Assembly (NCBI GenBank): GCA_965178125.1 | Contig: OZ237739.1 | Span: 372,001 to 436,000 of the forward strand | Reading direction: 5' to 3' | DNA from: Bilabrum cf. latius | Lineage: Eukaryota | Length of the DNA: 64,000 nucleotides | In this document: piece after piece, positions 1 through 64,000 of the stretch | Numbering within the stretch: position 1 is the stretch's first letter | Layout of the letters: every line of letters starts with the position of its first letter | Program-made: the position numbers and the translations under genes | Notes under the pieces: model-generated | What the model was told of the DNA's origin: nothing | Seen by the model: only the letters and a program-made list of their open reading frames with translations | Databases searched by the model: none

Positions 1-3000
1 GCTGTTTGTACCCTTGGACTTGGAGGTCTGACTCCTCCACCGCAAAGAAGCCCGCCGCACCATGGCTGCCTGCTCGGCAACGGATGCCATCGACCCGTGC
101 GACTTGCCCGACACGTTCACGTCACCTGCACCGAAGAAGCCAGAGCCTGCCCCGACCGCACCAACTGCACCGGCTGGCGTGGTCCCCGCACCCGGTGTCT
201 TGGGCATCTTGGCGGCCATCTCCGCCGCCATCTGCTCCTCCTCGTCGGGGGCCTCGTGGTCAGCCTCCCTGTCCGCGTTGTCCACTGCCATCGCCACAAG
301 GTCAAAGTCCTCAAAATCGTCGTCGTCGCCATCGAGGACGATCGCGCCCTCTAGGTCTTGAGAGGCCAGCGAGCCACTCGCCACTGCCGCACTGCGGTCG
401 CCGTCAGCAGCGCCTTCAGGATCACGCTCTGGCACGCCCTCGAGACCCATGCTGCGGTCGTAGTCCTTCTTCAGCTCGGCCATCTCGTCCTCGTCGATGT
501 CGCCCTTGCCCTTGTCCTTCTCCAGGGCGTGCGTCGCGGCGCGCAGGTCGATCTGGCTCTGTCTCACCTGTTTCAGAAGGTTCGGTGCCACGTCACCAAC
601 GCTATGCTCGTTGGCGTCGCCGCTGTCTGTTCGGACGCGGTTGGCGATTGCCATGACAGCGGCATCCACATCATCGCCCTTGCCACCCTTGCCAACCTTT
701 TCTCCCTTAGCGTTGAAGCCCTCGGGCAGCACCTGGCTGCTGCGCTTGCCCTTGGAGGTATCCCCCCAGTTGCGGAAGAGAGGCAGACCATCGTGCGCCC
801 GGCAATCCTCAGTGTTCCAATATACCGTGATCGCAACACCCGCAGAAACCCAAATGAGCGTAGCAAGAATGACAATAACGTTGCTGTCATACTGCATGTC
901 ATTGTTCTCGCGAGACGGCAGCTCGCCGTCTTCGGAGAGATCGCCGACGTCAGGTGCATCTGCAGCATCGGGGATGGCCACGTGTGTGATGAGCAGAAGC
1001 CACGCGATGATGGCTGCGATCACAATCGGCAGGCGGGCAAGGTCGTGCGCGCGCTCGAACGGCAGGGGGTTCTTCAACCACGTGGCGATCGCCAGTGCAG
1101 TCAGTGCCAGCGTGCCGATGATGATTGCAGCCAGCAGCGACCTCGTCTGCAGGATCACGCCGCACCACACCACGGTCACCATCGCAGCTGCCAGCATCAG
1201 GACAAAGGCTGGCTTGAGCTGCAGCTCCAGGGCCCACTGGTTGACGGCCTTGAAGCGCTTGGCCTCGGCGATGCGCGCCTCGGAGTAGCGCGCGGTCTGA
1301 TCCTCGTTGGCGCGAGTTGCCTCGGCCACGATCAGTCTCTGCTTCACATCCATTGCCTCCCAATCCTCTTCCCGCTCGTCCCTGCGCATGCGAACGCTCA
1401 GGCCCCACGCCAGCGTGGGGATAAACAGGATCAGCGCGACCGCAGAGAAGAACACGCCAGTGATGTGCTCCCCGGTCCAGCACGACACCTGCTCGCACAG
1501 CCCCTCGGTCTGACGGAAGGTACCGAAGGGAAACCCGCACGTCCAGATCTGCATGAAGATGATCAGCATCGGCACAGGCAGAATCAGCAGGATCACGTAA
1601 GCAACGAACACGAAGATCTCCCACAGGAAAGGGTGCATGATGTCGCGGCCCTCCTCAGGCTGCGTGTCTGACCCCTGCGAGTCGTAGCCGTCTTCCTCAG
1701 AGTCCGTACCGGCGGCCTCTGCCTGCCTTGTCTCGTCCTGCGCGTCCGAGTCCGTCGATCCCAGGGACTGCATCCGGCTGCTAAACCCTGCGTTCGTCAC
1801 ACCCGTCATGCCAGTCACGCGGCTGAATTCCGAGTCCTTTCGGCCCTTGGCACCCCTGCCTCCCGTGGTTCCATCCTGCTTTCCACCCCAGCCTGACCCG
1901 CCCTTTTGGGGTGAGTCCAGAAGCGACTTGCCGTCGAAGGGATTGGCGGGACGATCCGCCTCATCGTCGGCATCATCGTCCTCGTCTTGCGAGTTGCTGC
2001 CCTCGGTCCTCATCTTGCTGAGCATGTCGGCCACGGCGTCTGTGCCGCCGGTGCCCGCGGGAGTGGCCTGGCCGTCCATGCGCGAGCCCGACGCAGTGCC
2101 ACCAACCCCGGCAGATTTGCCTGCCTCCGCCTTGTCGTCCTCCGTGTCATCATCGGTAAAATCCGAGCCTTCGTCGTAGTCCGAGTCAATCACGTTGCCC
2201 TGGGCGTCCAGGGGCTTTACTTTTGGCTCGTCAGAGTCAGTCTCGATGATCCCCCAGCCGTTCTTTTCGTCCTCGATCGACTGCCTGCGACGGCGCTTCT
2301 TCTTCTTCTTCGACTTCTTGTCTGCCTTCTCTCCCTTGCCCTTGTCGTCGAAGGCTTCCTTCTCTTCCTGCGCGGCGGAAGCACCAGCGGCTGTTGCTTC
2401 TACGTCTCTGGCCTATCTATCACCCTTCTGCGACTTGCCGAGCTCTGCAGCATTCTTCTTCTTCTTCTAGCGGCGCCTCGCCCGCGCTGCCTTTCGGTCA
2501 GATGGGGCCTCCACATCGGAACCGCTTTCGCCCTCCTTGTCCTCCTCGTCCTGCTTCTTGCGCCTGCGCCGACGAGGCTTCTTCTTCCGCTTGCCGGTCT
2601 TCCGCTTCTTGTTTTTCTTGTCCGACTTGCCAGCATGGCCCGGTTTCCCGCCAGCCGCTCCGCCGTCGTCACCCGCCTCCTCCGTGCTGCCTCCAGCCTT
2701 CTCCTGGCTGCTAGAGCTGCGGGATTTCAGCGCGTGGTACCCCGTTTGGTCCGCCGATGGTGGCACCGACTGAAGACCACGCGGCACGGCACCTGCTCGT
2801 CGGCTTGTAGACTGCTCCTCGTCGGAGTCCTCGTCAGAGGACGACTCGATGTCTTCCCCGTCCTCATCTTCCTCCCCCACCTTCTCTCGACGCTTGTAGG
2901 CGTGCACGACATCGAACGAAATGACAAACATCGCAAAAATGGTCAAGATGATGAACAGGACAAAGAACATCAGGTACGTTTCGTAGTTCCGCAGCCCGAG

Positions 3001-6000
3001 CAGAGTGAATGTCCTGATGGTGGCCTTCAATGGCACGTAGGTCAGCCAAGGGATGCCCTCGTGGAACAGTGGTGCTGCCAGCAGGAAGGCCCAGAGCACG
3101 AAGGCCGTGATCATAAAGATGTTCCTCCAATTGTAGTACAGCTGTTCCGTCGGGATGACCCACTCGTCAGGCTGCAGGTCGGTGTCTTGGTCGAACACCA
3201 AGTACAGCGCGAGCAGAACAGCAAAGACGATGGCGATGATCACCGTGAGCATGATGATTGCAGTCGTCTGCTGGTCCGAGGTATCCGCACGCAAAACGAG
3301 AGATAGGCTGAGTCCTTGGTCTGCCTCATCACAATTTTGGTCGATCAAAGCAGTGATGAGCTGCTGCTACGCTCGCTCCGTGCACGTCTGGTTGGCGCAC
3401 AGCCGTGTCTGCTGTAGCTCAGGGCACTCCTGCCCGCCGAATTGCGCTGGTACAAGCACGGGCCGAGTCCTGTTTTGGTTGCCACCGTCGCATTCGGCGC
3501 TGCAGTTGCCGTATGCGGTCCAGTTGCCCACAACGCAGTCAATCGGGCAAGGCTGTTCGTTGCACGAACGAGAGTCCTCCAGAGCCGGACAGTCCAGGGC
3601 CCCGTAGGCAGGATACACCGTAACGTTGCGGGTCCTGATCTGCGTCCCGTTACCGCACTCCAGGCTGCACTCACCCCAGCCACCCCATGCCGACACCTGG
3701 CACTGCTGCAGGCAGTGGCCGGTAGCACAGCCCTCGGGGAACGACGCGCAGTCAGCGGCCTGACAGAACGGATTGTCAAAACCAGGATCGCACTCGCACT
3801 GCCCGCCACCGGTGGCCGTGCATACACCGTTGCCGTTGCACATGTCAGCTGGTGCCGCCTCCGTGTCACATGTACAGCATGAAGGACCTGTCCAGCCAGG
3901 AGCACACTCGCACTGGCCGGGAGCAGGCGACGTGATGCTTGCGCAGCCGCCATTGCCACTGCACGAAATCGTCACGTCGCAAATCACGCCCACACTGGTC
4001 ACAGCAGTGCTCGTGACCGTCCGCCTGAAGCTGCGTGCTCCGACTGCGGTATCCTGCAGCTGTGTCGAGTGCCACTGCAAGAAGAGGTTGTGCGGGATCG
4101 ACTGGCCAGGCTGCACCAACGGCTGCACCTCGGCCGGCGCGATTAGTGTGACGATATCGTTCTCAGACACCTCTGGCATGAGGAAGCTGAGCACGTCAAA
4201 CTTGGGCTCAGCGGATTGTTGTCCCAGTGACAGGTCCAGGCCTGAGAGTACCTGGGCTCGCCTGCGCCCTCCTTCTGCACTCTACGAGATCGGGACGGCC
4301 TTGCGCGCGTCTCTATCAAACCGAGCCAAGAGCTGGCCAGTCGTGGGGTGTCGCGCCATACCGTCTGACAGCAGAGACCTGGCGATTCTGGACCCTCCAA
4401 ACTCTTCAATTAGTCTTCTCGAGCTGCCGTTGCTCGCCGGGGGCAACACGTTGAGCGAAGAGTTGCCAAATCCAGGGAAGTTGCCGAGATCCGTCGTGTT
4501 GTACAGATCAACGAGATCTTGCAAGGTCAAGTTCTTGGCAAATTCGGCCGTAACGTTCAACCGCTGCCCACCCAACGACCAGGTTCCGTTGCTCGATGCA
4601 ACAGAGGCATTCCCGGATGTGGTGTTGAGAGGACTGCGGTCAAGGCCAAGGTATATAGACGTCTCGTTCACGTCAATGGAAATGAAGCCACCTGGCACGA
4701 TCACAGCCAGTGTCACATCCTTGGCACTGTTCGTCAGGTTCTGAATCTGCGGCACAACATCAACAACGATGTCATACTTTTCATCAGTAGATATCTCGTC
4801 AGTCGGGAACCTGTCCACCGGCATAAGCTCCAGCGGCTCGAGCACAACGAGATCCGCAGAGAGTGCCTCCGCCGTCACTGGGGCGGTACCCACGCCAGCG
4901 AAGGTTCCTTTGACCGAGACCGTGTCACCTGACTGCACGCTTGCAGACACGAACGTGCGTAGCACGCCCGTTATCTGATCTGGTCTGGCGTTGTCCGTTC
5001 CTGCATTCAACACAGTGCACAAAGGTACTGTGACAAGGCTGCCTGTCGATGTCGAAGTCGCGGCGAGGGCTGTCGCGGGCAGTCCGCCGGCGCAGCTTGA
5101 AGTCACCGTCGCATTCGACGACATCGAGACTACATCCACAGGAACGAGCAGCCCAGGTGGGTTCAACTCGAACCGCAGCGTGGCGTCCAGAATTGTGGAC
5201 TCGGGCACAGTCGCCACGACGTACACATCAACGGTCTGGCCTGGCACCAGCTTCTAGTCGTCAGGAGTCTGCGAGCTCGCGTCAATTCGTACTGCCACGA
5301 CGGGCTCTGCAATCACAAACTGCGGGTCTGCACCCACGGTACCTGCAACGGAGCCGGCAAGCGGGGCGACCGCGATTGGTTGGGTCCTGTACGTCATCGC
5401 GGCGTTCGGGCGGATGGTGGAGCTCGCCTCCGCGGAATGCGTGACGCGCGCAATTACGCGAATTACTACCGTTTCACCGAGATCAATCGTCGGGATTTCC
5501 GCGACCAAGCCGCGGCTGGGGTCCACAGAGACGTCCGTCCTCGCGAAACTTTCGTTGAATACAAGGCCTCGTCCTTCCACACGCACCTCGACTAGCTCAA
5601 AGAGCGGGCTGTTGTCGAAGGCCAGTCCGGTGCCATCAACGTAGCTGTCATCCGAAATCGCCACATCGTGCATCTGAGATGTGGATGCAGCGTCGTGCGT
5701 AATCGTGACCGAATATTCTACCAAGTCACCGGCATCCACCGCCACTGCAGGTGCCGGTGAAGTACGGGCCTGTACCACCGTTGCAGCGACCGGCAGCACG
5801 TACGTGACGGTTGGAATCGCAACCGTAATCTGACCGGCTGGCACAAACCTGGAGGTCAGATTCACGCTGCCACCTCCTAGCCTGTGCCCCGGTAACAGAG
5901 ACGGCAAAGTATCAATCTCAACGAGGACATTCACTTGGAGTGTCTCGGTGGTGTAATCCTGTCCGGAATTGAGCACACGTCTGCTAGAAAAATCGACCGG

Positions 6001-9000
6001 GGCCGATACTCTTCTCCAAGCCGCAGGACCCTGGTTGTCATCGTCTGAGTTTGTGATGTTGCACAGGTGAATTGAAGCTTGGCGACCGGAGCCTGACGTT
6101 TGCATGCTCAAAGCTACCGCCTCCCATGAGCCACACGAGGATGACAGCAAGGGCGAGTTCGGCTCGATCGAAGCACCTATGACCCTAATTGGACCAGCAG
6201 CAAGCTGTACAGAAATATCAGCAAGCTCCAGTCGTCCTTCTGGAAGAGCGATATCGAACGACACGTTGAAGCGCTACCCTGCTGCAAAATCTAGTGTGCC
6301 AGGCGTGGTGTCTCCAGTGTCAATGTCAACGCCGAGAGCTGGAGATCTGATCCCTATCGAAGGGTTCGACGAAGCTAGGGTGGCATCAACGGTAGCCATC
6401 TTGTCCTTGGGGTGGCTTCCGAACTCCACTTGCAGCTTCGGGCTCAGCGTGAAACCTCCTGCGTCAGGGCCGCTGCCGGCCTGCACGTCAGTCGTCAGCT
6501 TGATCACGTATTCCACCTTCAAGTCATCGCCGACTGGCAATGGCCCTAGCAGATTCAAGATGCGCACATCCTGCTGGCTCGGATCAACCGACTACCTTGT
6601 GCTGCTATTCCGCAGGTAATGCACAGTGCCATTGATGCTGACACTCACCACTTCGTACTGCCCCACGCCAAGGGTGTCGTCCGACACAATGACGGAGTAT
6701 GCAGCCGAGGTGGACCTCAGATGGTGCGAGATCGTGAAATTGTACTCGATTGTATCCCCTGCATCCACGTTGGCCACTGCTCGCGGCAGCACCTCGAAAG
6801 CGTCAAGCTGAGCCACTCCAATGTCCGCACTGGCTGTAGAGGACAGCACAACCACGCCTGATGAGCTTGGGGTTGGCAGACCAGGAGCATTCGTAGTGTA
6901 CGCCAGAACCGATGTGTCACTTGTGTAGTCAAGGGACAGGTCGACCGTCTAACCTTGCACGCTGCTGTTCGAGCTCGAGAGCACAGTAGCCGTGTATACG
7001 AGTCGCAAGACATTACCTGGACCGCTGGCATTCAGGTTCCGGCTGTTCCTCAAAGACCCAATATTTACGGCGAATCCAGACAAAGTTGGCCCGACCAGAC
7101 CAAGAGAACCAACCAGTTGGTTCAACTAGGCTGCATCCACGGCATCTAGATCGTCATCGAGTGAAGTCAAATCCGAAGCAAGCACAGCTGGGGCATCAAA
7201 CACTGGGACCCCAGGCTGGCCATTGCTCAAGGCAGTTCCCGCTCCCTGCATCGACCCGCCCGTCGCTGTGATGGTCCTGTTGGCGTTGTCAACTTCCACC
7301 AGAGTGAAGTTGTACAGCAGTCCCGCCGGCACAAGCGAGACGTTGATAAGCCCGGCTGCAGAGATACCCTCGGGTACGATGATGTCTACGGTGATAAATA
7401 AACTCGATCCGATGGCAGCAACACCGTCAATGCCAGATACGCCGTCATCCGAAACGGTAACGGTTGCCTGAGGGGGCTTGACCTCAATTTCGTTGCTAGG
7501 AATCAGCGGGGACGAGTAGTTCTTGCGGGACTCTGAACTGCCCGCGGGAACGGAAGACCACGTCACGCGCGTAGCCGGACTCACCACCGAGCCAGCAACA
7601 AGCAAGGCACCCATCTAGATCGTATACTACACATCCAGAATTTCGCCCGGAAGCAGGGCAGGGATCACCACAACCCCATCGGTGCCAAGCAGCGGGTCTG
7701 ACTCGTTGATCGGCTGGAGCACGCCATCGATTCGCACTGTCAGGTTCACGACGGAGTACACTCCAGTCACCGACACCGGGTCTCTGATAACGATGTCGTA
7801 CGCTGGCACGTCCGCGCCCGTGTTGTTCAGCCCAACATCAATGCTAACAAGGTCGAATGCATCGACTCTACCCTGGGGATCGGCGCCGCCACCCGAGGCT
7901 TTCGTTGCCTATACGACTGGCGTGGACAGCTCCGACTCGATCAAGGTGATACCATCAGAGACAAAGCACCGCGGTGCCTCCAGACCAGTTTCTACGGTCG
8001 TATTCAGCCTAAGTGTGGACCCCGGGCTCAACTCAGCCAGCGAAGAGTCGCTCACCACCCGTGCCACAAATACAAACTGGACGAGGCCTGCACCATCCGG
8101 AGCGCCAGAGCTGACCACGAGGGGGCAAGAGGAGAATCCAGTCACCTTTCCAGCCGATGATAAAGTCTCAGTTCCAATCAGTTGATTGAGACTCAAATCA
8201 GACTCGGTTGCATTCGCTTGCGGCTGTTCAAGGCCGCAGAATTCGTAGCCTCCGCGCGTCTCCGAGCGCCGAAGGACTGCCTCGCTAGCCAGCTCTACGG
8301 CCGATTCGTTGTAGATAATCCTATCTAGCCTGAATCCATCCATGAATCCAGGACGAGACGCCTCGAGAAGCACGGAAAGGTTGGCAGAGATGCCACGCGG
8401 AAGATCAATGGAAACCACATGCACTAGCTGCTGGCCAAACGTGGCTACCAACGTAGAGGCAGTCAAGTTGTCGCTTCCAAGCGTTGCATCAACAGTGGAA
8501 CCCCGGAGCGAGCCTGCAGTCTGGTTTGCGACCTGCTGCAGATCATCAAATCCAGGGCCAGGATACACGCGGGACTGCTCGCCAGAGCCCGGGTAGTCCC
8601 TCCAGGTTCCATCAAGACCACCAGGGTGCAGCGTGCGAACGTCCGCTTGCTGAACTGTACCAACCCCGTTGGGATGCGACGAGTATCGGACGCCAATACT
8701 GGTCTTGATCGGTTGGTTTGGCTGCACGTGTTGCTCAACGGCATACGTGATTTCGAATGGAGTGTCGTCCGAGACGGCCAGCTCATCCAGCATAAACAAA
8801 CTACCGGTGCCAATGTCAGTGCTGTAGTTTGACCTGTAGAAACCTGCGACTTCGGAGAAAACCTCGACTCCACCCAAAACTACACGTACAACCCTGAGTA
8901 AAGGATTCGTCCGGTTGAGTGCCTCGTCGAATAGCTCAATGCCAAATGCGTTGCTCGTCGAGTTGCTTGTGTGATCGATGGTGCCAGTCACAGCAAATCT

Positions 9001-12000
9001 ATCCCCAGCCTGGAGCTGGGACAAGTCTTGGCTAGTCACCAGGACCACCTCCTCGAGCTCTGGCTCCACGATTTCGAGTACGTTGATTCCTGACGAAACT
9101 GAGCTGCCGAACGAGACGCCTTGCCCAAAAGAGGCAAATTTAGCGGTAGCTGTGATGTCTGCACCAGCTGCAACCTGCGAGTCATCTTGCACAAGCGCTC
9201 TCGTCACAACTGTCAGCACGCCGGGAGGCACTGCCCCGTTCTACGTTCCGGCGTTGTTACGTAACGTGCACATAGATACGTTGAATACACCTGTCGTAGT
9301 GTCAAACTGAGATTCTCGCCTTAGAATGGCAGCTGTGAGCGGCTCCTCAGCCCCACTAGCAACGCCGCATAACATCGTGTAGTTGCCAGAGTCGATTTCA
9401 AGGGTCACAACACTTGCGTTGAGTAGGCTGCCGCTCGGACCGAACACAATCGAAAGCGACGCGTTGCCATACGTACCCGCTGGGAGCACCATGGTGGAAC
9501 GTACCTCGACTACGCTGCCCGCAGTTGCACTTGACGTAACGCCATTTCCGCCCAGTGTTGCGATAGTCGTATTCAGCTGTGAGCCCAGCGTAGCCACGGT
9601 GGGATTCTCGTCGGCGAGTGCTGTGTACGCCCGGGATAGCGGTGCGGCCGCCACACTCTGGTACCTGACACGAATTTCCGGCCGGAATACTGACGGCAAA
9701 GCTGCGGTGGTCAGGATTCGAAGCGACACTCCGACATCAAGCGCCTCTTCCACTGCCAGTTCGTCCAGCTCAATGAGCACCGTAGAGTCGCTGATGTTGC
9801 CGACAATCCGAGCCGCGCTCATGTTCGCTGTGGAGCCAACGAACTCGTAGAACTATCCAACCAAAGGACTTGCATCGAAGAGTTCCACAGCATAGGCATT
9901 ACTTGCCGATGCAGAGTCATGCAGCACGGAGAGGTTAAAGGTTATCACGTCACCGGCAGCCAAGTCGCTGAAACTGAGTTCGTCAAATGGACTGAGCCGC
10001 AACGTGGGCTCCTGCACCGTAAGATTACTAGACACAGATGATACCGACTCGGTCGCTGCACCTCCGAGCGAGTCGAAGGTAAGGTTCATCGCGACGCGGT
10101 ACTCATCAGATGCTGTCGACCCGTTCCTGTTCAGCACTAAAAGAGGGATCGAAATCTCGATGAACTCCAGGGCTGTGTCATTCACATTTGCGTTGATGAC
10201 ATCTCCCAAACTGATTGATGCGGTGAGACCCCCATCGCTGGTGACAAAGGCAGATGCGATTGCCTCCAAACTGCTATTGCTAGTTCCAATCTGCACGTCA
10301 GCGGCAAAGGAAGTGATCACTGGCCGGATGCTTGCATCCAGTAGCCCGTTCGGAGCGCCGATGGCATCCACTGGACTGCCAGCAGACAGGTTCGCCGAAA
10401 GTCCGGCAAACACAGCAAACTGGTTTGGAAGAATTGCAGCCTCCAGCACCACGTCACTGAGTCGGCCCTGGGGCACACGGACCCGCGCGGTGACGTACGC
10501 AACGGAGCCGATACTCGCAACATCTAAGCTCCTGCCATTGTCCCGAGAAGCTTCTACTCGAGCAAACACGGCGGGTGCATCAATGCCTTCCACGGCGGTT
10601 GAGAATGTAACGTTGGGCCCGGCTCGCGTAGCTACGTAGTCTCTTGCCCTGCCAGTCGCGGGGTGCGTAAAGAACCGTACCAAAGGAGCAGTCTCAAACG
10701 ACGAGTATAACAGAACGTCAGGCGTAAATTCAACGATATACTCCACCTACACGAGGCTCTTGTTCGCGGGCAAACGATCGATGGTTCCAAAGACACCATC
10801 TGTACCGGAGCTGGTCAAAAACCTCAAACCACCAGTCGAATTCAACGCGATGTCCACGCCGTCCACGCGAAGTGCGACAACGGTATACGGAGCTGATGCC
10901 CCCAACAACGTAGAATCAACTAATTGAACTCCAAACGCATCCGATGACGCCTAAAGACCAGCGGTAACGTTGAAAAACACAGAAACCCTGTCGCCACCTC
11001 CTACGGTCGTCTCTAAGGCAAACGATCCAGATTGATCCAGTTCAGGCTATCGTACAATGAGAGTCTCGTTCTAAACAACTGGTGCACCGACAAGAGTGCT
11101 TGCGTTAAGGGTGGCAGTCAAGATTGAGACCACGTTACGAGACACTACCGACGCATTCAGCACCAGCAGCTCCACCACCACCTCCACACGCTCGTCCGTC
11201 ACACCGTCGTCCACTCCGCTGTTCCGCACATCCCCGAGACCAATCGTTGCAACGCCACTCACAGAGTCTACCACGCTGCCGCTCACCAACGCGCCAAGTG
11301 CAACACGCGTGCCGTTCGACAACGTGCCGCTCAGCACACCGCCTGACCCACTGCTGGGGCTCACAGACACCACGCGCTGCACAGACACCACGTCAGGACG
11401 GCTCACGCTCACGGACAGGGACGCGCCGTACAGCGTGCCCTCAGCCACTGACAACGACACTGTCGCCAACACCGTCTGGCCTGCCACAATGTCCGTGTCC
11501 ACCACCGTCGCCGTGTCCGTCGCAGTCGTCAGCACCATCGACGGACCAGGCACGCTCACCACTGGATCCGATGCTGCCGCCTCGCTGTAGTTGCGGCCCC
11601 CGCCGTACTCGCTGCCCGGATGAGAGCTGTACTGCACGCGCACCGCCGGCACAATGTCATCCGACGATGACACCTCGTCCGTCAGTCGCACGCGGTACAC
11701 CAACACAGAGCTGTCCGAGACCACAGGAAGCACAGCCCACTCGCCATCGCTGCCATGACCAGACACAGACCCGCTCACCCCAGACTGGTACGTCGTCACG
11801 CCATCCACGCGCACCTCCTCCACCACATAGTCACGACCAGGCAGAGTCACGTCCCGCACACGAGCCTCATACGCAGGACTGAACGTCGCGCCCTGAGTCG
11901 CGTTCAGCACCACTACAAACTGAGCCACATCCCCGCCATCCGCCACCAGCGTCAACGGACTCACGCTCACGCTCAGCTCGGGCTCCTGTAGCACGATCGT

Positions 12001-15000
12001 CTCCGTCGACCCCAGCCCGCCATCCACGCCCGCATCCAGCAGCAATGTCGACAGCTCCGCCGTCACAGGAAGCACCTCCCCGCGAGCCACACCGCTCGCA
12101 TTCTAAATCGTGCCCTCAAGCACAACCTCTAGCACCTCGCTCAATGCGCCCACTGATCCATCCTCACGGTCCACGTTGCGGAACGAGCACAGTGGCACGC
12201 TGTACCACGACACGCCAGACCCACGACCCACAAACAGCGACGACTGAAGCATGTACGATTCCAAGTCAAACCCGCCAGATCCCACACCCACACAAGATGA
12301 CGACAACACGCCATTGCTCGGGCTGGGCTGCTCCACACCGCCGCGAAGCACACGCACGCTAGTCACGCGCTGCAGACGGAACTCCTCAGCGTCGCCCACA
12401 GGCACAGACACATTCAACGAGCTCGAAGACATCGTGGCCTCAGGCAGCACCACACTCACGTTCAATACCACCACGCTGCCGCTGGTCCCGTCCAGACGAT
12501 CCAACGTGCTCGAGTCAGTCTACACACGCACATCCACCACAGGCCGACCCACGCTCATCTCCTGAGACTCGGACACAGACGCGCTGTAGTTGCGGGCCTC
12601 CGACAGACGCACTGGCGAGCTGCGCCACCGCAGCTCCACATCCGGCACGCTGTAGTTCGCCCCAGCTTCCACCGCAGACGATACCACCAGCTCGAACCGG
12701 ATCTCCAGGCCCTGACCCACAAGCAGCTCGTCCACCACTAGGATCGCGTCTGCGTCCTCCACAAGACCATCCACTGGATTGCCAGGGCTCGCCACCAACG
12801 CGCCGTTCTGCCACACGCGACCCAGCGCATATGCTGGCGTGCCCCCGAACGCCTGCGTCCCAATCAGACCGCCGTCTGCAAGCACCAGCCCGAATGCAGA
12901 CGAGTCAGATGTAGACGTGTGGTTGATTGACACATTGAAGAACAATGAGTCGCCCGCATCCACTGCTAGCAGACCCTGCTCAGGACGCACAGACGGAACA
13001 TTCACAGACGGCTCCACTATCGTAAGCACCAACGAACCGTTCGTCTAAGCCGGCACGATGTCCGCCGACTCGATCGACGATGACACCGTCACGCTTGCGC
13101 CTCGCACAGACACACTCACATTCGATGACACCACGCCTCGCACCACCACCTCCAGCGGCTCCTGCACCGCATTGTCAGTGTCGTTGTTCACAAGCACACA
13201 CGGACCCAGGGTCACGCGACCCGTCGAGCTGTCCACCGCGAAGTTCCCTGCCAGCCCCAACGCAGACACGTCCGCCTCGGGATCAGCCCCGCACTGCACA
13301 CGCAAAAACCCGCTCGACGGACCCCGCACGCTCACAAGCTCCATGCTGCCCGCCTCAAGCACGTCCGTGTTGCTCAGTGACACGGTCACCTAAGCCCCTT
13401 GCACAGTGCCCTCCGGCACGATCACAGTCGTCACAAGCTCGATCTCCTGCCCAACCACCACCGACGGCAATGACAAAGACGGGGCCGCAGACACATCGCC
13501 GCTTCGTGGATACACACGCACTGCCGGCCCGCGATGCACAACCGTCACGTCAGACTCAGCCGCAAGCGAGTCATTACGGGCCACGCTCTCGTCCGGATGA
13601 GACCACCACTGCACGCCAAGGCTCGTGCTCAATGACCCCTCCACGTCGATCGACGTCTGCAGCTCCAGCGACACAGTCACATTCACCATGCCCCCAGCCT
13701 CCAGTCGAGGCACAATCGCTACCACATCTCCAGCGGCCTCCACGCTCCCATCCACCACTCCAACACCCCCGCTGCCCCACTCAGCCACCTCGCTCCCGTT
13801 GAATTGCACACGGTGCACCACATACTTGCCGGTCCGCAGACCAAGGTCGCGCACCGTCACATTGAACGCATCCGCGTCCGACACACCAGCATGCCGCACC
13901 AGCATCGTAAACGTCACGATGTCGCCGGCGTCCGTGTTGCCGAACAGCACCGGGGACACCTCAGCAGGTACCAACTGCGACTGCCGCACAGTCAGCAACA
14001 CGCTCTGCTCGGGCTCCTCCGAAGCATCCAGAGACGGTGCGCTCAGATTCGCGTACACCAACGAAGATGCTCCACGCACCACCACGTCACGGTCATCCCG
14101 CACAAGCAGCTCCACCACCACCTCCACACGCTCGTCCGTCGCACCGTCGTCCACTCCGCTGTTCCGCACATCCCCGAGACCAATCGTTGCAACGCCACTC
14201 ACAGAGTCTACCACGCTGCCGCTCACCAACGCGCCAAGTGCAACACGCGTGCCGTTCGACAACGTGCCGCTCAGCACACCGCCTGACCCACTGCTGGGGC
14301 TCACAGACACCACGCGCTGCACAGACACCACGTCAGGACGGCTCACGCTCACAGACAGGGACGCGCCGTACAGCGTGCCCTCAGCCACTGACAACGACAC
14401 TGTCGCCAACACCGTCTGGCCTGCCACAATGTCCGTGTCCACCACCGTCGCCGTGTCCGTCGCAGTCGTCAGCACCATCGACGGACCAGGCACGCTCACC
14501 ACTGGATCCGATGCTGCCGCCTCGCTGTAGTTGCGGCCCCCGCCGTACTCGCTGCCCGGATGAGAGCTGTACTGCACGCGCACCGCCGGCACAATGTCAT
14601 CCGACGATGACACCTCGTCCGTCAGTCGCACGCGGTACACCAACACAGAGCTGTCCGAGACCACAGGAAGCACAGCCCACTCGCCATCGCTGCCATGACC
14701 AGACACAGACCCGCTCACCCCAGACTGGTACGTCGTCACGCCATCCACGCGCACCTCCTCCACCACATAGTCACGACCAGGCAGAGTCACGTCCCGCACA
14801 CGAGCCTCATACGCAGGACTGAACGTCGCGCCCTGGGTCGCGTTCAGCATCACTACAAACTGAGCCACATCCCCGCCATCCGCCACCAGCGTCAACGGAC
14901 TCACGCTCACGCTCAGCTCGGGCTCCTGGTATAGTAGTGTCTCGTTATCGCTCATTGAAGGGTTCGTGGCTGGGGACAAGAAGTCAGTCTGGAAATTGGC

Positions 15001-18000
15001 TGCTACTGGCAGTTCCAATCCGCGAGCTACTCCGGTGACGTTCTGGATGGTACCCTCCAGCACAATCTCTAAGACTTCGGCGGAAGCACCAACCGAGCCA
15101 TCATCTTGATCTGTATTAGCGAACTCACACATTGACACGGAGTACTGCTACAAACCACCACCAACGAATAGGGTTGACCGAGACATGAATGGCTCCAAAT
15201 CAAAGCCACTAGATCCAACTCCAGGGCAGGACGATGACAGCACTCCATTCGGCTAGGGTTGTTCAATACCGCCACGGATAACGCGGACGCTTCGCACAGA
15301 CTTCAATTTCAGCTCGTCGCTCTGTGAATCATCCACTGATATATTGAACAAGGCACCTGTGTATGTACCCTCAGGCAGCTCGATGCTCATGGTTACCGTT
15401 GCGATTGATCCAACGGTCGCGGCACCATCAGTCGTAAATTCATCACCTGTTACAGACACGTTTACAACAGGTAGAGATATTTCGATCGGGTTGGCCTCAA
15501 ACGAGTCCGTCGAGTAGTTTCTTGCAAACTGGAGGTTCGGGAAGAAGCTTGTCCATGTTCCAGAGATTTCCGGGCTGAGGTCAGTGCCCACCTCGATAGC
15601 AGTCGCTAAGCGGACACTCCATTCTACCTCTAGTGAGCTTGCCAAGTCGATAGTATCAAATACCAGGATTGCGTCGTCCTCACTGGGCAATCCGTAGCGA
15701 TTGCCAGTCTGGTTGGAGAGCAGCGTCGTGCCATCGACTGTCACGCTGTCAATCTGATACAGTGGTGGGCTCTCAAGAAGCTTAGAGTCTCGCAGTACAA
15801 ACCTGTACACGTTCTGAGCATCTGACAGTGTGGGATATGATGAAGTACCTTGCAACTCGCGGTGTGAGCCGGATAGTCTCCTCCTTGAACCAGGCAGATT
15901 CTAAAGGCTGCCATCCGTGAACAGGAGACGCGTGCTGTACGCCTGCGAGTCACCAGCATCCACAACCGCCACGTCACTACGATTGATCCGCAGGGTTTCA
16001 AAAGCACTCTCCCTAACCGTCATAGTGATAGTAGAGGTGTTAACACTGGAAACAAACAACGACGATACGTTTGCAAAGAATCCCATTGACCGTGGCCTGA
16101 TGACTTCATCCCTGGCAGAAGTCCTGCCGACAAACCGCAGACTTATAGGGGAACTCACACCGTTGGCATTGTCAACGTTCTGCACGGTGCAAAAATCTGC
16201 ATCAAATCGCTGCAGGTCCCCTTCGTCTGAAAAGGCAGACGACAACGAACCCAGTGTGATCGCAATGTACGCGCCAGAGCAATTCGAAGTCACAAACTGG
16301 GAATCGGCAGAGATGCTCACCAGCCTCCAATCATCCAGAATGTTGAAGCCTACCTCTTGTACAGAAAACAGCGTGTTACTTGTGAAGCCTGCCGGGAAGC
16401 CAATGTCTACCTACAAATTGAGATCAGCACCTGGCACAGTGTCTGTCCCGGCCCCATCCTAGTATGTCGAAACGAGAGCGGCTCCGACCACTGGGTCACG
16501 GAATGAAATTATCACGTTCTACGGCACGAACGCCGTAAGATTCAGCCCGCGGTTGCTCGGATGCGTGTCGTACGTGATTCCAAGGCTGGTCGTAGACCGG
16601 CCAGCACTTTCGATCTCGAGAGTTCCGCGGATAAAAATCTCGACAATAAGGGTCGAACCGCTCTATATCCGACCGATAGAAGCAACAGGAACAGATCCTG
16701 ATGTAACATTCGAAAACGACATGAAGTTAAGGTCGTTGCTACCAGTGTAAGAGACAACCCTGGCAAACTCCGCCACGTACAGACCAGCATCCAGCCTCCC
16801 ATCGAATAGAGAAGTATTGAACGCATCCGGTGCAGATGAGGGAATGATCAGCGAGACGTTCATTGGAACGATATCCGACGCATCTACTCCGGTTACAGCC
16901 AGAGGCTCGATAACAACGGGGTTCACGAATGTCTGCACAACCTCAAACACCACAGAGGTTCCTACAAGAGGCGAGCCATCGCCACTAAACGTAACGTTAC
17001 CATCGAGTCCAACGAACGTACCATCAATGACAGAACCGGGGTCACTTACCACAAGCAGCTCCACCACCACCTCCACACGCTCGTCCGTCACACCGTCGTC
17101 CACTCCGCTGTTCCGCACATCCCCGAGACCAATCGTTGCAACGCCACTCACAGAGTCTACCACGCTGCCGCTCACCAACGCGCCAAGTGCAACACGCGTG
17201 CCGTTCGACAACGTGCCGCTCAGCACACCGCCTGACCCACTGCTGGGGCTCACAGACACCACGCGCTGCACAGACACCACGTCAGGACGGCTCACGCTCA
17301 CAGACAGGGACGCGCCGTACAGCGTGCCCTCAGCCACTGACAACGACACTGTCGCCAACACCGTCTGGCCTGCCACAATGTCCGTGTCCACCACCGTCGC
17401 CGTGTCCGTCGCAGTCGTCAGCACCATCGACGGACCAGGCACGCTCACCACTGGATCCGATGCTGCCGCCTCGCTGTAGTTGCGGCCCCCGCCGTACTCG
17501 CTGCCCGGATGAGAGCTGTACTGCACGCGCACCGCCGGCACAATGTCATCCGACGATGACACCTCGTCCGTCAGTCGCACGCGGTACACCAACACAGAGC
17601 TGTCCGAGACCACAGGAAGCACAGCCCACTCGCCATCGCTGCCATGACCAGACACAGACCCGCTCACCCCAGACTGGTACGTCGTCACGCCATCCACGCG
17701 CACCTCCTCCACCACATAGTCACGACCAGGCAGAGTCACGTCCCGCACACGAGCCTCATACGCAGGACTGAACGTCGCGCCCTGAGTCGCGTTCAGTACC
17801 ACCACAAACTCCGCCACATCCCCGCCATCCGCCACCAGCGTCAACGGACTCACGCTCACGCTCAGCTCGGGCTCCTGAAGCACGATCGTCTCCGTCGACC
17901 CCAGCCCGCCATCCACGCCCGCATCCAGCAGCAATGTCGACAGCTCCGCCGTCACAGGAAGCACCTCCCCGCGAGCCACACCGCTCGCATTCTAAATCGT

Positions 18001-21000
18001 GCCCTCAAGCACAACCTCTAGCACCTCGCTCAATGCGCCCACTGATCCATCCTCACGGTCCACGTTGCGGAACGAGCACAGTGGCACGCTGTACCACGAC
18101 ACGCCAGACCCACGACCCACAAACAGCGACGACTGAAGCATGTACGATTCCAAGTCAAACCCGCCAGATCCCACACCCACGCAAGATGACGACAACACGC
18201 CATTGCTCGGGCTGGGCTGCTCCACACCGCCGCGAAGCACACGCACGCTAGTCACGCGCTGCAGGCGGAACTCCTCAGCGTCGCCCACAGGCACAGACAC
18301 ATTCAACGAGCTCGAAGACATCGTGGCCTCAGGCAGCACCACGCTCACGTTCAATACCACCACGCTGCCGCTGGTCCCGTCCAGACGATCCAACGTGCTC
18401 GAGTCAGTCTACACACGCACATCCACCACAGGCCGACCCACGCTCATCTCCTGAGACTCGGACACAGACGCGCTGTAGTTGCGGGCCTCCGACAAACGCA
18501 CTGGCGAGCTGCGCCACCGCAGCTCCACATCCGGCACGCTGTAGTTCGCCCCAGCTTCCACCGCAGACGATACCACCAGCTCGAACCGGATCTCCAGGCC
18601 CTGACCCACAAGCAGCTCGTCCACCACTAGGATCGCGTCTGCGTCCTCCACAAGACCATCCACTGGATTGCCAGGGCTCGCCACCAACGCGCCATTCTGC
18701 CACACGCGACCCAGCGCATATGCTGGCGTGCCCCCGAACGCCTGCGTCCCAATCAGACCGCCGTCTGCAAGCACCAGCCCGAATGCAGACGAGTCAGATG
18801 TAGACGTGTGGTTGATTGACACATTGAAGAACAATGAGTCGCCCGCATCCACTGCTAGCAGACCCTGCTCAGGACGCACAGACGGAACATTCACAGACGG
18901 CTCCACTATCGTAAGCACCAACGAACCGTTCGTCTAAGCCGGCACGATGTCCGCCGACTCGATCGACGATGACACCGTCACGCTTGCGCCTCGCACAGAC
19001 ACACTCACATTCGATGACACCACGCCTCGCACCACCACCTCCAGCGGCTCCTGCACCGCATTGTCAGTGTCGTTGTTCAAAAGCACACACGGACCCAGGG
19101 TCACGCGACCCGTCGAGCTGTCCACCGCGAAGTTCCCTGCCAGCCCCAACGCAGACACGTCCGCCTCGGGATCAGCCCCGCACTGCACACGCAAAAACCC
19201 GCTCGACGGACCCCGCACGCTCACAAGCTCCATGCTGCCCGCCTCAAGCACGTCCGTGTTGCTCAGTGACACGGTCACCTAAGCCCCTTGCACAGTGCCC
19301 TCCGGCACGATCACAGTCGTCACAAGCTCGATCTCCTGCCCAACCACCACCGACGGCAATGACAAAGACGGGGCCGCAGACACATCGCCGCTTCGTGGAT
19401 ACACACGCACTGCCGGCCCGCGATGCACAACCGTCACGTCAGACTCAGCCGCAAGCGAGTCATTACGGGCCACGCTCTCGTCCGGATGAGACCACCACTG
19501 CACGCCAAGGCTCGTGCTCAATGACCCCTCCACGTCGATCGACGTCTGCAGCTCCAGCGACACAGTCACATTCACCATGCCCCCAGCCTCCAGTCGAGGC
19601 ACAATCGCTACCACATCTCCAGCGGCCTCCACGCTCCCATCCACCACTCCAACACCCCCGCTGCCCCACTCAGCCACCTCGCTCCCGTTGAATTGCACAC
19701 GGTGCACCACATACTTGCCGGTCCGCAGACCAAGGTCGCGCACCGTCACATTGAACGCATCCGCGTCCGACATACCAGCATGCCGCACCAGCATCGTAAA
19801 CGTCACAATGTCGCCGGCGTCCGTGTTGCCGAACAGCACCGGGGACACCTCAGCAGGTACCAACTGCGACTGCCGCACAGTCAGCAACACGCTCTGCTCG
19901 GGCTCCTCCGAAGCATCCAGAGACGGTGCGCTCAGATTCGCGTACACCAACGAAGATGCTCCACGCACCACCACGTCACGGTCATCCCGCACAAGCAGCT
20001 CCACCACCACCTCCACACGCTCGTCCGTCACACCGTCGTCCACTCCGCTGTTCCGTACATCCCCGAGACCAATCGTTGCAACGCCACTCACAGAGTCTAC
20101 CACGCTGCCGCTCACCAACGCGCCAAGTGCAACACGCGTGCCGTTCGACAACGTGCCGCTCAGCACACCGCCTGATCCACTGCTGGGGCTCACAGACACC
20201 ACACGCTGCACAGACACCACGTCAGGACGGCTCACGCTCACAGACAGGGACGCGCCGTACAGCGTGCCCTCAGCCACTGACAACGACACTGTCGCCAACA
20301 CCGTCTGGCCTGCCACAATGTCCGTGTCCACCACCGTCGCCGTGTCCGTCGCAGTCGTCAGCACCATCGACGGACCAGGCACGCTCACCACTGGATCCGA
20401 TGCTGCCGCCTCGCTGTAGTTGCGGCCCCCGCCGTACTCGCTGCCCGGATGAGAGCTGTACTGCACGCGCACCGCTGGCACAATGTCATCCGACGATGAC
20501 ACCTCGTCCGCCAGTCGCACGCGGTACACCAACACAGAGCTGTCCGAGACCACAGGAAGCACCGCCCACTCGCCATCGCTGCCATGACCAGACACAGACC
20601 CGCTCACCCCAGACTGGTACGTCGTCACGCCATCCACGCGCACCTCCTCCACCACATAGTCACGACCAGGCAGAGTCACGTCCCGCACACGAGCCTCATA
20701 CGCAGGATTGAACGTCGCGCCCTGAGTCGCGTTCAGTACCACCACAAACTGAGCCACATCCCCGCCATCCGCCACCAGCGTCAACGGACTCACGCTCACG
20801 CTCAGCTCGGGCTCCTGAAGCACGATCGTCTCCGTCGACCCCAGCCCGCCATCCACGCCCGCATCCAGCAGCAATGTCGACAGCTCCGCCGTCACAGGAA
20901 GCACCTCCCCGCGAGCCACACCGCTCGCATTCTAAATCGTGCCCTCAAGCACAACCTCTAGCACCTCGCTCAATGCGCCCACTGATCCATCCTCACGGTC

Positions 21001-24000
21001 CACGTTGCGGAACGAGCACAGTGGCACGCTGTACCACGACACGCCAGACCCACGACCCACAAACAGCGACGACTGAAGCATGTACGATTCCAAGTCAAAC
21101 CCGCCAGATCCCACACCCACACAAGATGACGACAACACGCCATTGCTCGGGCTGGGCTGCTCCACACCGCCGCGAAGCACACGCACGCTAGTCACGCGCT
21201 GCAGACGGAACTCCTCAGCGTCGCCCACAGGCACAGACACATTCAACGAGCTCGAAGACATCGTGGCCTCAGGCAGCACCACACTCACGTTCAATACCAC
21301 CACGCTGCCGCTGGTCCCGTCCAGACGATCCAACGTGCTCGAGTCAGTCTACACACGCACATCCACCACAGGCCGACCCACGCTCATCTCCTGAGACTCG
21401 GACACAGACGCGCTGTAGTTGCGGGCCTCCGACAAACGCACTGGCGAGCTGCGCCACCGCAGCTCCACATCCGGCACGCTGTAGTTCGCCCCAGCTTCCA
21501 CCGCAGACGATACCACCAGCTCGAACCGGATCTCCAGGCCCTGACCCACAAGCAGCTCGTCCACCACTAGGATCGCGTCTGCGTCCTCCACAAGACCATC
21601 CACTGGATTGCCAGGGCTCGCCACCAACGCGCCATTCTGCCACACGCGACCCAGCGCATATGCTGGCGTGCCCCCGAACGCCTGCGTCCCAATCAGACCG
21701 CCGTCTGCAAGCACCAGCCCGAATGCAGACGAGTCAGATGTAGACGTGTGGTTGATTGACACATTGAAGAACAATGAGTCGCCCGCATCCACTGCTAGCA
21801 GACCCTGCTCAGGACGCACAGACGGAACATTCACAGACGGCTCCACTATCGTAAGCACCAACGAACCGTTCGTCTAAGCCGGCACGATGTCCGCCGACTC
21901 GATCGACGATGACACCGTCACGCTTGCGCCTCGCACAGACACACTCACATTCGATGACACCACGCCTCGCACCACCACCTCCAGCGGCTCCTGCACCGCA
22001 TTGTCAGTGTCGTTGTTCACAAGCACACACGGACCCAGGGTCACGCGACCCGTCGAGCTGTCCACCGCGAAGTTCCCTGCCAGCCCCAACGCAGACACGT
22101 CCGCCTCGGGATCAGCCCCGCACTGCACACGCAAAAACCCGCTCGACGGACCCCGCACGCTCACAAGCTCCATGCTGCCCGCCTCAAGCACGTCCGTGTT
22201 GCTCAGTGACACGGTCACCTAAGCCCCTTGCACAGTGCCCTCCGGCACGATCACAGTCGTCACAAGCTCGATCTCCTGCCCAACCACCACCGACGGCAAT
22301 GACAAAGACGGGGCCGCAGACACATCGCCGCTTCGTGGATACACACGCACTGCCGGCCCGCGATGCACAACCGTCACGTCAGACTCAGCCGCAAGCGAGT
22401 CATTACGGGCCACGCTCTCGTCCGGATGAGACCACCACTGCACGCCAAGGCTCGTGCTCAATGACCCCTCCACGTCGATCGACGTCTGCAGCTCCAGCGA
22501 CACAGTCACATTCACCATGCCCCCAGCCTCCAGTCGAGGCACAATCGCTACCACATCTCCAGCGGCCTCCACGCTCCCATCCACCACTCCAACACCCCCG
22601 CTGCCCCACTCAGCCACCTCGCTCCCGTTGAATTGCACACGGTGCACCACATACTTGCCGGTCCGCAGACCAAGGTCACGCACCGTCACATTGAACGCAT
22701 CCGCGTCCGACATACCAGCATGCCGCACCAGCATCGTAAACGTCACAATGTCGCCGGCGTCCGTGTTGCGAATTTCAAGAGGGTCTCCTGCAACCGGTAC
22801 CAACTGCGACTGCCGCACAGTCAGCAACACGCTCTGCTCGGGCTCCTCCGAAGCATCCAGAGACGGTGCGCTCAGATTCGCGTACACCAACGAAGATGCT
22901 CCACGCACCACCACGTCACGGTCATCCCGCACAAGCAGCTCCACCACCACCTCCACACGCTCGTCCGTCACACCGTCGTCCACTCCGCTGTTCCGTACAT
23001 CCCCGAGACCAATCGTTGCAACGCCACTCACAGAGTCTACCACGCTGCCGCTCACCAACGCGCCAAGTGCAACACGCGTGCCGTTCGACAACGTGCCGCT
23101 CAGCACACCGCCTGATCCACTGCTGGGGCTCACAGACACCACGCGCTGCACAGACACCACGTCAGGACGGCTCACGCTCACAGACAGGGACGCGCCGTAC
23201 AGCGTGCCCTCAGCCACTGACAACGACACTGTCGCCAACACCGTCTGGCCTGCCACAATGTCCGTGTCCACCACCGTCGCCGTGTCCGTCGCAGTCGTCA
23301 GCACCATCGACGGACCAGGCACGCTCACCACTGGATCCGATGCTGCCGCCTCGCTGTAGTTGCGGCCCCCGCCGTACTCGCTGCCCGGATGAGAGCTGTA
23401 CTGCACGCGCACCGCCGGCACAATGTCATCCGACGATGACACCTCGTCCGTCAGTCGCACGCGGTACACCAACACAGAGCTGTCCGAGACCACAGGAAGC
23501 ACCGCCCACTCGCCATCGCTGCCATGACCAGACACAGACCCGCTCACCCCAGACTGGTACGTCGTCACGCCATCCACGCGCACCTCCTCCACCACATAGT
23601 CACGACCAGGCAGAGTCACGTCCCGCACACGAGCCTCATACGCAGGATTGAACGTCGCGCCCTGAGTCGCGTTCAGTACCACCACAAACTCCGCCACATC
23701 CCCGCCATCCGCCACCAGCGTCAACGGACTCACGCTCACGCTCAGCTCGGGCTCCTGAAGCACGATCGTCTCCGTCGACCCCAGCCCGCCATCCACGCCC
23801 GCATCCAGCAGCAATGTCGACAGCTCCGCCGTCACAGGAAGCACCTCCCCGCGAGCCACACCGCTCGCATTCTAAATCGTGCCCTCAAGCACAACCTCTA
23901 GCACCTCGCTCAATGCGCCCACTGATCCATCCTCACGGTCCACGTTGCGGAACGAGCACAGTGGCACGCTGTACCACGACACGCCAGACCCACGACCCAC

Positions 24001-27000
24001 AAACAGCGACGACTGAAGCATGTACGATTCCAAGTCAAACCCGCCAGATCCCACACCCACACAAGATGACGACAACACGCCATTGCTCGGGCTGGGCTGC
24101 TCCACACCGCCGCGAAGCACACGCACGCTAGTCACGCGCTGCAGACGGAACTCCTCAGCGTCGCCCACAGGCACAGACACATTCAACGAGCTCGAAGACA
24201 TCGTGGCCTCAGGCAGCACCACACTCACGTTCAATACCACCACGCTGCCGCTGGTCCCGTCCAGACGATCCAACGTGCTCGAGTCAGTCTACACACGCAC
24301 ATCCACCACAGGCCGACCCACGCTCATCTCCTGAGACTCGGACACAGACGCGCTGTAGTTGCGGGCCTCCGACAAACGCACTGGCGAGCTGCGCCACCGC
24401 AGCTCCACATCCGGCACGCTGTAGTTCGCCCCAGCTTCCACCGCAGACGATACCACCAGCTCGAACCGGATCTCCAGGCCCTGACCCACAAGCAGCTCGT
24501 CCACCACTAGGATCGCGTCTGCGTCCTCTCCAAGACCATCCACTGGATTGCCAGGGCTCGCCACCAACGCGCCATTCTGCCACACGCGACCCAGCGCATA
24601 TGCTGGCGTGCCCCCGAACGCCTGCGTCCCAATCAGACCGCCGTCTGCAAGCACCAGCCCGAATGCAGACGAGTCAGATGTAGACGTGTGGTTGATTGAC
24701 ACATTGAAGAACAATGAGTCGCCCGCATCCACTGCTAGCAGACCCTGCTCAGGACGCACAGACGGAACATTCACAGACGGCTCCACTATCGTAAGCACCA
24801 ACGAACCGTTCGTCTAAGCCGGCACGATGTCCGCCGACTCGATCGACGATGACACCGTCACGCTTGCGCCTCGCACAGACACACTCACATTCGATGACAC
24901 CACGCCTCGCACCACCACCTCCAGCGGCTCCTGCACCGCATTGTCAGTGTCGTTGTTCACAAGCACACACGGACCCAGGGTCACGCGACCCGTCGAGCTG
25001 TCCACCGCGAAGTTCCCTGTCAGCCCCAACGCAGACACGTCCGCCTCGGGATCAGCCCCGCACTGCACACGCAAAAACCCGCTCGACGGACCCCGCACGC
25101 TCACAAGCTCCATGCTGCCCGCCTCAAGCACGTCCGTGTTGCTCAGTGACACGGTCACCTAAGCCCCTTGCACAGTGCCCTCCGGCACGATCACAGTCGT
25201 CACAAGCTCGATCTCCTGCCCAACCACCACCGACGGCAATGACAAAGACGGGGCCGCAGACACATCGCCGCTTCGTGGATACACACGCACTGCCGGCCCG
25301 CGATGCACAACCGTCACGTCAGACTCAGCCGCAAGCGAGTCATTACGGGCCACGCTCTCGTCCGGATGAGACCACCACTGCACGCCAAGGCTCGTGCTCA
25401 ATGACCCCTCCACGTCGATCGACGTCTGCAGCTCCAGCGACACAGTCACATTCACCATGCCCCCAGCCTCCAGTCGAGGCACAATCGCTACCACATCTCC
25501 AGCGGCCTCCACGCTCCCATCCACCACTCCAACACCCCCGCTGCCCCACTCAGCCACCTCGCTCCCGTTGAATTGCACACGGTGCACCACATACTTGCCG
25601 GTCCGCAGACCAAGGTCACGCACCGTCACATTGAACGCATCCGCGTCCGACATACCAGCATGCCGCACCAGCGTCGTGAACGTCACGATGTCGCCGGCGT
25701 CCGTGTTGCCGAACAGCACCGGAGACACTTCAGGCCTGGATAGGGAGGCTAGAGCTGTGGTCAATGCAGTGGTATTGTCAACAACACCGGGAGGGACTCC
25801 GCGTGCCTGTAAGCTGGTCGTGATCGTCACTGTTTGATCCCGTTGGAATCGCCCATCACCCCGACCGCGAACAACGAACCTGATGAACTCCTACGTCGCT
25901 GTGTTAGTGTCAACGTTGTCTATCTAGTCCAAGTCCACAGATAAAAGCTAGGGCGAGATAGTCGTTTTGCCTGTTCGAATGCTCTCTAACGTACCAGCCG
26001 TGGACGAAACACTGGATGACGCAGAGATACTCTGCAGCTCTTGGAGCTAAACCACATCAGAGTCCGATTCAACTGTTACTATAAGGTCTTTTGTTGTGGA
26101 TTCGGGCAAGAGTACCACATAGGTGAGTACAAAGTCGGCACCAGACACAATCTCTACCTAAGACGGAACTGTATCATCGAGAACGAGAGACTCGATTTCT
26201 ATCCCTGGAGTGCCAACGAGTAGGGATGGAGTGATGTCACCACTCCTGTTGTACTGCCTTGCAGACACTTCATCTGGGACAGCAAGTTGAGCTTGACTCT
26301 CGCTGCTGTATCCAAGCTGCAGCTGCGGCTGCAGAGTAGCAGCTGATTCTGCAGTGGTAAGAATCTCTACCGTGTAGATCACAGTGTAATTCTAGCCCTC
26401 GTTCAACCTTGGCGACTGAACCAACAGACCAGTGGTGTTGATAAGAGTGTCGCGGCCCAGCACGCTGCTGGAAAAAACGACGTCACCTTCGAATTCTACA
26501 TACCTGTATATGTACGATCGAGGGAACTACAGAAGCGTAAGGTCGTACAACTCGAAGTCGAAGGCTGCCTACCGATTAACCTCGTCCTGCACCGCCAACG
26601 TGATCGTGAAAGTCACAAAGGTACCACCAGAAACATCCGACTCGGACGATTCAGTGAAAGCCAGAACCAGCGGCTCGGCAACTGCAATAGTGTCGCTGCT
26701 TTGGGCCTCACCCGCAACAACTTCCTTGGAAGTCCAAGTCGATTGCCAGGTTATCAAATCCCCCCGCTGCACGGCTGTGTCGTTCAAGACAACGGCGTCA
26801 AACGCAATTTCAACTACTTCATCCACCATATTGCTACTTTGCTGCACCGTAACATTTCCTATCGTTACAGTGGCGCTGTCTAAGGCTGACGCAATGCTAA
26901 CTAACGAGTCACCAAGAGTACTCCAAGCGGGACCGACCACTGTGGGACCTGAAGAGTTCGAAAATCGAATATGACGGAGACCGATCAAGCGGACTCCTGC

Positions 27001-30000
27001 GCCGCTCGTCCGCACCAGTGACAAAGCGGATCCAGAATGAGTACCCTCAGGAAGGGTAACTCTAGAGCGAAGAACTACCTCACTGCCAATTGCAGCAGTC
27101 ACATTACCGAATGTGGCGTTATCTGTCACCATTGCAAAGTCCATGGAGGATGACACAATCGAAACCACCGGACGCGCAGTGTCCACCTCAGTGTAGTTCC
27201 GAGGCAATGCCCCGAATGCAAACACCGGAGCCTCTATCGCAGGATGCGACTGCCAGTTCACCTCGAACGACGGACGCACATCGCCGTCAATCTCCACGCC
27301 CGGAAGCAGCTCAAGCTACACCGCCACGCTTGTCACAATGCCCTCCTCCAGCACGGACACAGTGCCCACCAGACCCCGAGACTCCAAAGCCGTGGCGAAC
27401 GGTCCCGTGTCCCCGATCTGGTACTGCGTCGTCGGCACACCGTCCACAGTCGTCACCACGCTGCGCACCCGGTACTCCTCCGACGACACAGCGGCCGTCA
27501 GACCAGAGTCCACAAACTCCAGGTTGTACCCCGCATTGTCATTCGAGGCAGACCCCGCTGTGGATGTCAGCGTGTACGTGATCAGGTCATACGAGTCGCC
27601 GGATACAGGAGATCGACTCACACCCAGGCTCACCACAGGCTCCACCACAGTCATCACAGCCTGCTGACGCACATCGCCGCTGCCCACCTGCGCGCTCAGC
27701 ACATCAGTCCGCAACGTGAAAGTGTCTCCAGCCTCAGGTGTGGACCCATCCACAAACGTCACATACGCCTCAAGCACCACTGTCACCGTCTCGGCCACGG
27801 AGTTGCTGTCCGTCACCACTACCACATCGCCGAAGGTCAGCCGAACCAGATCACGGTCCGCCGCGAAGAACTCAGTCGGCACCAAAATGTCAGTCGAAGG
27901 GATGCCAGTCACCGTGAACGCGCTGTCGTTGCTCGTCGTCACCACAACATTGTCCGTGAAGTCGATGAAGTTCGCCTGCACCGACGACACCTCCAGCCTC
28001 AGGTTCGACGAGGTGCCCTCAGGCAGAGTCATGGTCGACGTCACAAGCACGCGAGACCCTATCACCACCTCAGTGTCAAGCGATGTCGCGCCGTCCGTGG
28101 CCACACTCTAAGACACAGTCGAGCGGTCGATCGACACCACCGGACGCGCAGTGTCCACCTCAGTGTAGTTCCGAGGCAATGCCCCGAATGCAAACACCGG
28201 AGCCTCTATCGCAGGATGTGACTGCCAGTTCACCTCGAACGACGGACGCACATTGCCGTCAATCTCCACGCCCGGAAGCAGCTCAAGCTACACCGCCACG
28301 CTTGTCACAATGCCCTCCTCCAGCACGGACACAGTGCCCACCAGACCCCGAGACTCCAAAGCCGTGGCAAACGGTCCCGTGTCCCCGATCTGGTACTGCG
28401 TCGTCGGCACACCGTCCACAGTCGTCACCACGCTGCGCACCCGGTACTCCTCCGCCGACACAGCGGCCGTCAGACCAGAGTCCACCAACTCCAGGTTGTA
28501 CCCCGCATTGTCATTCGAGGCAGACCCCGCTGTGGATGTCAGCGTGTACGTGATCAGGTCATACGAGTCGCCGGATACAGGAGATCGACTCACACCCAGG
28601 CTCACCACAGGCTCCACCACAGTCATCACAGCCTGCTGACGCACATCGCCGCTGCCCACCTGCGCGCTCAGCACATCAGTCCGCAACGTGAAAGTGTCTC
28701 CAGCCTCAGGTGTGGACCCATCCACAAACGTCACATACGCCTCAAGCACCACTGTCACCGTCTCGGCCACGGAGTTGCTGTCCGTCACCACCACCACATC
28801 GCCGAAGGTCAGCCGAACCAGATCACGGTCCGCCGCGAAGAACTCAGTCGGCACCAAAATGTCAGTCGAAGGGATGCCAGTCACCGTGAACGCGCTGTCA
28901 TTGCTCGTCGTCACCACAACATTGTCCGTGAAGTCGATGAAGTTCGCCTGCACCGACGACACCTCCAGCCTCAGGTTCGACGAGGTGCCCTCAGGCAGAG
29001 TCATGGTCGACGTCACAAGCACGCGAGACCCTATCACCACCTCAGTGTCAAGCGATGTCGCGCCGTCCGTGGCCACACTCTAAGACACAGTCGAGCGGTC
29101 GATCGACACCACCGGACGCGCAGTGTCCACCTCAGTGTAGTTCCGAGGCAATGCCCCGAATGCAAACACCGGAGCCTCTATCGCAGGATGCGACTGCCAG
29201 TTCACCTCGAACGACGGACGCACATCGCCGTCAATCTCCACGCCCGGAAGCAGCTCAAGCTACACCGCCACGCTTGTCACAATGCCCTCCTCCAGCAAGG
29301 ACACAGTGCCCACCAGACCCCGAGACTCCAAAGCCGTAGCGAACGGTCCCGTGTCCCCGATCTGGTACTGCGTCGTCGGCACACCGTCCACAGTCGTCAC
29401 CACGCTGCGCACCCGGTACTCCTCCGACGACACAGCGGCCGTCAGACCAGAGTCCACAAACTCCAGGTTGTACCCCGCATTGTCATTCGAGGCAGACCCC
29501 GCTGTGGATGTCAGCGTGTACGTGATCAGGTCATACGAGTCGCCGGATACAGGAGATCGACTCACACCCAGGCTCACCACAGGCTCCACCACAGTCATCA
29601 CAGCCTGCTGACGCACATCGCCGCTGCCCACCTGCGCGCTCAGCACATCAGTCCGCAACGTGAAAGTGTCTCCAGCCTCAGGTGTGGACCCATCCACAAA
29701 CGTCACATACGCCTCAAGCACCACTGTCACCGTCTCGGCCACGGAGTTGCTGTCCGTCACCACCACCACATCGCCGAAGGTCAGCCGAACCAGATCACGG
29801 TCCGCCGCGAAGAACTCAGTCGGCACCAAAATGTCAGTCGAAGGGATGCCAGTCACCGTGAACGCGCTGTCGTTGCTCGTCGTCACCACAACATTGTCCG
29901 TGAAGTCGATGAAGTTCGCCTGCACCGACGACACCTCCAGCCTCAGGTTCGACGAGGTGCCCTCAGGCAGAGTCATGGTCGACGTCACAAGCACGCGAGA

Positions 30001-33000
30001 CCCTATCACCACCTCAGTGTCAAGCGATGTCGCGCCGTCCGTGGCCACACTCTAAGACACAGTCGAGCGGTCGATCGACACCACCGGACGCGCAGCGTCC
30101 ACCTCAGTGTAGTTCCGAGGCAATGCCCCGAATGCAAACACCGGAGCCTCTATCGCAGGATGCGACTGCCAGTTCACCTCGAACGACGGACGCACATTGC
30201 CGTCAATCTCCACGCCCGGAAGCAGCTCAAGCTACACCGCCACGCTTGTCACAATGCCCTCCTCCAGCAAGGACACAGTGCCCACCAGACCCCGAGACTC
30301 CAAAGCCGTAGCGAACGGTCCCGTGTCCCCGATCTGGTACTGCGTCGTCGGCACACCGTCCACAGTCGTCACCACGCTGCGCACCCGATACTCCTCCGAC
30401 GACACAGCGGCCGTCAGACCAGAGTCCACAAACTCCAGGTTGTACCCCGCATTGTCATTCGAGGCAGACCCCGCTGTGGATGTCAGCGTGTACGTGATCA
30501 GGTCATACGAGTCGCCGGATACAGGAGATCGACTCACACCCAGGCTCACCACAGGCTCCACCACAGTCATCACAGCCTGCTGACGCACATCGCCGCTGCC
30601 CACCTGCGCGCTCAGCACATCAGTCCGCAACGTGAAAGTGTCTCCAGCCTCAGGTGTGGACCCATCCACAAACGTCACATACGCCTCAAGCACCACTGTC
30701 ACCGTCTCGGCCACGGAGTTGCTGTCCGTCACCACTACCACATCGCCGAAGGTCAGCCGAACCAGATCACGGTCCGCCGCGAAGAACTCAGTCGGCACCA
30801 AAATGTCAGTCGAAGGGATGCCGGTCACCGTGAACGCGCTGTCGTTGCTCGTCGTCACCACAACATTGTCCGTGAAGTCGATGAAGTTCGCCTGCACCGA
30901 CGACACCTCCAGCCTCAGGTTCGACGAGGTGCCCTCAGGCAGAGTCATGGTCGACGTCACAAGCACGCGAGACCCTATCACCACCTCAGTGTCAAGCGAT
31001 GTCGCGCCGTCCGTGGCCACACTCTAAGACACAGTCGAGCGGTCGATCGACACCACCGGACGCGCAGCGTCCACCTCAGTGTAGTTCCGAGGCAATGCCC
31101 CGAATGCAAACACCGGAGCCTCTATCGCAGGATGCGACTGCCAGTTCACCTCGAACGACGGACGCACATCGCCGTCAATCTCCACGCCCGGAAGCAGCTC
31201 AAGCTACACCGCCACGCTTGTCACAATGCCCTCCTCCAGCAAGGACACAGTGCCCACCAGACCCCGAGACTCCAAAGCCGTAGCGAACGGTCCCGTGTCC
31301 CCGATCTGGTACTGCGTCGTCGGCACACCGTCCACAGTCGTCACCACGCTGCGCACCCGGTACTCCTCCGACGACACAGCGGCCGTCAGACCAGAGTCCA
31401 CAAACTCCAGGTTGTACCCCGCATTGTCATTCGAGGCAGACCCCGCTGTGGATGTCAGCGTGTACGTGATCAGGTCATACGAGTCGCCGGATACAGGAGA
31501 TCGACTCACACCCAGGCTCACCACAGGCTCCACCACAGTCATCACAGCCTGCTGACGCACATCGCCGCTGCCCACCTGCGCGCTCAGCACATCAGTCCGC
31601 AACGTGAAAGTGTCTCCAGCCTCAGGTGTGGACCCATCCACAAACGTCACATACGCCTCAAGCACCACTGTCACCGTCTCGGCCACGGAGTTGCTGTCCG
31701 TCACCACCACCACATCGCCGAAGGTCAGCCGAACCAGATCACGGTCCGCCGCGAAGAACTCAGTCGGCACCAAAATGTCAGTCGAAGGGATGCCAGTCAC
31801 CGTGAACGCGCTGTCGTTGCTCGTCGTCACCACAACATTGTCCGTGAAGTCGATGAAGTTCGCCTGCACCGACGACACCTCCAGCCTCAGGTTCGACGAG
31901 GTGCCCTCAGGCAGAGTCATGGTCGACGTCACAAGCACGCGAGACCCTATCACCACCTCAGTGTCAAGCGATGTCGCGCCGTCCGTGGCCACACTCTAAG
32001 ACACAGTCGAGCGGTCGATCGACACCACCGGACGCGCAGTGTCCACCTCAGTGTAGTTCCGAGGCAATGCCCCGAATGCAAACACCGGAGCCTCTATCGC
32101 AGGATGCGACTGCCAGTTCACCTCGAACGACGGACGCACATCGCCGTCAATCTCCACGCCCGGAAGCAGCTCAAGCTACACCGCCACGCTTGTCACAATG
32201 CCCTCCTCCAGCAAGGACACAGTGCCCACCAGACCCCGAGACTCCAAAGCCGTGGCAAACGGTCCCGTGTCCCCGATCTGGTACTGCGTCGTCGGCACAC
32301 CGTCCACAGTCGTCACCACGCTGCGCACCCGGTACTCCTCCGACGACACAGCGGCCGTCAGACCAGAGTCCACAAACTCCAGGTTGTACCCCGCATTGTC
32401 ATTCGAGGCAGACCCCGCTGTGGATGTCAGCGTGTACGTGATCAGGTCATACGAGTCGCCAGATACAGGAGATCGACTCACACCCAGGCTCACCACAGGC
32501 TCCACCACAGTCATCACAGCCTGCTGACGCACATCGCCGCTGCCCACCTGCGCGCTCAGCACATCAGTCCGCAACGTGAAAGTGTCTCCAGCCTCAGGTG
32601 TGGACCCATCCACAAACGTCACATACGCCTCAAGCACCACTGTCACCGTCTCGGCCACGGAGTTGCTGTCCGTCACCACCACCACATCGCCGAAGGTCAG
32701 CCGAACCAGATCACGGTCCGCCGCGAAGAACTCAGTCGGCACCAAAATGTCAGTCGAAGGGATGCCAGTCACCGTGAACGCGCTGTCGTTGCTCGTCGTC
32801 ACCACAACATTGTCCGTGAAGTCGATGAAGTTCGCCTGCACCGACGACACCTCCAGCCTCAGGTTCGACGAGGTGCCCTCAGGCAGAGTCATGGTCGACG
32901 TCACAAGCACGCGAGACCCTATCACCACCTCAGTGTCAAGCGATGTCGCGCCGTCCGTGGCCACACTCTAAGACACAGTCGAGCGGTCGATCGACACCAC

Positions 33001-36000
33001 CGGACGCGCAGTGTCCACCTCAGTGTAGTTCCGAGGCAATGCCCCGAATGCAAACACCGGAGCCTCTATCGCAGGATGCGACTGCCAGTTCACCTCGAAC
33101 GACGGACGCACATCGCCGTCAATCTCCACGCCCGGAAGCAGCTCAAGCTACACCGCCACGCTTGTCACAATGCCCTCCTCCAGCAAGGACACAGTGCCCA
33201 CCAGACCCCGAGACTCCAAAGCCGTGGCAAACGGTCCCGTGTCCCCGATCTGGTACTGCGTCGTCGGCACACCGTCCACAGTCGTCACCACGCTGCGCAC
33301 CCGGTACTCCTCCGCCGACACAGCGGCCGTCAGACCAGAGTCCACAAACTCCAGGTTGTACCCCGCATTGTCATTCGAGGCAGACCCCGCTGTGGATGTC
33401 AGCGTGTACGTGATCAGGTCATACGAGTCGCCGGATCCAGGAGATCGACTCACACCCAGGCTCAGCACTGGTTCTACTAGAGACACAGTGAAGCTGTCGG
33501 TAACGTCAGTTGGTCCAAGTATTGAGGACTCAAATCCTGCACGTACATCAAGGGAGTCGCCGGCGCCTGGCTGCGATGCTCCAGCATGCTCGACGAATCC
33601 CTCGATCAGTACAAAAACGAATACTGTTGGCACCGGGGCGGAGTCGTCAACATCGATTCTGCCGAGAGAGACAGTCACCTCCTCGTCCTAAGTGACCACG
33701 TTTAAAGATGTTGATGCAAACGAGCCAAGCGTAGTTGAGATCGCGCTGTCATTGGAGGTGGTGACGCTTATCAGGCGTGTGAACTGAAGAAAGTTCTGCG
33801 CGGATGCCAGTAGCCGAACCGCCGCACTCGAGACTCTCCCTTGGGGTATAGCGACCGATACGTTGTAAATGACCCGGGATCCAATCACAACCTCGCCATC
33901 AGATGCGGTCGCAACGTCGGTTGTTGCAACGCAAGCAATGGCTGGTTCAAGAATACTCCAGGTCGGCTGACTTGGAGGTGTGGCCACCAGGTCGACTGCA
34001 CCCCCATACTTGGCGTTTGGATGCGTCCTATATCCAACAGTGATGCTGGTGGCCTGCGATGGATCTGCTATCTCTACATCCGGGTCGAGACGGACGGAGT
34101 AGTCAACCTACGTCGCATCTGGCACGTCCAGCAGGCTGTCTGTAGCGATTAGGCCAGTAGTCTAGTAGTCCGACGCAATCACGGGGACCATAGAGTTGAT
34201 GAGCAAGCTCTCGAGGTCGTACTCGCTGGGGATGACGATGTTGGTGTCGCGGATCGTGATGTTGTAGCCAATTCCATCACTGCTGCCGGAGTGGTCCAGG
34301 TCCAGCTGAAACGGCAACACGTCTCCGGCATCCCGTTGACCAAATGCAGTGGATGCAAAGGCTGCCGTCACAGTGGGGAACTCATACGTTGTCGAAGCAA
34401 CCGTTGTAGTCGATCCTGACTCGTCGGAAGTGAGCGTCGCTCGCAGCTGCACAGTGTCCCCCCTGCTGCTCGCTGTTGAAGCCGTTCCGAAGAATTCAAA
34501 CCGGAACTTCACGACCTCTGCCACGCCGTTGTTGCTGTTCCTATTGCGCAACTGGCAAAGGTCGACCACATAAGGAGAGCTTGAAACGCTTCGCCCTGAC
34601 AGCCCGGCAATCACTCCGGTGCAGCTGCTGGACATGCCAGCGGCACTACCAGAAGCCATCGACACGCTCTCGAAGGCCCCAAGATCTACCAAGGACCCGA
34701 AGCTGAGAGCTTCAATGGTCAACTATAGGTCCGTCGTGTTGCCCTCTGGAACTGTCACGTCAACATCAACAGTGATGGTGGAACCGCTTGTGAACTTGTT
34801 CGTCGCTGTCGAGAATGGATCGGTCGTGACAGCTAGCGTAGCGCTTAGCTCGGCAATTGTGATGGAAATCTGGCTTGCAGGTGTTGCAGTGTAGCTTCTC
34901 TTGTAGTCAGGACCTGAGGCAGGTGTTGGATGTGAAGCGTAAACCAGCTGCGCGTTGGCTGTCACGCTATCACCCGCCTCCACCCCATCTACCATCTGCA
35001 GGGTGTACACGATCGTCGTGGAATCGGAAAGCCCAAGCTCGCTGATTCGTACGATCACGCCATCGCTGGCTGGCGAGTAACCGTTCGGTGAGGCCGTAGA
35101 GAACTGCTGGACGCTGTCCACTACCACCTCAATGAGCTCGTACCGAGCCCCACTACCAACAAGCTGACTGTCGCTTAGCTCTAGCTCGAAACCCCGAGAG
35201 TTTGAGTTACCTGTGTGCGATACTTCAGCAGTGACGACGACATGATCTCCCGCATCGATGAGGGTCACGTCACTCGAGCTCGTTGTCGTGATCTGCAGCT
35301 CAGGCTCAACGACGTCAAAGTTCATGTATTCGATGGTGAACGTGTTCGATGACGTAAATACCATCCGTGAGCGCAGTCGTGTGAAGTCGCCGTCTTGAGA
35401 TTCGGTACCGGCCTCATCCACGCTGGCCTCAATCACGATCGAGGCGGTCACATCGGCCGTCGGCGGGCCCGTGGCTCCTGCATCCACGGAGAGGGTGCCA
35501 AAGTCGAAATCTACCCTGTCTAGGCTCGGAGTAGAGGTTGCGTTGGATCCTATTACAAGACCACTGGACGACGAAATAGCGCTACCCATGGACTCAATGT
35601 GCGCTGACTTGATGACGAAAGCCCGGTTTGGCCGCTGGGTCAATAATCGCACGGAGAAGGGAAACCTGCCCTGGGGGAACGTGTAGGTGCCACGCATGAC
35701 CACTGTCTCACCGACCGCCAAGTCATCCCGCCCATTCTGATGTCTGTCATCACCAGTGGAGGCTAATGATGTCGAAACGATGTCGAAGGTGGAAGTGGGA
35801 CGAGCGATATCGACCGACACGGAAGGGGAGCTCACTGAGAGGACTTCAGAGAAATCCTCGTCAAAGTACGGCGCTGTGTTCCAAACCGCAGAGGACTGAA
35901 TGATCGCGCTTTGATCCGGCTCGTTCGTCGGTCTGATGATCAAGTCAATATTTGCAGTGATCGTGTCTCCGTCCTTGAAGGGCTCGTCACAGTCGTACAA

Positions 36001-39000
36001 TCGAACAATGAAGTACCCCGCGGTCGGCTCCAGTTGGTGCATGGAGCAGTTGGCGGTTTCGGCGAAGTCACCTTCCAAACTTGTCACAGTAAGGTTGGTG
36101 TAGAATCCAGCGTTATAGCTGAACGTGATGTTAAGCGGGTCCCACGCGGGCTGGTCCAAGTTCGTCGCCGAGTGAGAGATCCCGAATCGCGCCCCTACAG
36201 TGTCGTAACCCTGCAAGTTTACAAACGGCCCAGGGATCGTCGCGGTTGTGTACTGCAGGCTAGCGTCCTCGGCAACCTCAAAGCTCACAGTAGATGTGTC
36301 TGCGGTAATCCACTCGCCAGCACTGCCGCTCGGAAGATCGCGCTGAATCTCCAGAGTACCAACTAGAGCCAGGTCAGTGGGGCCAGCGTCGTCAGCCAAG
36401 CCAACAAACCGGACATCCGCTTCAAAGACAAGCTCATCGTTAGCCGACGCAACATTGTCGGCCAAGTTGGTGACCTGGTTCACGCTGATGCTCCCGACGC
36501 CAGGCAAAGCCCCATTGATGGCAGTAGCTGCTCCAGTCACCTGGAGGGATGCTCCTGCTGTAACCAGTCGCAGCGGGCTCACGACCTGGAACTAGTCCGT
36601 CACCCCAGAAAAAGCCACTGAGGTCACATTGAACCTCATGGCACCAGTCCGGCCTTCGGGCACCTGAACAGTGAACAGCGCGGTGAGGCCTTCGCCGTCC
36701 GCAACCTGAGGAGGGACCGCGCTATCCGATGTGAACGGGTTGTCTGAGCTGTCAGGCTTGAAGCTGATCTCTGCCCCTGGTGCCACCATTACAACTGACG
36801 AAGTCGAAATCTCATAGGGCTCCAGGGCAGCTTGCACAACGTAGTTCGGACCGGACGACACTGACCGGTACTCGACGATCTGGCAGGTAACGTCGAATGA
36901 CTCGAGAGAGGAGTTGCCAGACGGCTGCACCCCTGGCCCTACAGGGATGTCAAACGTAGCAATGATCACCTCCGTGGGATCACCCCCTCCAGGCACACCG
37001 ATAATCTCATCGTGAAAGATAGTAATGTTGCTAGAGGTAGCATCGGAAGTCACACGGTAGGATGACGTTGCCGTCACTGCTACCCCATCGCCGCGTGCGA
37101 AATGCACATTCATGTCTGTCTGCGGTGGGTTCACAATGCTGGACGTAGTTGATACGTTGAAGCCGTTTGGATCCAGGCCATCGCTGAACGCCTCGATCCT
37201 GGGCATCTCGCAGTTCACCACGATGTTGAGTCCCTCAAAACTACCGAGGTTGCCCACCATCACTGCGAGCGTGACCACATCGCCGGCGTCCACATTGCGA
37301 ACCGCCGTGCGAAGGCCTGCCTCCTGCGTGTCATCCACGTCAAAGGTGGTAAGGGCGGGCCAGCGATACCCTGGGCTACCAGGCGCTGTCACAAGCCCCC
37401 ATGGCGCACCAAGAAAGTCGCTAGCGCTGGTGATTGGGTGTACCAGCGGCGTGTAACCCGAGACGGTGTTCCCGGCTGCGATCAGAAGTGCCGCTGTCAC
37501 GGCCACGTCAGGGTTCAGCACCACGCTGAATACCTGCACCGAAGGCTGCGTCACCGTGCCGACCTCGTTTGACAGAGAGAACGAAGCGACCTGCAGCCCA
37601 TCGGTGATTCGAACCGATGACACTGTCATGGTGTAAAGGAATTGCACCACCACGCTCGGCGCATCGATGTCCCGGAATCCGCTGGGCCACTCAAACGTGA
37701 TTTGCTAGGAAGCCACGTTGTAAGTCACAGCAGGCAAGATGCCCGTCGCATTGTAAAAGGTGTCGTTGGGTCCGACCTTCATGCGGTCCGGAAGCGGTGG
37801 ACGCACGGTGCCCGCGTCCACCGGAAGAAAGCTCTCCGCGTTGTTGTCCCTCAAAGTGCTGATGTCAAAGATGGGGAACGGCGGCCAGATCGATGTCGTC
37901 AGACCCGCGAAGGAGTTGAACGGCAGCGTGTACAGCACGGAGTACGTGGCATTCCGCCCCGGGACCAGGTTCTCCGGCGGACATGGGAAGCACACAGCCT
38001 CGTTGATCGCGTAGAGATCATGTTCCAGCGTACCAACTACGAGCTGGATGTTGGTGCCTGCACCGTCCTGGCCTTGCCGGAAGGAGCTGCAATTCGTGTA
38101 GAAACCGGTGCCGGCCGGGCTGTGGTCGACCGCGGCAGGGTCGCACACCGTCGCCCGGACATTGTGGCCGTGCGAGATGGAGTCGGCATGCACAAGGAGC
38201 GAGCCATCCTGAGACCTACGGTTGATCTCAGCGTCATACGCGACCTGACAGGTGCTTCCGTCCAGCCGGATGGGCGCGGTGGACAGGTTACCCACAACTT
38301 CGTTGAGGAGGGCGCTCATGTCGAGCGTCACGGCGATCGACTAGTTTAGCACTCGGAAGCCTCCCGCCGGGTCAACCTCCGGGGTCGGGCTCAGCGTCAT
38401 GTGGGGCGAGGTGAAGTTCACGCTCGTGGGCGGCATCACCGGGTTGGAGTTGCCGCATTGCACGCGGAGCTCGTACGTGTCCGGGTCGATGACCGTCCCC
38501 GACGTCATGGTGATGGACACCAGCACGTCAGAATAGTTGAGGTACCCGCTGAACTCGAACGAAAAGGTGTTGGTGAATCTCACGCCCGGCACTGCCGGTC
38601 CCGCCACGACAGTGCCGGCGTACGCATCGATGGACTGCCAAGCCACATTCCGGGTGGCGTCGGCCTCATAAATCACCACTGTGTCGTTTACGTTTCCAAT
38701 AACCGTGCGGATGCCCGCCGAGATGTTGACGAACTCCACGAGGGCGCTATCAGAGAGCCTGTTGTCGTCTGCCCTGAGGGCCGGGATGCCCTCCTCGCTG
38801 TTGCCAAACTGGGGGATGAAGAGGGTCAGTGCGAAGGAGAGAGTCTGCGCAGAGCCTCCCGCGGGTGCGGTGATGTTGTCTGCCCTAATGGTGAGCACGC
38901 TGTTGTTCACAGCAATGCCTACCCAGTCCTCGACATGGATGGCGGCTGCCTGGGTGCCGCCGGCGACCGCGTCGGTGACCTCCAGTCCAGGCGGTATCAC

Positions 39001-39956
39001 CATGGTCCAGGTGATGTCCTGGGCAAAGTATCCTGGCTACAAAAGGAATTGAGCCGACACTGTGCGGAAGTGGTCTGCAGATGGCACGGCCTGCCCGTTT
39101 CCTGCCGAGCCGCCACCCGCCGTCGTGAACTCGAACACCGTCGGCTGGATAGTGGCGACTTGCGGCCAGGCCTACACGTTTGATGAAGCTGCTCCGGCAG
39201 AAAAAGAAGGGTTCGGGATGAACTCGTCCGCGCCAACGCTGGCCCGCACGGTCTAAAAACCACCTCGAAGATAAACCTGCACAGGGTCGATGTCTTCATT
39301 CAGGGTGACGCCTTGCGTCACTTCCACTGGTACAAACTCCGGTGAAACACTGATGAACAACAGGAGGTATGAATACATCTTCCAGCCGGGCGGTCCGCAC
39401 ACAGAAATCAATCCCGAGGCGTTGCTTCGAACGAACGGATGATCAATGCAACCGTCGCCCGGCGGAAAGGTCCGCACGGCCGGCGAAATCGATCCTAGCA
39501 CATACTATCCGCTTGCATCTACTGATAGAGAGTCGATGGCGATTTCGGTGTTGGACCCCATCACCTCTTCAATCCTCGTGCCGTTCGGAACCACTGCGAT
39601 CGATAAATGAACAGCAATCACGAAACCTCTTGAGAATATTTGCCCAAGAACGTTGCAAAATGCGGGAAAGGGTGGTTGAATGTCTTCATTGTCTCAAGGT
39701 AAGGCATCAAATCGGCCATTTCAGGCAATACGTGCAGCCTGCAGGTCGTCACGTCGTTCAAGCCCCGCTCCTACTCACCGAAATCGATCCATGGCTCAAA
39801 CCCGATGCTGCTGCCCACGTTATCAAACTCAAAAACGAGATCAAAGCTCGAAAAGGGTGCATGCGAACCCTAACCACTCTGAAATGTAACTTGCGGAATC
39901 GGGCTCGCGGTCGCACATGCTGCAAGCAGAGCAGCGCTCAATGCGCCCAGTTGCAT
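1..39956 (-). CDS. Giant secreted, membrane-anchored adhesin-like protein 1 (>13,200 aa; C-terminus runs off the left edge): signal peptide, long Ig-like repeat array, EGF-like, 2x TSP1, multi-pass TM domain; requires TAG=Gln
   Basis: ATG at 39956 gives MQLGALSAALLAACATA-SPIP (signal-peptide-like). Exon 1 is 39956-39779, a GT-AG intron spans 39778-39594, and exon 2 runs from 39593 to <1. The main minus-strand ORF-track fragments from 39501 down to 3348 all share one frame. Every break I inspected (about 70) is a TAG, with sensible sequence continuing on both sides. The frame stays open to position 1. Confidence 0.88.
800..3265 (-). other. Multi-pass transmembrane region of giant gene 1 (~9 hydrophobic helices split by a ~400 aa charged K/R/D/E-rich loop)
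   Basis: Hydrophobic stretches include AIIMLTVIIAIVFAVLLALYLVF, IFMITAFVLWAFLLAAPLF, YLMFFVLFIILTIFAMFVISF, IFVFVAYVILLILPVPMLIIFMQIW, ITGVFFSAVALILFIPTLAWGL, FVLMLAAAMVTVVWCGVIL, LLAAIIIGTLALTALAIATWL, LPIVIAAIIAWLLLITHVAI and VIVILATLIWVSAGVAITVYW. Confidence 0.75.
3370..3985 (-). other. EGF-like repeats plus two thrombospondin type-1 (spondin-type) repeats in giant gene 1
   Basis: EGF-like: CSGNGGC...CECAPGWTGPSC and CNGNGVC...CECDPGF. TSP1: CQVSAWGGWGECSLECGNGTQIRTR and DCVVGNWTAYGNCSAECDGGNQNRTR. Confidence 0.9.
11165..14927. repeat. Displaced ~1.3 copies of the 2940-bp (980 aa) coding repeat unit of gene 1
   Basis: Sequence from 11165 recurs at 14105 (+2940). Segment 12103-14927 matches the copy starting at 17992 (offset 5889) almost base for base. 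Confidence 0.9.
17050..25728. repeat. Tandem coding repeat, period 2940 bp (980 aa), ~3 near-identical copies
   Basis: Matching ORF fragments and TAGs recur at 17992/20932/23872, 18409/21349/24289 and 19279/22219/25159. Confidence 0.95.
27164..33464. repeat. Tandem coding repeat, period 972 bp (324 aa), ~6.5 near-identical copies
   Basis: Equivalent TAGs at 27316, 28288, 29260, 30232, 31204, 32176 and 33148, an exact 972 spacing, with only scattered substitutions. Confidence 0.96.
39594..39778 (-). other. Spliceosomal intron (185 nt, phase 1) of giant gene 1
   Basis: Donor TTCG|GTGAGT and acceptor TTCATTTATCGATCGCAG|TG. Splicing restores ...EPWIDFVVPNGT... in frame with the 39501 ORF. Confidence 0.8.
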
Positions 39957-40202
39957 TCTTCGTCAAGCTTTCTGGATTAATCAAGTTGTTTTGGTAGCAC
40001 TCGGCGCAAAAAAAACTAGCAGAAGTCGCTTTGATCAGTACTACGGGCTATGAAAGAACCGGCTGCGTAGTTACCGAGGGAAACGAGAGAGAGAACCAAG
40101 TTGTGCACCACACTTGGTCGCAACTGATCGCAATTGAGCAGTGCTAAATATGTATTTGAAATACGCAGCCTCCGCTCCATAACTCCAACAGATATCCACA
40201 TT
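39957..40202. promoter_or_regulatory. Short AT-richer intergenic region between divergent genes (giant gene 1 / GH78); candidate bidirectional promoter
   Basis: Head-to-head ATGs at 39956 (-) and 40203 (+), with lower GC and an A-tract near 40010. No specific motif recognised. Confidence 0.4.
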
Positions 40203-43200
40203 ATGACTCTAACTGGTGTAGTGCTACTTTTATTTGTGCCGGTGTGGGCTTGTCCTAATCTGCGATTCCCTTCCGCCTATCAATCCGAACTCCTGGCACT
40301 CACGCCGAGCGGTCTACGATTGCGCGTAGAATCCGTGGCAGGGAGCAATGCTTTATCTGGGGTTGGATTTGGTGATGTATCGATTCAATTCGCCACGGAA
40401 GCGGGCGTCGAAAGCATGAAGGTCCTCGATTTTCCATGCGAATCCGTCCCAGATCATGTTGAAGTCGGGCCGGCAGTCGCTGCTAGCATACTTGAAGATG
40501 CTTTGCCTGGATCCCTTGCGAAGCTTGTGCTAAGGTCACAATCTTCATAGGTATCGATAAGCCTAGCCATAGGGGCCCCGAGTAGCGCTGCGTGGATTGG
40601 CGGGTACAATGCGTTGCGTGGATCCATGCAGGGCAAGTGCAAGGCAGGGGCGACTGTAATGTCAGCCGTGCTGCAATCTACCGCTGTAGGGTGCTCCACT
40701 CTGTACGTGAATGGAAATCGAATCAGCAGCCCAATGGACCCTGGGTGGGCCCACGTCCCGCAAGTTCGGTGGCCGTTCAAGTCCTACGACGTCACCGCGC
40801 ACGCCACGTCAGGCTCGCAGGACGCCGGCGGCGAAATCGTGGTGGCGGTTCTGCTGGGCAAGTGCATGTGGGGATATCGCGGCTGGGACTGCCTCGAGGG
40901 CGACGACCCTGCCGCCTGTCAGGCACTGCTCGCCCAGCTCACGATCACGTGCTCGGGCGGCTCCCAGCAGGTGCTCGCCACAAACACCGAGGGCGGCACC
41001 TCAGGCTGGCTCGGCACGCAGAGCCCCGTGGTCTTCGACGATCTCTTCGAGGGGGAGGTGTGGGACCAGCAGAGGGCCGAGGACCTTGAAGGCTGGATGC
41101 TCCCGGGGCCCGTGCCCCACCCGCCGTCCGGGCCGGGCTTTCAGCCGGTAAAGGCAATCACCCCCTACGTCAGCAGCAATCTGGTGCCACAGACAAACCC
41201 GCCACTCGCCGCCGTCGCCAACCACACGGTTTCCAAGGGTCCGTACCGCGCCAAGGACCAGGTCGTGTGGGAGTTCGACGACAACCGGGCTAGCATCTGC
41301 ACGCTCCAGATCTCGAGCTCGCTATCTGGCCGGGCCGGCCTGCAGGGGGGCCAGTGGCTCGCGGTCCAGTACGGGGAGCTGGTGAACGACGATGGCACCG
41401 TGCACAACCAGTTTGGGACCGGTTGTCCCGTGGACAAGGTCAACTGCGCCTCGCAGACAGACAACGTGACGCTCGGCAGCAGGGTGCAGCAGGACGGGCT
41501 GCTGTGGGAGACGCACTTCACGTATCACGGATTCAAGTACGCCGCCCTCTTTGGGTGGCCCACCGGTGCACCGCTTCCGCCAGCAGATTCGCTGCAATGC
41601 GTTGCACTCAGCAGCTCGATGCAGCCACGCCTTGACATGCAATTTGGGGACGGCTCTACCATTGGCAAAGAAACGCAGGTTGGCGGCGGCAGCTCACTGC
41701 CAGCTGCAACCGTGCTGCAGACCATCACCAAGGCAGTGGCCCTGACCCAGCTAAACGCGGTGCATTTCCACCCGGAGGACTGCCCCACGCGGGAGAAGAG
41801 GGGTTGGATGGGAGACACACAATGGGGGGCAGAGCCCCTCATGTTCGCCTTCAACGCCGAGCCAATCTTCGAGGTCTTCACGCAGTCCATCAGGGATCAC
41901 CAGACGTTCGGGTGCGCGCAGCCTCCAAGTGCCAGGACTCTGCGAGGCCACACCCCGGGAAAGGCTGTGCAGCACGCCACGAGTGAAGCCTACGTGTACG
42001 GTTCAAGTGCCCCCTTGCCAGGTCCTCCTCACGAGCTGTGCTGCGGGGAACAGAAGAGGTTTGGGTGCACGCCGGGACGCACCCCCGTGAATGCGAGCGG
42101 GAGCGTGCCGGACGTAGTGCCGTTCCCGTGGGGTCCGATTGGCGGGTTTCCGGGCGATCCAAGCTGGATGGCAGCGGCCTGCACCATCCCATTCGGCAGG
42201 TACACTGCGTACGGATCCCTGAGTCAGCTCGGCAGGGAGTACGTCGTGTGCTCCGACTACCTTGCATTCATGGAGAGGAACCTGATTGGCGGGCTTGCCA
42301 TGTGGGGCTTTTACGGGGACTGGATTGCCATCGACAAGGACTCGAACAGCACCCTCATGAGCACCGCATCTCTCATCATCTCGGCGCAGCAGGGGGCTTC
42401 CATGGCCAAGTCGTTGGGCAACTCCGAGGATGCCACCAGGTGGACTGCGCTCGCAGCCAAGGCAGGCCTGGCCATGCGCGCAGCCTTCAAGGACCCGGCC
42501 ACTGGCCGCTACGACAGCGGCAAGGGCATTCAGGCCTCCAACGCTATGGCCCTGTACACCGGCGTGGAGACGAACGGCACCGGAGGAGCGGCCACCGCCC
42601 TCATTAAGGACGTTGTCACGACCCGTGGCATGCATCTATCCACGGGATCCTCGGCTTCCAGGTACATCCTACAGGCGCTCGAGCTGTGCGGGTCGCCCGA
42701 AGGCGCGGGTACCGTGCTTGCGCCTTCTACTCGACTCAGCGGCTCCCACGTGGCCGCACAGCTCGCGGTACAGACGACACAGCCCTCTTGGGGTTTCTTT
42801 GTTGTCAACGCCAGCTTGCCTCAGACCATGTGGGAGAGATGGGACGTGACCCCGCCGAACGTGGGCGCTTCCTCGCTCGACCACCCGTTCCTGGGCGCTG
42901 GTGTGCAACGCTGGGCGCAGACCAACGCGGCTGGATTGAACGTTGGGTACGATGTGAGCGGCTGGGGGCAAGCGAGGAACGCTATGGTCTGCACCATCGC
43001 GCGAGCCGAAGCCAGTGGCATCAGAGGAGGAAGCGAGATCCCTGAGAACTTCGCTGCAGAGTGCCTGGATTCGACGGGTACGCATCGAGGGGTCTTCAGT
43101 GCAAAGCTCTCCCCCAGTGCTGGTGCAGTCTCTCAGATTGGCCAAGCAAGCGCGAGGCTTGAGACTGCGAGGGGGTAGATTCGATCTAGCTGGGAGCTCG

Positions 43201-43535
43201 ACCTCAACCAGAGGTCCCTGAGCGCCAGCCTGATCGGGCCGCATGGCACACCCGCAGTCCTCGAGGTACCGCTGCAGGGGCTTGCCTCGGTGCTGCAGCC
43301 TTCAAGCGCTTCAGACACGCCCCGGAATCTGCATGTGCGCGCGAGTCGCGGTGACGAAGTGATGACGCAGTGCGAGGTAGACCTGGACCGCGTGGATGGA
43401 GTAGGGCTAGCCGTGAGTCCCTCTGCCGTGTCATCAAGGTGCCATGGGGTTATCATGTCAGGTACTGGTGCCGTGCGAGTTGAGTCGTCTCTGCGTGGTG
43501 ACGCTCAATTAGCATTGACTGTACGAATGGCATGA
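40203..43535 (+). CDS. Secreted glycoside hydrolase family 78 (alpha-L-rhamnosidase-like), ~1110 aa, two in-frame TAG (Gln)
   Basis: Signal-like N-terminus MTLTGVVLLLFVPVWA. GH78 motifs FTYHGFKY, PEDCPTREKRGWMGD, TMWERW and SLDHP, plus C-terminal TARG*IRSSW. ORFs 40134-40550, 40614-43178 and 43290-43535 share one frame and are joined through TAG at 40548 and 43176. Ends TGA. Confidence 0.88.
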
Positions 43536-43695
43536 GTGCCAGCAGGCACAGTTTTGAGCTCTTGGAGCGAGGTGCCATGTATCTTGCATGTAGAGAGCTT
43601 CTGCGTGCCAGACTGCGTGTTTTTGGTTTCAAACTTAATTGCTTCCTCAATCATCCAAACCATACTATACCACAATCTCGGATCCTACGGCTATT

Positions 43696-46584
43696 TCATT
43701 TGGACAGGAACGACCCAATGTGGGTCGGCGTGTGGCACACCTCACGCAGCATCATGGTAGCGTAGCAGCTTTTCGGCAGGCTGAACTCTAAGACGAGCGC
43801 AACCCGGTTAGGAGCTTCGCTGTCCAGCGAAATGGTAGCGGCCGCACCTGCTACACCTTTGCTGCTCTCGCTCCCTTCGTCCTTGGCTGCCTTGGGTTCG
43901 TCCCGCTTTTCGGTCGGGCACTGCTGCACAGAGGCTGGACCAGACAGCCCAAGCACGCCCCTGCAAGGGAAGTCGCCCGCACGAGCAAGTCTATCGGCGT
44001 CAGTGTCAACAAGATCAGCCCTGCTGCTGGCGACGTGCGTTTGGTATCGCCATGACACGTCCGTCGCCTGCCGCACCAGCTGCCTGTACCCTCCGGGCAT
44101 TTGGGGCAGCCCGAGTCGTCCGAGACACGTGCCCTGCTTGGTGAAACAAGCGACCACCTTGCCACTCAATGACTCGTCGCTCTCCGATTCGTCAAAGTCG
44201 GCCAGCACCCCGTCCTGCAGCATGAGCCTGCAAGCCTCCTTCAGCCCAACCTTATGCTGAGGCCACTGCACGAAGACACCTGGCAGCGGCATCACGACGT
44301 CGTTGATATCGTAGGCGCCGCTGGCGGCCTCTTCTTCCGTAACGACGTGCACCGCAGGGAAGCCCCGAGATTCTCGCTTGGGCTTATGCCCACCCTTGCC
44401 TCGATCCTTCGCGCCTGAAGCTTTCTCGGCGTCATCGTCTTCAGTTTCATCGGTTGGAACATCGGCCTCGCGGCTCGCGTCCAAAACGAGGTCGCCTGCC
44501 ACCACGCGGTCTCCTGGCAGCTGGGTAAGCCTGGCCGTGACCATGCGGTTCCAGACGAAGGACTGGTACGCGTGGATGTAGAGCGAGACCAGATGCTTCT
44601 GCAGCTTGCTCACTGGAGTGAGGGCGTCCGACCGGTCCTCCTCGAGCAGCAGCCCCCGGATGAGGTTATCTTCGTGGGAGTCTCCCGGGACCGTGGGGAA
44701 CAGTGCGACGGCATCCGTGAGGCTGGCCCCGCCTGATCCATACGTCTTCGATTCTGCTTCCTTCTTGTCATCTGACGCGTCAGCATCAGCATCTGCAGCC
44801 GCAGATGAAGAGGACGACTAGGCCGGTTTGTCAGTGCTACTTTTCCCGTTCGCCTTGTCAGTTGCCTGCTGCAGCCAGGGCCACAGCTTGCGCAGGTCCG
44901 CAAGGCTCTTGCACCCGGTCGCCGTGGAGCCCGATGCAGCTCCAGCTGATCCTTTCGCCGCACCGTCGCCGGCCCCTTTGTCATCGCTGCTTGCCTCGAT
45001 ACCCTTGGCACGGAGTCGTCCAGCAGCCGACTGGCCCATGTTCTCCAGCAGCTTGACCCAGCCAGGCAGCCTCAGCATGAGAGTGTACACGTCCTGCGCG
45101 CCGCGACTGAGCAGGCACTGTCCAATCACGTGCGTCCCAACAGGTCCGGAGCCGAAGCGTTGCATGCCGTAGTAGTTGATGAAACGGTAACCAGTTGTCT
45201 TCCACGCTTGCAGCGAGGTCTCGATCCCGCTCTGCACCCGATCCAGATCGGGAGAGTGCTTCACCTCTCCACCAGCGCCCGAGCTTGGCCCGCCGTCGGC
45301 CTGGACTTCCTCTCCACTGCCTTCCATGGGGGCCTGCCTCAGCGGCTTGTATCCTAGCGGCCTGGCTTGCCGAAGCACCACCGTGAAACGGTTGCCTTCA
45401 AGCCTGCCCATCGTCGGCTGCGCCTCGTCCTCCACAAAGGCAACGTCACCGACACGAATCCCGGGAAGCGCGCGGTTGATGTGCGCGAGCCGGTTGGGCT
45501 CGAGCTTCCACACTGCCATCCGCTGCGATGTCGCCGCTCTGCGGTCCTTGGTTCCAGCGTAAACCACGTTGCCGCTGCCACGCAGCACCCGGCGGAGCGC
45601 CTGCACGGCGTGGATTGTATCGTGGTCTACTTTGAAAAGCGTGAACTCAGTCCACGGGGGCCTGCCACGCGGCCACATGGGCCCGCTGCGTCGGACTTGG
45701 TGAGCATCCTTCTTAGTGCTGAGCACAAGGCGCCTGCGACGATCCTGCGGGTGACTTCCCGCCCCGGCACCGGATGATGCAGATGCCGAGGAGGAAGATG
45801 CGGCGGAAGAGGACGAGGAGGACGACGAGGAGGATGATGCCGGTTCCGCCTTGCCCGGCTCCGCTGCGTCGGTGCGGAATTCTCCACGGCTGGAAAAGGT
45901 CCCCTTGAAGTGCTCACGCACAGTGTCGTGGAAGCGAATGCGGACTTCCTTGTCGTCGGCGTTCGCCTCGAGCACGAGATCTGTGGGGCGGCTCTCCGCG
46001 TCCAAGCGTAGCCAAGCGAGAATACGAGACGCATCGCCATCTCCTACAATATCAGTAAATGCGGACGATAACTCTTCAATGTCGATAGCTGCGACGATGT
46101 CATCCCACTTCTGCGATTTTGGAGCTGGTTTCGCCTTGACCTTCGGTGTTTTCACCGGCATGGTTACATTCCGAAGCCGAACCACTTCTCCACCAGGCAT
46201 GATCTCATTGACCTGAAAATCTGAAAACCTGTGACGGGCAAGAGAGCAGGAAATTTCGTCAAGACTATAGAAAGTCGATCCATTCTGTCGCTGCCAGGCA
46301 CGTCACAGCGGACCGAATGCCTGCTGGCAGTTGCAGTTGCACAAAGCTTACCTGCACTTGAATTGCCCTTCAATTCCACGGTGGCTCGAGAGGAAAGATG
46401 TAATGCCAACATCAGTCTCAAGTGGTGGTACTTGTGGCAGCTTTGGCCGGTCGACAACAATAGCTCTCCGCTTCTTGAAGGATCCTCCACTGTCGTCTCG
46501 ACCAGCAGGCCCCGCATGCCGTGGCCTCTTGTGACCGCCTCGACCGCGGCCTCTCCCTCTCCCGCTACCCTTTCGTCTGTCCAT
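43696..46584 (-). CDS. PUS7: Pseudouridine synthase 7 (TruD family), 2 exons (46584-46352, 46228-43696), one in-frame TAG at 44818-44820
   Basis: ETDVGITSF...GQFKCR|FSDFQVNEI is restored across the intron. Motifs YAGTKDRRA, GNRF, FINYYGMQRFG, HAYQSFVWN and FSLPKSCYATMMLRE are present. Ends TGA at 43698-43696. Confidence 0.93.
46229..46351 (-). other. Spliceosomal intron (123 nt) in PUS7
   Basis: Donor AG|GTAAGC and acceptor CTCTTGCCCGTCACAG|G. Splicing restores the KCRFSDFQVNEI motif. Confidence 0.88.
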
Positions 46585-46707
46585 GTCACCTAGTAGGTTG
46601 TTTGCTACTCCAACTGAATCTGCTTGCCTGTTCTTTGGTAGCGATAGTACGGCCGTGACGAGTGCGACAGCACCCATGTCAAAATTATTTTGCAAAGACC
46701 GTGACGC
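46585..46707. promoter_or_regulatory. ~123-bp divergent intergenic spacer between PUS7 and mago; candidate bidirectional promoter
   Basis: Inferred start codons at 46584 (-) and 46708 (+). Confidence 0.45.
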
Positions 46708-47561
46708 ATGGCAGCAGCAAGCAAAGACGCAGAGGTAAGTCCAGCTCCACATACTGGGCAGAAGGCGGAACAGGGCGCTGAAAAAAAGGGCGAAGCAAAG
46801 CCAGATCCCGCCCCACGACCTGTTGGAGTGCCTGACAAGGAGTTTTATTTGAGATACTAGTGAGAACACGCAGTAAAGCGCACCAGATGATTTTATGTCG
46901 CATATTTAATACTTTGGGAGCACAAAATGCCTCTTATGTCTCTATCGCAGCGTTGGCCATCGCGGCCGGTTCGGGCACGAATTCTTAGAGATCCAGTTCT
47001 GCTCGGATGGCACGTTCAAGTATGCAAACAACAGCTAGTACCGGCATGATAGTATGATTAAGAAATCTGGTGAGATGCGGATCCATTTTGGTGACTTGCT
47101 TCAGAGTTTGTTGGCGGATACAGCGTCACAGCTTGGTGAATCAATGAGCCTTTCTCTTGCAGTAAGGGTATCCCCAGCTGTGGTTGCTGAGGTCTAGCGA
47201 ATAGTCGATACAAGCGAAATTCTCAGGTGAGTTCTTCTTGGATGTCGCGCGGTTTTGGTATGAGAGCGGGACGGGCGATTTCATGCTGGAGTGCCACTGG
47301 CAATGCCTTTTTCCCCCTGCTTGCAGCTTTGATGACGAGAATTGGCCAGAACCAAACGAAGTAGGGCGATAGGAGCTCGAGATTATCACAGATTAGGAAC
47401 ACGTCAGTTTTGTGTGTGCTAAAATTGGTTCAATGGTCGATGTCAAAGGCAGCAAGGATCCCAAGGGCATGGAGAAGCTGTATTACCTTGTATAGGATCT
47501 ACGCTGTTTAGCTTTCAGCTTGATTTCGGCCCACTTCAAGATCAAGCCAATACCGTAGTGA
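46708..47561 (+). CDS. MAGO: Mago nashi (exon junction complex core), 4 exons: 46708-46859, 46951-47069, 47163-47226, 47327-47561; six in-frame TAG
   Basis: The spliced product reads ...[34 protein letters not shown]...[55 protein letters not shown], then TGA. This is collinear with canonical Mago ([22 protein letters not shown]...GRQELEI...[24 protein letters not shown]). The three introns are GT(GAG)...CAG: 46860-46950, 47070-47162, 47227-47326. Not in the ORF track. Confidence 0.96.
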
Positions 47562-47775
47562 CGCTGGCCCCTTCAAGATCTGCACTTGGCTGGTGTAGAT
47601 GCGGTGAGACTTGAGCAAGTTGGCGGAGCCGTCGTTGAATACTACACTACACTAAAGCTATACGTTATATTCATTCAAAACATACGCGCCACGCACTAAT
47701 GGTGCGTGGTTTGTGGTCGCATTTTGACGCACTCAAACTAGTGCAATTCGGGGGGCTCACACACAGGACGATCGG

Positions 47776-50700
47776 TCACACCCCCGTCAGAGGATTCCGC
47801 ACCGTTGCGGCTCTATCCTCTCCTGCCAAGGCCGGCGGGGACGGCGGGCGGCTCTCTTCCGCGCCATCCTCACCGCCATCCAAGGGAGGGCTCGGCTCTG
47901 GTGAAGGCGTGTGGACTGCATCGAGTGCGTCCATCTCAGCGTCCTCTTCGGCGAGCGTTGGTGCCACCTGCTCTGCGGCAGCGCTATCCCTAGCAATACG
48001 GGGGGAATCATCCGTGTCTGGTGCAGGCATTGCCTGCGCACCATCTGGTACTGATGCAGCTGCAGCTGTAGCTGCTCCAGAGTTGCCTCGCGCGGCCCGG
48101 CCGTGGTCGTCCTGGTCGTCCAGCGCAGCCCGCTTGCCCGTGTCCGACCCTCCTTGCGCCTGCACAGCACTAGGCCCTCGTATCGAGGTCGGTGGCAGTG
48201 CGAGATGTCTTGCTGGATGCTCCTACTCACCGCCATGAGCAGGATCATCCTCTTGCACGGACTCCCAAGAGTCTGCCTCTAGGCCCAGCTCGATCGTGTG
48301 CTTGGCTTCATCCTCCTCCAGAGTGCGCTGCTGGTCCTTCGTGCGGAAGAATGTCGTTCCTCTAAACACTGCACCGTCCTTGCAGCACCACACCAGGAGG
48401 ACCAGGACTACGAGCAGGAACCACAGCACGGACGTGAGCACGCTTGCCACCGTGTCGTCGTACTCCTTGTCAGTGTTGTCGATGGAGATCAGCGTGCCAT
48501 CCCGCCTGAGGTCTAGCAACTCAGGCTCCTCTGCAGCTTCGGGGAATGCAAGGTGCATGAGCACCACAAGCCATGCCGTGAATGCCGCGATGCCAATCGG
48601 CAGCCGAACAAGGTCGTGGGCGCGGGCAAACGGCATCGGGTTGACCATACAGCTTGCAGCGGCGAACACGGTCAGGGCCACAGCACCGATCACAACTGCC
48701 GCAGTCACGTCCCATATCCTCGACAGAATCACGCCGCAGAACGCCACCACGAGCATGCATAGCCCCAACGCCGCAACGAACCATGGCGCCATCTGCAGCT
48801 CCAGCCTCCACGGCTCAGGAGGCTTGTAATTCCGCAGCGCCACGGCAGTTTCATCGCTCCTCGTGATTGGGCTCTCGTTCTGCTCCACGAGCACGTTCAG
48901 CTCCGTGAACTCTGCCATGGTCCACCTTCGCTGTTCCCTGCGCTAGTGCACCGTCAGCCCAACCATGAGGACTGGGATGAAGATCAGCAGCGCGATGCCC
49001 GACAGGATCAGCCCGATCACGTGGGTCAAGCTCCAGCACTCGAAGCGATCGCACTACCCGGGGAAGTCGCCTTCCACGAGCAGGCCGAACGGGAAATTGC
49101 ACGTCCAGATCTGTAGGAAGATCACGAGCATTGGCACCGGCGCAATCACAAGGCCCAGGTAGGTCGCGCCAACCAGGGTCAGCCACACAACCGAAGGCGC
49201 CTTGTCTTTCACGTCGATCTCGATCTCTTCCTCTTCATCGATTACCTCGATGATTTCGTCGGCATCCGAGTCCACGTCTGACACGACGGCATCCAGCACC
49301 TCCTCGATCTCCTCCATGTCGACCTGCTCCGAGGCTTGCACCCGCAGCTCGCGCTCTGCACCGTGGTGGCCTACGCGGCGCTGCGTCACGACCTCTTGCG
49401 CAGGCCTCATGTTTGCCGTGCTCATCACGCGACTGAGCGAGCCAATCCGCTGCAACGGGTTCCCAGCGGTTGAACCGCCCTGTGCAGCTGACGCACCACC
49501 CACACCACTGCCCGCTGCAGTTGTTGTCATGGTGGGATCAGAAGGCGCACGATGCCCAGTCACAGTGATGGGATTCTTCGCCGAGTCGACACGGTCCCCC
49601 CGCACCGAGTTCGTCCTCGCGAGACTTCGTGCTGTCGCGATCCGCTTCAGCTCCTCCTGGTGCTGCTTCTCGCTAGTATGCTCCTCCTCTGCCAGCTCGG
49701 CGTCTGCTGTGACCACGATGAGGGCGATGACGGCCATCGCCAGGAAGATCACCAGGAAGAAACCGTACAGCGGGATCAGGCGGATACCCAGGAGACTGTA
49801 GCCCCTCATCACATGCTTGATGAAGGAGAAAGACAGCCAAGGAATATCCGCCAGGAACAGCGGGCTGACCAGGGCAATCGCAACGATGTACGAGAACCAC
49901 ATCATGAACCAGTTCCTCCAGTTCGAGTGGATTTGCTGCGTCGGTAGCAGCCAGTCTACCTGGTCAAAGTGGTCGGACCCGTCCAGGCACGCGTACAAGA
50001 TGCCGGCCACGACGAGGCTGACCAACAGGATCACGAACAGCACGGCGAGCGCAATGGTCTGGTAGTCGGACGCGATGAGAGGCGCCACGATGGAGATCGA
50101 GAACGGCACCTCGGCAACGTCGCAGAGCTGCCTGTCAACGGCACGCTCGAGCTGACCAGACGTGGGCGTGAAGCACGGAAGCGTGTTGCACGGCTGAGAT
50201 TCGTTGAGCGTAGGGCACTGCGAGCCGTCGCCAGCGGGAACAACGAGCACGGTTCGATTCCTCCACCTGAGGCCGCCACCACAGGACTCAGAACAGTCCC
50301 CGTACTCGGTCCAATTGCCCACGATGCAGTCTACTGGACATACGTGCTGGTTGCACTCCTGCACTTCCGCAAGCGCTGGGCAGCCCTCGCCGCCGTGCGA
50401 GGGATATCGGATCACCTCGCGCGTTCTCGTTTGCTCGCCGCCATTGCATTCTTCCGTGCAAGTGGACCAGCTTGTCCACTGCGTCACCGCGCAGTCTCGG
50501 GAGCACGACCCGGCGTCACACAGCCCGGGATTAACAGAGCACCCGTCTGCCCTGCAGAACGGATCCTCTTGGTGAGCAGAGCACTCGCACTGGCCGCCGC
50601 TGTCGGCAAGGCACGCGCCGTTCCCGTGGCACTGATCCTTGAGCAGAGCGCTCGGGTCGCACTGGCAGCACGAATCACCCGTCCAGCCAGCATCGCACTC

Positions 50701-53700
50701 GCAGCGCCCCAGGGGTAGAGATCCAGGCGGAGCACACCGGCCGTTGCCATTGCAGTTCAGGACGGAATCGCAGGTCACCAGAACGGCAGATAGCTCTGTG
50801 TCAGCCTGGGCGAGGCGGTACTGCAATCCCTCCGCTGTCGTGAAAGATGACCCAGCCGTGTACCACTGCAAAATAGCACTATGTGGGATGATCGTCCCAC
50901 CGGGCACCAAAGGGGCTACGGTGGCAGCCCCGACCAGAGTGACGTCTTCGTCAACGTCAATTTGATCCAGACGCAGCAGCAGCACGTCCACGCGCTTCGC
51001 TGTTGACGTAAGTGTGGCGTCCTAAAGACGACGCTACTTCCTAGATTCGCCAAGCCTACTGACGCCGTGCGCACCGATTTCACTGAGGTTCTCCGTGAAA
51101 ACATCGGGAACTGACGTCCGAATGTGCTCCGCCAGCTGCTACATACGGCGGAACCCACCCAGCGAGCTTCCGCCCGGCGTGAACCTGTCCCGCAAGATCT
51201 CTTCAATGTCCACACCTTCGATGAAATCGTTGGTCGCGTTGCTTGTGATGTTGATGACAGGGTCCAGGGCCGAGTCTAGCTCGGGGAACTGCTCCCGGAT
51301 GGCCGTGTCGTTCGGCAGCGAGAGGCTGAGGTTGGCGTTCAGCAACGCACTGAGTGCTCTGAGTGAAATATTCCCGAAGAACTCAATCGAGTACCTTGAA
51401 GTGTCCAGGTGGCTGCTGTTCATCCCCACTGCGGTTGAATCGCTTGTATTCACCGAGACGAGCCCGGCCGGCATGAAAACTGCCAGGGTGACTTCCTACG
51501 CGGGGTTCGTGGCGTTTGCGTTCTTCACCGTAATTCCCAGCTGGATCGCATACGGGCTATCGGTCGGCACCTCATGCAGCGGGAATCGGTCCTCTAAGTC
51601 CAGGACAATGGGAATGCCAGTCTGCAGTTCTCCGAGATCTGTACCCGAGTCAGTCGTGCCACCACCTCCTGACGTCACGCCTGCCGTTACACTAATGGAA
51701 CCGCCTGGCGGCGGATTATCGGTCACGACCGTTCGGATCCTCACGCGCACCTTTTCAGGGACTGTATTGTTCGAATTGGAATTCGAAAGCGCGCACAGCG
51801 GAATCCTCACTTCCCCCGTCTCTCTATTGATCTCTACGAGAGCGAGGGCGCCCTGGAATCCTCCCGTGCACGACGAGTTCAGATCTGCCGAATCAGGAAT
51901 GATATCAAGAACATCGGTCGGAGATAGTGTGCCCACGGGCTCAATCTTAACGGTTACAGTTGTATTGGACATTGTTCCCTCTGGAACGGTCACGTCAACT
52001 ATGATGTCAACGGTCTACCCGGGCACAAGGGTCTTCGTACCGGTTCCATCCGTGCCGGTAACCACGCTCACGTTCACAGAAGCCTTCGTTGTGGGAACCA
52101 AGGGCAGTGGAGATGACGGCTGCACAGCAGTGCGTCCTCCGGATGAGCCACCACTTCCGTTGCCACCGGATCCGTCACCACCAGATGACCCAGGTCCGGT
52201 GTACGGCCCTGGCAGGTTGTCGATCGAAACACCCGGCTTTGGTGAAATGGGTACACCGACCTCAACATCTGTCGTGGGCACAGCAGTCACGATGATTGTC
52301 ACGTTCTCACCCAGTCCTAGCTTTGGAATGAGTGCCAGCAGCCCTCCGTCTGGGTTGCTAAAGACTCCACCGGCCCCTGTCGACCCGTTACGTCCGTCGT
52401 ATACATGCCCGATGCCTGGGATGAACACACTAACAATCGTGTAAGGGGGCCTCGAGCCAGTGGTGCCGTTCGATCCATGTGGAATCAATGCGTCGTCAGT
52501 GATCGCCACATTGTACATAGGCGACGAAGAATTCTCGCCGTGACCCAGAGTCACCTTGTACTAGAACGGATCTCCTGCATCTATACCACCCCCGCTTGGT
52601 AAATCAGGCAATTCCACATCGAATGGCGCTGCGACTGGCTCAACAACAGACAAAGGACTGACAGGGGTTGTCCCGCTCGGCAACTCCTTACCGTTTGTGA
52701 TCAGTTTAATCTTTCCGCCGTCCAGGGTGACGCCTGGTCCAGCCGGCACGTCGTCATCTACTTCTACAAGCAGCTTGATCTTCAGGCCAGATGCGGCTGG
52801 ACCCGCGTTGGTTACATCGCAGAGGTCCAGCCGCACGACGTTCGAGCCATTCACGCGGCTCAAATATGACTATGGTTGGCTGAACACTGGACATGAACTC
52901 GTGATTTGAGTCCCGTTGTCTAGCGTCATCACCACTCCAACAACCGTTAGGCCTTCAGGTAGATCGACTACAAGCGTCGCATTGCTCGCAGTTGAGACCG
53001 GCAACGCGATGTCGACCGTCACATTGAAGCGCTGGCCTGGTGTCGCAGCCAACGGTGACGGGGTGATCGATCCGGTATCGATGGACGTGGAAACTGCCGG
53101 CCCGTCTACGCTTATACTAGGTTGCGTCGCAAATGGTGTACCAGCCGTAGGTGTGACGCCGACATCCGGGCCCGATGCATGCGTGAGAGTCAGCTGCGGC
53201 GATATGCTGCCCGGCTCTCCAGTGGTTGTGCCTGCCTCTGCGCTAGGCTTGATTCGTACACCGTACTAGATGTCTAGCACAACGCCGGGAGCAATCGGCC
53301 CTGGAAGAACAAAGACGGTAGTGTTCGTTTTCTTGCTGGTAATGCCGTCGATCCGCATCCCATTCACAACGACATACTCAAGATCATAACCGTCGCCAAG
53401 GGAGGCATCGTCGAGCACAACATCATAAGCAGCAGAGGTCGAGTCGTTCGAGTGCTGCAGGGTGAAATTGAACTCGACCACATCACCGCCCTCCACTCCG
53501 GTCACCGCAGCAGGTGAAATCACTGGTGGCACAAACACAGCCTCGCCAACCGGCACTGTTGCTGCAAAGCCACTAGTTACCACGCCCTGACCAGACCCAC
53601 CTGGTACTGTGCCTGGTCCGGTTGTGTTGAAGCGAACGGAGGCATCTACCCCAACTGAGCCTCCGGTTGTACCTGGTGCAACGCTCGCGCGCACCGTCAG

Positions 53701-56700
53701 CTCAATATCGACGAAGTCGTTGCCCTGCAAAGGAGACGCCAGTATGTCGCACAAGGGGATGCACACGCCGCCAGCAGCACCGGCACTGGTCCCCATTAGG
53801 CCACCGCCACGGATAGTGACTCCTGGCCTGGTATCATTCAAGTTTTCGTGTAGTCCCGCACACGAAGAAGAAGCATTCCCGCCTCTTACATCGATCCCTG
53901 CAATCGAGAAGTTGTACAGGGCATCGGAGGGCTGTGTGTCTAGGCAGACAGCCGGATCGACTGTTGACCCAGCAGGAACTCGAACCGTCACCTTCACATC
54001 TACTGAGCCAGTCGGCGCGGCTACGCCAGGATTTCTAGAGGAGTCATCCGGCTCAATTGATACGGCCACAGTCGGCTGCGCGATCTCGACCAGTCGACTA
54101 CCATCGGGTGGCAAGGCAGTTCCAGTCACGTTCCCTTCTGGAACATTCGCCCACGACACGACAGGAATTGCGGAGTACCCTGTACCGGCAGCCACAGAGT
54201 CTTCCAGGGTCACGCTGTAAGAGACTGACACGGTTGCATTGGGAGGTAGCACGGGTATCACGAATGCCTCTCCCGGTTTTGTGCCCGGTAGCACCGAAAT
54301 CGGCACCCCATCGACTAGCACAACGACGTCATTGATGGATGCAAGACCGCCAGCCAGCATACTGTCGGATATGCTCACATTGTACAAACGGGCTGACGAC
54401 TTGTTGCTGGTCGCCAGCGCAATGCTCACATCGTACTTATCTCCAGCAACGAGGCCGCCGCTCCCCCCAGTGGTGTTGTCAGCCGGGACGATTTCAAAAG
54501 AAATGAAGGCAACATCAGGCCGAACCACCTTGACTTCAGTCGAGTTCGGAGCCGAGACACCCCCGCCATTGTTTTGACGCAAACCTGCGCTCCCGATGAA
54601 AGGCGGACTTTCACCTCCATCGCCATCGTCTGCAAGCTTGCCTTGCAGGCGAATGCGCAAGGACCCGGTCGGGGATGTGGACACCAATGAGCACAGGTTA
54701 AGTTGTGCGGCAGTTTGTGACACAATGGAGAGACCGCCACTATGGATTGCACCACTGGCACAGTCTCCTCCTTCCTCTGATCTTCCTGCGCCCGAAACAC
54801 CATCAGCAACTACATCCACGATTGTAAGCCCCTTCGGCAGCAAGCCCTACGCCGCGAGGATATCTAAGATACCACCAGGCATAGTGCCAGCGGGAATATG
54901 AATCTCTACCTCGAAGTCTATGGTTTGACCAGGAACAGACTCTCCAGGGATGGATGCCCCAGGCCCGACTGGCCGAACGCTAACGCTCATAGTTGCGCGT
55001 CTCGCAAACCTCGTCGCATTCTTGTCTGCCTCCTCAAAGTCCACGTAGATCCGAACCTAACCGGGATAATCGAAAGGCGAAGGGCCGGTCGTCAGCCGCC
55101 TCGAGTGGTACTGATCGATGGTTGGCGTGCCAAACTCATCAACCGCAATCGACGGATGAGAGTAGAAATCGAGATCAAAGGCCGGTCTATACCTGCTACC
55201 CAGCTCTAATCCACTAGTCACCTTGAGCCGCAGTGTTACGTTGACCCGACCCTGCACCGCCTGCAGGGCCACTAGTGGACCGGTATCGTTGTAAAGCGGC
55301 GAAGAGTGTGACTCGTTCCCGATAATCGTCTCGTTTCTGGTGATGCCAGAGCCGAGCTACCCGCTCGCGTCGAACAGCGTTACCGCAAATGCCGTCGAGC
55401 GATTGACTTCAATGAAAAGGTCAACTACGATGTCGTCACCCGGAACGATCTCAAAGTCTGGTGACGTCACATTTGTGATAACGAAGTCAATGTCAGGCTC
55501 CACAACCTGCAGGACAGCATGCTCCACATGCGAGGAAAAGGCCAACTCGGGGCCTCCTACGACCGATGCGACGATTGCTTGGCCATCCTTCGTTGCATTC
55601 GCATCGGCGACCTGCACGGTTGCTCCGACCTGCAGGGTCATCGGAGCCGCCAGCAGCAAGTCGCACATGTCAAACCCTTGACCCACCTAAAGCTTGTTGC
55701 CTATCGACCGTCTTGACTGGATCAACGTACCTGATCCTGGTCGGCAAGGCGGTACTGGGCCCACCGTATCGATATCATCAACAAACAAAATGCTCTCTTC
55801 GGATACGTTTAGCATCATGTCTATGTAGGTTCCCGACAGGACACCGGCGGGTAGCAAAATGTCTGTTGCGATCCTCATGGACGACCCCATAGAAACAGAT
55901 AAGCCTCCTATGGCATCATCTGTTGCGAATGTCGAATCGAAGGAAGGGAACGCAGACTCTACTTTATCATCAACCGCAATGAGGCTCAATGCTTCAGTCT
56001 AAGGGTCACACGGCGAGGTCTAGTACCGAAGTGAAACACGCAACGTGATGTTTGAAGTGAGCGGAATGAGCGAACCTGCCTCAAGCATCACTCGCACAGC
56101 TATGCTTTCATTCGGACTCAGCGAAGCCAGCGTTCCATTGCTCCCATTGAAGTCGACACGCATTGGAATTAGACCTTCAGGCCCGTCCACAGAATCGTAG
56201 ATGAGATCCACTCCATACGCAGAGCCATCCCCCACATTCATGATCTCAAACATGGTCAACAATTCGGAGCCGGCACTTACGTTGCTACTGGGGTCAACAG
56301 TTATTGATCCGTTTACAGCAAGCACAGGTTTCACAAGCTCGATATAGGAACCAGATGCTGCGGCTTCAATCCGCCGCCCCTCATCGTCTTCAGCGCTAAT
56401 GGAAGCTCTAATAGAAAGCTGTCCAAGAGACGTCGAGTGCACAACGAATGGCCATTCAACCCTGATGTAAGTTGCATTCGCTGTTGGAGCTGAGGCGATG
56501 CTGCTTACATCCCCGAGGCGAAGTACCAGGCTGTCAGTACTCACAACCGGAGATGTCAAGGCGTCCTCCAGTTGGGAGCCATGGACACTGCTCGATGCCG
56601 AGGCACCCGACAGCGTTAGATTCGGAGGCATGACACAGTCTGAGTACTCCAAGAAGTTTGCCGCTCCAAGTAGCGGCGCCATCAGGGACTGGTCAAACTG

Positions 56701-59700
56701 GATCTGGACCTGAAGCTACCTGCTGAGCCCGCCAGGGATGCGTACAAGCGTCTGCATAGTCACAGCATCTCCAGTACCTACACTGAGTACGGGCTTAATG
56801 CTGCTATAGTCATCGATTCGCACCACCGAATGTGCAATCGCAAACCCCCCACTTCCAGGAGACGATGTTTCAATATCAAACTGCTAGTCAGCACCTTGCT
56901 CGACACGATGCTGTGTCCCATTTCTTGGTTGAGACGGGTAGAAAGACACGGCGACTTCCGATGAAGAGTTGCCGAGCAGCGGTACAAAAGGTGATAGCAA
57001 AACCTCCACCTCAATTTGCACACTTCCTCCTAGAGGCAGCCTCGCGATTTCAAGCAAGGCGATTGGGTCTGATGGGTCGATATCAATACCCAGAGCACCA
57101 TTCGAACTCACCAATCGAATTCGGACGAGGCTGTAGGGGCTATCGACTCGACCAAGAGCCAGATCTACTACCGAGATATTAAAGACATCAGCTGCACTGA
57201 ACGCATCGTGGCTGATGGTGATATTCCATGCCACAATATCTCCACCCACAACCCTTGACGCCACCGAGGGACTACTGGAAACTCGCAAAGAGCCCCTCAC
57301 CACTTCGAGCTCAACAGATGACGAGAGGTTCACAGCATGCTCAGATATCAACGTAGCCGATGCATCTACTGCAACAGTAAATACATTCGGCGGTAAGTCC
57401 TATGCCACTGCATGGAGCACGACCTCCACGCCCTCCACAGTCAGCCCGTTGTCCGTGCCGGCGTTCGTCACGTCGCCCAGCTGCACCGTCGCCGTGCCGG
57501 CCGCCCCGTCCACGCTCCAGTGGGACGAGTTCAGGCCGCTCAGCGCGCCCGATCCGCCCGCAAGCGACGACGTCACGTTCGACCCGGACCCTGCCGTGGC
57601 TCGCACTGACACCACCTCCAGCAGCTCCAGCACGTCCGCTCGAGACAGGCTCACGCTCACCGACGACCCCACCAGAGTGCCTTCCGCAAGCTACAGCACC
57701 GCCGTCAGCTCCACCACCTGCCCCACCGCCACGCGCCCGGGACCCGCCACACTAGGATCCTCCACGCTCGCGTTCCACACCAATCCAGGACCAGGCACTG
57801 ACACGGCCGTCGACTCAGGCGCCTCGGAGCTCTCGTTCCGGCTCACCCCGTACGAGCTGCCCACCACCGGGTGCGAGCTCCACTCCACCCGCACGTCCGT
57901 CGGCACCGTCGTGCCAGATGCAGCCGCGTCCGTCAGACGCACGCGGTACACCAGCACAGAGCTGCTCACCACAGACTCCAACACGGCCCACTCGCCGCTC
58001 GTGCTGTGCCCGATCACCGACCCGCTCGTCTCGCGGCTGTACCGCTCCGTCCCGTCCACCACCACAGACTCCACCACGTACGACGGGCCCGGCAGCGACG
58101 CGTCCACCAGCCGCACCCAGTACGCCTGGTTGTATCCCGCGCCCTGCGTCGCGTTCACTACCACCACCATCTGCACCACGTCGCCTCCGTCGCCCACCGC
58201 GCTGGCAGGACTCACAGACACAGACACATCCGGCTCCAGCACAGACAGGCTCGCCGACTCGGAGCTCATCGTCTCCTGCGTCACGAATGCCGCATCCACA
58301 TCGATGCTGGCCCCGCGAGACACAGCGCTCACGTTCTCCACGGTCGCCTCCAGCACCACCTCCAGGATCTCCCCGGCGCCAGACACGCCCACGTCCCGGT
58401 CCACATTGCGCAGCACGCACAGAGGCGCCCGGTACCACGACGCCAATGGACCGCCCAGACGCACCACAGACAGCCCGGACAGGTCATCCAGATACGACTG
58501 CACGCCCGACCCGCCCGACCCCACACCGCTGCAGCTCGACACCAGCACGCTGCTCGGCGACGAGTCAGTGCTGCCGTTCACCACCACGCGAGCCGACACC
58601 ACCCGACGCAGACCGAGACCACTCACCAGCGACGATCCCGGCACAGACACGTTCAGCACCGCATCGCTCATGCGGGCTTCCGGCAGCGCCACGCTCACGT
58701 TCACAGTCACCACGCTGCCCACCACCACGTCCAGGCCGCCAGATGTCGCGCCGTCCGAAGACACAGACAGGCTCAACGATGGCGACCCCACGCTCAGCGA
58801 CGATGCAGACGTGGTCGATACCACGGACTCGTTTCGGGACTCAGACGGGCTGGGATGGCTGCCCCACCGCACGCTCACGAAAGGCACAGGGTACGATGCC
58901 CCGGCCTCCACGTCCGACGACACAAGCACCTCCCACTGCACGGCCAGCACCTGACCCGCTCCCACCTCGCTCAGCACAAGCACCGCGTCGGCCAGCGACG
59001 CAGACCCGCCTGCCACCAGCGACCCGTTCACCCACACGCGACCCACAGAGTACACCGGAGCCCCCGTGGCCGTCAAGCTCACGTTCGCCAGCACCGAGTC
59101 CGCGACCACCACGTCAAACACAGACGCGCCCGCCGACGCGACGGGCCGCAGCACAGTCGAGAACAACAGAGAGTCCCCGCCGTCCACGTCAGATAGCACC
59201 GACGGAAGCAACACATCCGGCCGAGACAGGCCCTGCCCCGCCACCGTCAAAGTCACGCTCGAGTTCGTCACGGCAGGCACCACGTCCAAGCTAGACACAG
59301 ACGCGATCACGCTAGACGTCGACCCGGCCGCCGCGTCCCGAAGCACGCGCCCGCCCACCACCACCTCGATGGACTCGCTCACGCCATCCAGCGTGTCGTT
59401 GTTCACCATCGTGCACGGCCCGATCACCACCTCGCCCGTGCTGGCGTTCACGCTCGCGTGCGGCGCGCTGCCCAGCAGTGACAGTGGCGTCACCAGCACG
59501 CCGCCGCACACCACGCGCAGCTTCGTCAGAGACGGCCCGCTCACGGACACCACCGAGATGCTCGCAGGGTCCAGCACGCCGTCGGGCCCGCCAGGACGCA
59601 CGCGGATCACCACGTCCCTCGCCGTGCCCGCTGGCAATGCGGCGGCCACCACCACCTCCACCGACTGGCCGCCCACCACGCTCGACGGACTCAGCGACGA

Positions 59701-62700
59701 GCTCAGGCTGCTGTCCGGCGTGCGCGCGTACATCTGCACCGCAGGATCCGCGTGCTGCATCAGCACATCCGCCTCCGCTGCCACGCTCGCGTTGCGGGAG
59801 TCGCCCACATCGGGGTGCGACCACCACCGGGCAGACAGGCTCGCGTTCACGCTGCCGCCAAGGTCGATGCTCGGCAGAAGCTCCACCTCCACCACCACCG
59901 ACAACGAGTCGCCCACGTCCAGCCGAGGCCACACGATCACCGTGCCTGCAAGGCTCTCTGCAGACACCCCGGATGCCGACGCAGATGCCGCGTCCGCTCC
60001 CGCGCGACGAGACCCGCCCTCGCTCCACGCCGGCTGCACCACGCCGTTCACCCACACGCCAGACACCACGTACCTGCCGTCCAGCAGCGTCGAGTCCAGC
60101 AGCGTCACGTTGAACACAGACGCGGCCGATCCGCCCGCATGCCCCACCGTCATGGTGAAGTTCAGCTTGTCGCCGCCGTCCGTGTCCGTGAAGGCCACGG
60201 GGCTCACGCCGGGCGCTGCCAAAGACCCCTCCGATACCGTCAGCGTCACCACGCGAGACACGGCCTCGCCGCCGCTCAGGTCAGACCCAGACACAGACGC
60301 CGTCGCATCCACGCCCACGCCGCCCTGCGCCGCCGCCGTGTTGCGGACCACGCCGCGCAGCACGATCTCCACGCCCTCCACAGTCAGCCCGTTGTCCGTG
60401 CCGGCGTTCGTCACGTCGCCCAGCTGCACCGTCGCCGTGCCGGCCGCCCCGTCCACGCTCCAGTGGGACGAGTTCAGACCGCTCAGCGCGCCCGATCCGC
60501 CCGCAAGCGACGACGTCACGTTCGACCCGGACCCTGCCGTGGCTCGCACTGACACCACCTCCAGCAGCTCCAGCACGTCCGCTCGAGACAGGCTCACGCT
60601 CACCGACGACCCCACCAGAGTGCCTTCCGCAAGCTACAGCACCGCCGTCAGCTCCACCACCTGCCCCACCGCCACGCGCCCGGGACCCGCCACACTAGGA
60701 TCCTCCACGCTCGCGTTCCACACCAATCCAGGACCAGGCACTGACACGGCCGTCGACTCAGGCGCCTCGGAGCTCTCGTTCCGGCTCACCCCGTACGAGC
60801 TGCCCACCACCGGGTGCGAGCTCCACTCCACCCGCACGTCCGTCGGCACCGTCGTGCCAGATGCAGCCGCGTCCGTCAGACGCACGCGGTACACCAGCAC
60901 AGAGCTGCTCACCACAGACTCCAACACGGCCCACTCGCCGCTCGTGCTGTGCCCGATCACCGACCCGCTCGTCTCGCGGCTGTACCGCTCCGTCCCGTCC
61001 ACCACCACAGACTCCACCACGTACGACGGGCCCGGCAGCGACGCGTCCACCAGCCGCACCCAGTACGCCTGGTTGTATCCCGCGCCCTGCGTCGCGTTCA
61101 CTACCACCACCATCTGCACCACGTCGCCTCCGTCGCCCACCGCGCTGGCAGGACTCACAGACACAGACACATCCGGCTCCAGCACAGACAGGCTCGCCGA
61201 CTCGGAGCTCATCGTCTCCTGCGTCACGAATGCCGCATCCACATCGATGCTGGCCCCGCGAGACACAGCGCTCACGTTCTCCACGGTCGCCTCCAGCACC
61301 ACCTCCAGGATCTCCCCGGCGCCAGACACGCCCACGTCCCGGTCCACATTGCGCAGCACGCACAGAGGCGCCCGGTACCACGACGCCAATGGACCGCCCA
61401 GACGCACCACAGACAGCCCGGACAGGTCATCCAGATACGACTGCACGCCCGACCCGCCCGACCCCACACCGCTGCAGCTCGACACCAGCACGCTGCTCGG
61501 CGACGAGTCAGTGCTGCCGTTCACCACCACGCGAGCCGACACCACCCGACGCAGACCGAGACCACTCACCAGCGACGATCCCGGCACAGACACGTTCAGC
61601 ACCGCATCGCTCATGCGGGCTTCCGGCAGAGCCACGCTCACGTTCACAGTCACCACGCTGCCCACCACCACGTCCAGGCCGCCAGATGTCGCGCCGTCCG
61701 AAGACACAGACAGGCTCAACGATGGCGACCCCACGCTCAGCGACGATGCAGACGTGGTCGATACCACGGACTCGTTCCGGGACTCAGACGGGCTGGGATG
61801 GCTGCCCCACCGCACGCTCACGAAAGGCACAGGGTACGATGCCCCGGCCTCCACGTCCGACGACACAAGCACCTCCCACTGCACGGCCAGCACCTGACCC
61901 GCTCCCACCTCGCTCAGCACAAGCACCGCGTCGGCCAGCGACGCAGACCCGCCTGCCACCAGCGACCCGTTCACCCACACGCGACCCACAGAGTACACCG
62001 GAGCCCCCGTGGCCGTCAAGCTCACGTTCGCCAGCACCGAGTCCGCGACCACCACGTCAAACACAGACGCGCCCGCCGACGCGATGGGCCGCAGCACAGT
62101 CGAGAACAACAGAGAGTCCCCGCCGTCCACGTCAGATAGCACCGACGGAAGCAACACATCCGGCCGAGACAGGCCCTGCCCCGCCACCGTCAAAGTCACG
62201 CTCGAGTTCGTCACGGCAGGCACCACGTCCAAGCTAGACACAGACGCGATCACGCTAGACGTCGACCCGGCCGCCGCGTCCCGAAGCACGCGCCCGCCCA
62301 CCACCACCTCGATGGACTCGCTCACGCCATCCAGCGTGTCGTTGTTCACCATCGTGCACGGCCCGATCACCACCTCGCCCGTGCTGGCGTTCACGCTCGC
62401 GTGCGGCGCGCTGCCCAGCAGTGACAGTGGCGTCACCAGCACGCCGCCGCACACCACGCGCAGCTTCGTCAGAGACGGCCCGCTCACGGACACCACCGAG
62501 ATGCTCGCAGGGTCCAGCACGCCGTCGGGCCCGCCAGGACGCACGCGGATCACCACGTCCCTCGCCGTGCCCGCTGGCAATGCGGCGGCCACCACCACCT
62601 CCACCGACTGGCCGCCCACCACGCTCGACGGACTCAGCGACGAGCTCAGGCTGCTGTCCGGCGTGCGCGCGTACATCTGCACCGCAGGATCCGCGTGCTG

Positions 62701-64000
62701 CATCAGCACATCTGCCTCCGCTGCCACGCTCGCGTTGCGGGAGTCGCCCACATCGGGGTGCGACCACCACCGGGCAGACAGGCTCGCGTTCACGCTGCCG
62801 CCAAGGTCGATGCTCGGCAGAAGCTCCACCTCCACCACCACCGACAACGAGTCGCCCACGTCCAGCCGAGGCCACACGATCACCGCGCCTGCAAGGCTGT
62901 CCGCAGACACCCCGGATGCCGACGCAGATGCCGTGTCCGCTCCCGCGCGACGAGACCCGCCCTCGCTCCACGCCGGCTGCACCACGCCGTTCACCCACAC
63001 GCCAGACACCACGTACCTGCCGTCCAGCAGCGTCGAGTCCAGCAGCGTCACGTTGAACACAGACGCGGCCGATCCGCCCGCATGCCCCACCGTCATGGTG
63101 AAGTTCAGCTTGTCGCCGCCGTCCGTGTCCGTGAAGGCCACGGGGCTCACGCCGGGCGCTGCCAAAGACCCCTCCGATACCGTCAGCGTCACCACGCGAG
63201 ACACGGCCTCGCCGCCGCTCAGGTCAGACCCAGACACAGACGCCGTCGCATCCACGCCCACGCCGCCCTGCGCCGCCGCCGTGTTGCGGACCACGCCGCG
63301 CAGCACGATCTCCACGCCCTCCACAGTCAGCCCGTTGTCCGTGCCGGCGTTCGTCACGTCGCCCAGCTGCACCGTCGCCGTGCCGGCCGCCCCGTCCACG
63401 CTCCAGTGGGACGAGTTCAGGCCGCTCAGCGCGCCCGATCCGCCCGCAAGCGACGACGTCACGTTCGACCCGGACCCTGCCGTGGCTCGCACTGACACCA
63501 CCTCCAGCAGCTCCAGCACGTCCGCTCGAGACAGGCTCACGCTCACCCACGACCCCACCAGAGTGCCTTCCGCAAGCTACAGCACCGCCGTCAGCTCCAC
63601 CACCTGCCCCACCGCCACGCGCCCGGGACCCGCCACACTAGGATCCTCCACGCTCGCGTTCCACACCAATCCAGGACCAGGCACTGACACGGCCGTCGAC
63701 TCAGGCGCCTCGGAGCTCTCGTTCCGGCTCACCCCGTACGAGCTGCCCACCACCGGGTGCGAGCTCCACTCCACCCGCACGTCCGTTGGCACCGTCGTGC
63801 CAGATGCAGCCGCGTCCGTCAGACGCACGCGGTACACCAGCACAGAGCTGCTCACCACAGACTCCAACACGGCCCACTCGCCGCTCGTGCTGTGCCCGAT
63901 CACCGACCCGCTCGTCTCGCGGCTGTACCGCTCCGTCCCGTCCACCACCACAGACTCCACCACGTACGACGGGCCCGGCAGTGACGCGTCCACCAGCCGC
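47776..64000 (-). CDS. Giant adhesin-like protein 2, paralogue of gene 1 (>5,400 aa in window; N-terminus beyond the right edge): Ig-like repeats, EGF-like, 2x TSP1, multi-pass TM; requires TAG=Gln
   Basis: The main minus-strand fragments from 63993 to 48165 share one frame, and the ~23 breaks are all TAG. Ends TGA at 47778-47776. The C-terminal region aligns with gene 1 (NWRN, PVPML.IF.QIWTC.FPFG, W.LELQ, NP.PF.RAHDL.RLPI). A small intron near 48230 (GTGAGT) cannot be excluded. Confidence 0.87.
48380..50775 (-). other. EGF-like, 2x TSP1 and multi-pass TM region of giant gene 2
   Basis: CNGNGRC...CECDAGWTGDSC, DCAVTQWTSWSTCTEECNGGEQTRTR and DCIVGNWTEYGDCSESCGGG, followed by ~9 hydrophobic segments matching those of gene 1. 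Confidence 0.85.
57417..64000. repeat. Tandem coding repeat, period 2943 bp (981 aa), >2.2 near-identical copies, continuing off the window
   Basis: Equivalent TAGs at 57691, 60634 and 63577. The two 974-aa ORFs are near-identical. Confidence 0.95.

Follow-up and report, generated by a model that had tools for sequence, protein, structure and literature searches.

Evidence for a nuclear genetic code with UAG alone reassigned to glutamine in a GC-rich, intron-bearing eukaryote

We propose that the window investigated here (the whole stretch of 64,000 nt, with a GC content of 0.600) is read with a nuclear code in which UAG is an ordinary glutamine codon, UGA terminates translation, and UAA is not a sense codon, but either a terminator in rare use or a codon with no assignment. 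We give this reading a probability of about 0.86. The source would be a eukaryote whose nuclear genome is GC-rich (0.60), compact, and intron-bearing. This type of code, the 'table 15' pattern, is already known, and what looks new is the lineage, which apparently was not yet known to have it.

Five genes were found in the window (Table 1). With TAG read as sense, two long frames open on the minus strand, at 1..39693 (13,231 codons) and at 47776..63999 (5,407 codons). The standard code splits both into pieces no longer than 980 aa, and the longest ORF of the window under the standard code is an antisense artefact. The part of gene A inside the window has 13,257 codons in the final model, with EGF-like and two TSP1 domains detected by Pfam. 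Gene D (5,408 codons in the final model) also carries TSP1 and EGF domains according to Pfam, and the two paralogues are 22 to 43% identical. No relative of the gene A N-terminus was found in genome and viral contigs, an exact 40-base scan of viral and metagenome contigs with the window start gave no match, and the same was true for the gene D membrane region searched among longer proteins. Gene B is 1,111 codons long and closes with TGA at 43533-43535, its two TAGs being codons 116 and 992. Gene C, of 922 codons, contains one TAG (codon 548) and closes with TGA at 43698-43696. The fifth gene, Mago nashi, has 190 codons in 4 exons, including 6 TAG, and its final codons are TAG-TGA (47556-47561).

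Table 1. Genes and tandem repeats located in the 64,000-nt window.
Feature	Position	Strand	Structure and evidence
Gene A, giant secreted or membrane protein	1..39956	-	exon 1 39956-39779 (ATG at 39956, signal peptide); intron 39778-39594; exon 2 39593-1, continuing past the window edge
Gene B, alpha-L-rhamnosidase of bacterial type with signal peptide	40203..43535	+	Pfam Bac_rhamnosid6H, 1.9e-42
Gene C, Pus7/TruD pseudouridine synthase	43696..46584	-	exon 1 46584-46352; intron 46351-46229; exon 2 46228-43696; Pfam TruD, 8e-40
Mago nashi gene	46708..47561	+	exons 46708-46859, 46951-47069, 47163-47226, 47327-47561; PDB Mago nashi matches, 2.8e-29
Gene D, paralogue of gene A, 5' end beyond the window	47776..63999	-	terminal TGA 47778-47776
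Tandem repeats in gene A, 99% identical, period 2940 nt	11154..25733		self-BLAST; inflate the raw TAG count
Tandem repeats in gene A, 99% identical, period 972 nt, about 6.5 copies, 2 TAG per copy	27158..33468		self-BLAST
Tandem repeats in gene D, 99.6% identical, period 2943 nt	57416..64000		self-BLAST

Introns are present in three of the five genes (A, C, and Mago nashi), ranging from 91 to 185 nt and with 5' ends GTRAG. In contigs from runs X5 and X7, which belong to two studies, all five introns are absent with exact GT..AG borders, and these contigs are therefore RNA; none of the runs listed is on record as RNA, which is no evidence about expression, X5 and X7 are labeled as RNA by guess, and contigs drop rare variants. 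The gene A junction, with GT..AG ends, and the gene C junction were observed in contigs of both runs, and RNA contigs confirmed the three Mago nashi introns as GT..AG joints. The final gene models were built with the introns confirmed in this way. A prokaryotic or phage origin of the window was rejected because of the spliceosomal introns and the presence of Mago nashi.

Together, the final models of the five genes contain 20,888 codons, with 106 TAG, no TAA, and 4 TGA, all of them terminal, besides 106 CAA and 475 CAG, TAG thus making up about 15% of the Gln codons. The preliminary description had reported only TAG, never TAA, as internal stops over some 20,000 codons of five genes, the use of CAA for Gln, and TGA at the four visible gene ends, and the final models agree with it on all three points. 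In the raw frames, 73 TAG with neither TAA nor TGA were counted in gene A, 2 TAG in gene B, 1 in gene C, and 23 in gene D, the count for gene A rising to 74 TAG, still with no TAA or TGA in frame, in the final model. These numbers come from a sample of five genes, and 97 of the 106 TAG fall in the two repetitive paralogues, A and D. The repeats, whose periods are above the 500-nt limit of Tandem Repeats Finder, were located by self-BLAST, and for a non-redundant set we kept one or two units of each 99%-identical tandem repeat of genes A and D. The collapsed count is 14,994 codons with 81 TAG, no TAA, and 4 terminal TGA. UGA is the terminator in this window: it closes all four visible ends (43535, 43696, 47561, and 47776) and is never internal, and RNA contigs end 70 to 120 nt past the terminal TGA. 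TAA closes none of the four ends, and the window cannot show whether it is a working stop, as the preliminary description had already stated.

The alternative that survives best, although we consider it improbable, is an ambiguous, context-dependent code of the Condylostoma or karyorelict type, in which UAG would be Gln internally and a stop near mRNA 3' ends. The sample is limited to four gene ends, and one of them leaves room for this reading, since Mago nashi ends in KPIP-TAG-TGA and its last TAG could be read as the stop; among 55 homologues, 29 end at KPI, 11 exactly at KPIP, and 9 one residue after KPIP. However, a lone TAG is found at none of the four visible ends, and no bias in context is seen around the in-frame TAGs, the following base being G in 25, A in 22, C in 18, and T in 16 of the non-redundant cases, similar to the base after CAG. 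Moreover, the TAG at codon 168 of the 190 in Mago nashi, about 150 nt short of where the mRNA contig stops, still falls on a nearly invariant Gln column (see below). In the known ambiguous codes, those of Condylostoma and karyorelict ciliates, every reassigned stop is also found within reading frames; in the window genes, neither TAA nor TGA ever is.

An ordinary code with both UAA and UAG as Gln (NCBI table 6 type), where TAA would remain unseen through GC bias, was also considered. It would agree with the GC-rich genome and with the preference for the G-ending codon in every A/G pair, and two papers describe UAA and UAG as coupled in almost every nuclear code known (PMC5304391; PMC11687900). 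The preliminary description had named a strong GC3 bias as the possible cause of the missing TAA, and this explanation does not hold. GC3 is only 0.67 in the window genes, and A-ending codons still make up 15 to 26% of the two-fold A/G pairs, with A/(A+G) of 0.217 for CAA/CAG, 0.152 for AAA/AAG, 0.257 for GAA/GAG, and 0.147 for TTA/TTG. From the ratios of these four pairs, 13.8 to 27.6 in-frame TAA would be expected in 14,877 non-redundant codons if TAA were a synonym of TAG, and none was observed (P(0) from 1e-6 to 1e-12). Codon bias therefore does not explain the absence of TAA. The triplet itself is common off-frame, with 28 and 27 TAA (and 263 and 262 TGA) in the two other frames of the same strand in gene A, and 18 and 11 TAA in those of gene D.

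A replicate was provided by a syntenic metagenome contig (L001) that is less GC-rich (GC 0.53, GC3 0.57). Its 2,764 aligned codons include 19 TAG, but no TAA or TGA, against an expectation of 6.3 to 10.6 in-frame TAA (P(0) from 0.0018 to 2.4e-5, that is, P <= 0.002). No gene ends are visible in this contig. TAA is not synonymous with TAG and is absent in frame beyond codon bias in two related genomes, which makes a table 6 type code very unlikely and upholds the decoupling of UAG from UAA put forward in the preliminary description.

The meaning of TAG was investigated in three sets of alignments. In Mago nashi, the TAGs at 47370-47372 and 47493-47495 (codons 127 and 168) occupy columns with Q in 61 of 61 and 60 of 61 homologues, respectively, and both face Q as well in the human and fly proteins of known structure. 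The other 4 of the 6 TAGs are in variable columns (N; K/R; N/D; and the C-terminal tail). The alignment of the orthologues with the syntenic contig has 2,732 aligned columns with 55 to 61% identity, and Gln is found in 10 of 31 columns where TAG faces a residue (8 CAG and 2 CAA), against a background of about 3.6% Gln. The remaining 21 columns have T (5), E (3), R (3), and others, while standard Gln is itself conserved in just 48% of columns. In a maximum likelihood assignment over these orthologues, Q (lnL -77.9) is ahead of K (-91.8), E (-100.7), and S (-101.8), the advantage over the second being 13.9. The likelihood test with paralogues A and D, confined to their better alignments, points in the same direction over 48 unique sites, with Q at -129.7, S at -135.6, and E at -135.7, a lead of 5.9 lnL. 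When A-D alignments at all identities are considered, the residues opposite TAG, led by S, V, and A, mostly mirror the background composition. Judging from the Mago nashi columns and the orthologue test, TAG specifies glutamine, as the preliminary description had claimed.

It is hardly probable that UAG encodes an amino acid other than Gln, for instance Glu, Lys, Ser, or Leu. Glu is indeed found at the site of the second TAG of gene B in a relative (P0074) that is 92% identical in the one protein compared, some of the orthologue columns have E or T as mentioned above, and codes with UAG as Leu, Ser, or Glu are described in other lineages (PMC11687900). Nevertheless, the two nearly invariant Gln columns of Mago nashi and both likelihood tests favor Q, with Leu and Ser being disfavored in the three comparisons, and two of the TAG pairings are with CAA, a codon two positions away from TAG. 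Pyrrolysine and selenocysteine were rejected because the TAG positions align with Gln.

Over the TAG-bearing exons, the contigs of runs X5 and X7 have zero differing letters from the DNA, with the TAGs unchanged, and one RNA contig spanning 40189-43649 covers gene B with zero letter differences. The TAGs are not subject to RNA editing, and the genes are not pseudogenes. The alternative that the TAGs are never translated as TAG, because they are edited to CAG or belong to pseudogenes or assembly errors, is negligible: nothing in its favor was found, considering also that spliced RNA from two studies matches the DNA, that TAG is the sole one of the three stops found in frame, that conserved sequence continues 3' of the TAGs, and that the syntenic contig repeats the pattern at different sites, with no TAG column in common with the window genes.

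By analogy with other UAG-only codes, as presented in PMC5304391, UAG would be decoded by a tRNA-Gln(CUA) able to read UAG and not UAA, a single mutation away from tRNA-Gln(CUG). By the same analogy, eRF1 would have largely lost the recognition of UAG, keeping that of UGA and probably that of UAA. The decoding of each UAG must be almost complete, because gene A carries 74 of them: an efficiency of 99% per codon would give 48% of full-length product, and one of 90% would give 0.04%. The tRNA scans of the window and of the syntenic contig revealed no tRNA gene, an Rfam scan of both gave no match, and the eRF1 gene is not within the 64-kb window.

As for the position of this organism, the Mago tree (45 rows, 154 columns) leaves the window sequence on a long unplaced branch, with the best identity, 65%, to an oomycete. 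Stramenopiles and rhizarians are the top matches in a word-limited search with part of Mago nashi, in which not all eukaryotes were sampled. The Pus7 homologues, 9 matches with 24 to 32% identity, include fungi and an amphipod. For the rhamnosidase of gene B, the closest named match is in a prokinetoplastid transcriptome, with 33% identity, and it is uninformative for placement. An independent origin of UAG as Gln is likely, on indirect arguments that set the organism apart from the known lineages. We lean slightly toward a new lineage, neither ciliate nor fornicate, that independently reassigned UAG alone to Gln in a GC-rich genome, with UGA as the working stop and UAA perhaps nearly or wholly unused, and with at least three members. 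The candidates are the window organism, the 92%-identical relative (one protein compared), and the relative with 55 to 61% identity and the same gene order.

Regarding the known codes, PMC5304391 and PMC11687900 indicate that UAA and UAG nearly always change meaning together in nuclear genomes. Codes with UAA and UAG as Gln are listed in PMC11687900 for many ciliates, Hexamitinae, Streblomastix, Ulvophyceae, and Amoeboaphelidium. The code proposed here resembles them in the capture of a stop for Gln, presumably via a mutated tRNA-Gln, and in the use of UGA as terminator, but lacks the in-frame TAA that defines them (14 to 28 expected). The preliminary description loosely gave Iotanema spirale and a few ciliates as examples of UAG-only Gln; PMC11687900 names Iotanema, Protocruzia tuzeti, and two origins in phyllopharyngean ciliates, besides codes with UAG as Leu and as Ser.

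I. spirale (Fornicata) is an anaerobic gut flagellate represented only by a transcriptome, with UAG as Gln, UAA and UGA as stops, and 104 of 119 gene ends in UAA against 15 in UGA (PMC5304391). As in the window, UAG alone is reassigned, to Gln, UAA and UGA are never in frame in the data reported, and UAG accounts for a minority of the Gln codons (about 8% in Iotanema). On the other hand, Iotanema mostly ends its genes with UAA, and four TGA in four ends would have a probability of about 2.5e-4 at its UGA share of 12.6%; moreover, the present data come from a GC-rich genome rather than a transcriptome. Phyllopharyngean ciliates and P. tuzeti, according to PMC11687900 and PMC10089648, have UAG as Gln in most of their genes and keep UAA as the main stop, with UGA as the rarest (1.7 to 13.1% of genes) and a GC content of 27.4 to 53.6%. 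They share the meaning of UAG with the window and differ from it in GC content (0.60), in the TGA at all four ends, and in the introns of 91 to 185 nt. The GC content and stop usage observed here fit none of Iotanema, Protocruzia, and the phyllopharyngean ciliates. The rhizarian exLh (UAG as Leu) and Scotinosphaera (UAG as Ser) also have UAG split from UAA in nuclear genomes outside the ciliates (PMC5304391; PMC11687900), but with different amino acids, both disfavored here. We found no report of a nuclear code with UAG as Gln in a GC-rich or stramenopile-like protist in the full-text literature, whose coverage leaves out most subscription journals and supplements.

Each split between UAG and UAA is a test of why the two codons usually change together. 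The UAG-only exceptions reported in these papers have UAA as the main stop, and the ciliates among them (GC 27-54%) are less GC-rich than the window. If the proposed code is correct, AT pressure is not required for such a split, and we would have instead the capture of a stop codon under GC pressure, together with a natural eRF1 able to tell UAG apart from UGA, and perhaps also from UAA. In this case, the public genome and the spliced transcripts from several studies would allow tRNA(CUA), the eRF1 motifs, and the stop usage to be read directly. Gene callers using the standard code shatter genes of this kind, and the rhamnosidase of a relative was recorded as three fragments.

The window (64 kb, GC 0.600) comes from a compact eukaryotic nuclear genome and contains five genes.

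Genes found in the window of Bilabrum cf. latius
Gene	Position	Strand	Product
A	39956 down to 1, continues past window edge	minus	giant protein, >13,257 codons
B	40203-43535	plus	alpha-L-rhamnosidase, bacterial type (Pfam 1.9e-42)
C	46584-43696	minus	Pus7/TruD pseudouridine synthase (Pfam 8e-40)
Mago nashi	46708-47561, four exons	plus	Mago nashi (PDB matches, 2.8e-29)
D	63999-47776	minus	paralogue of gene A (22-43% identity), >5,408 codons

When TAG is read as sense, frames of 13,231 and 5,407 codons open up, which the standard code splits into pieces of 980 aa at most. The final models of the five genes contain 106 TAG, no TAA and 4 TGA in 20,888 codons, the TGA being exactly the four gene ends listed in the preliminary description, whose claim that TAG is the sole in-frame stop and that genes end in TGA is borne out. 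Since extensive stretches of both A and D are tandem repeats with 99% identity (periods of 2940, 972 and 2943 nt), these were collapsed before counting, leaving 81 TAG, no TAA and 4 terminal TGA in 14,994 non-redundant codons. In the two off-frames of gene A on the same strand, TAA occurs 28 and 27 times and TGA 263 and 262 times. The in-frame TAG pattern is real and far beyond chance. An antisense artefact accounts for the longest standard-code ORF of the window (28222-33480, plus strand, 1,752 aa): it faces the 972-nt tandem repeats of gene A, and gene callers using the standard code would be led to the wrong strand.

Genes A and D encode paralogous giant surface proteins, each with 99%-identical tandem units of 2.9 kb. 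In gene A, a signal peptide is followed by repeats spanning more than 10,000 residues, and the C-terminal parts of both proteins carry an EGF-like domain, two TSP1 domains and a multi-pass membrane region whose loops are highly charged. In Pfam, the repeats matched only below threshold (DUF11, 21.9 bits, cutoff 24.6). A search among longer proteins with the membrane region of gene D gave no homologue. Gene B combines a eukaryotic signal peptide with a bacterial-type enzyme; only a minority of its 3,222 matches carry a name, the closest of these being a prokinetoplastid transcript (33% identity), and the gene may derive from an old horizontal transfer.

The cleanest test of the amino acid is Mago nashi, with six TAGs. 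Codon 127 (VGR-TAG-ELEI) falls in a column with Gln in 61 of 61 homologues and codon 168 (YLV-TAG-DL) in one with Gln in 60 of 61, while the remaining four occupy the tail or columns that vary. Most Gln codons of this gene are TAG (6 TAG, 3 CAG, no CAA). A profile-free rhamnosidase search revealed relatives, namely a fragment with 92% identity (P0074) and three others (P0082, P0084 and P0115) located on the same contigs. One of these contigs, L001, is syntenic with the window, with its gene A orthologue and its rhamnosidase on opposite strands (GC 0.53; protein identity 55-61%). Along 2,732 aligned columns, 31 place a TAG of the window or L001 against a residue: Gln in 10 (8 CAG, 2 CAA), Thr in 5, Glu and Arg in 3 each, Pro and Ser in 2 each, and Asn, His, Val, Phe, Asp and Gly once each. 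With substitution frequencies drawn from the same alignments, the best assignment is Gln (lnL -77.9, against -91.8 for Lys and -100.7 for Glu); alignments of A with D point the same way less strongly, with Gln ahead by 5.9 lnL. Two observations speak against Gln: one TAG site is Glu in P0074, and most individual TAG columns are non-Gln. Standard Gln codons are themselves kept in just 48% of columns. No column shares TAG between both genomes, where arithmetic gives an expectation of about 1.4, which fits free synonymous turnover. UAG is thus shown to be a general Gln codon, with a share of all Gln codons of about 15% for the window and 17% for L001.

Central to the finding is the decoupling of TAA from TAG, which withstands the obvious objection. 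At the GC3 of the window, only 0.67, codons ending in A are by no means rare (CAA/(CAA+CAG) 0.217; corresponding shares for AAA 0.152, GAA 0.257 and TTA 0.147). A TAA synonymous with TAG should occur 13.8-27.6 times in 14,877 non-redundant codons, and none is observed (P(0) from 1e-6 to 1e-12). The less GC-rich L001 (GC3 0.57) replicates the result, with 19 TAG, no TAA and no TGA in 2,764 aligned codons, against 6.3-10.6 TAA expected (P(0) <=0.002). In-frame TAA is therefore selected against; it is not a Gln codon, being either a terminator or an unassigned codon. All four visible gene ends in the window are TGA, L001 containing none. UGA terminates and UAA is excluded from frames, and the UAG-only Gln code proposed in the preliminary description is strengthened by the amino-acid evidence, its replication in a relative and confirmation at the RNA level.

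This last comes from contigs of two public runs from different studies (X5 and X7), from which five introns are absent: the three of Mago nashi, the 5' intron of gene A (39594-39778) and the Pus7 intron (46229-46351). Because all five are missing at exact GT..AG borders, and X1, a DNA run, is colinear with the window, these contigs are spliced RNA. Neither RNA editing nor gene decay nor a special sequence context explains the TAGs: over TAG-bearing exons no letter of the RNA contigs differs from the DNA, and the bases that follow TAG show no preference (G 25, A 22, C 18, T 16). Given 74 TAGs in gene A, decoding must be nearly complete: by arithmetic, 48% of products would be full-length at 99% efficiency per codon and 0.04% at 90%.

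By the reasoning in PMC5304391, CUA is the only anticodon that pairs with UAG and leaves UAA unread. A tRNA-Gln(CUA), a single mutation away from tRNA-Gln(CUG), would accordingly decode UAG, and eRF1 would no longer compete there; neither gene is present in the window or L001. Mago nashi ends in KPIP-TAG-TGA (47556-47561), and its homologues end in KPI (29 of 55), KPIP (11 of 55) or KPIP plus one residue (9 of 55). The final TAG may be a relic of the ancestral stop, read through to the adjoining TGA, or may indicate that UAG still terminates to some extent.

The UAG-only Gln pattern itself is already known. PMC11687900 lists such reassignments in Iotanema spirale, Protocruzia tuzeti and, twice, phyllopharyngean ciliates, besides UAG-only changes to Leu (phyllopharyngean and rhizarian) and Ser (Scotinosphaera). 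In Iotanema (PMC5304391), genes mostly end in UAA (104 of 119; UGA in 15), and at that UGA share four TGA ends out of four have a probability of about 2.5e-4 (arithmetic). In phyllopharyngeans (PMC11687900 and PMC10089648), UGA ends the fewest genes of all stops (1.7-13.1%), and GC ranges over 27.4-53.6%. The window, at GC 0.60 and with TGA at four of four ends, differs from these lineages in GC and stop usage, which are indirect arguments. In the Mago nashi match list by shared words, oomycetes (68-72% identity) come first, followed by a eustigmatophyte, chlorarachniophytes, a bicosoecid and a cercozoan; in the tree the sequence forms a long, unplaced branch, and the window has no good phylogenetic marker. 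Full-text literature that includes few subscription journals yielded no report matching this organism. An independent origin of the code is plausible, at about even odds or slightly better. What makes the case interesting is the combination of a UAG-only Gln code with high GC and UGA termination, in an organism with public genome and transcript data.

The RNA contig ends bracket single genes (40189-43649, 43620-46577 and 46696-47647), hence 3' UTRs of about 70-120 nt. The rhamnosidase and Pus7 genes are convergent; their contigs share about 30 nt at the 3' ends (43620-43649), and just 160 nt separate their stop codons, a sign of a very compact genome. In X1, GC-rich low-complexity parts of Pus7 (45270-46566) are matched by pieces of 18-31 nt from other contigs; the resulting joint from 45828 to 46544 was judged spurious and attributed to repeat cross-matching rather than to a rearrangement. 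Finally, the gene A orthologue of L001 has a 118-nt GT..AG intron (4565-4682, minus strand) at a place where the gene of the window has none, a case of intron gain or loss between relatives.

Follow-up and report, generated by a model that had tools for sequence, protein, structure and literature searches.

A giant TAG-containing gene of Bilabrum cf. latius predicts a membrane-anchored surface protein with a DUF11/pilin-like stalk

The window analysed here is a stretch of 64,000 nucleotides from Bilabrum cf. latius (assembly GCA_965178125.1, contig OZ237739.1, positions 372,001 to 436,000). It contains one giant gene that leaves the window at position 1 and a second giant gene that is its paralogue. 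Two neighbour genes with introns, Mago nashi and one that is Pus7-like, lie in it as well. The features of the two giants are as follows.

39957..40015, minus strand: 5' untranslated leader; a spliced X5 contig terminates at 40015, and 40015-39957 holds no ATG.
39779..39956, minus strand: exon 1, with the ATG and the predicted signal peptide (59 codons plus 1 base, one TAG), from the sequence, the ORF list and spliced contigs.
39594..39778, minus strand: intron of 185 nt, GTGAGT...CAG (GT..AG), phase 1, absent from the X5 and X6 contigs and present in X1.
1..39593, minus strand: exon 2, 13,197 whole codons, of which 73 are TAG and none is TAA or TGA; it exits the window, and the C-terminus is missing.
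35257..39593, minus strand: divergent 'head' of ~1,450 aa, in which residues ~540-880 are similar to N-terminal stretches of DUF11 giants and of Thecamonas AMSG_11683.
4774..35256, minus strand: stalk of 31 tandem bipartite units of ~320 aa, from iterated HMM, alignment, a model, fold searches and hhalign.
27158..33961, minus strand: array in which a 972-bp unit encoding 324 aa occurs seven times, with a DNA identity of 99.2-99.6% among six of the copies.
11022..25870, minus strand: array of five copies of a super-repeat of 2,940 bp, which comprises three units and encodes 980 aa; the protein copies are 95-99% identical.
3709..3987, minus strand: EGF-like Cys-rich repeats, from a weak Pfam match and a conserved Cys pattern.
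3364..3702, minus strand: two TSP1 domains, from Pfam HMMs.
2917..3261, minus strand: TM helices 1-3, where the motifs NWRN and PLF..IPW are conserved, from hydropathy and homologue alignment.
1618..2916, minus strand: 433-aa mixed-charge loop (96 D+E, 80 K+R), predicted cytoplasmic from the inferred topology.
823..1617, minus strand: TM helices 4-9, from hydropathy, homologues and a model; TM4 is followed by a conserved hairpin loop that carries Cys, TCxFPFG...C...CW.
1..822, minus strand: acidic C-terminal tail, net charge -20, cut at the window edge.
47776..63999, minus strand: the paralogue, of which at least 5,407 aa fall inside the window, with 23 TAG; the C-terminus is complete with a TGA end, and the N-terminus lies beyond the window.

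The original prediction was of a hidden protein of more than 13,200 aa in a single frame. The minus-strand frame at 1..39693, counted from the stop to the window edge, was open for 13,231 codons and contained 73 TAG, 0 TAA and 0 TGA, which bears out that frame. In-frame TGA or TAA in the gaps between the ORF fragments, named beforehand as evidence against it, occurred zero times on full translation. The remaining two minus-strand frames contained 29 TAA, 116 TAG and 506 TGA, and 30 TAA, 48 TAG and 408 TGA (651 and 486 stops). Because these counts are high, the openness of the long frame is far beyond chance.

Translation with NCBI table 15, as had been proposed, opened the frame, and TAG faced glutamine at all five sites in P0010, a public fragment 89.4% identical to this gene. 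In the Mago nashi gene, two of the four aligned TAG sites fell on a conserved glutamine, the Q of VGRQELEI and of YYLVQDLKCL in 3/3 printed PDB alignments, and the other two faced D and N. In the 18,638 codons of the two giants, TAA was used 0 times and CAA 86 times. All four gene ends within the window were TGA, which was never in frame, and TAA was never seen as a gene stop in the window or in frame in the two giants. These alignments and counts indicate that TAG is read as glutamine, as in NCBI table 15. The gene is readable only in this way, with TGA as the stop where gene ends are visible. A code with only TAG read as Gln (NCBI code 15 type) is reported for Iotanema spirale, Protocruzia tuzeti and two phyllopharyngean ciliates (PMC11687900). 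The host here is like them in reading TAG as Gln and leaving TAA unused as sense, but differs in its DNA of ~60% G+C, which forms a long contig where several genes have introns. For a G+C-rich genome, the window documents a nuclear code that reads TAG as Gln and avoids TAA, and annotation of the Bilabrum cf. latius genome must allow for it.

Standard annotation shreds the gene into dozens of 'hypothetical proteins', as was anticipated, and public protein collections already contain such fragments: P0149 (320 aa, 98.8%) and P0027 (580 aa, 98.6%) match the paralogue, P0010 (938 aa) matches this gene, and P0040 is another. Read with the standard code, the frame is cut into stretches of 150-800 aa, which could mean that there is not one protein here and that TAG terminates small ORFs or a pseudogene; the mostly bacterial relatives of the repeats could also point to bacterial DNA. 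This explanation is extremely improbable and is already contradicted. Zero TGA and TAA in 13,231 codons needs selection on the whole frame, and TAG stands at conserved Gln of both Mago nashi and P0010. The spliceosomal intron, the TSP1 and EGF-like domains and the two intron-bearing eukaryotic neighbours speak against bacterial DNA.

The start ATG of exon 1 is at 39956-39954, and its TAG is one beyond the 73 in exon 2, whose first base is 39593 and first whole codon 39591. The signal peptide (MQLGALSAALLAACATA|SP) is predicted, by eye, from the sequence. One X5 contig and one X6 contig from two studies (runs labelled 'RNA?' by guess, one of them 'probably DNA') skipped 39594..39778 exactly, and the genomic X1 contig kept it. 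Splicing out 39594-39778 joins the signal-peptide exon to the long frame in frame, and the short signal-peptide exon and the whole codon at 39591 were both as predicted. The X5 contig was continuous across 33700-39593 with zero letter differences over 10 TAG codons, and therefore there is no editing there. The single exon of ~39.6 kb also held up, by RNA continuity within 33700-40015 only and by the stop-free frame elsewhere. The locus is one real, transcribed nuclear gene with a signal-peptide exon and one uninterrupted 39.6 kb frame. The predicted product is at least 13,257 aa long, with a mass of 1.38 MDa before glycosylation and the C-terminus beyond the window; if made as predicted, it would be among the largest single polypeptides in any genome.

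The copy numbers of the near-identical repeats (98-100%), and therefore the exact protein length, are those of the assembly. One possible explanation for part of the length is that the 972-bp and 2,940-bp arrays were mis-sized and the true protein is several thousand residues shorter or longer. We give this a minor but real chance. The array copies are 99.0-99.7% identical, and short-read contigs of two runs stop at the array border, the X1 and X5 Logan contigs both ending ~293 nt past 33700, where the 972-bp array begins or ends. However, the frame is open across every copy junction, the paralogue array is comparable, and the unique parts (head, ~17 distinct units and C-terminal module) already give ~8,000 aa.

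Each stalk unit consists of a divergent DUF11-type domain A and a pilin-like Ig-fold domain B. The Ig-like repeats noted originally agree with a unit model that was all-beta (pLDDT 82, pTM 0.75). The Foldseek search that had been suggested for domain pairs matched this model to PrgB Ig-like domains, antigen I/II C-domains, pilins and integrin alpha legs (E 2e-9 to 1e-6). VIA compared domain B with the pilins EbpB, LrpA, BcpA and RrgB (Z 11.8-13.4, rmsd 2.3-3.0, 128-137 residues), and as modelled it is a CnaA/CnaB-type Ig fold. None of the four protein pieces matched DUF11 (PF01345) at E<=0.01, TIGR01451 scored 13.9 bits (E 0.042) on the repeats, under its cut-off of 24, and the repeats had no Pfam match, falling below Pfam and NCBIfam thresholds. 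Aligned by hhalign with 15 Pfam-delimited DUF11 segments, domain A gave 97.9% (E 3.5e-13, 101 columns), and domain B, the control, gave 2.3%. By profile comparison domain A is homologous to bona fide DUF11, though below the family HMM cut-off. A Cys pair in domain B was present in 14 units, absent in 12 and half-present in 0, and this covariation suggests that about half of the B domains carry a paired disulfide. Lysine makes up 0.3% of the ectodomain; therefore, Lys-Asn isopeptide bonds cannot be general, and the covarying Cys pair is found instead.

The repeat-unit profile matched 1,852 representative proteins at E<=1e-3, mostly bacterial DUF11 giants, and 15 of 19 scanned profile matches carried DUF11. 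Bacterial and archaeal DUF11 giants (PF01345, with DUF7507, GramPos_pilinBB and bMG10 as neighbours) were homologous over the whole ~320-aa bipartite unit (E down to 1e-211, 9-20 stretches per protein) and share part of the N-terminal head too. In contrast to those giants, the repeats here are sub-threshold in Pfam and NCBIfam, and the protein combines a eukaryotic signal-peptide exon, followed by an intron, with N-glycosylation sequons, with EGF-like and TSP1 domains and with an anchor of 9 TM; sortase domains and other bacterial means of anchoring, which P0115 and P0082 do have, are lacking. The two-domain unit also resembles the tandem domains of Gram-positive pilins, MSCRAMM and antigen I/II proteins (EbpB, LrpA, BcpA, RrgB, SpaD, SspB, SpaP and PrgB; Foldseek E 2e-9 to 1e-7), and domain B has the same Ig-like fold, with Z 11-13.4 and rmsd 2.3-3.0 for ~130 residues, at a sequence identity of 5-16%. 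Pilin shafts and the predicted stalk are alike rods of serial beta-sandwiches, but a pilin shaft is a sortase-linked polymer and the stalk is one polypeptide. LPXTG/sortase linkage was considered and rejected: the anchor is the 9-TM module, there is no sorting signal, and the recurrent 'LPEGT' lies inside domain B.

A Pfam search of the head region gave no match, and no recognisable ligand-binding domain was found in it. The two TSP1 domains of the original prediction were recovered by TSP1_spondin (PF19028; 105.8 bits, cut-off 41, E 1.4e-30, 2 stretches) and TSP_1 (PF00090; 54.9 bits, cut-off 21.6, E 1e-14, 2 stretches), and WGGWGEC is visible in the sequence. For the EGF-like assignment the signals are mixed: the Cys residues are invariant in 4/4 homologues, but EGF_Teneurin scored 23.1 bits on 3709..3987, just under its cut-off of 24.3, and EGF_2 scored 18.2 bits in the paralogue (cut-off 22.1).

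Kyte-Doolittle hydropathy gave nine hydrophobic segments in a 3 + 6 layout, in agreement with the ~9 TM helices first proposed, and the helices of a low-confidence model of the module (pLDDT 42) fall on these segments. The tail is acidic as claimed (net -20), though mixed-charge, as is the loop (net -16). The NWRN, PLF..IPW and TCxFPFG..C..CW motifs were invariant in 4/4 homologues. The paralogue has the same plan, and its two TM blocks show identities of 41% and 34% to those here. Named relatives of the 9-TM module were searched for and none were found, and searches of P0004 and the paralogue by Pfam (E<=0.01) or NCBIfam found no GAIN/GPS, PLAT, channel, GPCR or 7TM/11TM families. A conserved 9-TM anchor is defined here.

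Two unnamed database proteins, P0018 (3,319 aa) and P0007 (4,424 aa), shared the whole architecture: the repeats, then EGF-like and TSP1-like parts, and the same blocks of TM helices. BLASTP with the EGF/TSP1 and TM blocks gave E 3e-32 and 7e-23 for P0018 and 2e-19 for P0007, and the collinear C-terminal module, with the motifs in 4/4 sequences, places both in the family. The domain combination had been described as unrecognised; this no longer holds for the repeats, now DUF11-type and pilin-like, and the proteins with the same full architecture are unnamed. The named eukaryotic relatives of the repeat unit were from Thecamonas and Cafeteria; Thecamonas trahens AMSG_11683 (P0020, 5,325 aa) and Cafeteria roenbergensis FNF28_03689 (P0076) have the unit in common with this protein. 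All four are 3-4 times shorter and use the standard code. They have one TSP1-like stretch, under the Pfam cut-off, compared to two TSP1 here, and no TM segment was seen in P0020, unlike in this protein.

The dense N-x-S/T sequons of the original prediction were confirmed by comparison with shuffled sequences: the ectodomain has 200, about twice the 86.5 +/- 8 expected, and the TM/tail part has 1 (3.0 expected). This suggests that the ectodomain is extracellular and heavily N-glycosylated. Its net charge is -847. The charge, the low lysine and the dense sequons would also suit a glycocalyx or a mucin-like brush, a passive coat that protects or lubricates, with the 9-TM module as a mere firm anchor, as would the homogenised repeats, which mucins and coat proteins also have, and a head without a recognisable ligand-binding domain. 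We regard this as unlikely. The head is conserved with bacterial giants, TSP1/EGF modules are more typical of binding proteins, and the anchor, which four proteins conserve down to invariant motifs and a Cys hairpin, suggests more than anchoring.

The product is probably a membrane-anchored giant forming a long surface fibril, with adhesion the likeliest role. The signal peptide would send the N-terminus out of the cell, and the ~1,450-aa head and the stalk of 31 domain pairs would project from the surface. With ~70 domains at ~4-5 nm each, the fibril could reach ~0.3 micrometres. The EGF-like repeats and two TSP1 domains would adjoin the membrane, the conserved nine-helix module would anchor the fibril, and the big charged loop and tail are predicted to be cytoplasmic. 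The likeliest job would be adhesion to substrate, prey or other cells, in the manner of giant bacterial fibrillar adhesins. From this resemblance, a fibril that adheres or forms a coat is the most probable function. The earlier reading of a membrane-anchored glycoprotein filament of more than 1.3 MDa is supported, and nothing tested contradicts it. The analysis shows the gene structure, the code, the domains, the family and the logic of the topology, from which we infer secretion, glycosylation, fibril length and adhesion.

The 9-TM module may also convey load or signal into the cell. Another explanation is a mechanosensory or signalling receptor, in which the fibril is a tether or antenna and the module a channel- or receptor-like transducer. 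Analogues would be polycystin-1, adhesion GPCRs and the Ig-domain mastigonemes of Chlamydomonas on a TRP channel. The invariance of the three motifs in 4/4 homologues and the large predicted cytoplasmic loops fit such a receptor, and atlas look-alikes of a homologue C-terminus include 'TRP C-terminal domain' clusters (score 0.77, a lead only). However, channel, GPCR, GAIN/GPS and PLAT families gave no Pfam/NCBIfam match, the 9-TM model is unusable (pLDDT 42), and nine helices match neither the 7-TM nor the 11-TM plan, making a receptor quite unlikely. As functional analogues, polycystin-1, adhesion GPCRs and the giant RTX adhesins of bacteria likewise carry a very long ectodomain of Ig-like repeats, held by an anchor in the membrane or cell envelope, and in the first two the anchor is multi-pass with cytoplasmic parts. 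The protein here is without GAIN/GPS, PLAT, PKD, BIg or RTX by Pfam. It has nine helices in a 3 + 6 layout and is not known to be related in sequence to any of these analogues.

More speculatively, a eukaryote may have captured a bacterial DUF11/pilin-type adhesin stalk and part of its head and fused them to EGF/TSP1 and an undescribed 9-TM module, producing a one-polypeptide 'hair' of ~0.3 micrometres. The anchor would be a channel- or receptor-like transducer and not passive, and the host an unreported G+C-rich lineage with TAG-to-Gln only. This full scenario is a long shot. The homologies link a large bacterial DUF11/pilin-like fibrillar family to eukaryotic surface biology, with relatives in the heterotrophic flagellates Thecamonas and Cafeteria. 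As for the neighbouring Pus7-like gene, its best relatives were 24-32% identical.

The giant gene lies on the minus strand from 39956 to the window edge, and it is laid out with its neighbors as follows.

39956-39779, minus strand: exon 1 of the giant, with the ATG at 39956-39954 and 59 codons (MQLGALSAALLAACATASP...), then GTGAGT
39778-39594, minus strand: intron of the giant, 185 nt, with a GTGAGT donor and a CAG acceptor
40128-43535, plus strand: bacterial-type alpha-L-rhamnosidase-like gene (Bac_rhamnosid6H E 1.9e-42) with 2 in-frame TAG
43696-~46600, minus strand: Pus7/TruD-like pseudouridine synthase (TruD E 8e-40) that contains long inserts of low complexity and one TAG
~46870-47561, plus strand: Mago nashi, interrupted by three short GT..AG introns; five TAG are in frame, and two of these fall on conserved Gln
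47776-63999, minus strand: second giant, of which the window covers at least 5,407 aa, with 23 TAG, 13 units, and a complete C-terminus ending in TGA

When TAG was read as a residue, the giant frame was open for 13,231 codons on the minus strand from 39693 to 1, and full translation showed 73 TAG but neither TAA nor TGA. The other two frames of this strand carried 29 and 30 TAA, 116 and 48 TAG, and 506 and 408 TGA, respectively, and with this stop load the openness of the giant frame cannot be due to chance. The split codon G/TG at the exon junction enters the long ORF in frame at 39591, the same entry into exon 2 as in the original prediction. Under the standard code, the frame yields dozens of separate ORFs, each 150-800 aa long. 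Such fragmentation had been foreseen, and public gene calls already cut at TAG are found among the database proteins, namely P0010 for the giant and P0149, P0027, and P0040 for its paralog, the second giant.

Public sequencing runs were compared over 33700-40300. None of the listed runs is recorded as RNA, and run X7 was left out because of patchy coverage of this range and loose ends. The 185 nt of 39594-39778 were absent from one contig of run X5 and one contig of run X6, which come from two studies, and the skipped segment has CT..AC ends in plus orientation, equivalent to GT..AG when read along the giant. A genomic contig of run X1 retains the segment and reads through. The X5 contig is unbroken over 33700-39593, is joined to 39779-40015, and ends at 40015, while the following X5 contig begins at 40189, the start of the divergent rhamnosidase-like gene. 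This layout is a transcript pattern, though the label of the run, "RNA? (probably DNA)", is a guess. The covered range showed no letter differences from the genome, including at 10 TAG codons, and TAG is thus not edited away in these contigs. A single exon is also predicted over 1-33700, where the frame is never interrupted and the domains recur at regular intervals. Within the window, the gene has 59 + 1 + 13,197 = 13,257 coding codons with 74 TAG, or 1.38 MDa, and it leaves the window at position 1. The open frame and the spliced X5 and X6 contigs confirm the observation behind the original prediction, a single TAG-bridged frame behind a short signal-peptide exon.

The meaning of TAG was deduced from homologs; ARAGORN and Rfam found no tRNA or Rfam features in the window. 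With TAG masked as X, exon 4 of Mago nashi aligned to the Drosophila and human Mago structures (E 8e-28). In each of the three printed alignments, one TAG is paired with the Q of VGRQELEI and another with that of YYLVQDLKCL. The remaining aligned TAG codons of this gene were a third one facing D and one in exon 2 facing N. P0010 comes from another assembly, where it is an uninterrupted standard-code ORF of 938 aa. It matches giant residues 10694-11648 at 89% identity and reads Q at five of the five sites that are TAG in the giant. Of the Gln codons in the two giants, 16-17% are TAG. Across the 18,638 codons of the two genes, CAA was found 86 times and TAA not once, so that TAA is apparently no sense codon. 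All four genes whose ends fall in the window end in TGA, and none ends in TAA. Internal paralog alignments favored polar residues at TAG (K, Q, S, and R over L), a signal dominated by composition, and the TAG sites of the rhamnosidase-like and Pus7-like genes fell in unconserved stretches. Taken from the Mago nashi and P0010 alignments and the codon counts, the code appears to be that of NCBI table 15, with TAG as Gln, TGA as stop, and TAA not used as sense. PMC11687900 reports TAG-only reassignment to Gln in Iotanema spirale, in Protocruzia tuzeti, and in two phyllopharyngean ciliates. The G+C content of the window is ~60%, and the titles and abstract openings of the literature on the topic reported no G+C-rich lineage with a fitting TAG/UAG reassignment. 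The last TAG of Mago nashi directly precedes the stop (...CCG TAG TGA) and might be the final Gln or a stop in that context.

Pfam gave no matches in the first ~11,900 residues of the giant. A unit HMM, iterated from one 324-aa repeat, found 32 stretches in this protein, 31 of which were full or nearly full (residues 1480-11,600) and one partial at 940, and 13 stretches in the second giant. The unit alignment, A1, consisted of 26 distinct units with a mean column identity of 22%. An AlphaFold2 model built from it had two all-beta domains, A and B (pLDDT 82, pTM 0.75), and Foldseek matched this pair to the tandem Ig-like domains of PrgB, the C-terminal domains of antigen I/II, pilins, and integrin alpha legs (E 2e-9 to 1e-6, TM 0.3-0.4). 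Domain B (146-312) was aligned by VIA-align to the Gram-positive pilin middle domains of EbpB, LrpA, BcpA, RrgB, and SpaD with Z of 11-13.4 and rmsd of 2.3-3.0 over ~130 residues. NCBIfam TIGR01451 gave only 13.9 bits on domain A. In a local comparison of profiles, 15 DUF11 segments delimited by Pfam matched domain A with 97.9% probability (E 3.5e-13) and the domain B control with 2.3%; domain A is a divergent DUF11 domain.

At the Cys columns 331 and 410 of A1, 14 units have Cys in both, 12 have it in neither, and no unit has only one of the two, which indicates a disulfide in domain B. Lysine is near absent from the ectodomain (0.3%), ruling out pilin-type Lys isopeptide bonds as a general feature of domain B. 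The ectodomain is strongly acidic, with a net charge of -847. It has 200 N-x-S/T sequons compared to 86.5 +/- 8 in shuffles, a count in which repeat copies are not independent, and 45% of its Asn sit in sequons; the TM/tail region has 1 compared to 3.0 in shuffles. The predicted Ig-like repeats dense in sequons are borne out by the unit model, the pilin fold matches, and the sequon counts.

Two DNA arrays underlie part of the units of the giant. Array 1 repeats a 972-bp unit seven times, with 99.2-99.6% identity among six of the copies, and array 2 has five copies of a 2,940-bp super-repeat with three units each; both were missed by Tandem Repeats Finder at its period limit of 500. Super-repeat copies are 95-99% identical within one gene and only 44% identical between the collinear stretches of the two giants (11022-33961 and 57691-63576). 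The three-unit module is thus older than the gene duplication, and its copies have since been homogenized or re-amplified. The likeness within one gene is a sign of concerted evolution, or else of amplification that was recent and independent in each gene. Short-read contigs end at the array border, and the repeat copy numbers are beyond their reach. The repeats carried by the second giant are 2,943 bp long and 99.7% identical.

The stalk of the giant is followed by Cys-rich EGF-like repeats (EGF_Teneurin 23.1 bits, slightly below the cut-off), two TSP1 domains (TSP1_spondin E 1.4e-30), nine hydrophobic segments, and an acidic tail cut by the window edge. The hydrophobic segments are arranged as three, a 433-aa mixed-charge loop, and six. 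Of the C-terminal plan proposed originally, the two TSP1 domains and the nine segments were recovered, and the EGF-like part scored just under the cut-off. Given an outside N-terminus and the odd helix counts, we infer that the loop and the tail are cytoplasmic and that the TCxFPFG...C...CW hairpin after TM4 is external. The second giant shares this plan of EGF-like repeats, two TSP1 domains, and nine TM segments, and it is 41% and 34% identical to the first over two conserved C-terminal blocks. The motifs NWRN, PLF..IPW, and TCxFPFG..C..CW were invariant in the four sequences (both giants, P0018, and P0007). AlphaFold2 of the 9-TM module with a four-row alignment gave an unusable model (pLDDT 42), of which the helices coincide with the hydrophobic segments. 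No named relative of the module was found by word-index search or among the atlas look-alikes of the C-terminus of P0018, a database homolog (scores up to 0.77). The word-index search also returned no longer or near-length relatives, which is weak evidence.

The A1 profile was searched against 1.84 billion representative proteins and matched 1,852 at E<=1e-3, of which 593 pass E<=1e-30; many matches are 2,000-7,700 aa long with 5-20 stretches each. Nineteen matches of up to 5,000 aa, picked from 150 listed, were scanned with Pfam. DUF11 was present in 15, together with GramPos_pilinBB, bMG10, and DUF7507, and a sortase domain in two; these are of bacterial type. P0007 and P0018 had a TSP1-like stretch below the Pfam cut-off. 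The last two had neither, P0130 being without any family and P0011 having only unrelated families, which matched no distinct stretch. P0018 (3,319 aa) and P0007 (4,424 aa) have the EGF/TSP1 region and both TM blocks in common with the paralog (E 3e-32, 7e-23, and 2e-19), and show eight strong hydrophobic segments each in the layout of the giants; no other of the 157 collected database proteins matched the C-terminal module. The repeat unit has named relatives in AMSG_11683 of Thecamonas trahens (5,325 aa) and a hypothetical protein of Cafeteria roenbergensis. Head residues ~540-880 are similar (26-36% identity) to N-terminal stretches of the Thecamonas protein and several DUF11 giants, and head region 480-940 had no PDB sequence relatives at E<=1. 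Among titles of literature on DUF11, giant protein, protist, and TSP1, no described protein of this architecture was found. The repeat-unit relatives P0078 and P0083 are labelled partial and assigned to bacterial MAGs (Mesoflavibacter and Desulfobacteraceae) on contigs of only 1.9-2.0 kb, and their binning may be wrong.

The gene, code, and architecture are well supported. The interpretation offered with the original prediction is supported as well, and its functional part, like the mechanism, is inferred from anatomy. The signal-bearing N-terminus would lie outside, about 70 serial beta-sandwich domains with dense glycosylation sites would form a long surface fibril, estimated at ~0.3 micrometres with 4-5 nm per domain, and a firm multi-pass anchor would hold it. 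In sequence and fold, the giant comes closest to fibrillar surface proteins of bacteria, and its role is therefore slightly more likely than not to be adhesion, whether to substrate, prey, or partner cells. The main rivals are a passive coat, which seems unlikely, and a mechanosensory tether acting through the conserved 9-TM module, which seems slightly less likely again. As an adhesin or otherwise, the giant belongs to a type already known, that of giant surface fibrils or adhesins built from repeated Ig folds. Its chimeric make-up of a bacterial-type stalk and head, eukaryotic EGF/TSP1, and a novel anchor suggests an inter-domain transfer and a later fusion. What is noteworthy is its size, this hybrid origin, the conserved 9-TM anchor without a named relative, and the code with TAG = Gln that its reading requires.

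The rhamnosidase-like gene diverges from the giant, and the ~170-bp gap between them at 40016-40188, which has no X5 contig, is possibly a shared promoter region. The Pus7-like gene has an apparent RG-rich upstream exon (...GITSFLSSHRGIEGQFKC) and a short intron near 46302-46350, and the best relatives of its protein, fungal and animal ones among them, are 24-32% identical.

Follow-up and report, generated by a model that had tools for sequence, protein, structure and literature searches.

In the stretch of DNA analysed here (64 kb, hereafter ‘the window’), genes that are expressed, spliced and conserved frequently use the triplet TAG as a sense codon. The best explanation, in which we place high confidence, is that the window is GC-rich nuclear DNA of a eukaryote with spliceosomal introns, in whose cytoplasm UAG is translated as glutamine, with UGA serving as the working stop and UAA not standing for glutamine. 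The original prediction had proposed that UAG is decoded as Gln, and the columns of the Mago nashi alignment, an orthologue in a second organism, residue likelihoods and spliced contigs that retain TAG all agree with that proposal. The kind of code is already known (from Iotanema and a few ciliates), whilst the lineage that carries it is probably new.

The gene on which the assignment was originally based, mago nashi, is a four-exon gene on the forward strand (window positions 46708–47561) with an in-frame length of 573 nt. Its exons are as follows.

46708–46859, forward strand: exon 1, with the ATG at 46708, an N-terminal extension of ~45 residues and then the start of the Mago domain.
46951–47069, forward strand: exon 2, with an in-frame TAG at 47036–47038 (Pfam Mago_nashi, E 2.7e-15).
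47163–47226, forward strand: exon 3, with an in-frame TAG at 47195–47197; it lies between two contig joints as a 62-letter side.
47327–47561, forward strand: exon 4, which holds four of the TAGs (47370, 47394, 47493, 47556) and ends in the TGA stop, 47559–47561 (Pfam E 6.7e-32).

In-frame TAGs thus start at 47036, 47195, 47370, 47394, 47493 and 47556, with no TAA and no internal TGA; all coordinates of the six TAGs and the terminal TGA that had been described for this gene were reproduced exactly from the sequence. The translation matches the Mago_nashi profile (PF02792) with 110.9 bits over profile positions 69–142 and 57 bits over positions 7–44, against a cut-off of 27, and Mago chains in the PDB (fly and human structures) align to it across the whole C-terminal half (E 2.8e-29). 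The full-length domain match is common to the window gene and the Mago family (PF02792; 1hl6, 2hyi, 1oo0), the differences being the ~45-residue N-terminal extension and the six TAG-encoded positions of the window gene, which is ~60–70% identical to its best homologues over the C-terminal 75 residues. The last two codons (47556–47561) form a tandem TAG-TGA, such that a near-identical protein results whichever way the TAG is read.

The residue encoded by TAG was assessed from the columns of an alignment of Mago homologues. A full HMMER scan with exon 4 gave 1,071 matches, the best 150 of which were aligned to the spliced translation, in which each TAG was written as X; the query of the scan carried Q at the TAG sites (4 of 77 residues in a very conserved protein), which introduces a slight circularity. 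Among these best 150 of the 1,071 homologues, the column of TAG 47370 holds Q in 148/150 and that of TAG 47493 in 147/149. In the alignment to solved Mago structures the two codons correspond to the Q of GRQELEI and the Q of YYLVQDL, respectively, and their predicted placement at conserved Mago glutamines is therefore borne out. The remaining four of the six columns are mostly non-Gln in other species: in the same set of 150, that of TAG 47036 is variable (N in 43/72, Q in 5), as is that of TAG 47195 (K in 54/106, R in 22, Q in 5), and the other two comprise a column with N in 53/150 and D in 45/150, and the C-terminal tail, which is ragged. When log-likelihoods were summed over all six columns, Q (−14.8) was followed by S (−24.3), K (−25.2) and E (−26.6), with Leu outside the eight best residues listed. 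Gln is the best-fitting residue for TAG both in these columns and in the orthologue alignment of giant gene 2 described below, and it ranks first in all of the column tests run, where a different residue would have spoken against the proposed decoding. Nor was a near-identical, intact TAG-free copy of mago, which had been named as another possible objection, present among the best 150 of the 1,071 matches, the top identity being 71%.

Four further genes lie in the window, together with three arrays of coding repeats.

1–39693, reverse strand: giant gene 1, open for 13,231 codons with 73 TAG, 0 TAA and 0 TGA; its 3′ end lies beyond the window.
40203–43535, forward strand: GH78 alpha-L-rhamnosidase gene, intronless, with TAGs at 40548–40550 and 43176–43178 and a TGA stop.
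43696–46584, reverse strand: PUS7/TruD pseudouridine synthase gene, with exon 1 at 46584–46350, an intron at 46349–46227 and exon 2 at 46226–43696, ending in a TGA stop.
47776–63999, reverse strand: giant gene 2, 5,407 codons with 23 TAG and 0 TAA, and a TGA at 47776–47778; its 5′ end lies beyond the window.
12105–25161, 27318–33150 and 57693–63579: tandem units detected by self-comparison, the copies of which are near-identical, including their TAG codons.

PUS7 was identified by its Pfam TruD match (E 9.4e-40), and its single in-frame TAG (44818–44820) breaks the table-11 open reading frame at 44818. Its homologues are at most 32% identical (29% for the best-scoring one) and are scattered across a sponge, a bird, a chlorarachniophyte and an apicomplexan. 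PUS7 (reverse) and mago (forward) stand head to head at 46584–46708 with start codons 124 bp apart, and the ends of their transcript contigs are separated by ~90 bp (46604 and 46696); the layout suggests a very compact bidirectional promoter and 5′ UTRs of ≤20 nt.

The GH78 protein contains the Pfam domain Bac_rhamnosid6H (E 1.9e-42) alongside N-terminal and concanavalin-like rhamnosidase domains above cut-off, whilst the C-terminal domain scores 17.5 bits, under its cut-off of 22.1. Its hydrophobic N-terminus looks like a signal peptide. Homologues are 24–31% identical and mostly metagenomic or prokaryotic, the few named ones being bacterial or archaeal, and the gene may have been acquired horizontally. 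An ENA protein, P0170 (839 aa), is 100% identical to the GH78 translation, with a coverage of 94% of the query region (residues 170–1060); its size fits the stretch between the two TAGs of the gene, and it has the look of a gene call truncated through use of the standard code.

The two giant genes are paralogues that are 32% identical over ~5,000 columns, and no intron is visible inside their open frames. Both consist of very long Pfam-blank repeat regions, followed by TSP1 domains and then a conserved C-terminal region: in giant gene 1, two TSP1 domains above the Pfam cut-off and a weak EGF-like match below it were found near the C-terminus, and giant gene 2 likewise has two TSP1 domains (Pfam). 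The hydrophobic stretches of the C-terminal region read as multi-pass membrane segments, and the overall layout looks like that of a surface adhesin, as judged from the predicted proteins. The tandem coding units measure 2,940 nt (four copies) and 972 nt (seven copies) in giant gene 1 and 2,943 nt (three copies) in giant gene 2. These long repeats came from self-comparison, Tandem Repeats Finder (longest period 500) having returned no rows in the window, and the near-identity of the units suggests that they were amplified or homogenised very recently, or else that there is a problem in the assembly.

Sequencing runs were used to ask what the transcripts carry at these codons. Sixteen runs were listed for 40100–47700, 14 of which contain all or part of it, and the contigs of X5 and X6 (from one study), X8 (from another study) and X7 were compared with the window over 39700–47800. 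X5, X6 and X8 are recorded only as guessed RNA, and we infer their RNA nature from their spliced contigs. In all three, the mago introns 46860–46950, 47069/70–47162 and 47227–47326 are skipped, with GT..AG borders, exon 1 being joined 46859>46951 and the contigs starting at 46696–46708; the PUS7 intron (46227–46349, GT..AG on the coding strand) is skipped in the same three runs. Intron sizes range from 91 to 123 nt. The contigs span 46696–47647 for mago, 40189–43649 for GH78 and 43620–46577 for PUS7, and since they skip introns and end near gene borders, the X5, X6 and X8 contigs derive from spliced RNA. No differing letters, insertions or deletions were reported for them on 39700–47800; the X5 contig over GH78 (40189–43649), for example, is unspliced with 0 other letters. 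Spliced contigs with no other letters at the TAG sites indicate that the transcripts carry UAG, with the qualification that contigs drop rare variants and thus leave room for partial editing. It had been pointed out that CAG in RNA at these sites would indicate editing, and that an untranscribed mago would weaken the case; the transcript contigs from three runs and two studies contain no CAG there, and mago is present in spliced RNA-like contigs, which speaks to its presence and not to its level. X7 behaves as DNA, with contigs of up to 275 kb; it is identical over 39700–45210 and gives no cover over mago at depth 2. Depth rises sharply at 45662–45932 (528 vs ~97 in X5), where each of the three RNA-like runs also shows numerous loose ends. 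The peak falls on the low-complexity poly-Ser/Ala insert of PUS7, and cross-mapping from other GC-rich transcripts of low complexity is its probable cause.

Across the five genes of the window (~20,775 codons) there are 105 in-frame TAGs (mago 6, PUS7 1, GH78 2, giant gene 1 73, giant gene 2 23), no in-frame TAA and four TGAs, all of them terminal. TAG makes up 15.4% of the Gln codons of these five genes, and the number of independent TAG sites is ~80 once near-identical tandem repeat copies are discounted. All four complete 3′ ends are TGA, none being TAA or TAG. The claim that the same rule repairs PUS7, GH78 and both giant genes held up, the total of 105 TAGs replacing an earlier figure of about 100, and no frameshift is needed. 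Read with table 11, the giant genes split into dozens of open reading frames. On the giant-gene strand, the other two frames hold 565 and 753 TGA triplets; the frame of the giant-gene ORFs holds 50 window-wide, none of which falls within either ORF save the terminal TGA of giant gene 2. The openness of this frame is far beyond chance. The window has a GC content of ~60% (52–70% per 2 kb) and the GC3 of the genes is 0.69–0.72. CAA accounts for 18% of CAR codons, and ~23 TAA codons would therefore be expected if TAR encoded Gln at the same third-base bias; none was seen, for which P = 9e-10 when all 105 sites are counted and ~3e-7 for 76 independent sites. UAA is not a Gln codon here. As TAA has not been reassigned together with TAG, the code falls under the table-15 type rather than the common UAR=Gln type; UAA itself may be a stop, unassigned or simply rare, the sample being four gene ends. 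No tRNA genes (ARAGORN) and no matches to RNA families (Rfam) were found in the 64-kb window.

A relative sharing the code was found by searching with part of giant gene 2, its conserved and putatively membrane-spanning C-terminal region. This region matches one ENA protein, P0163, at 81% identity, and the same query retrieved one metagenome contig, L001, of 8,890 bp and 54% GC; no relatives were found in the viral contig and genome contig collections. The frame 2..8890 of L001 is open end to end (2,963 codons) with 19 TAG, 0 TAA and 0 TGA, and its 84 CAR codons comprise 29 CAA vs 55 CAG. L001 encodes an orthologue of giant gene 2, with 50% identity over 3,031 columns, and 37 columns of the alignment have a TAG on either side. 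The partner of the TAG is Gln in 14 of these columns (9 CAG, 5 CAA), another TAG in one, a gap in two and another residue in 20 (four R, three D, three S, two each of E, G and T, and one each of A, N, M and Y). Gln is thus the partner in 14/34 scorable TAG columns, and in 11/14 of those with a local identity of ≥0.55 over the surrounding 20 residues. In this alignment the partners of ordinary Gln codons are Q in 33% of cases, E in 11%, R in 9%, D in 8% and S in 8%, and the profile of TAG is alike. The empirical log-likelihood of TAG, calculated from the substitution frequencies of the alignment itself, is −75.8 for Q, −99.3 for K, −100.4 for R and −103.6 for E, a lead of 23.5 for Gln. The 20 of 37 columns with other residues would be as expected of a fast-evolving protein, and the pairing is to be read in aggregate and not as site-by-site proof. 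The open frame of L001 and its pairing of TAG with Gln indicate that the code is common to at least two fairly divergent organisms. Two further comparisons carry little information: between giant genes 1 and 2, Q makes up seven of 83 TAG partners (background frequency of Q ~2.8%), in an alignment too diverged (32%) to decide, and between tandem repeat copies all 110 TAG partner codons are TAG, the copies being near-identical and hence uninformative on the meaning of the codon.

With regard to mechanism, only the anticodon CUA reads UAG without also reading UAA, and one would therefore expect a tRNA-Gln(CUA), which a single mutation separates from tRNA-Gln(CUG). Such a tRNA, probably a mutated copy of tRNA-Gln(CUG), would decode UAG whilst being unable to pair with UAA; the same argument for a CUA-anticodon tRNA has been made for other UAG-only codes (PMC5304391). 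The glutaminyl-tRNA synthetase would have to accept tRNA-Gln(CUA), and eRF1 would be predicted to have lost its affinity for UAG whilst still recognising UGA (and UAA, if used at all). The motifs of the eRF1 N-domain that PMC5304391 names in this context are GTS, NIKS and YxCxxxF, besides the equivalents of human E55, L69 and S70, and the Iotanema change T32G affects the residue in contact with the third-position G.

Several other explanations of the in-frame TAGs have to be weighed, two of which concern the extent of the reassignment. Reading of both UAA and UAG as Gln (NCBI table 6 type) is, according to PMC11687900, by far the commonest nuclear variant, and a GC3 of 0.69–0.72 would depress TAA, such that the codon could be missing only through GC richness. 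The size of the deficit makes this very unlikely: 0 TAA stand against 105 TAG where ~23 TAA would be expected (P 9e-10 for 105 sites, 3e-7 for 76), and L001, at 54% GC, has 0 TAA against 19 TAG although 29 of its 84 CAR codons are CAA. A dual role, in which UAG is Gln inside genes yet terminates some of them near their 3′ ends, as in Condylostoma and karyorelict ciliates, would sit comfortably with mago, in which the last sense codon is a TAG that adjoins the TGA, so that termination there would give an almost identical protein, and only four gene ends were examined. All four complete genes nevertheless end in TGA and none needs a TAG stop; TAG is found all along the genes, in giant gene 2 also among the last 250 codons, and PMC11687900 and PMC5304391 report the described UAG-only codes without dual use. 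We consider this dual role unlikely.

The remaining explanations deny that the codon is translated as Gln in a nuclear genome at all. In-frame TAGs at Gln positions in DNA would also be accounted for by a standard code with U-to-C editing of the mRNA to CAG, or by untranslated pseudogenes. Spliced contigs from three runs and two studies cover the TAGs of mago, GH78 and PUS7 without other letters, which argues against editing; pseudogenes would accumulate TAA, TGA and frameshifts, none of which is found in 13,231 and 5,407 codons, and the frames and many of the sites are kept in L001 at 50% identity, all of which leaves this account extremely improbable. That TAG specifies a residue other than Gln (e.g. 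Leu, Ser, Glu, Lys, Tyr or pyrrolysine) is also highly improbable, given that Q leads S in the Mago likelihoods (−14.8 vs −24.3) and K in the orthologue pair (−75.8 vs −99.3). Nuclear codes with UAG=Leu and UAG=Ser do exist (PMC11687900), and in several TAG columns the partner is K, R, E, D or S, but the non-Gln partners of TAG are those of ordinary Gln codons. Lastly, the DNA might belong to a giant virus or some other element that reads TAG as Gln; viruses with this assignment are known, for instance crAss-like phages (PMC9523058), and giant repetitive genes occur in giant viruses too. Against this stand four GT..AG introns removed in transcripts, three of them within the 573-nt coding sequence of mago, a gene content, as seen in Pfam scans of the five genes, that includes a core exon-junction-complex protein and PUS7, and a viral contig collection in which no match was found, and a viral origin is scarcely credible.

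With UAG read as Gln in a nuclear genome and UGA as the stop, a broader interpretation can be put forward, albeit tentatively and at slightly less than even chances: that the window represents an independent and undescribed origin of a code in which UAG alone has been reassigned to Gln, in GC-rich, intron-bearing, compact-genome protists outside the ciliates and fornicates, with at least two members, UGA as the terminator and UAA perhaps nearly or wholly unused. The two members compared, the window and L001, have 50% protein identity in their shared giant gene. UGA is the leakiest of the stop codons, and to our knowledge every described UAG-only code leans on the UAA stop. If the interpretation is true, the code would be the mirror image of these UAA-leaning UAG-only codes, and its carrier a natural eukaryote with close to a single stop codon. 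A GC-rich case with UGA as its terminator would allow the idea of codon capture driven by GC pressure to be tested against that of an ambiguous intermediate, and would also show how eRF1 can tell UAG from UAA and UGA. Nuclear codes that separate UAG from UAA are rare; as carriers of codes in which the two codons differ, PMC11687900 lists a single fornicate, a single rhizarian, one genus of green algae and a few ciliates. At the practical level, gene calling with the standard code breaks genes here (P0170 and the giant genes), and annotation of this genome and its relatives therefore needs a table-15-type code.

How the window compares with known systems can be set out for each group of carriers. 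In a literature search of incomplete coverage, no published account of UAG=Gln was found for a eukaryote that is GC-rich and neither a ciliate nor a fornicate; as the sequencing runs date from 2025, one may already have been written or be under way. Introns of 91–123 nt, a gene of at least 39.7 kb in a 64-kb stretch and TGA stops are, we presume, none of them suggestive of a ciliate, and in our judgement the window looks like neither a ciliate nor Iotanema. In Condylostoma-type codes the reassigned codon also ends genes and becomes scarce shortly before genuine stops; in the small sample of the window 0/4 gene ends are TAG, though the TAG at the end of mago immediately precedes the TGA. The UAR=Gln code, whose carriers include many ciliates, Hexamita, oxymonads, some Ulvophyceae and Amoeboaphelidium protococcarum (PMC11687900), shares with the window the reading of TAG as Gln, and tRNA-Gln(CUA) is known from UAR=Gln organisms (PMC5304391). 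These codes also read TAA as Gln, in contrast to the window with its 0 TAA vs 105 TAG where ~23 were expected.

Closer counterparts are found amongst the codes in which UAG alone was reassigned. In the fornicate Iotanema spirale, UAG encodes Gln and both UAA and UGA are stops, with 104/119 gene ends being UAA and 15/119 UGA (Panek et al. 2017; PMC5304391), and PMC9161772 confines the change, amongst fornicates, to the lineage of Iotanema. Iotanema and the window are alike in that UAG alone was reassigned, and to Gln, with no in-frame UAA or UGA, and in both cases Gln dominates TAG columns to an extent comparable with ordinary Gln codons (~41% vs 44% in Iotanema; 41% vs 33% in the window). They differ in that the stops of Iotanema are mostly UAA whereas the window genes have UGA in 4/4 cases and ~60% GC DNA, and in that a change in the GTS motif of eRF1 is known for Iotanema, whilst the window contains no eRF1 gene; none of the analyses connected the window with fornicates. 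The ciliates Hartmannula sinica, Trochilia petrani and Protocruzia tuzeti also read UAG as Gln and UAA as a stop (McGowan et al. 2024; PMC11687900). These three ciliates have the same codon assignment as the window, with UAG widely used as a sense codon and no sign of a dual meaning; they end 86.9–98.3% of their genes with UAA and have a GC content of 27.4–53.6%, in contrast to the TGA stops and the 52–70% GC per 2 kb of the window.
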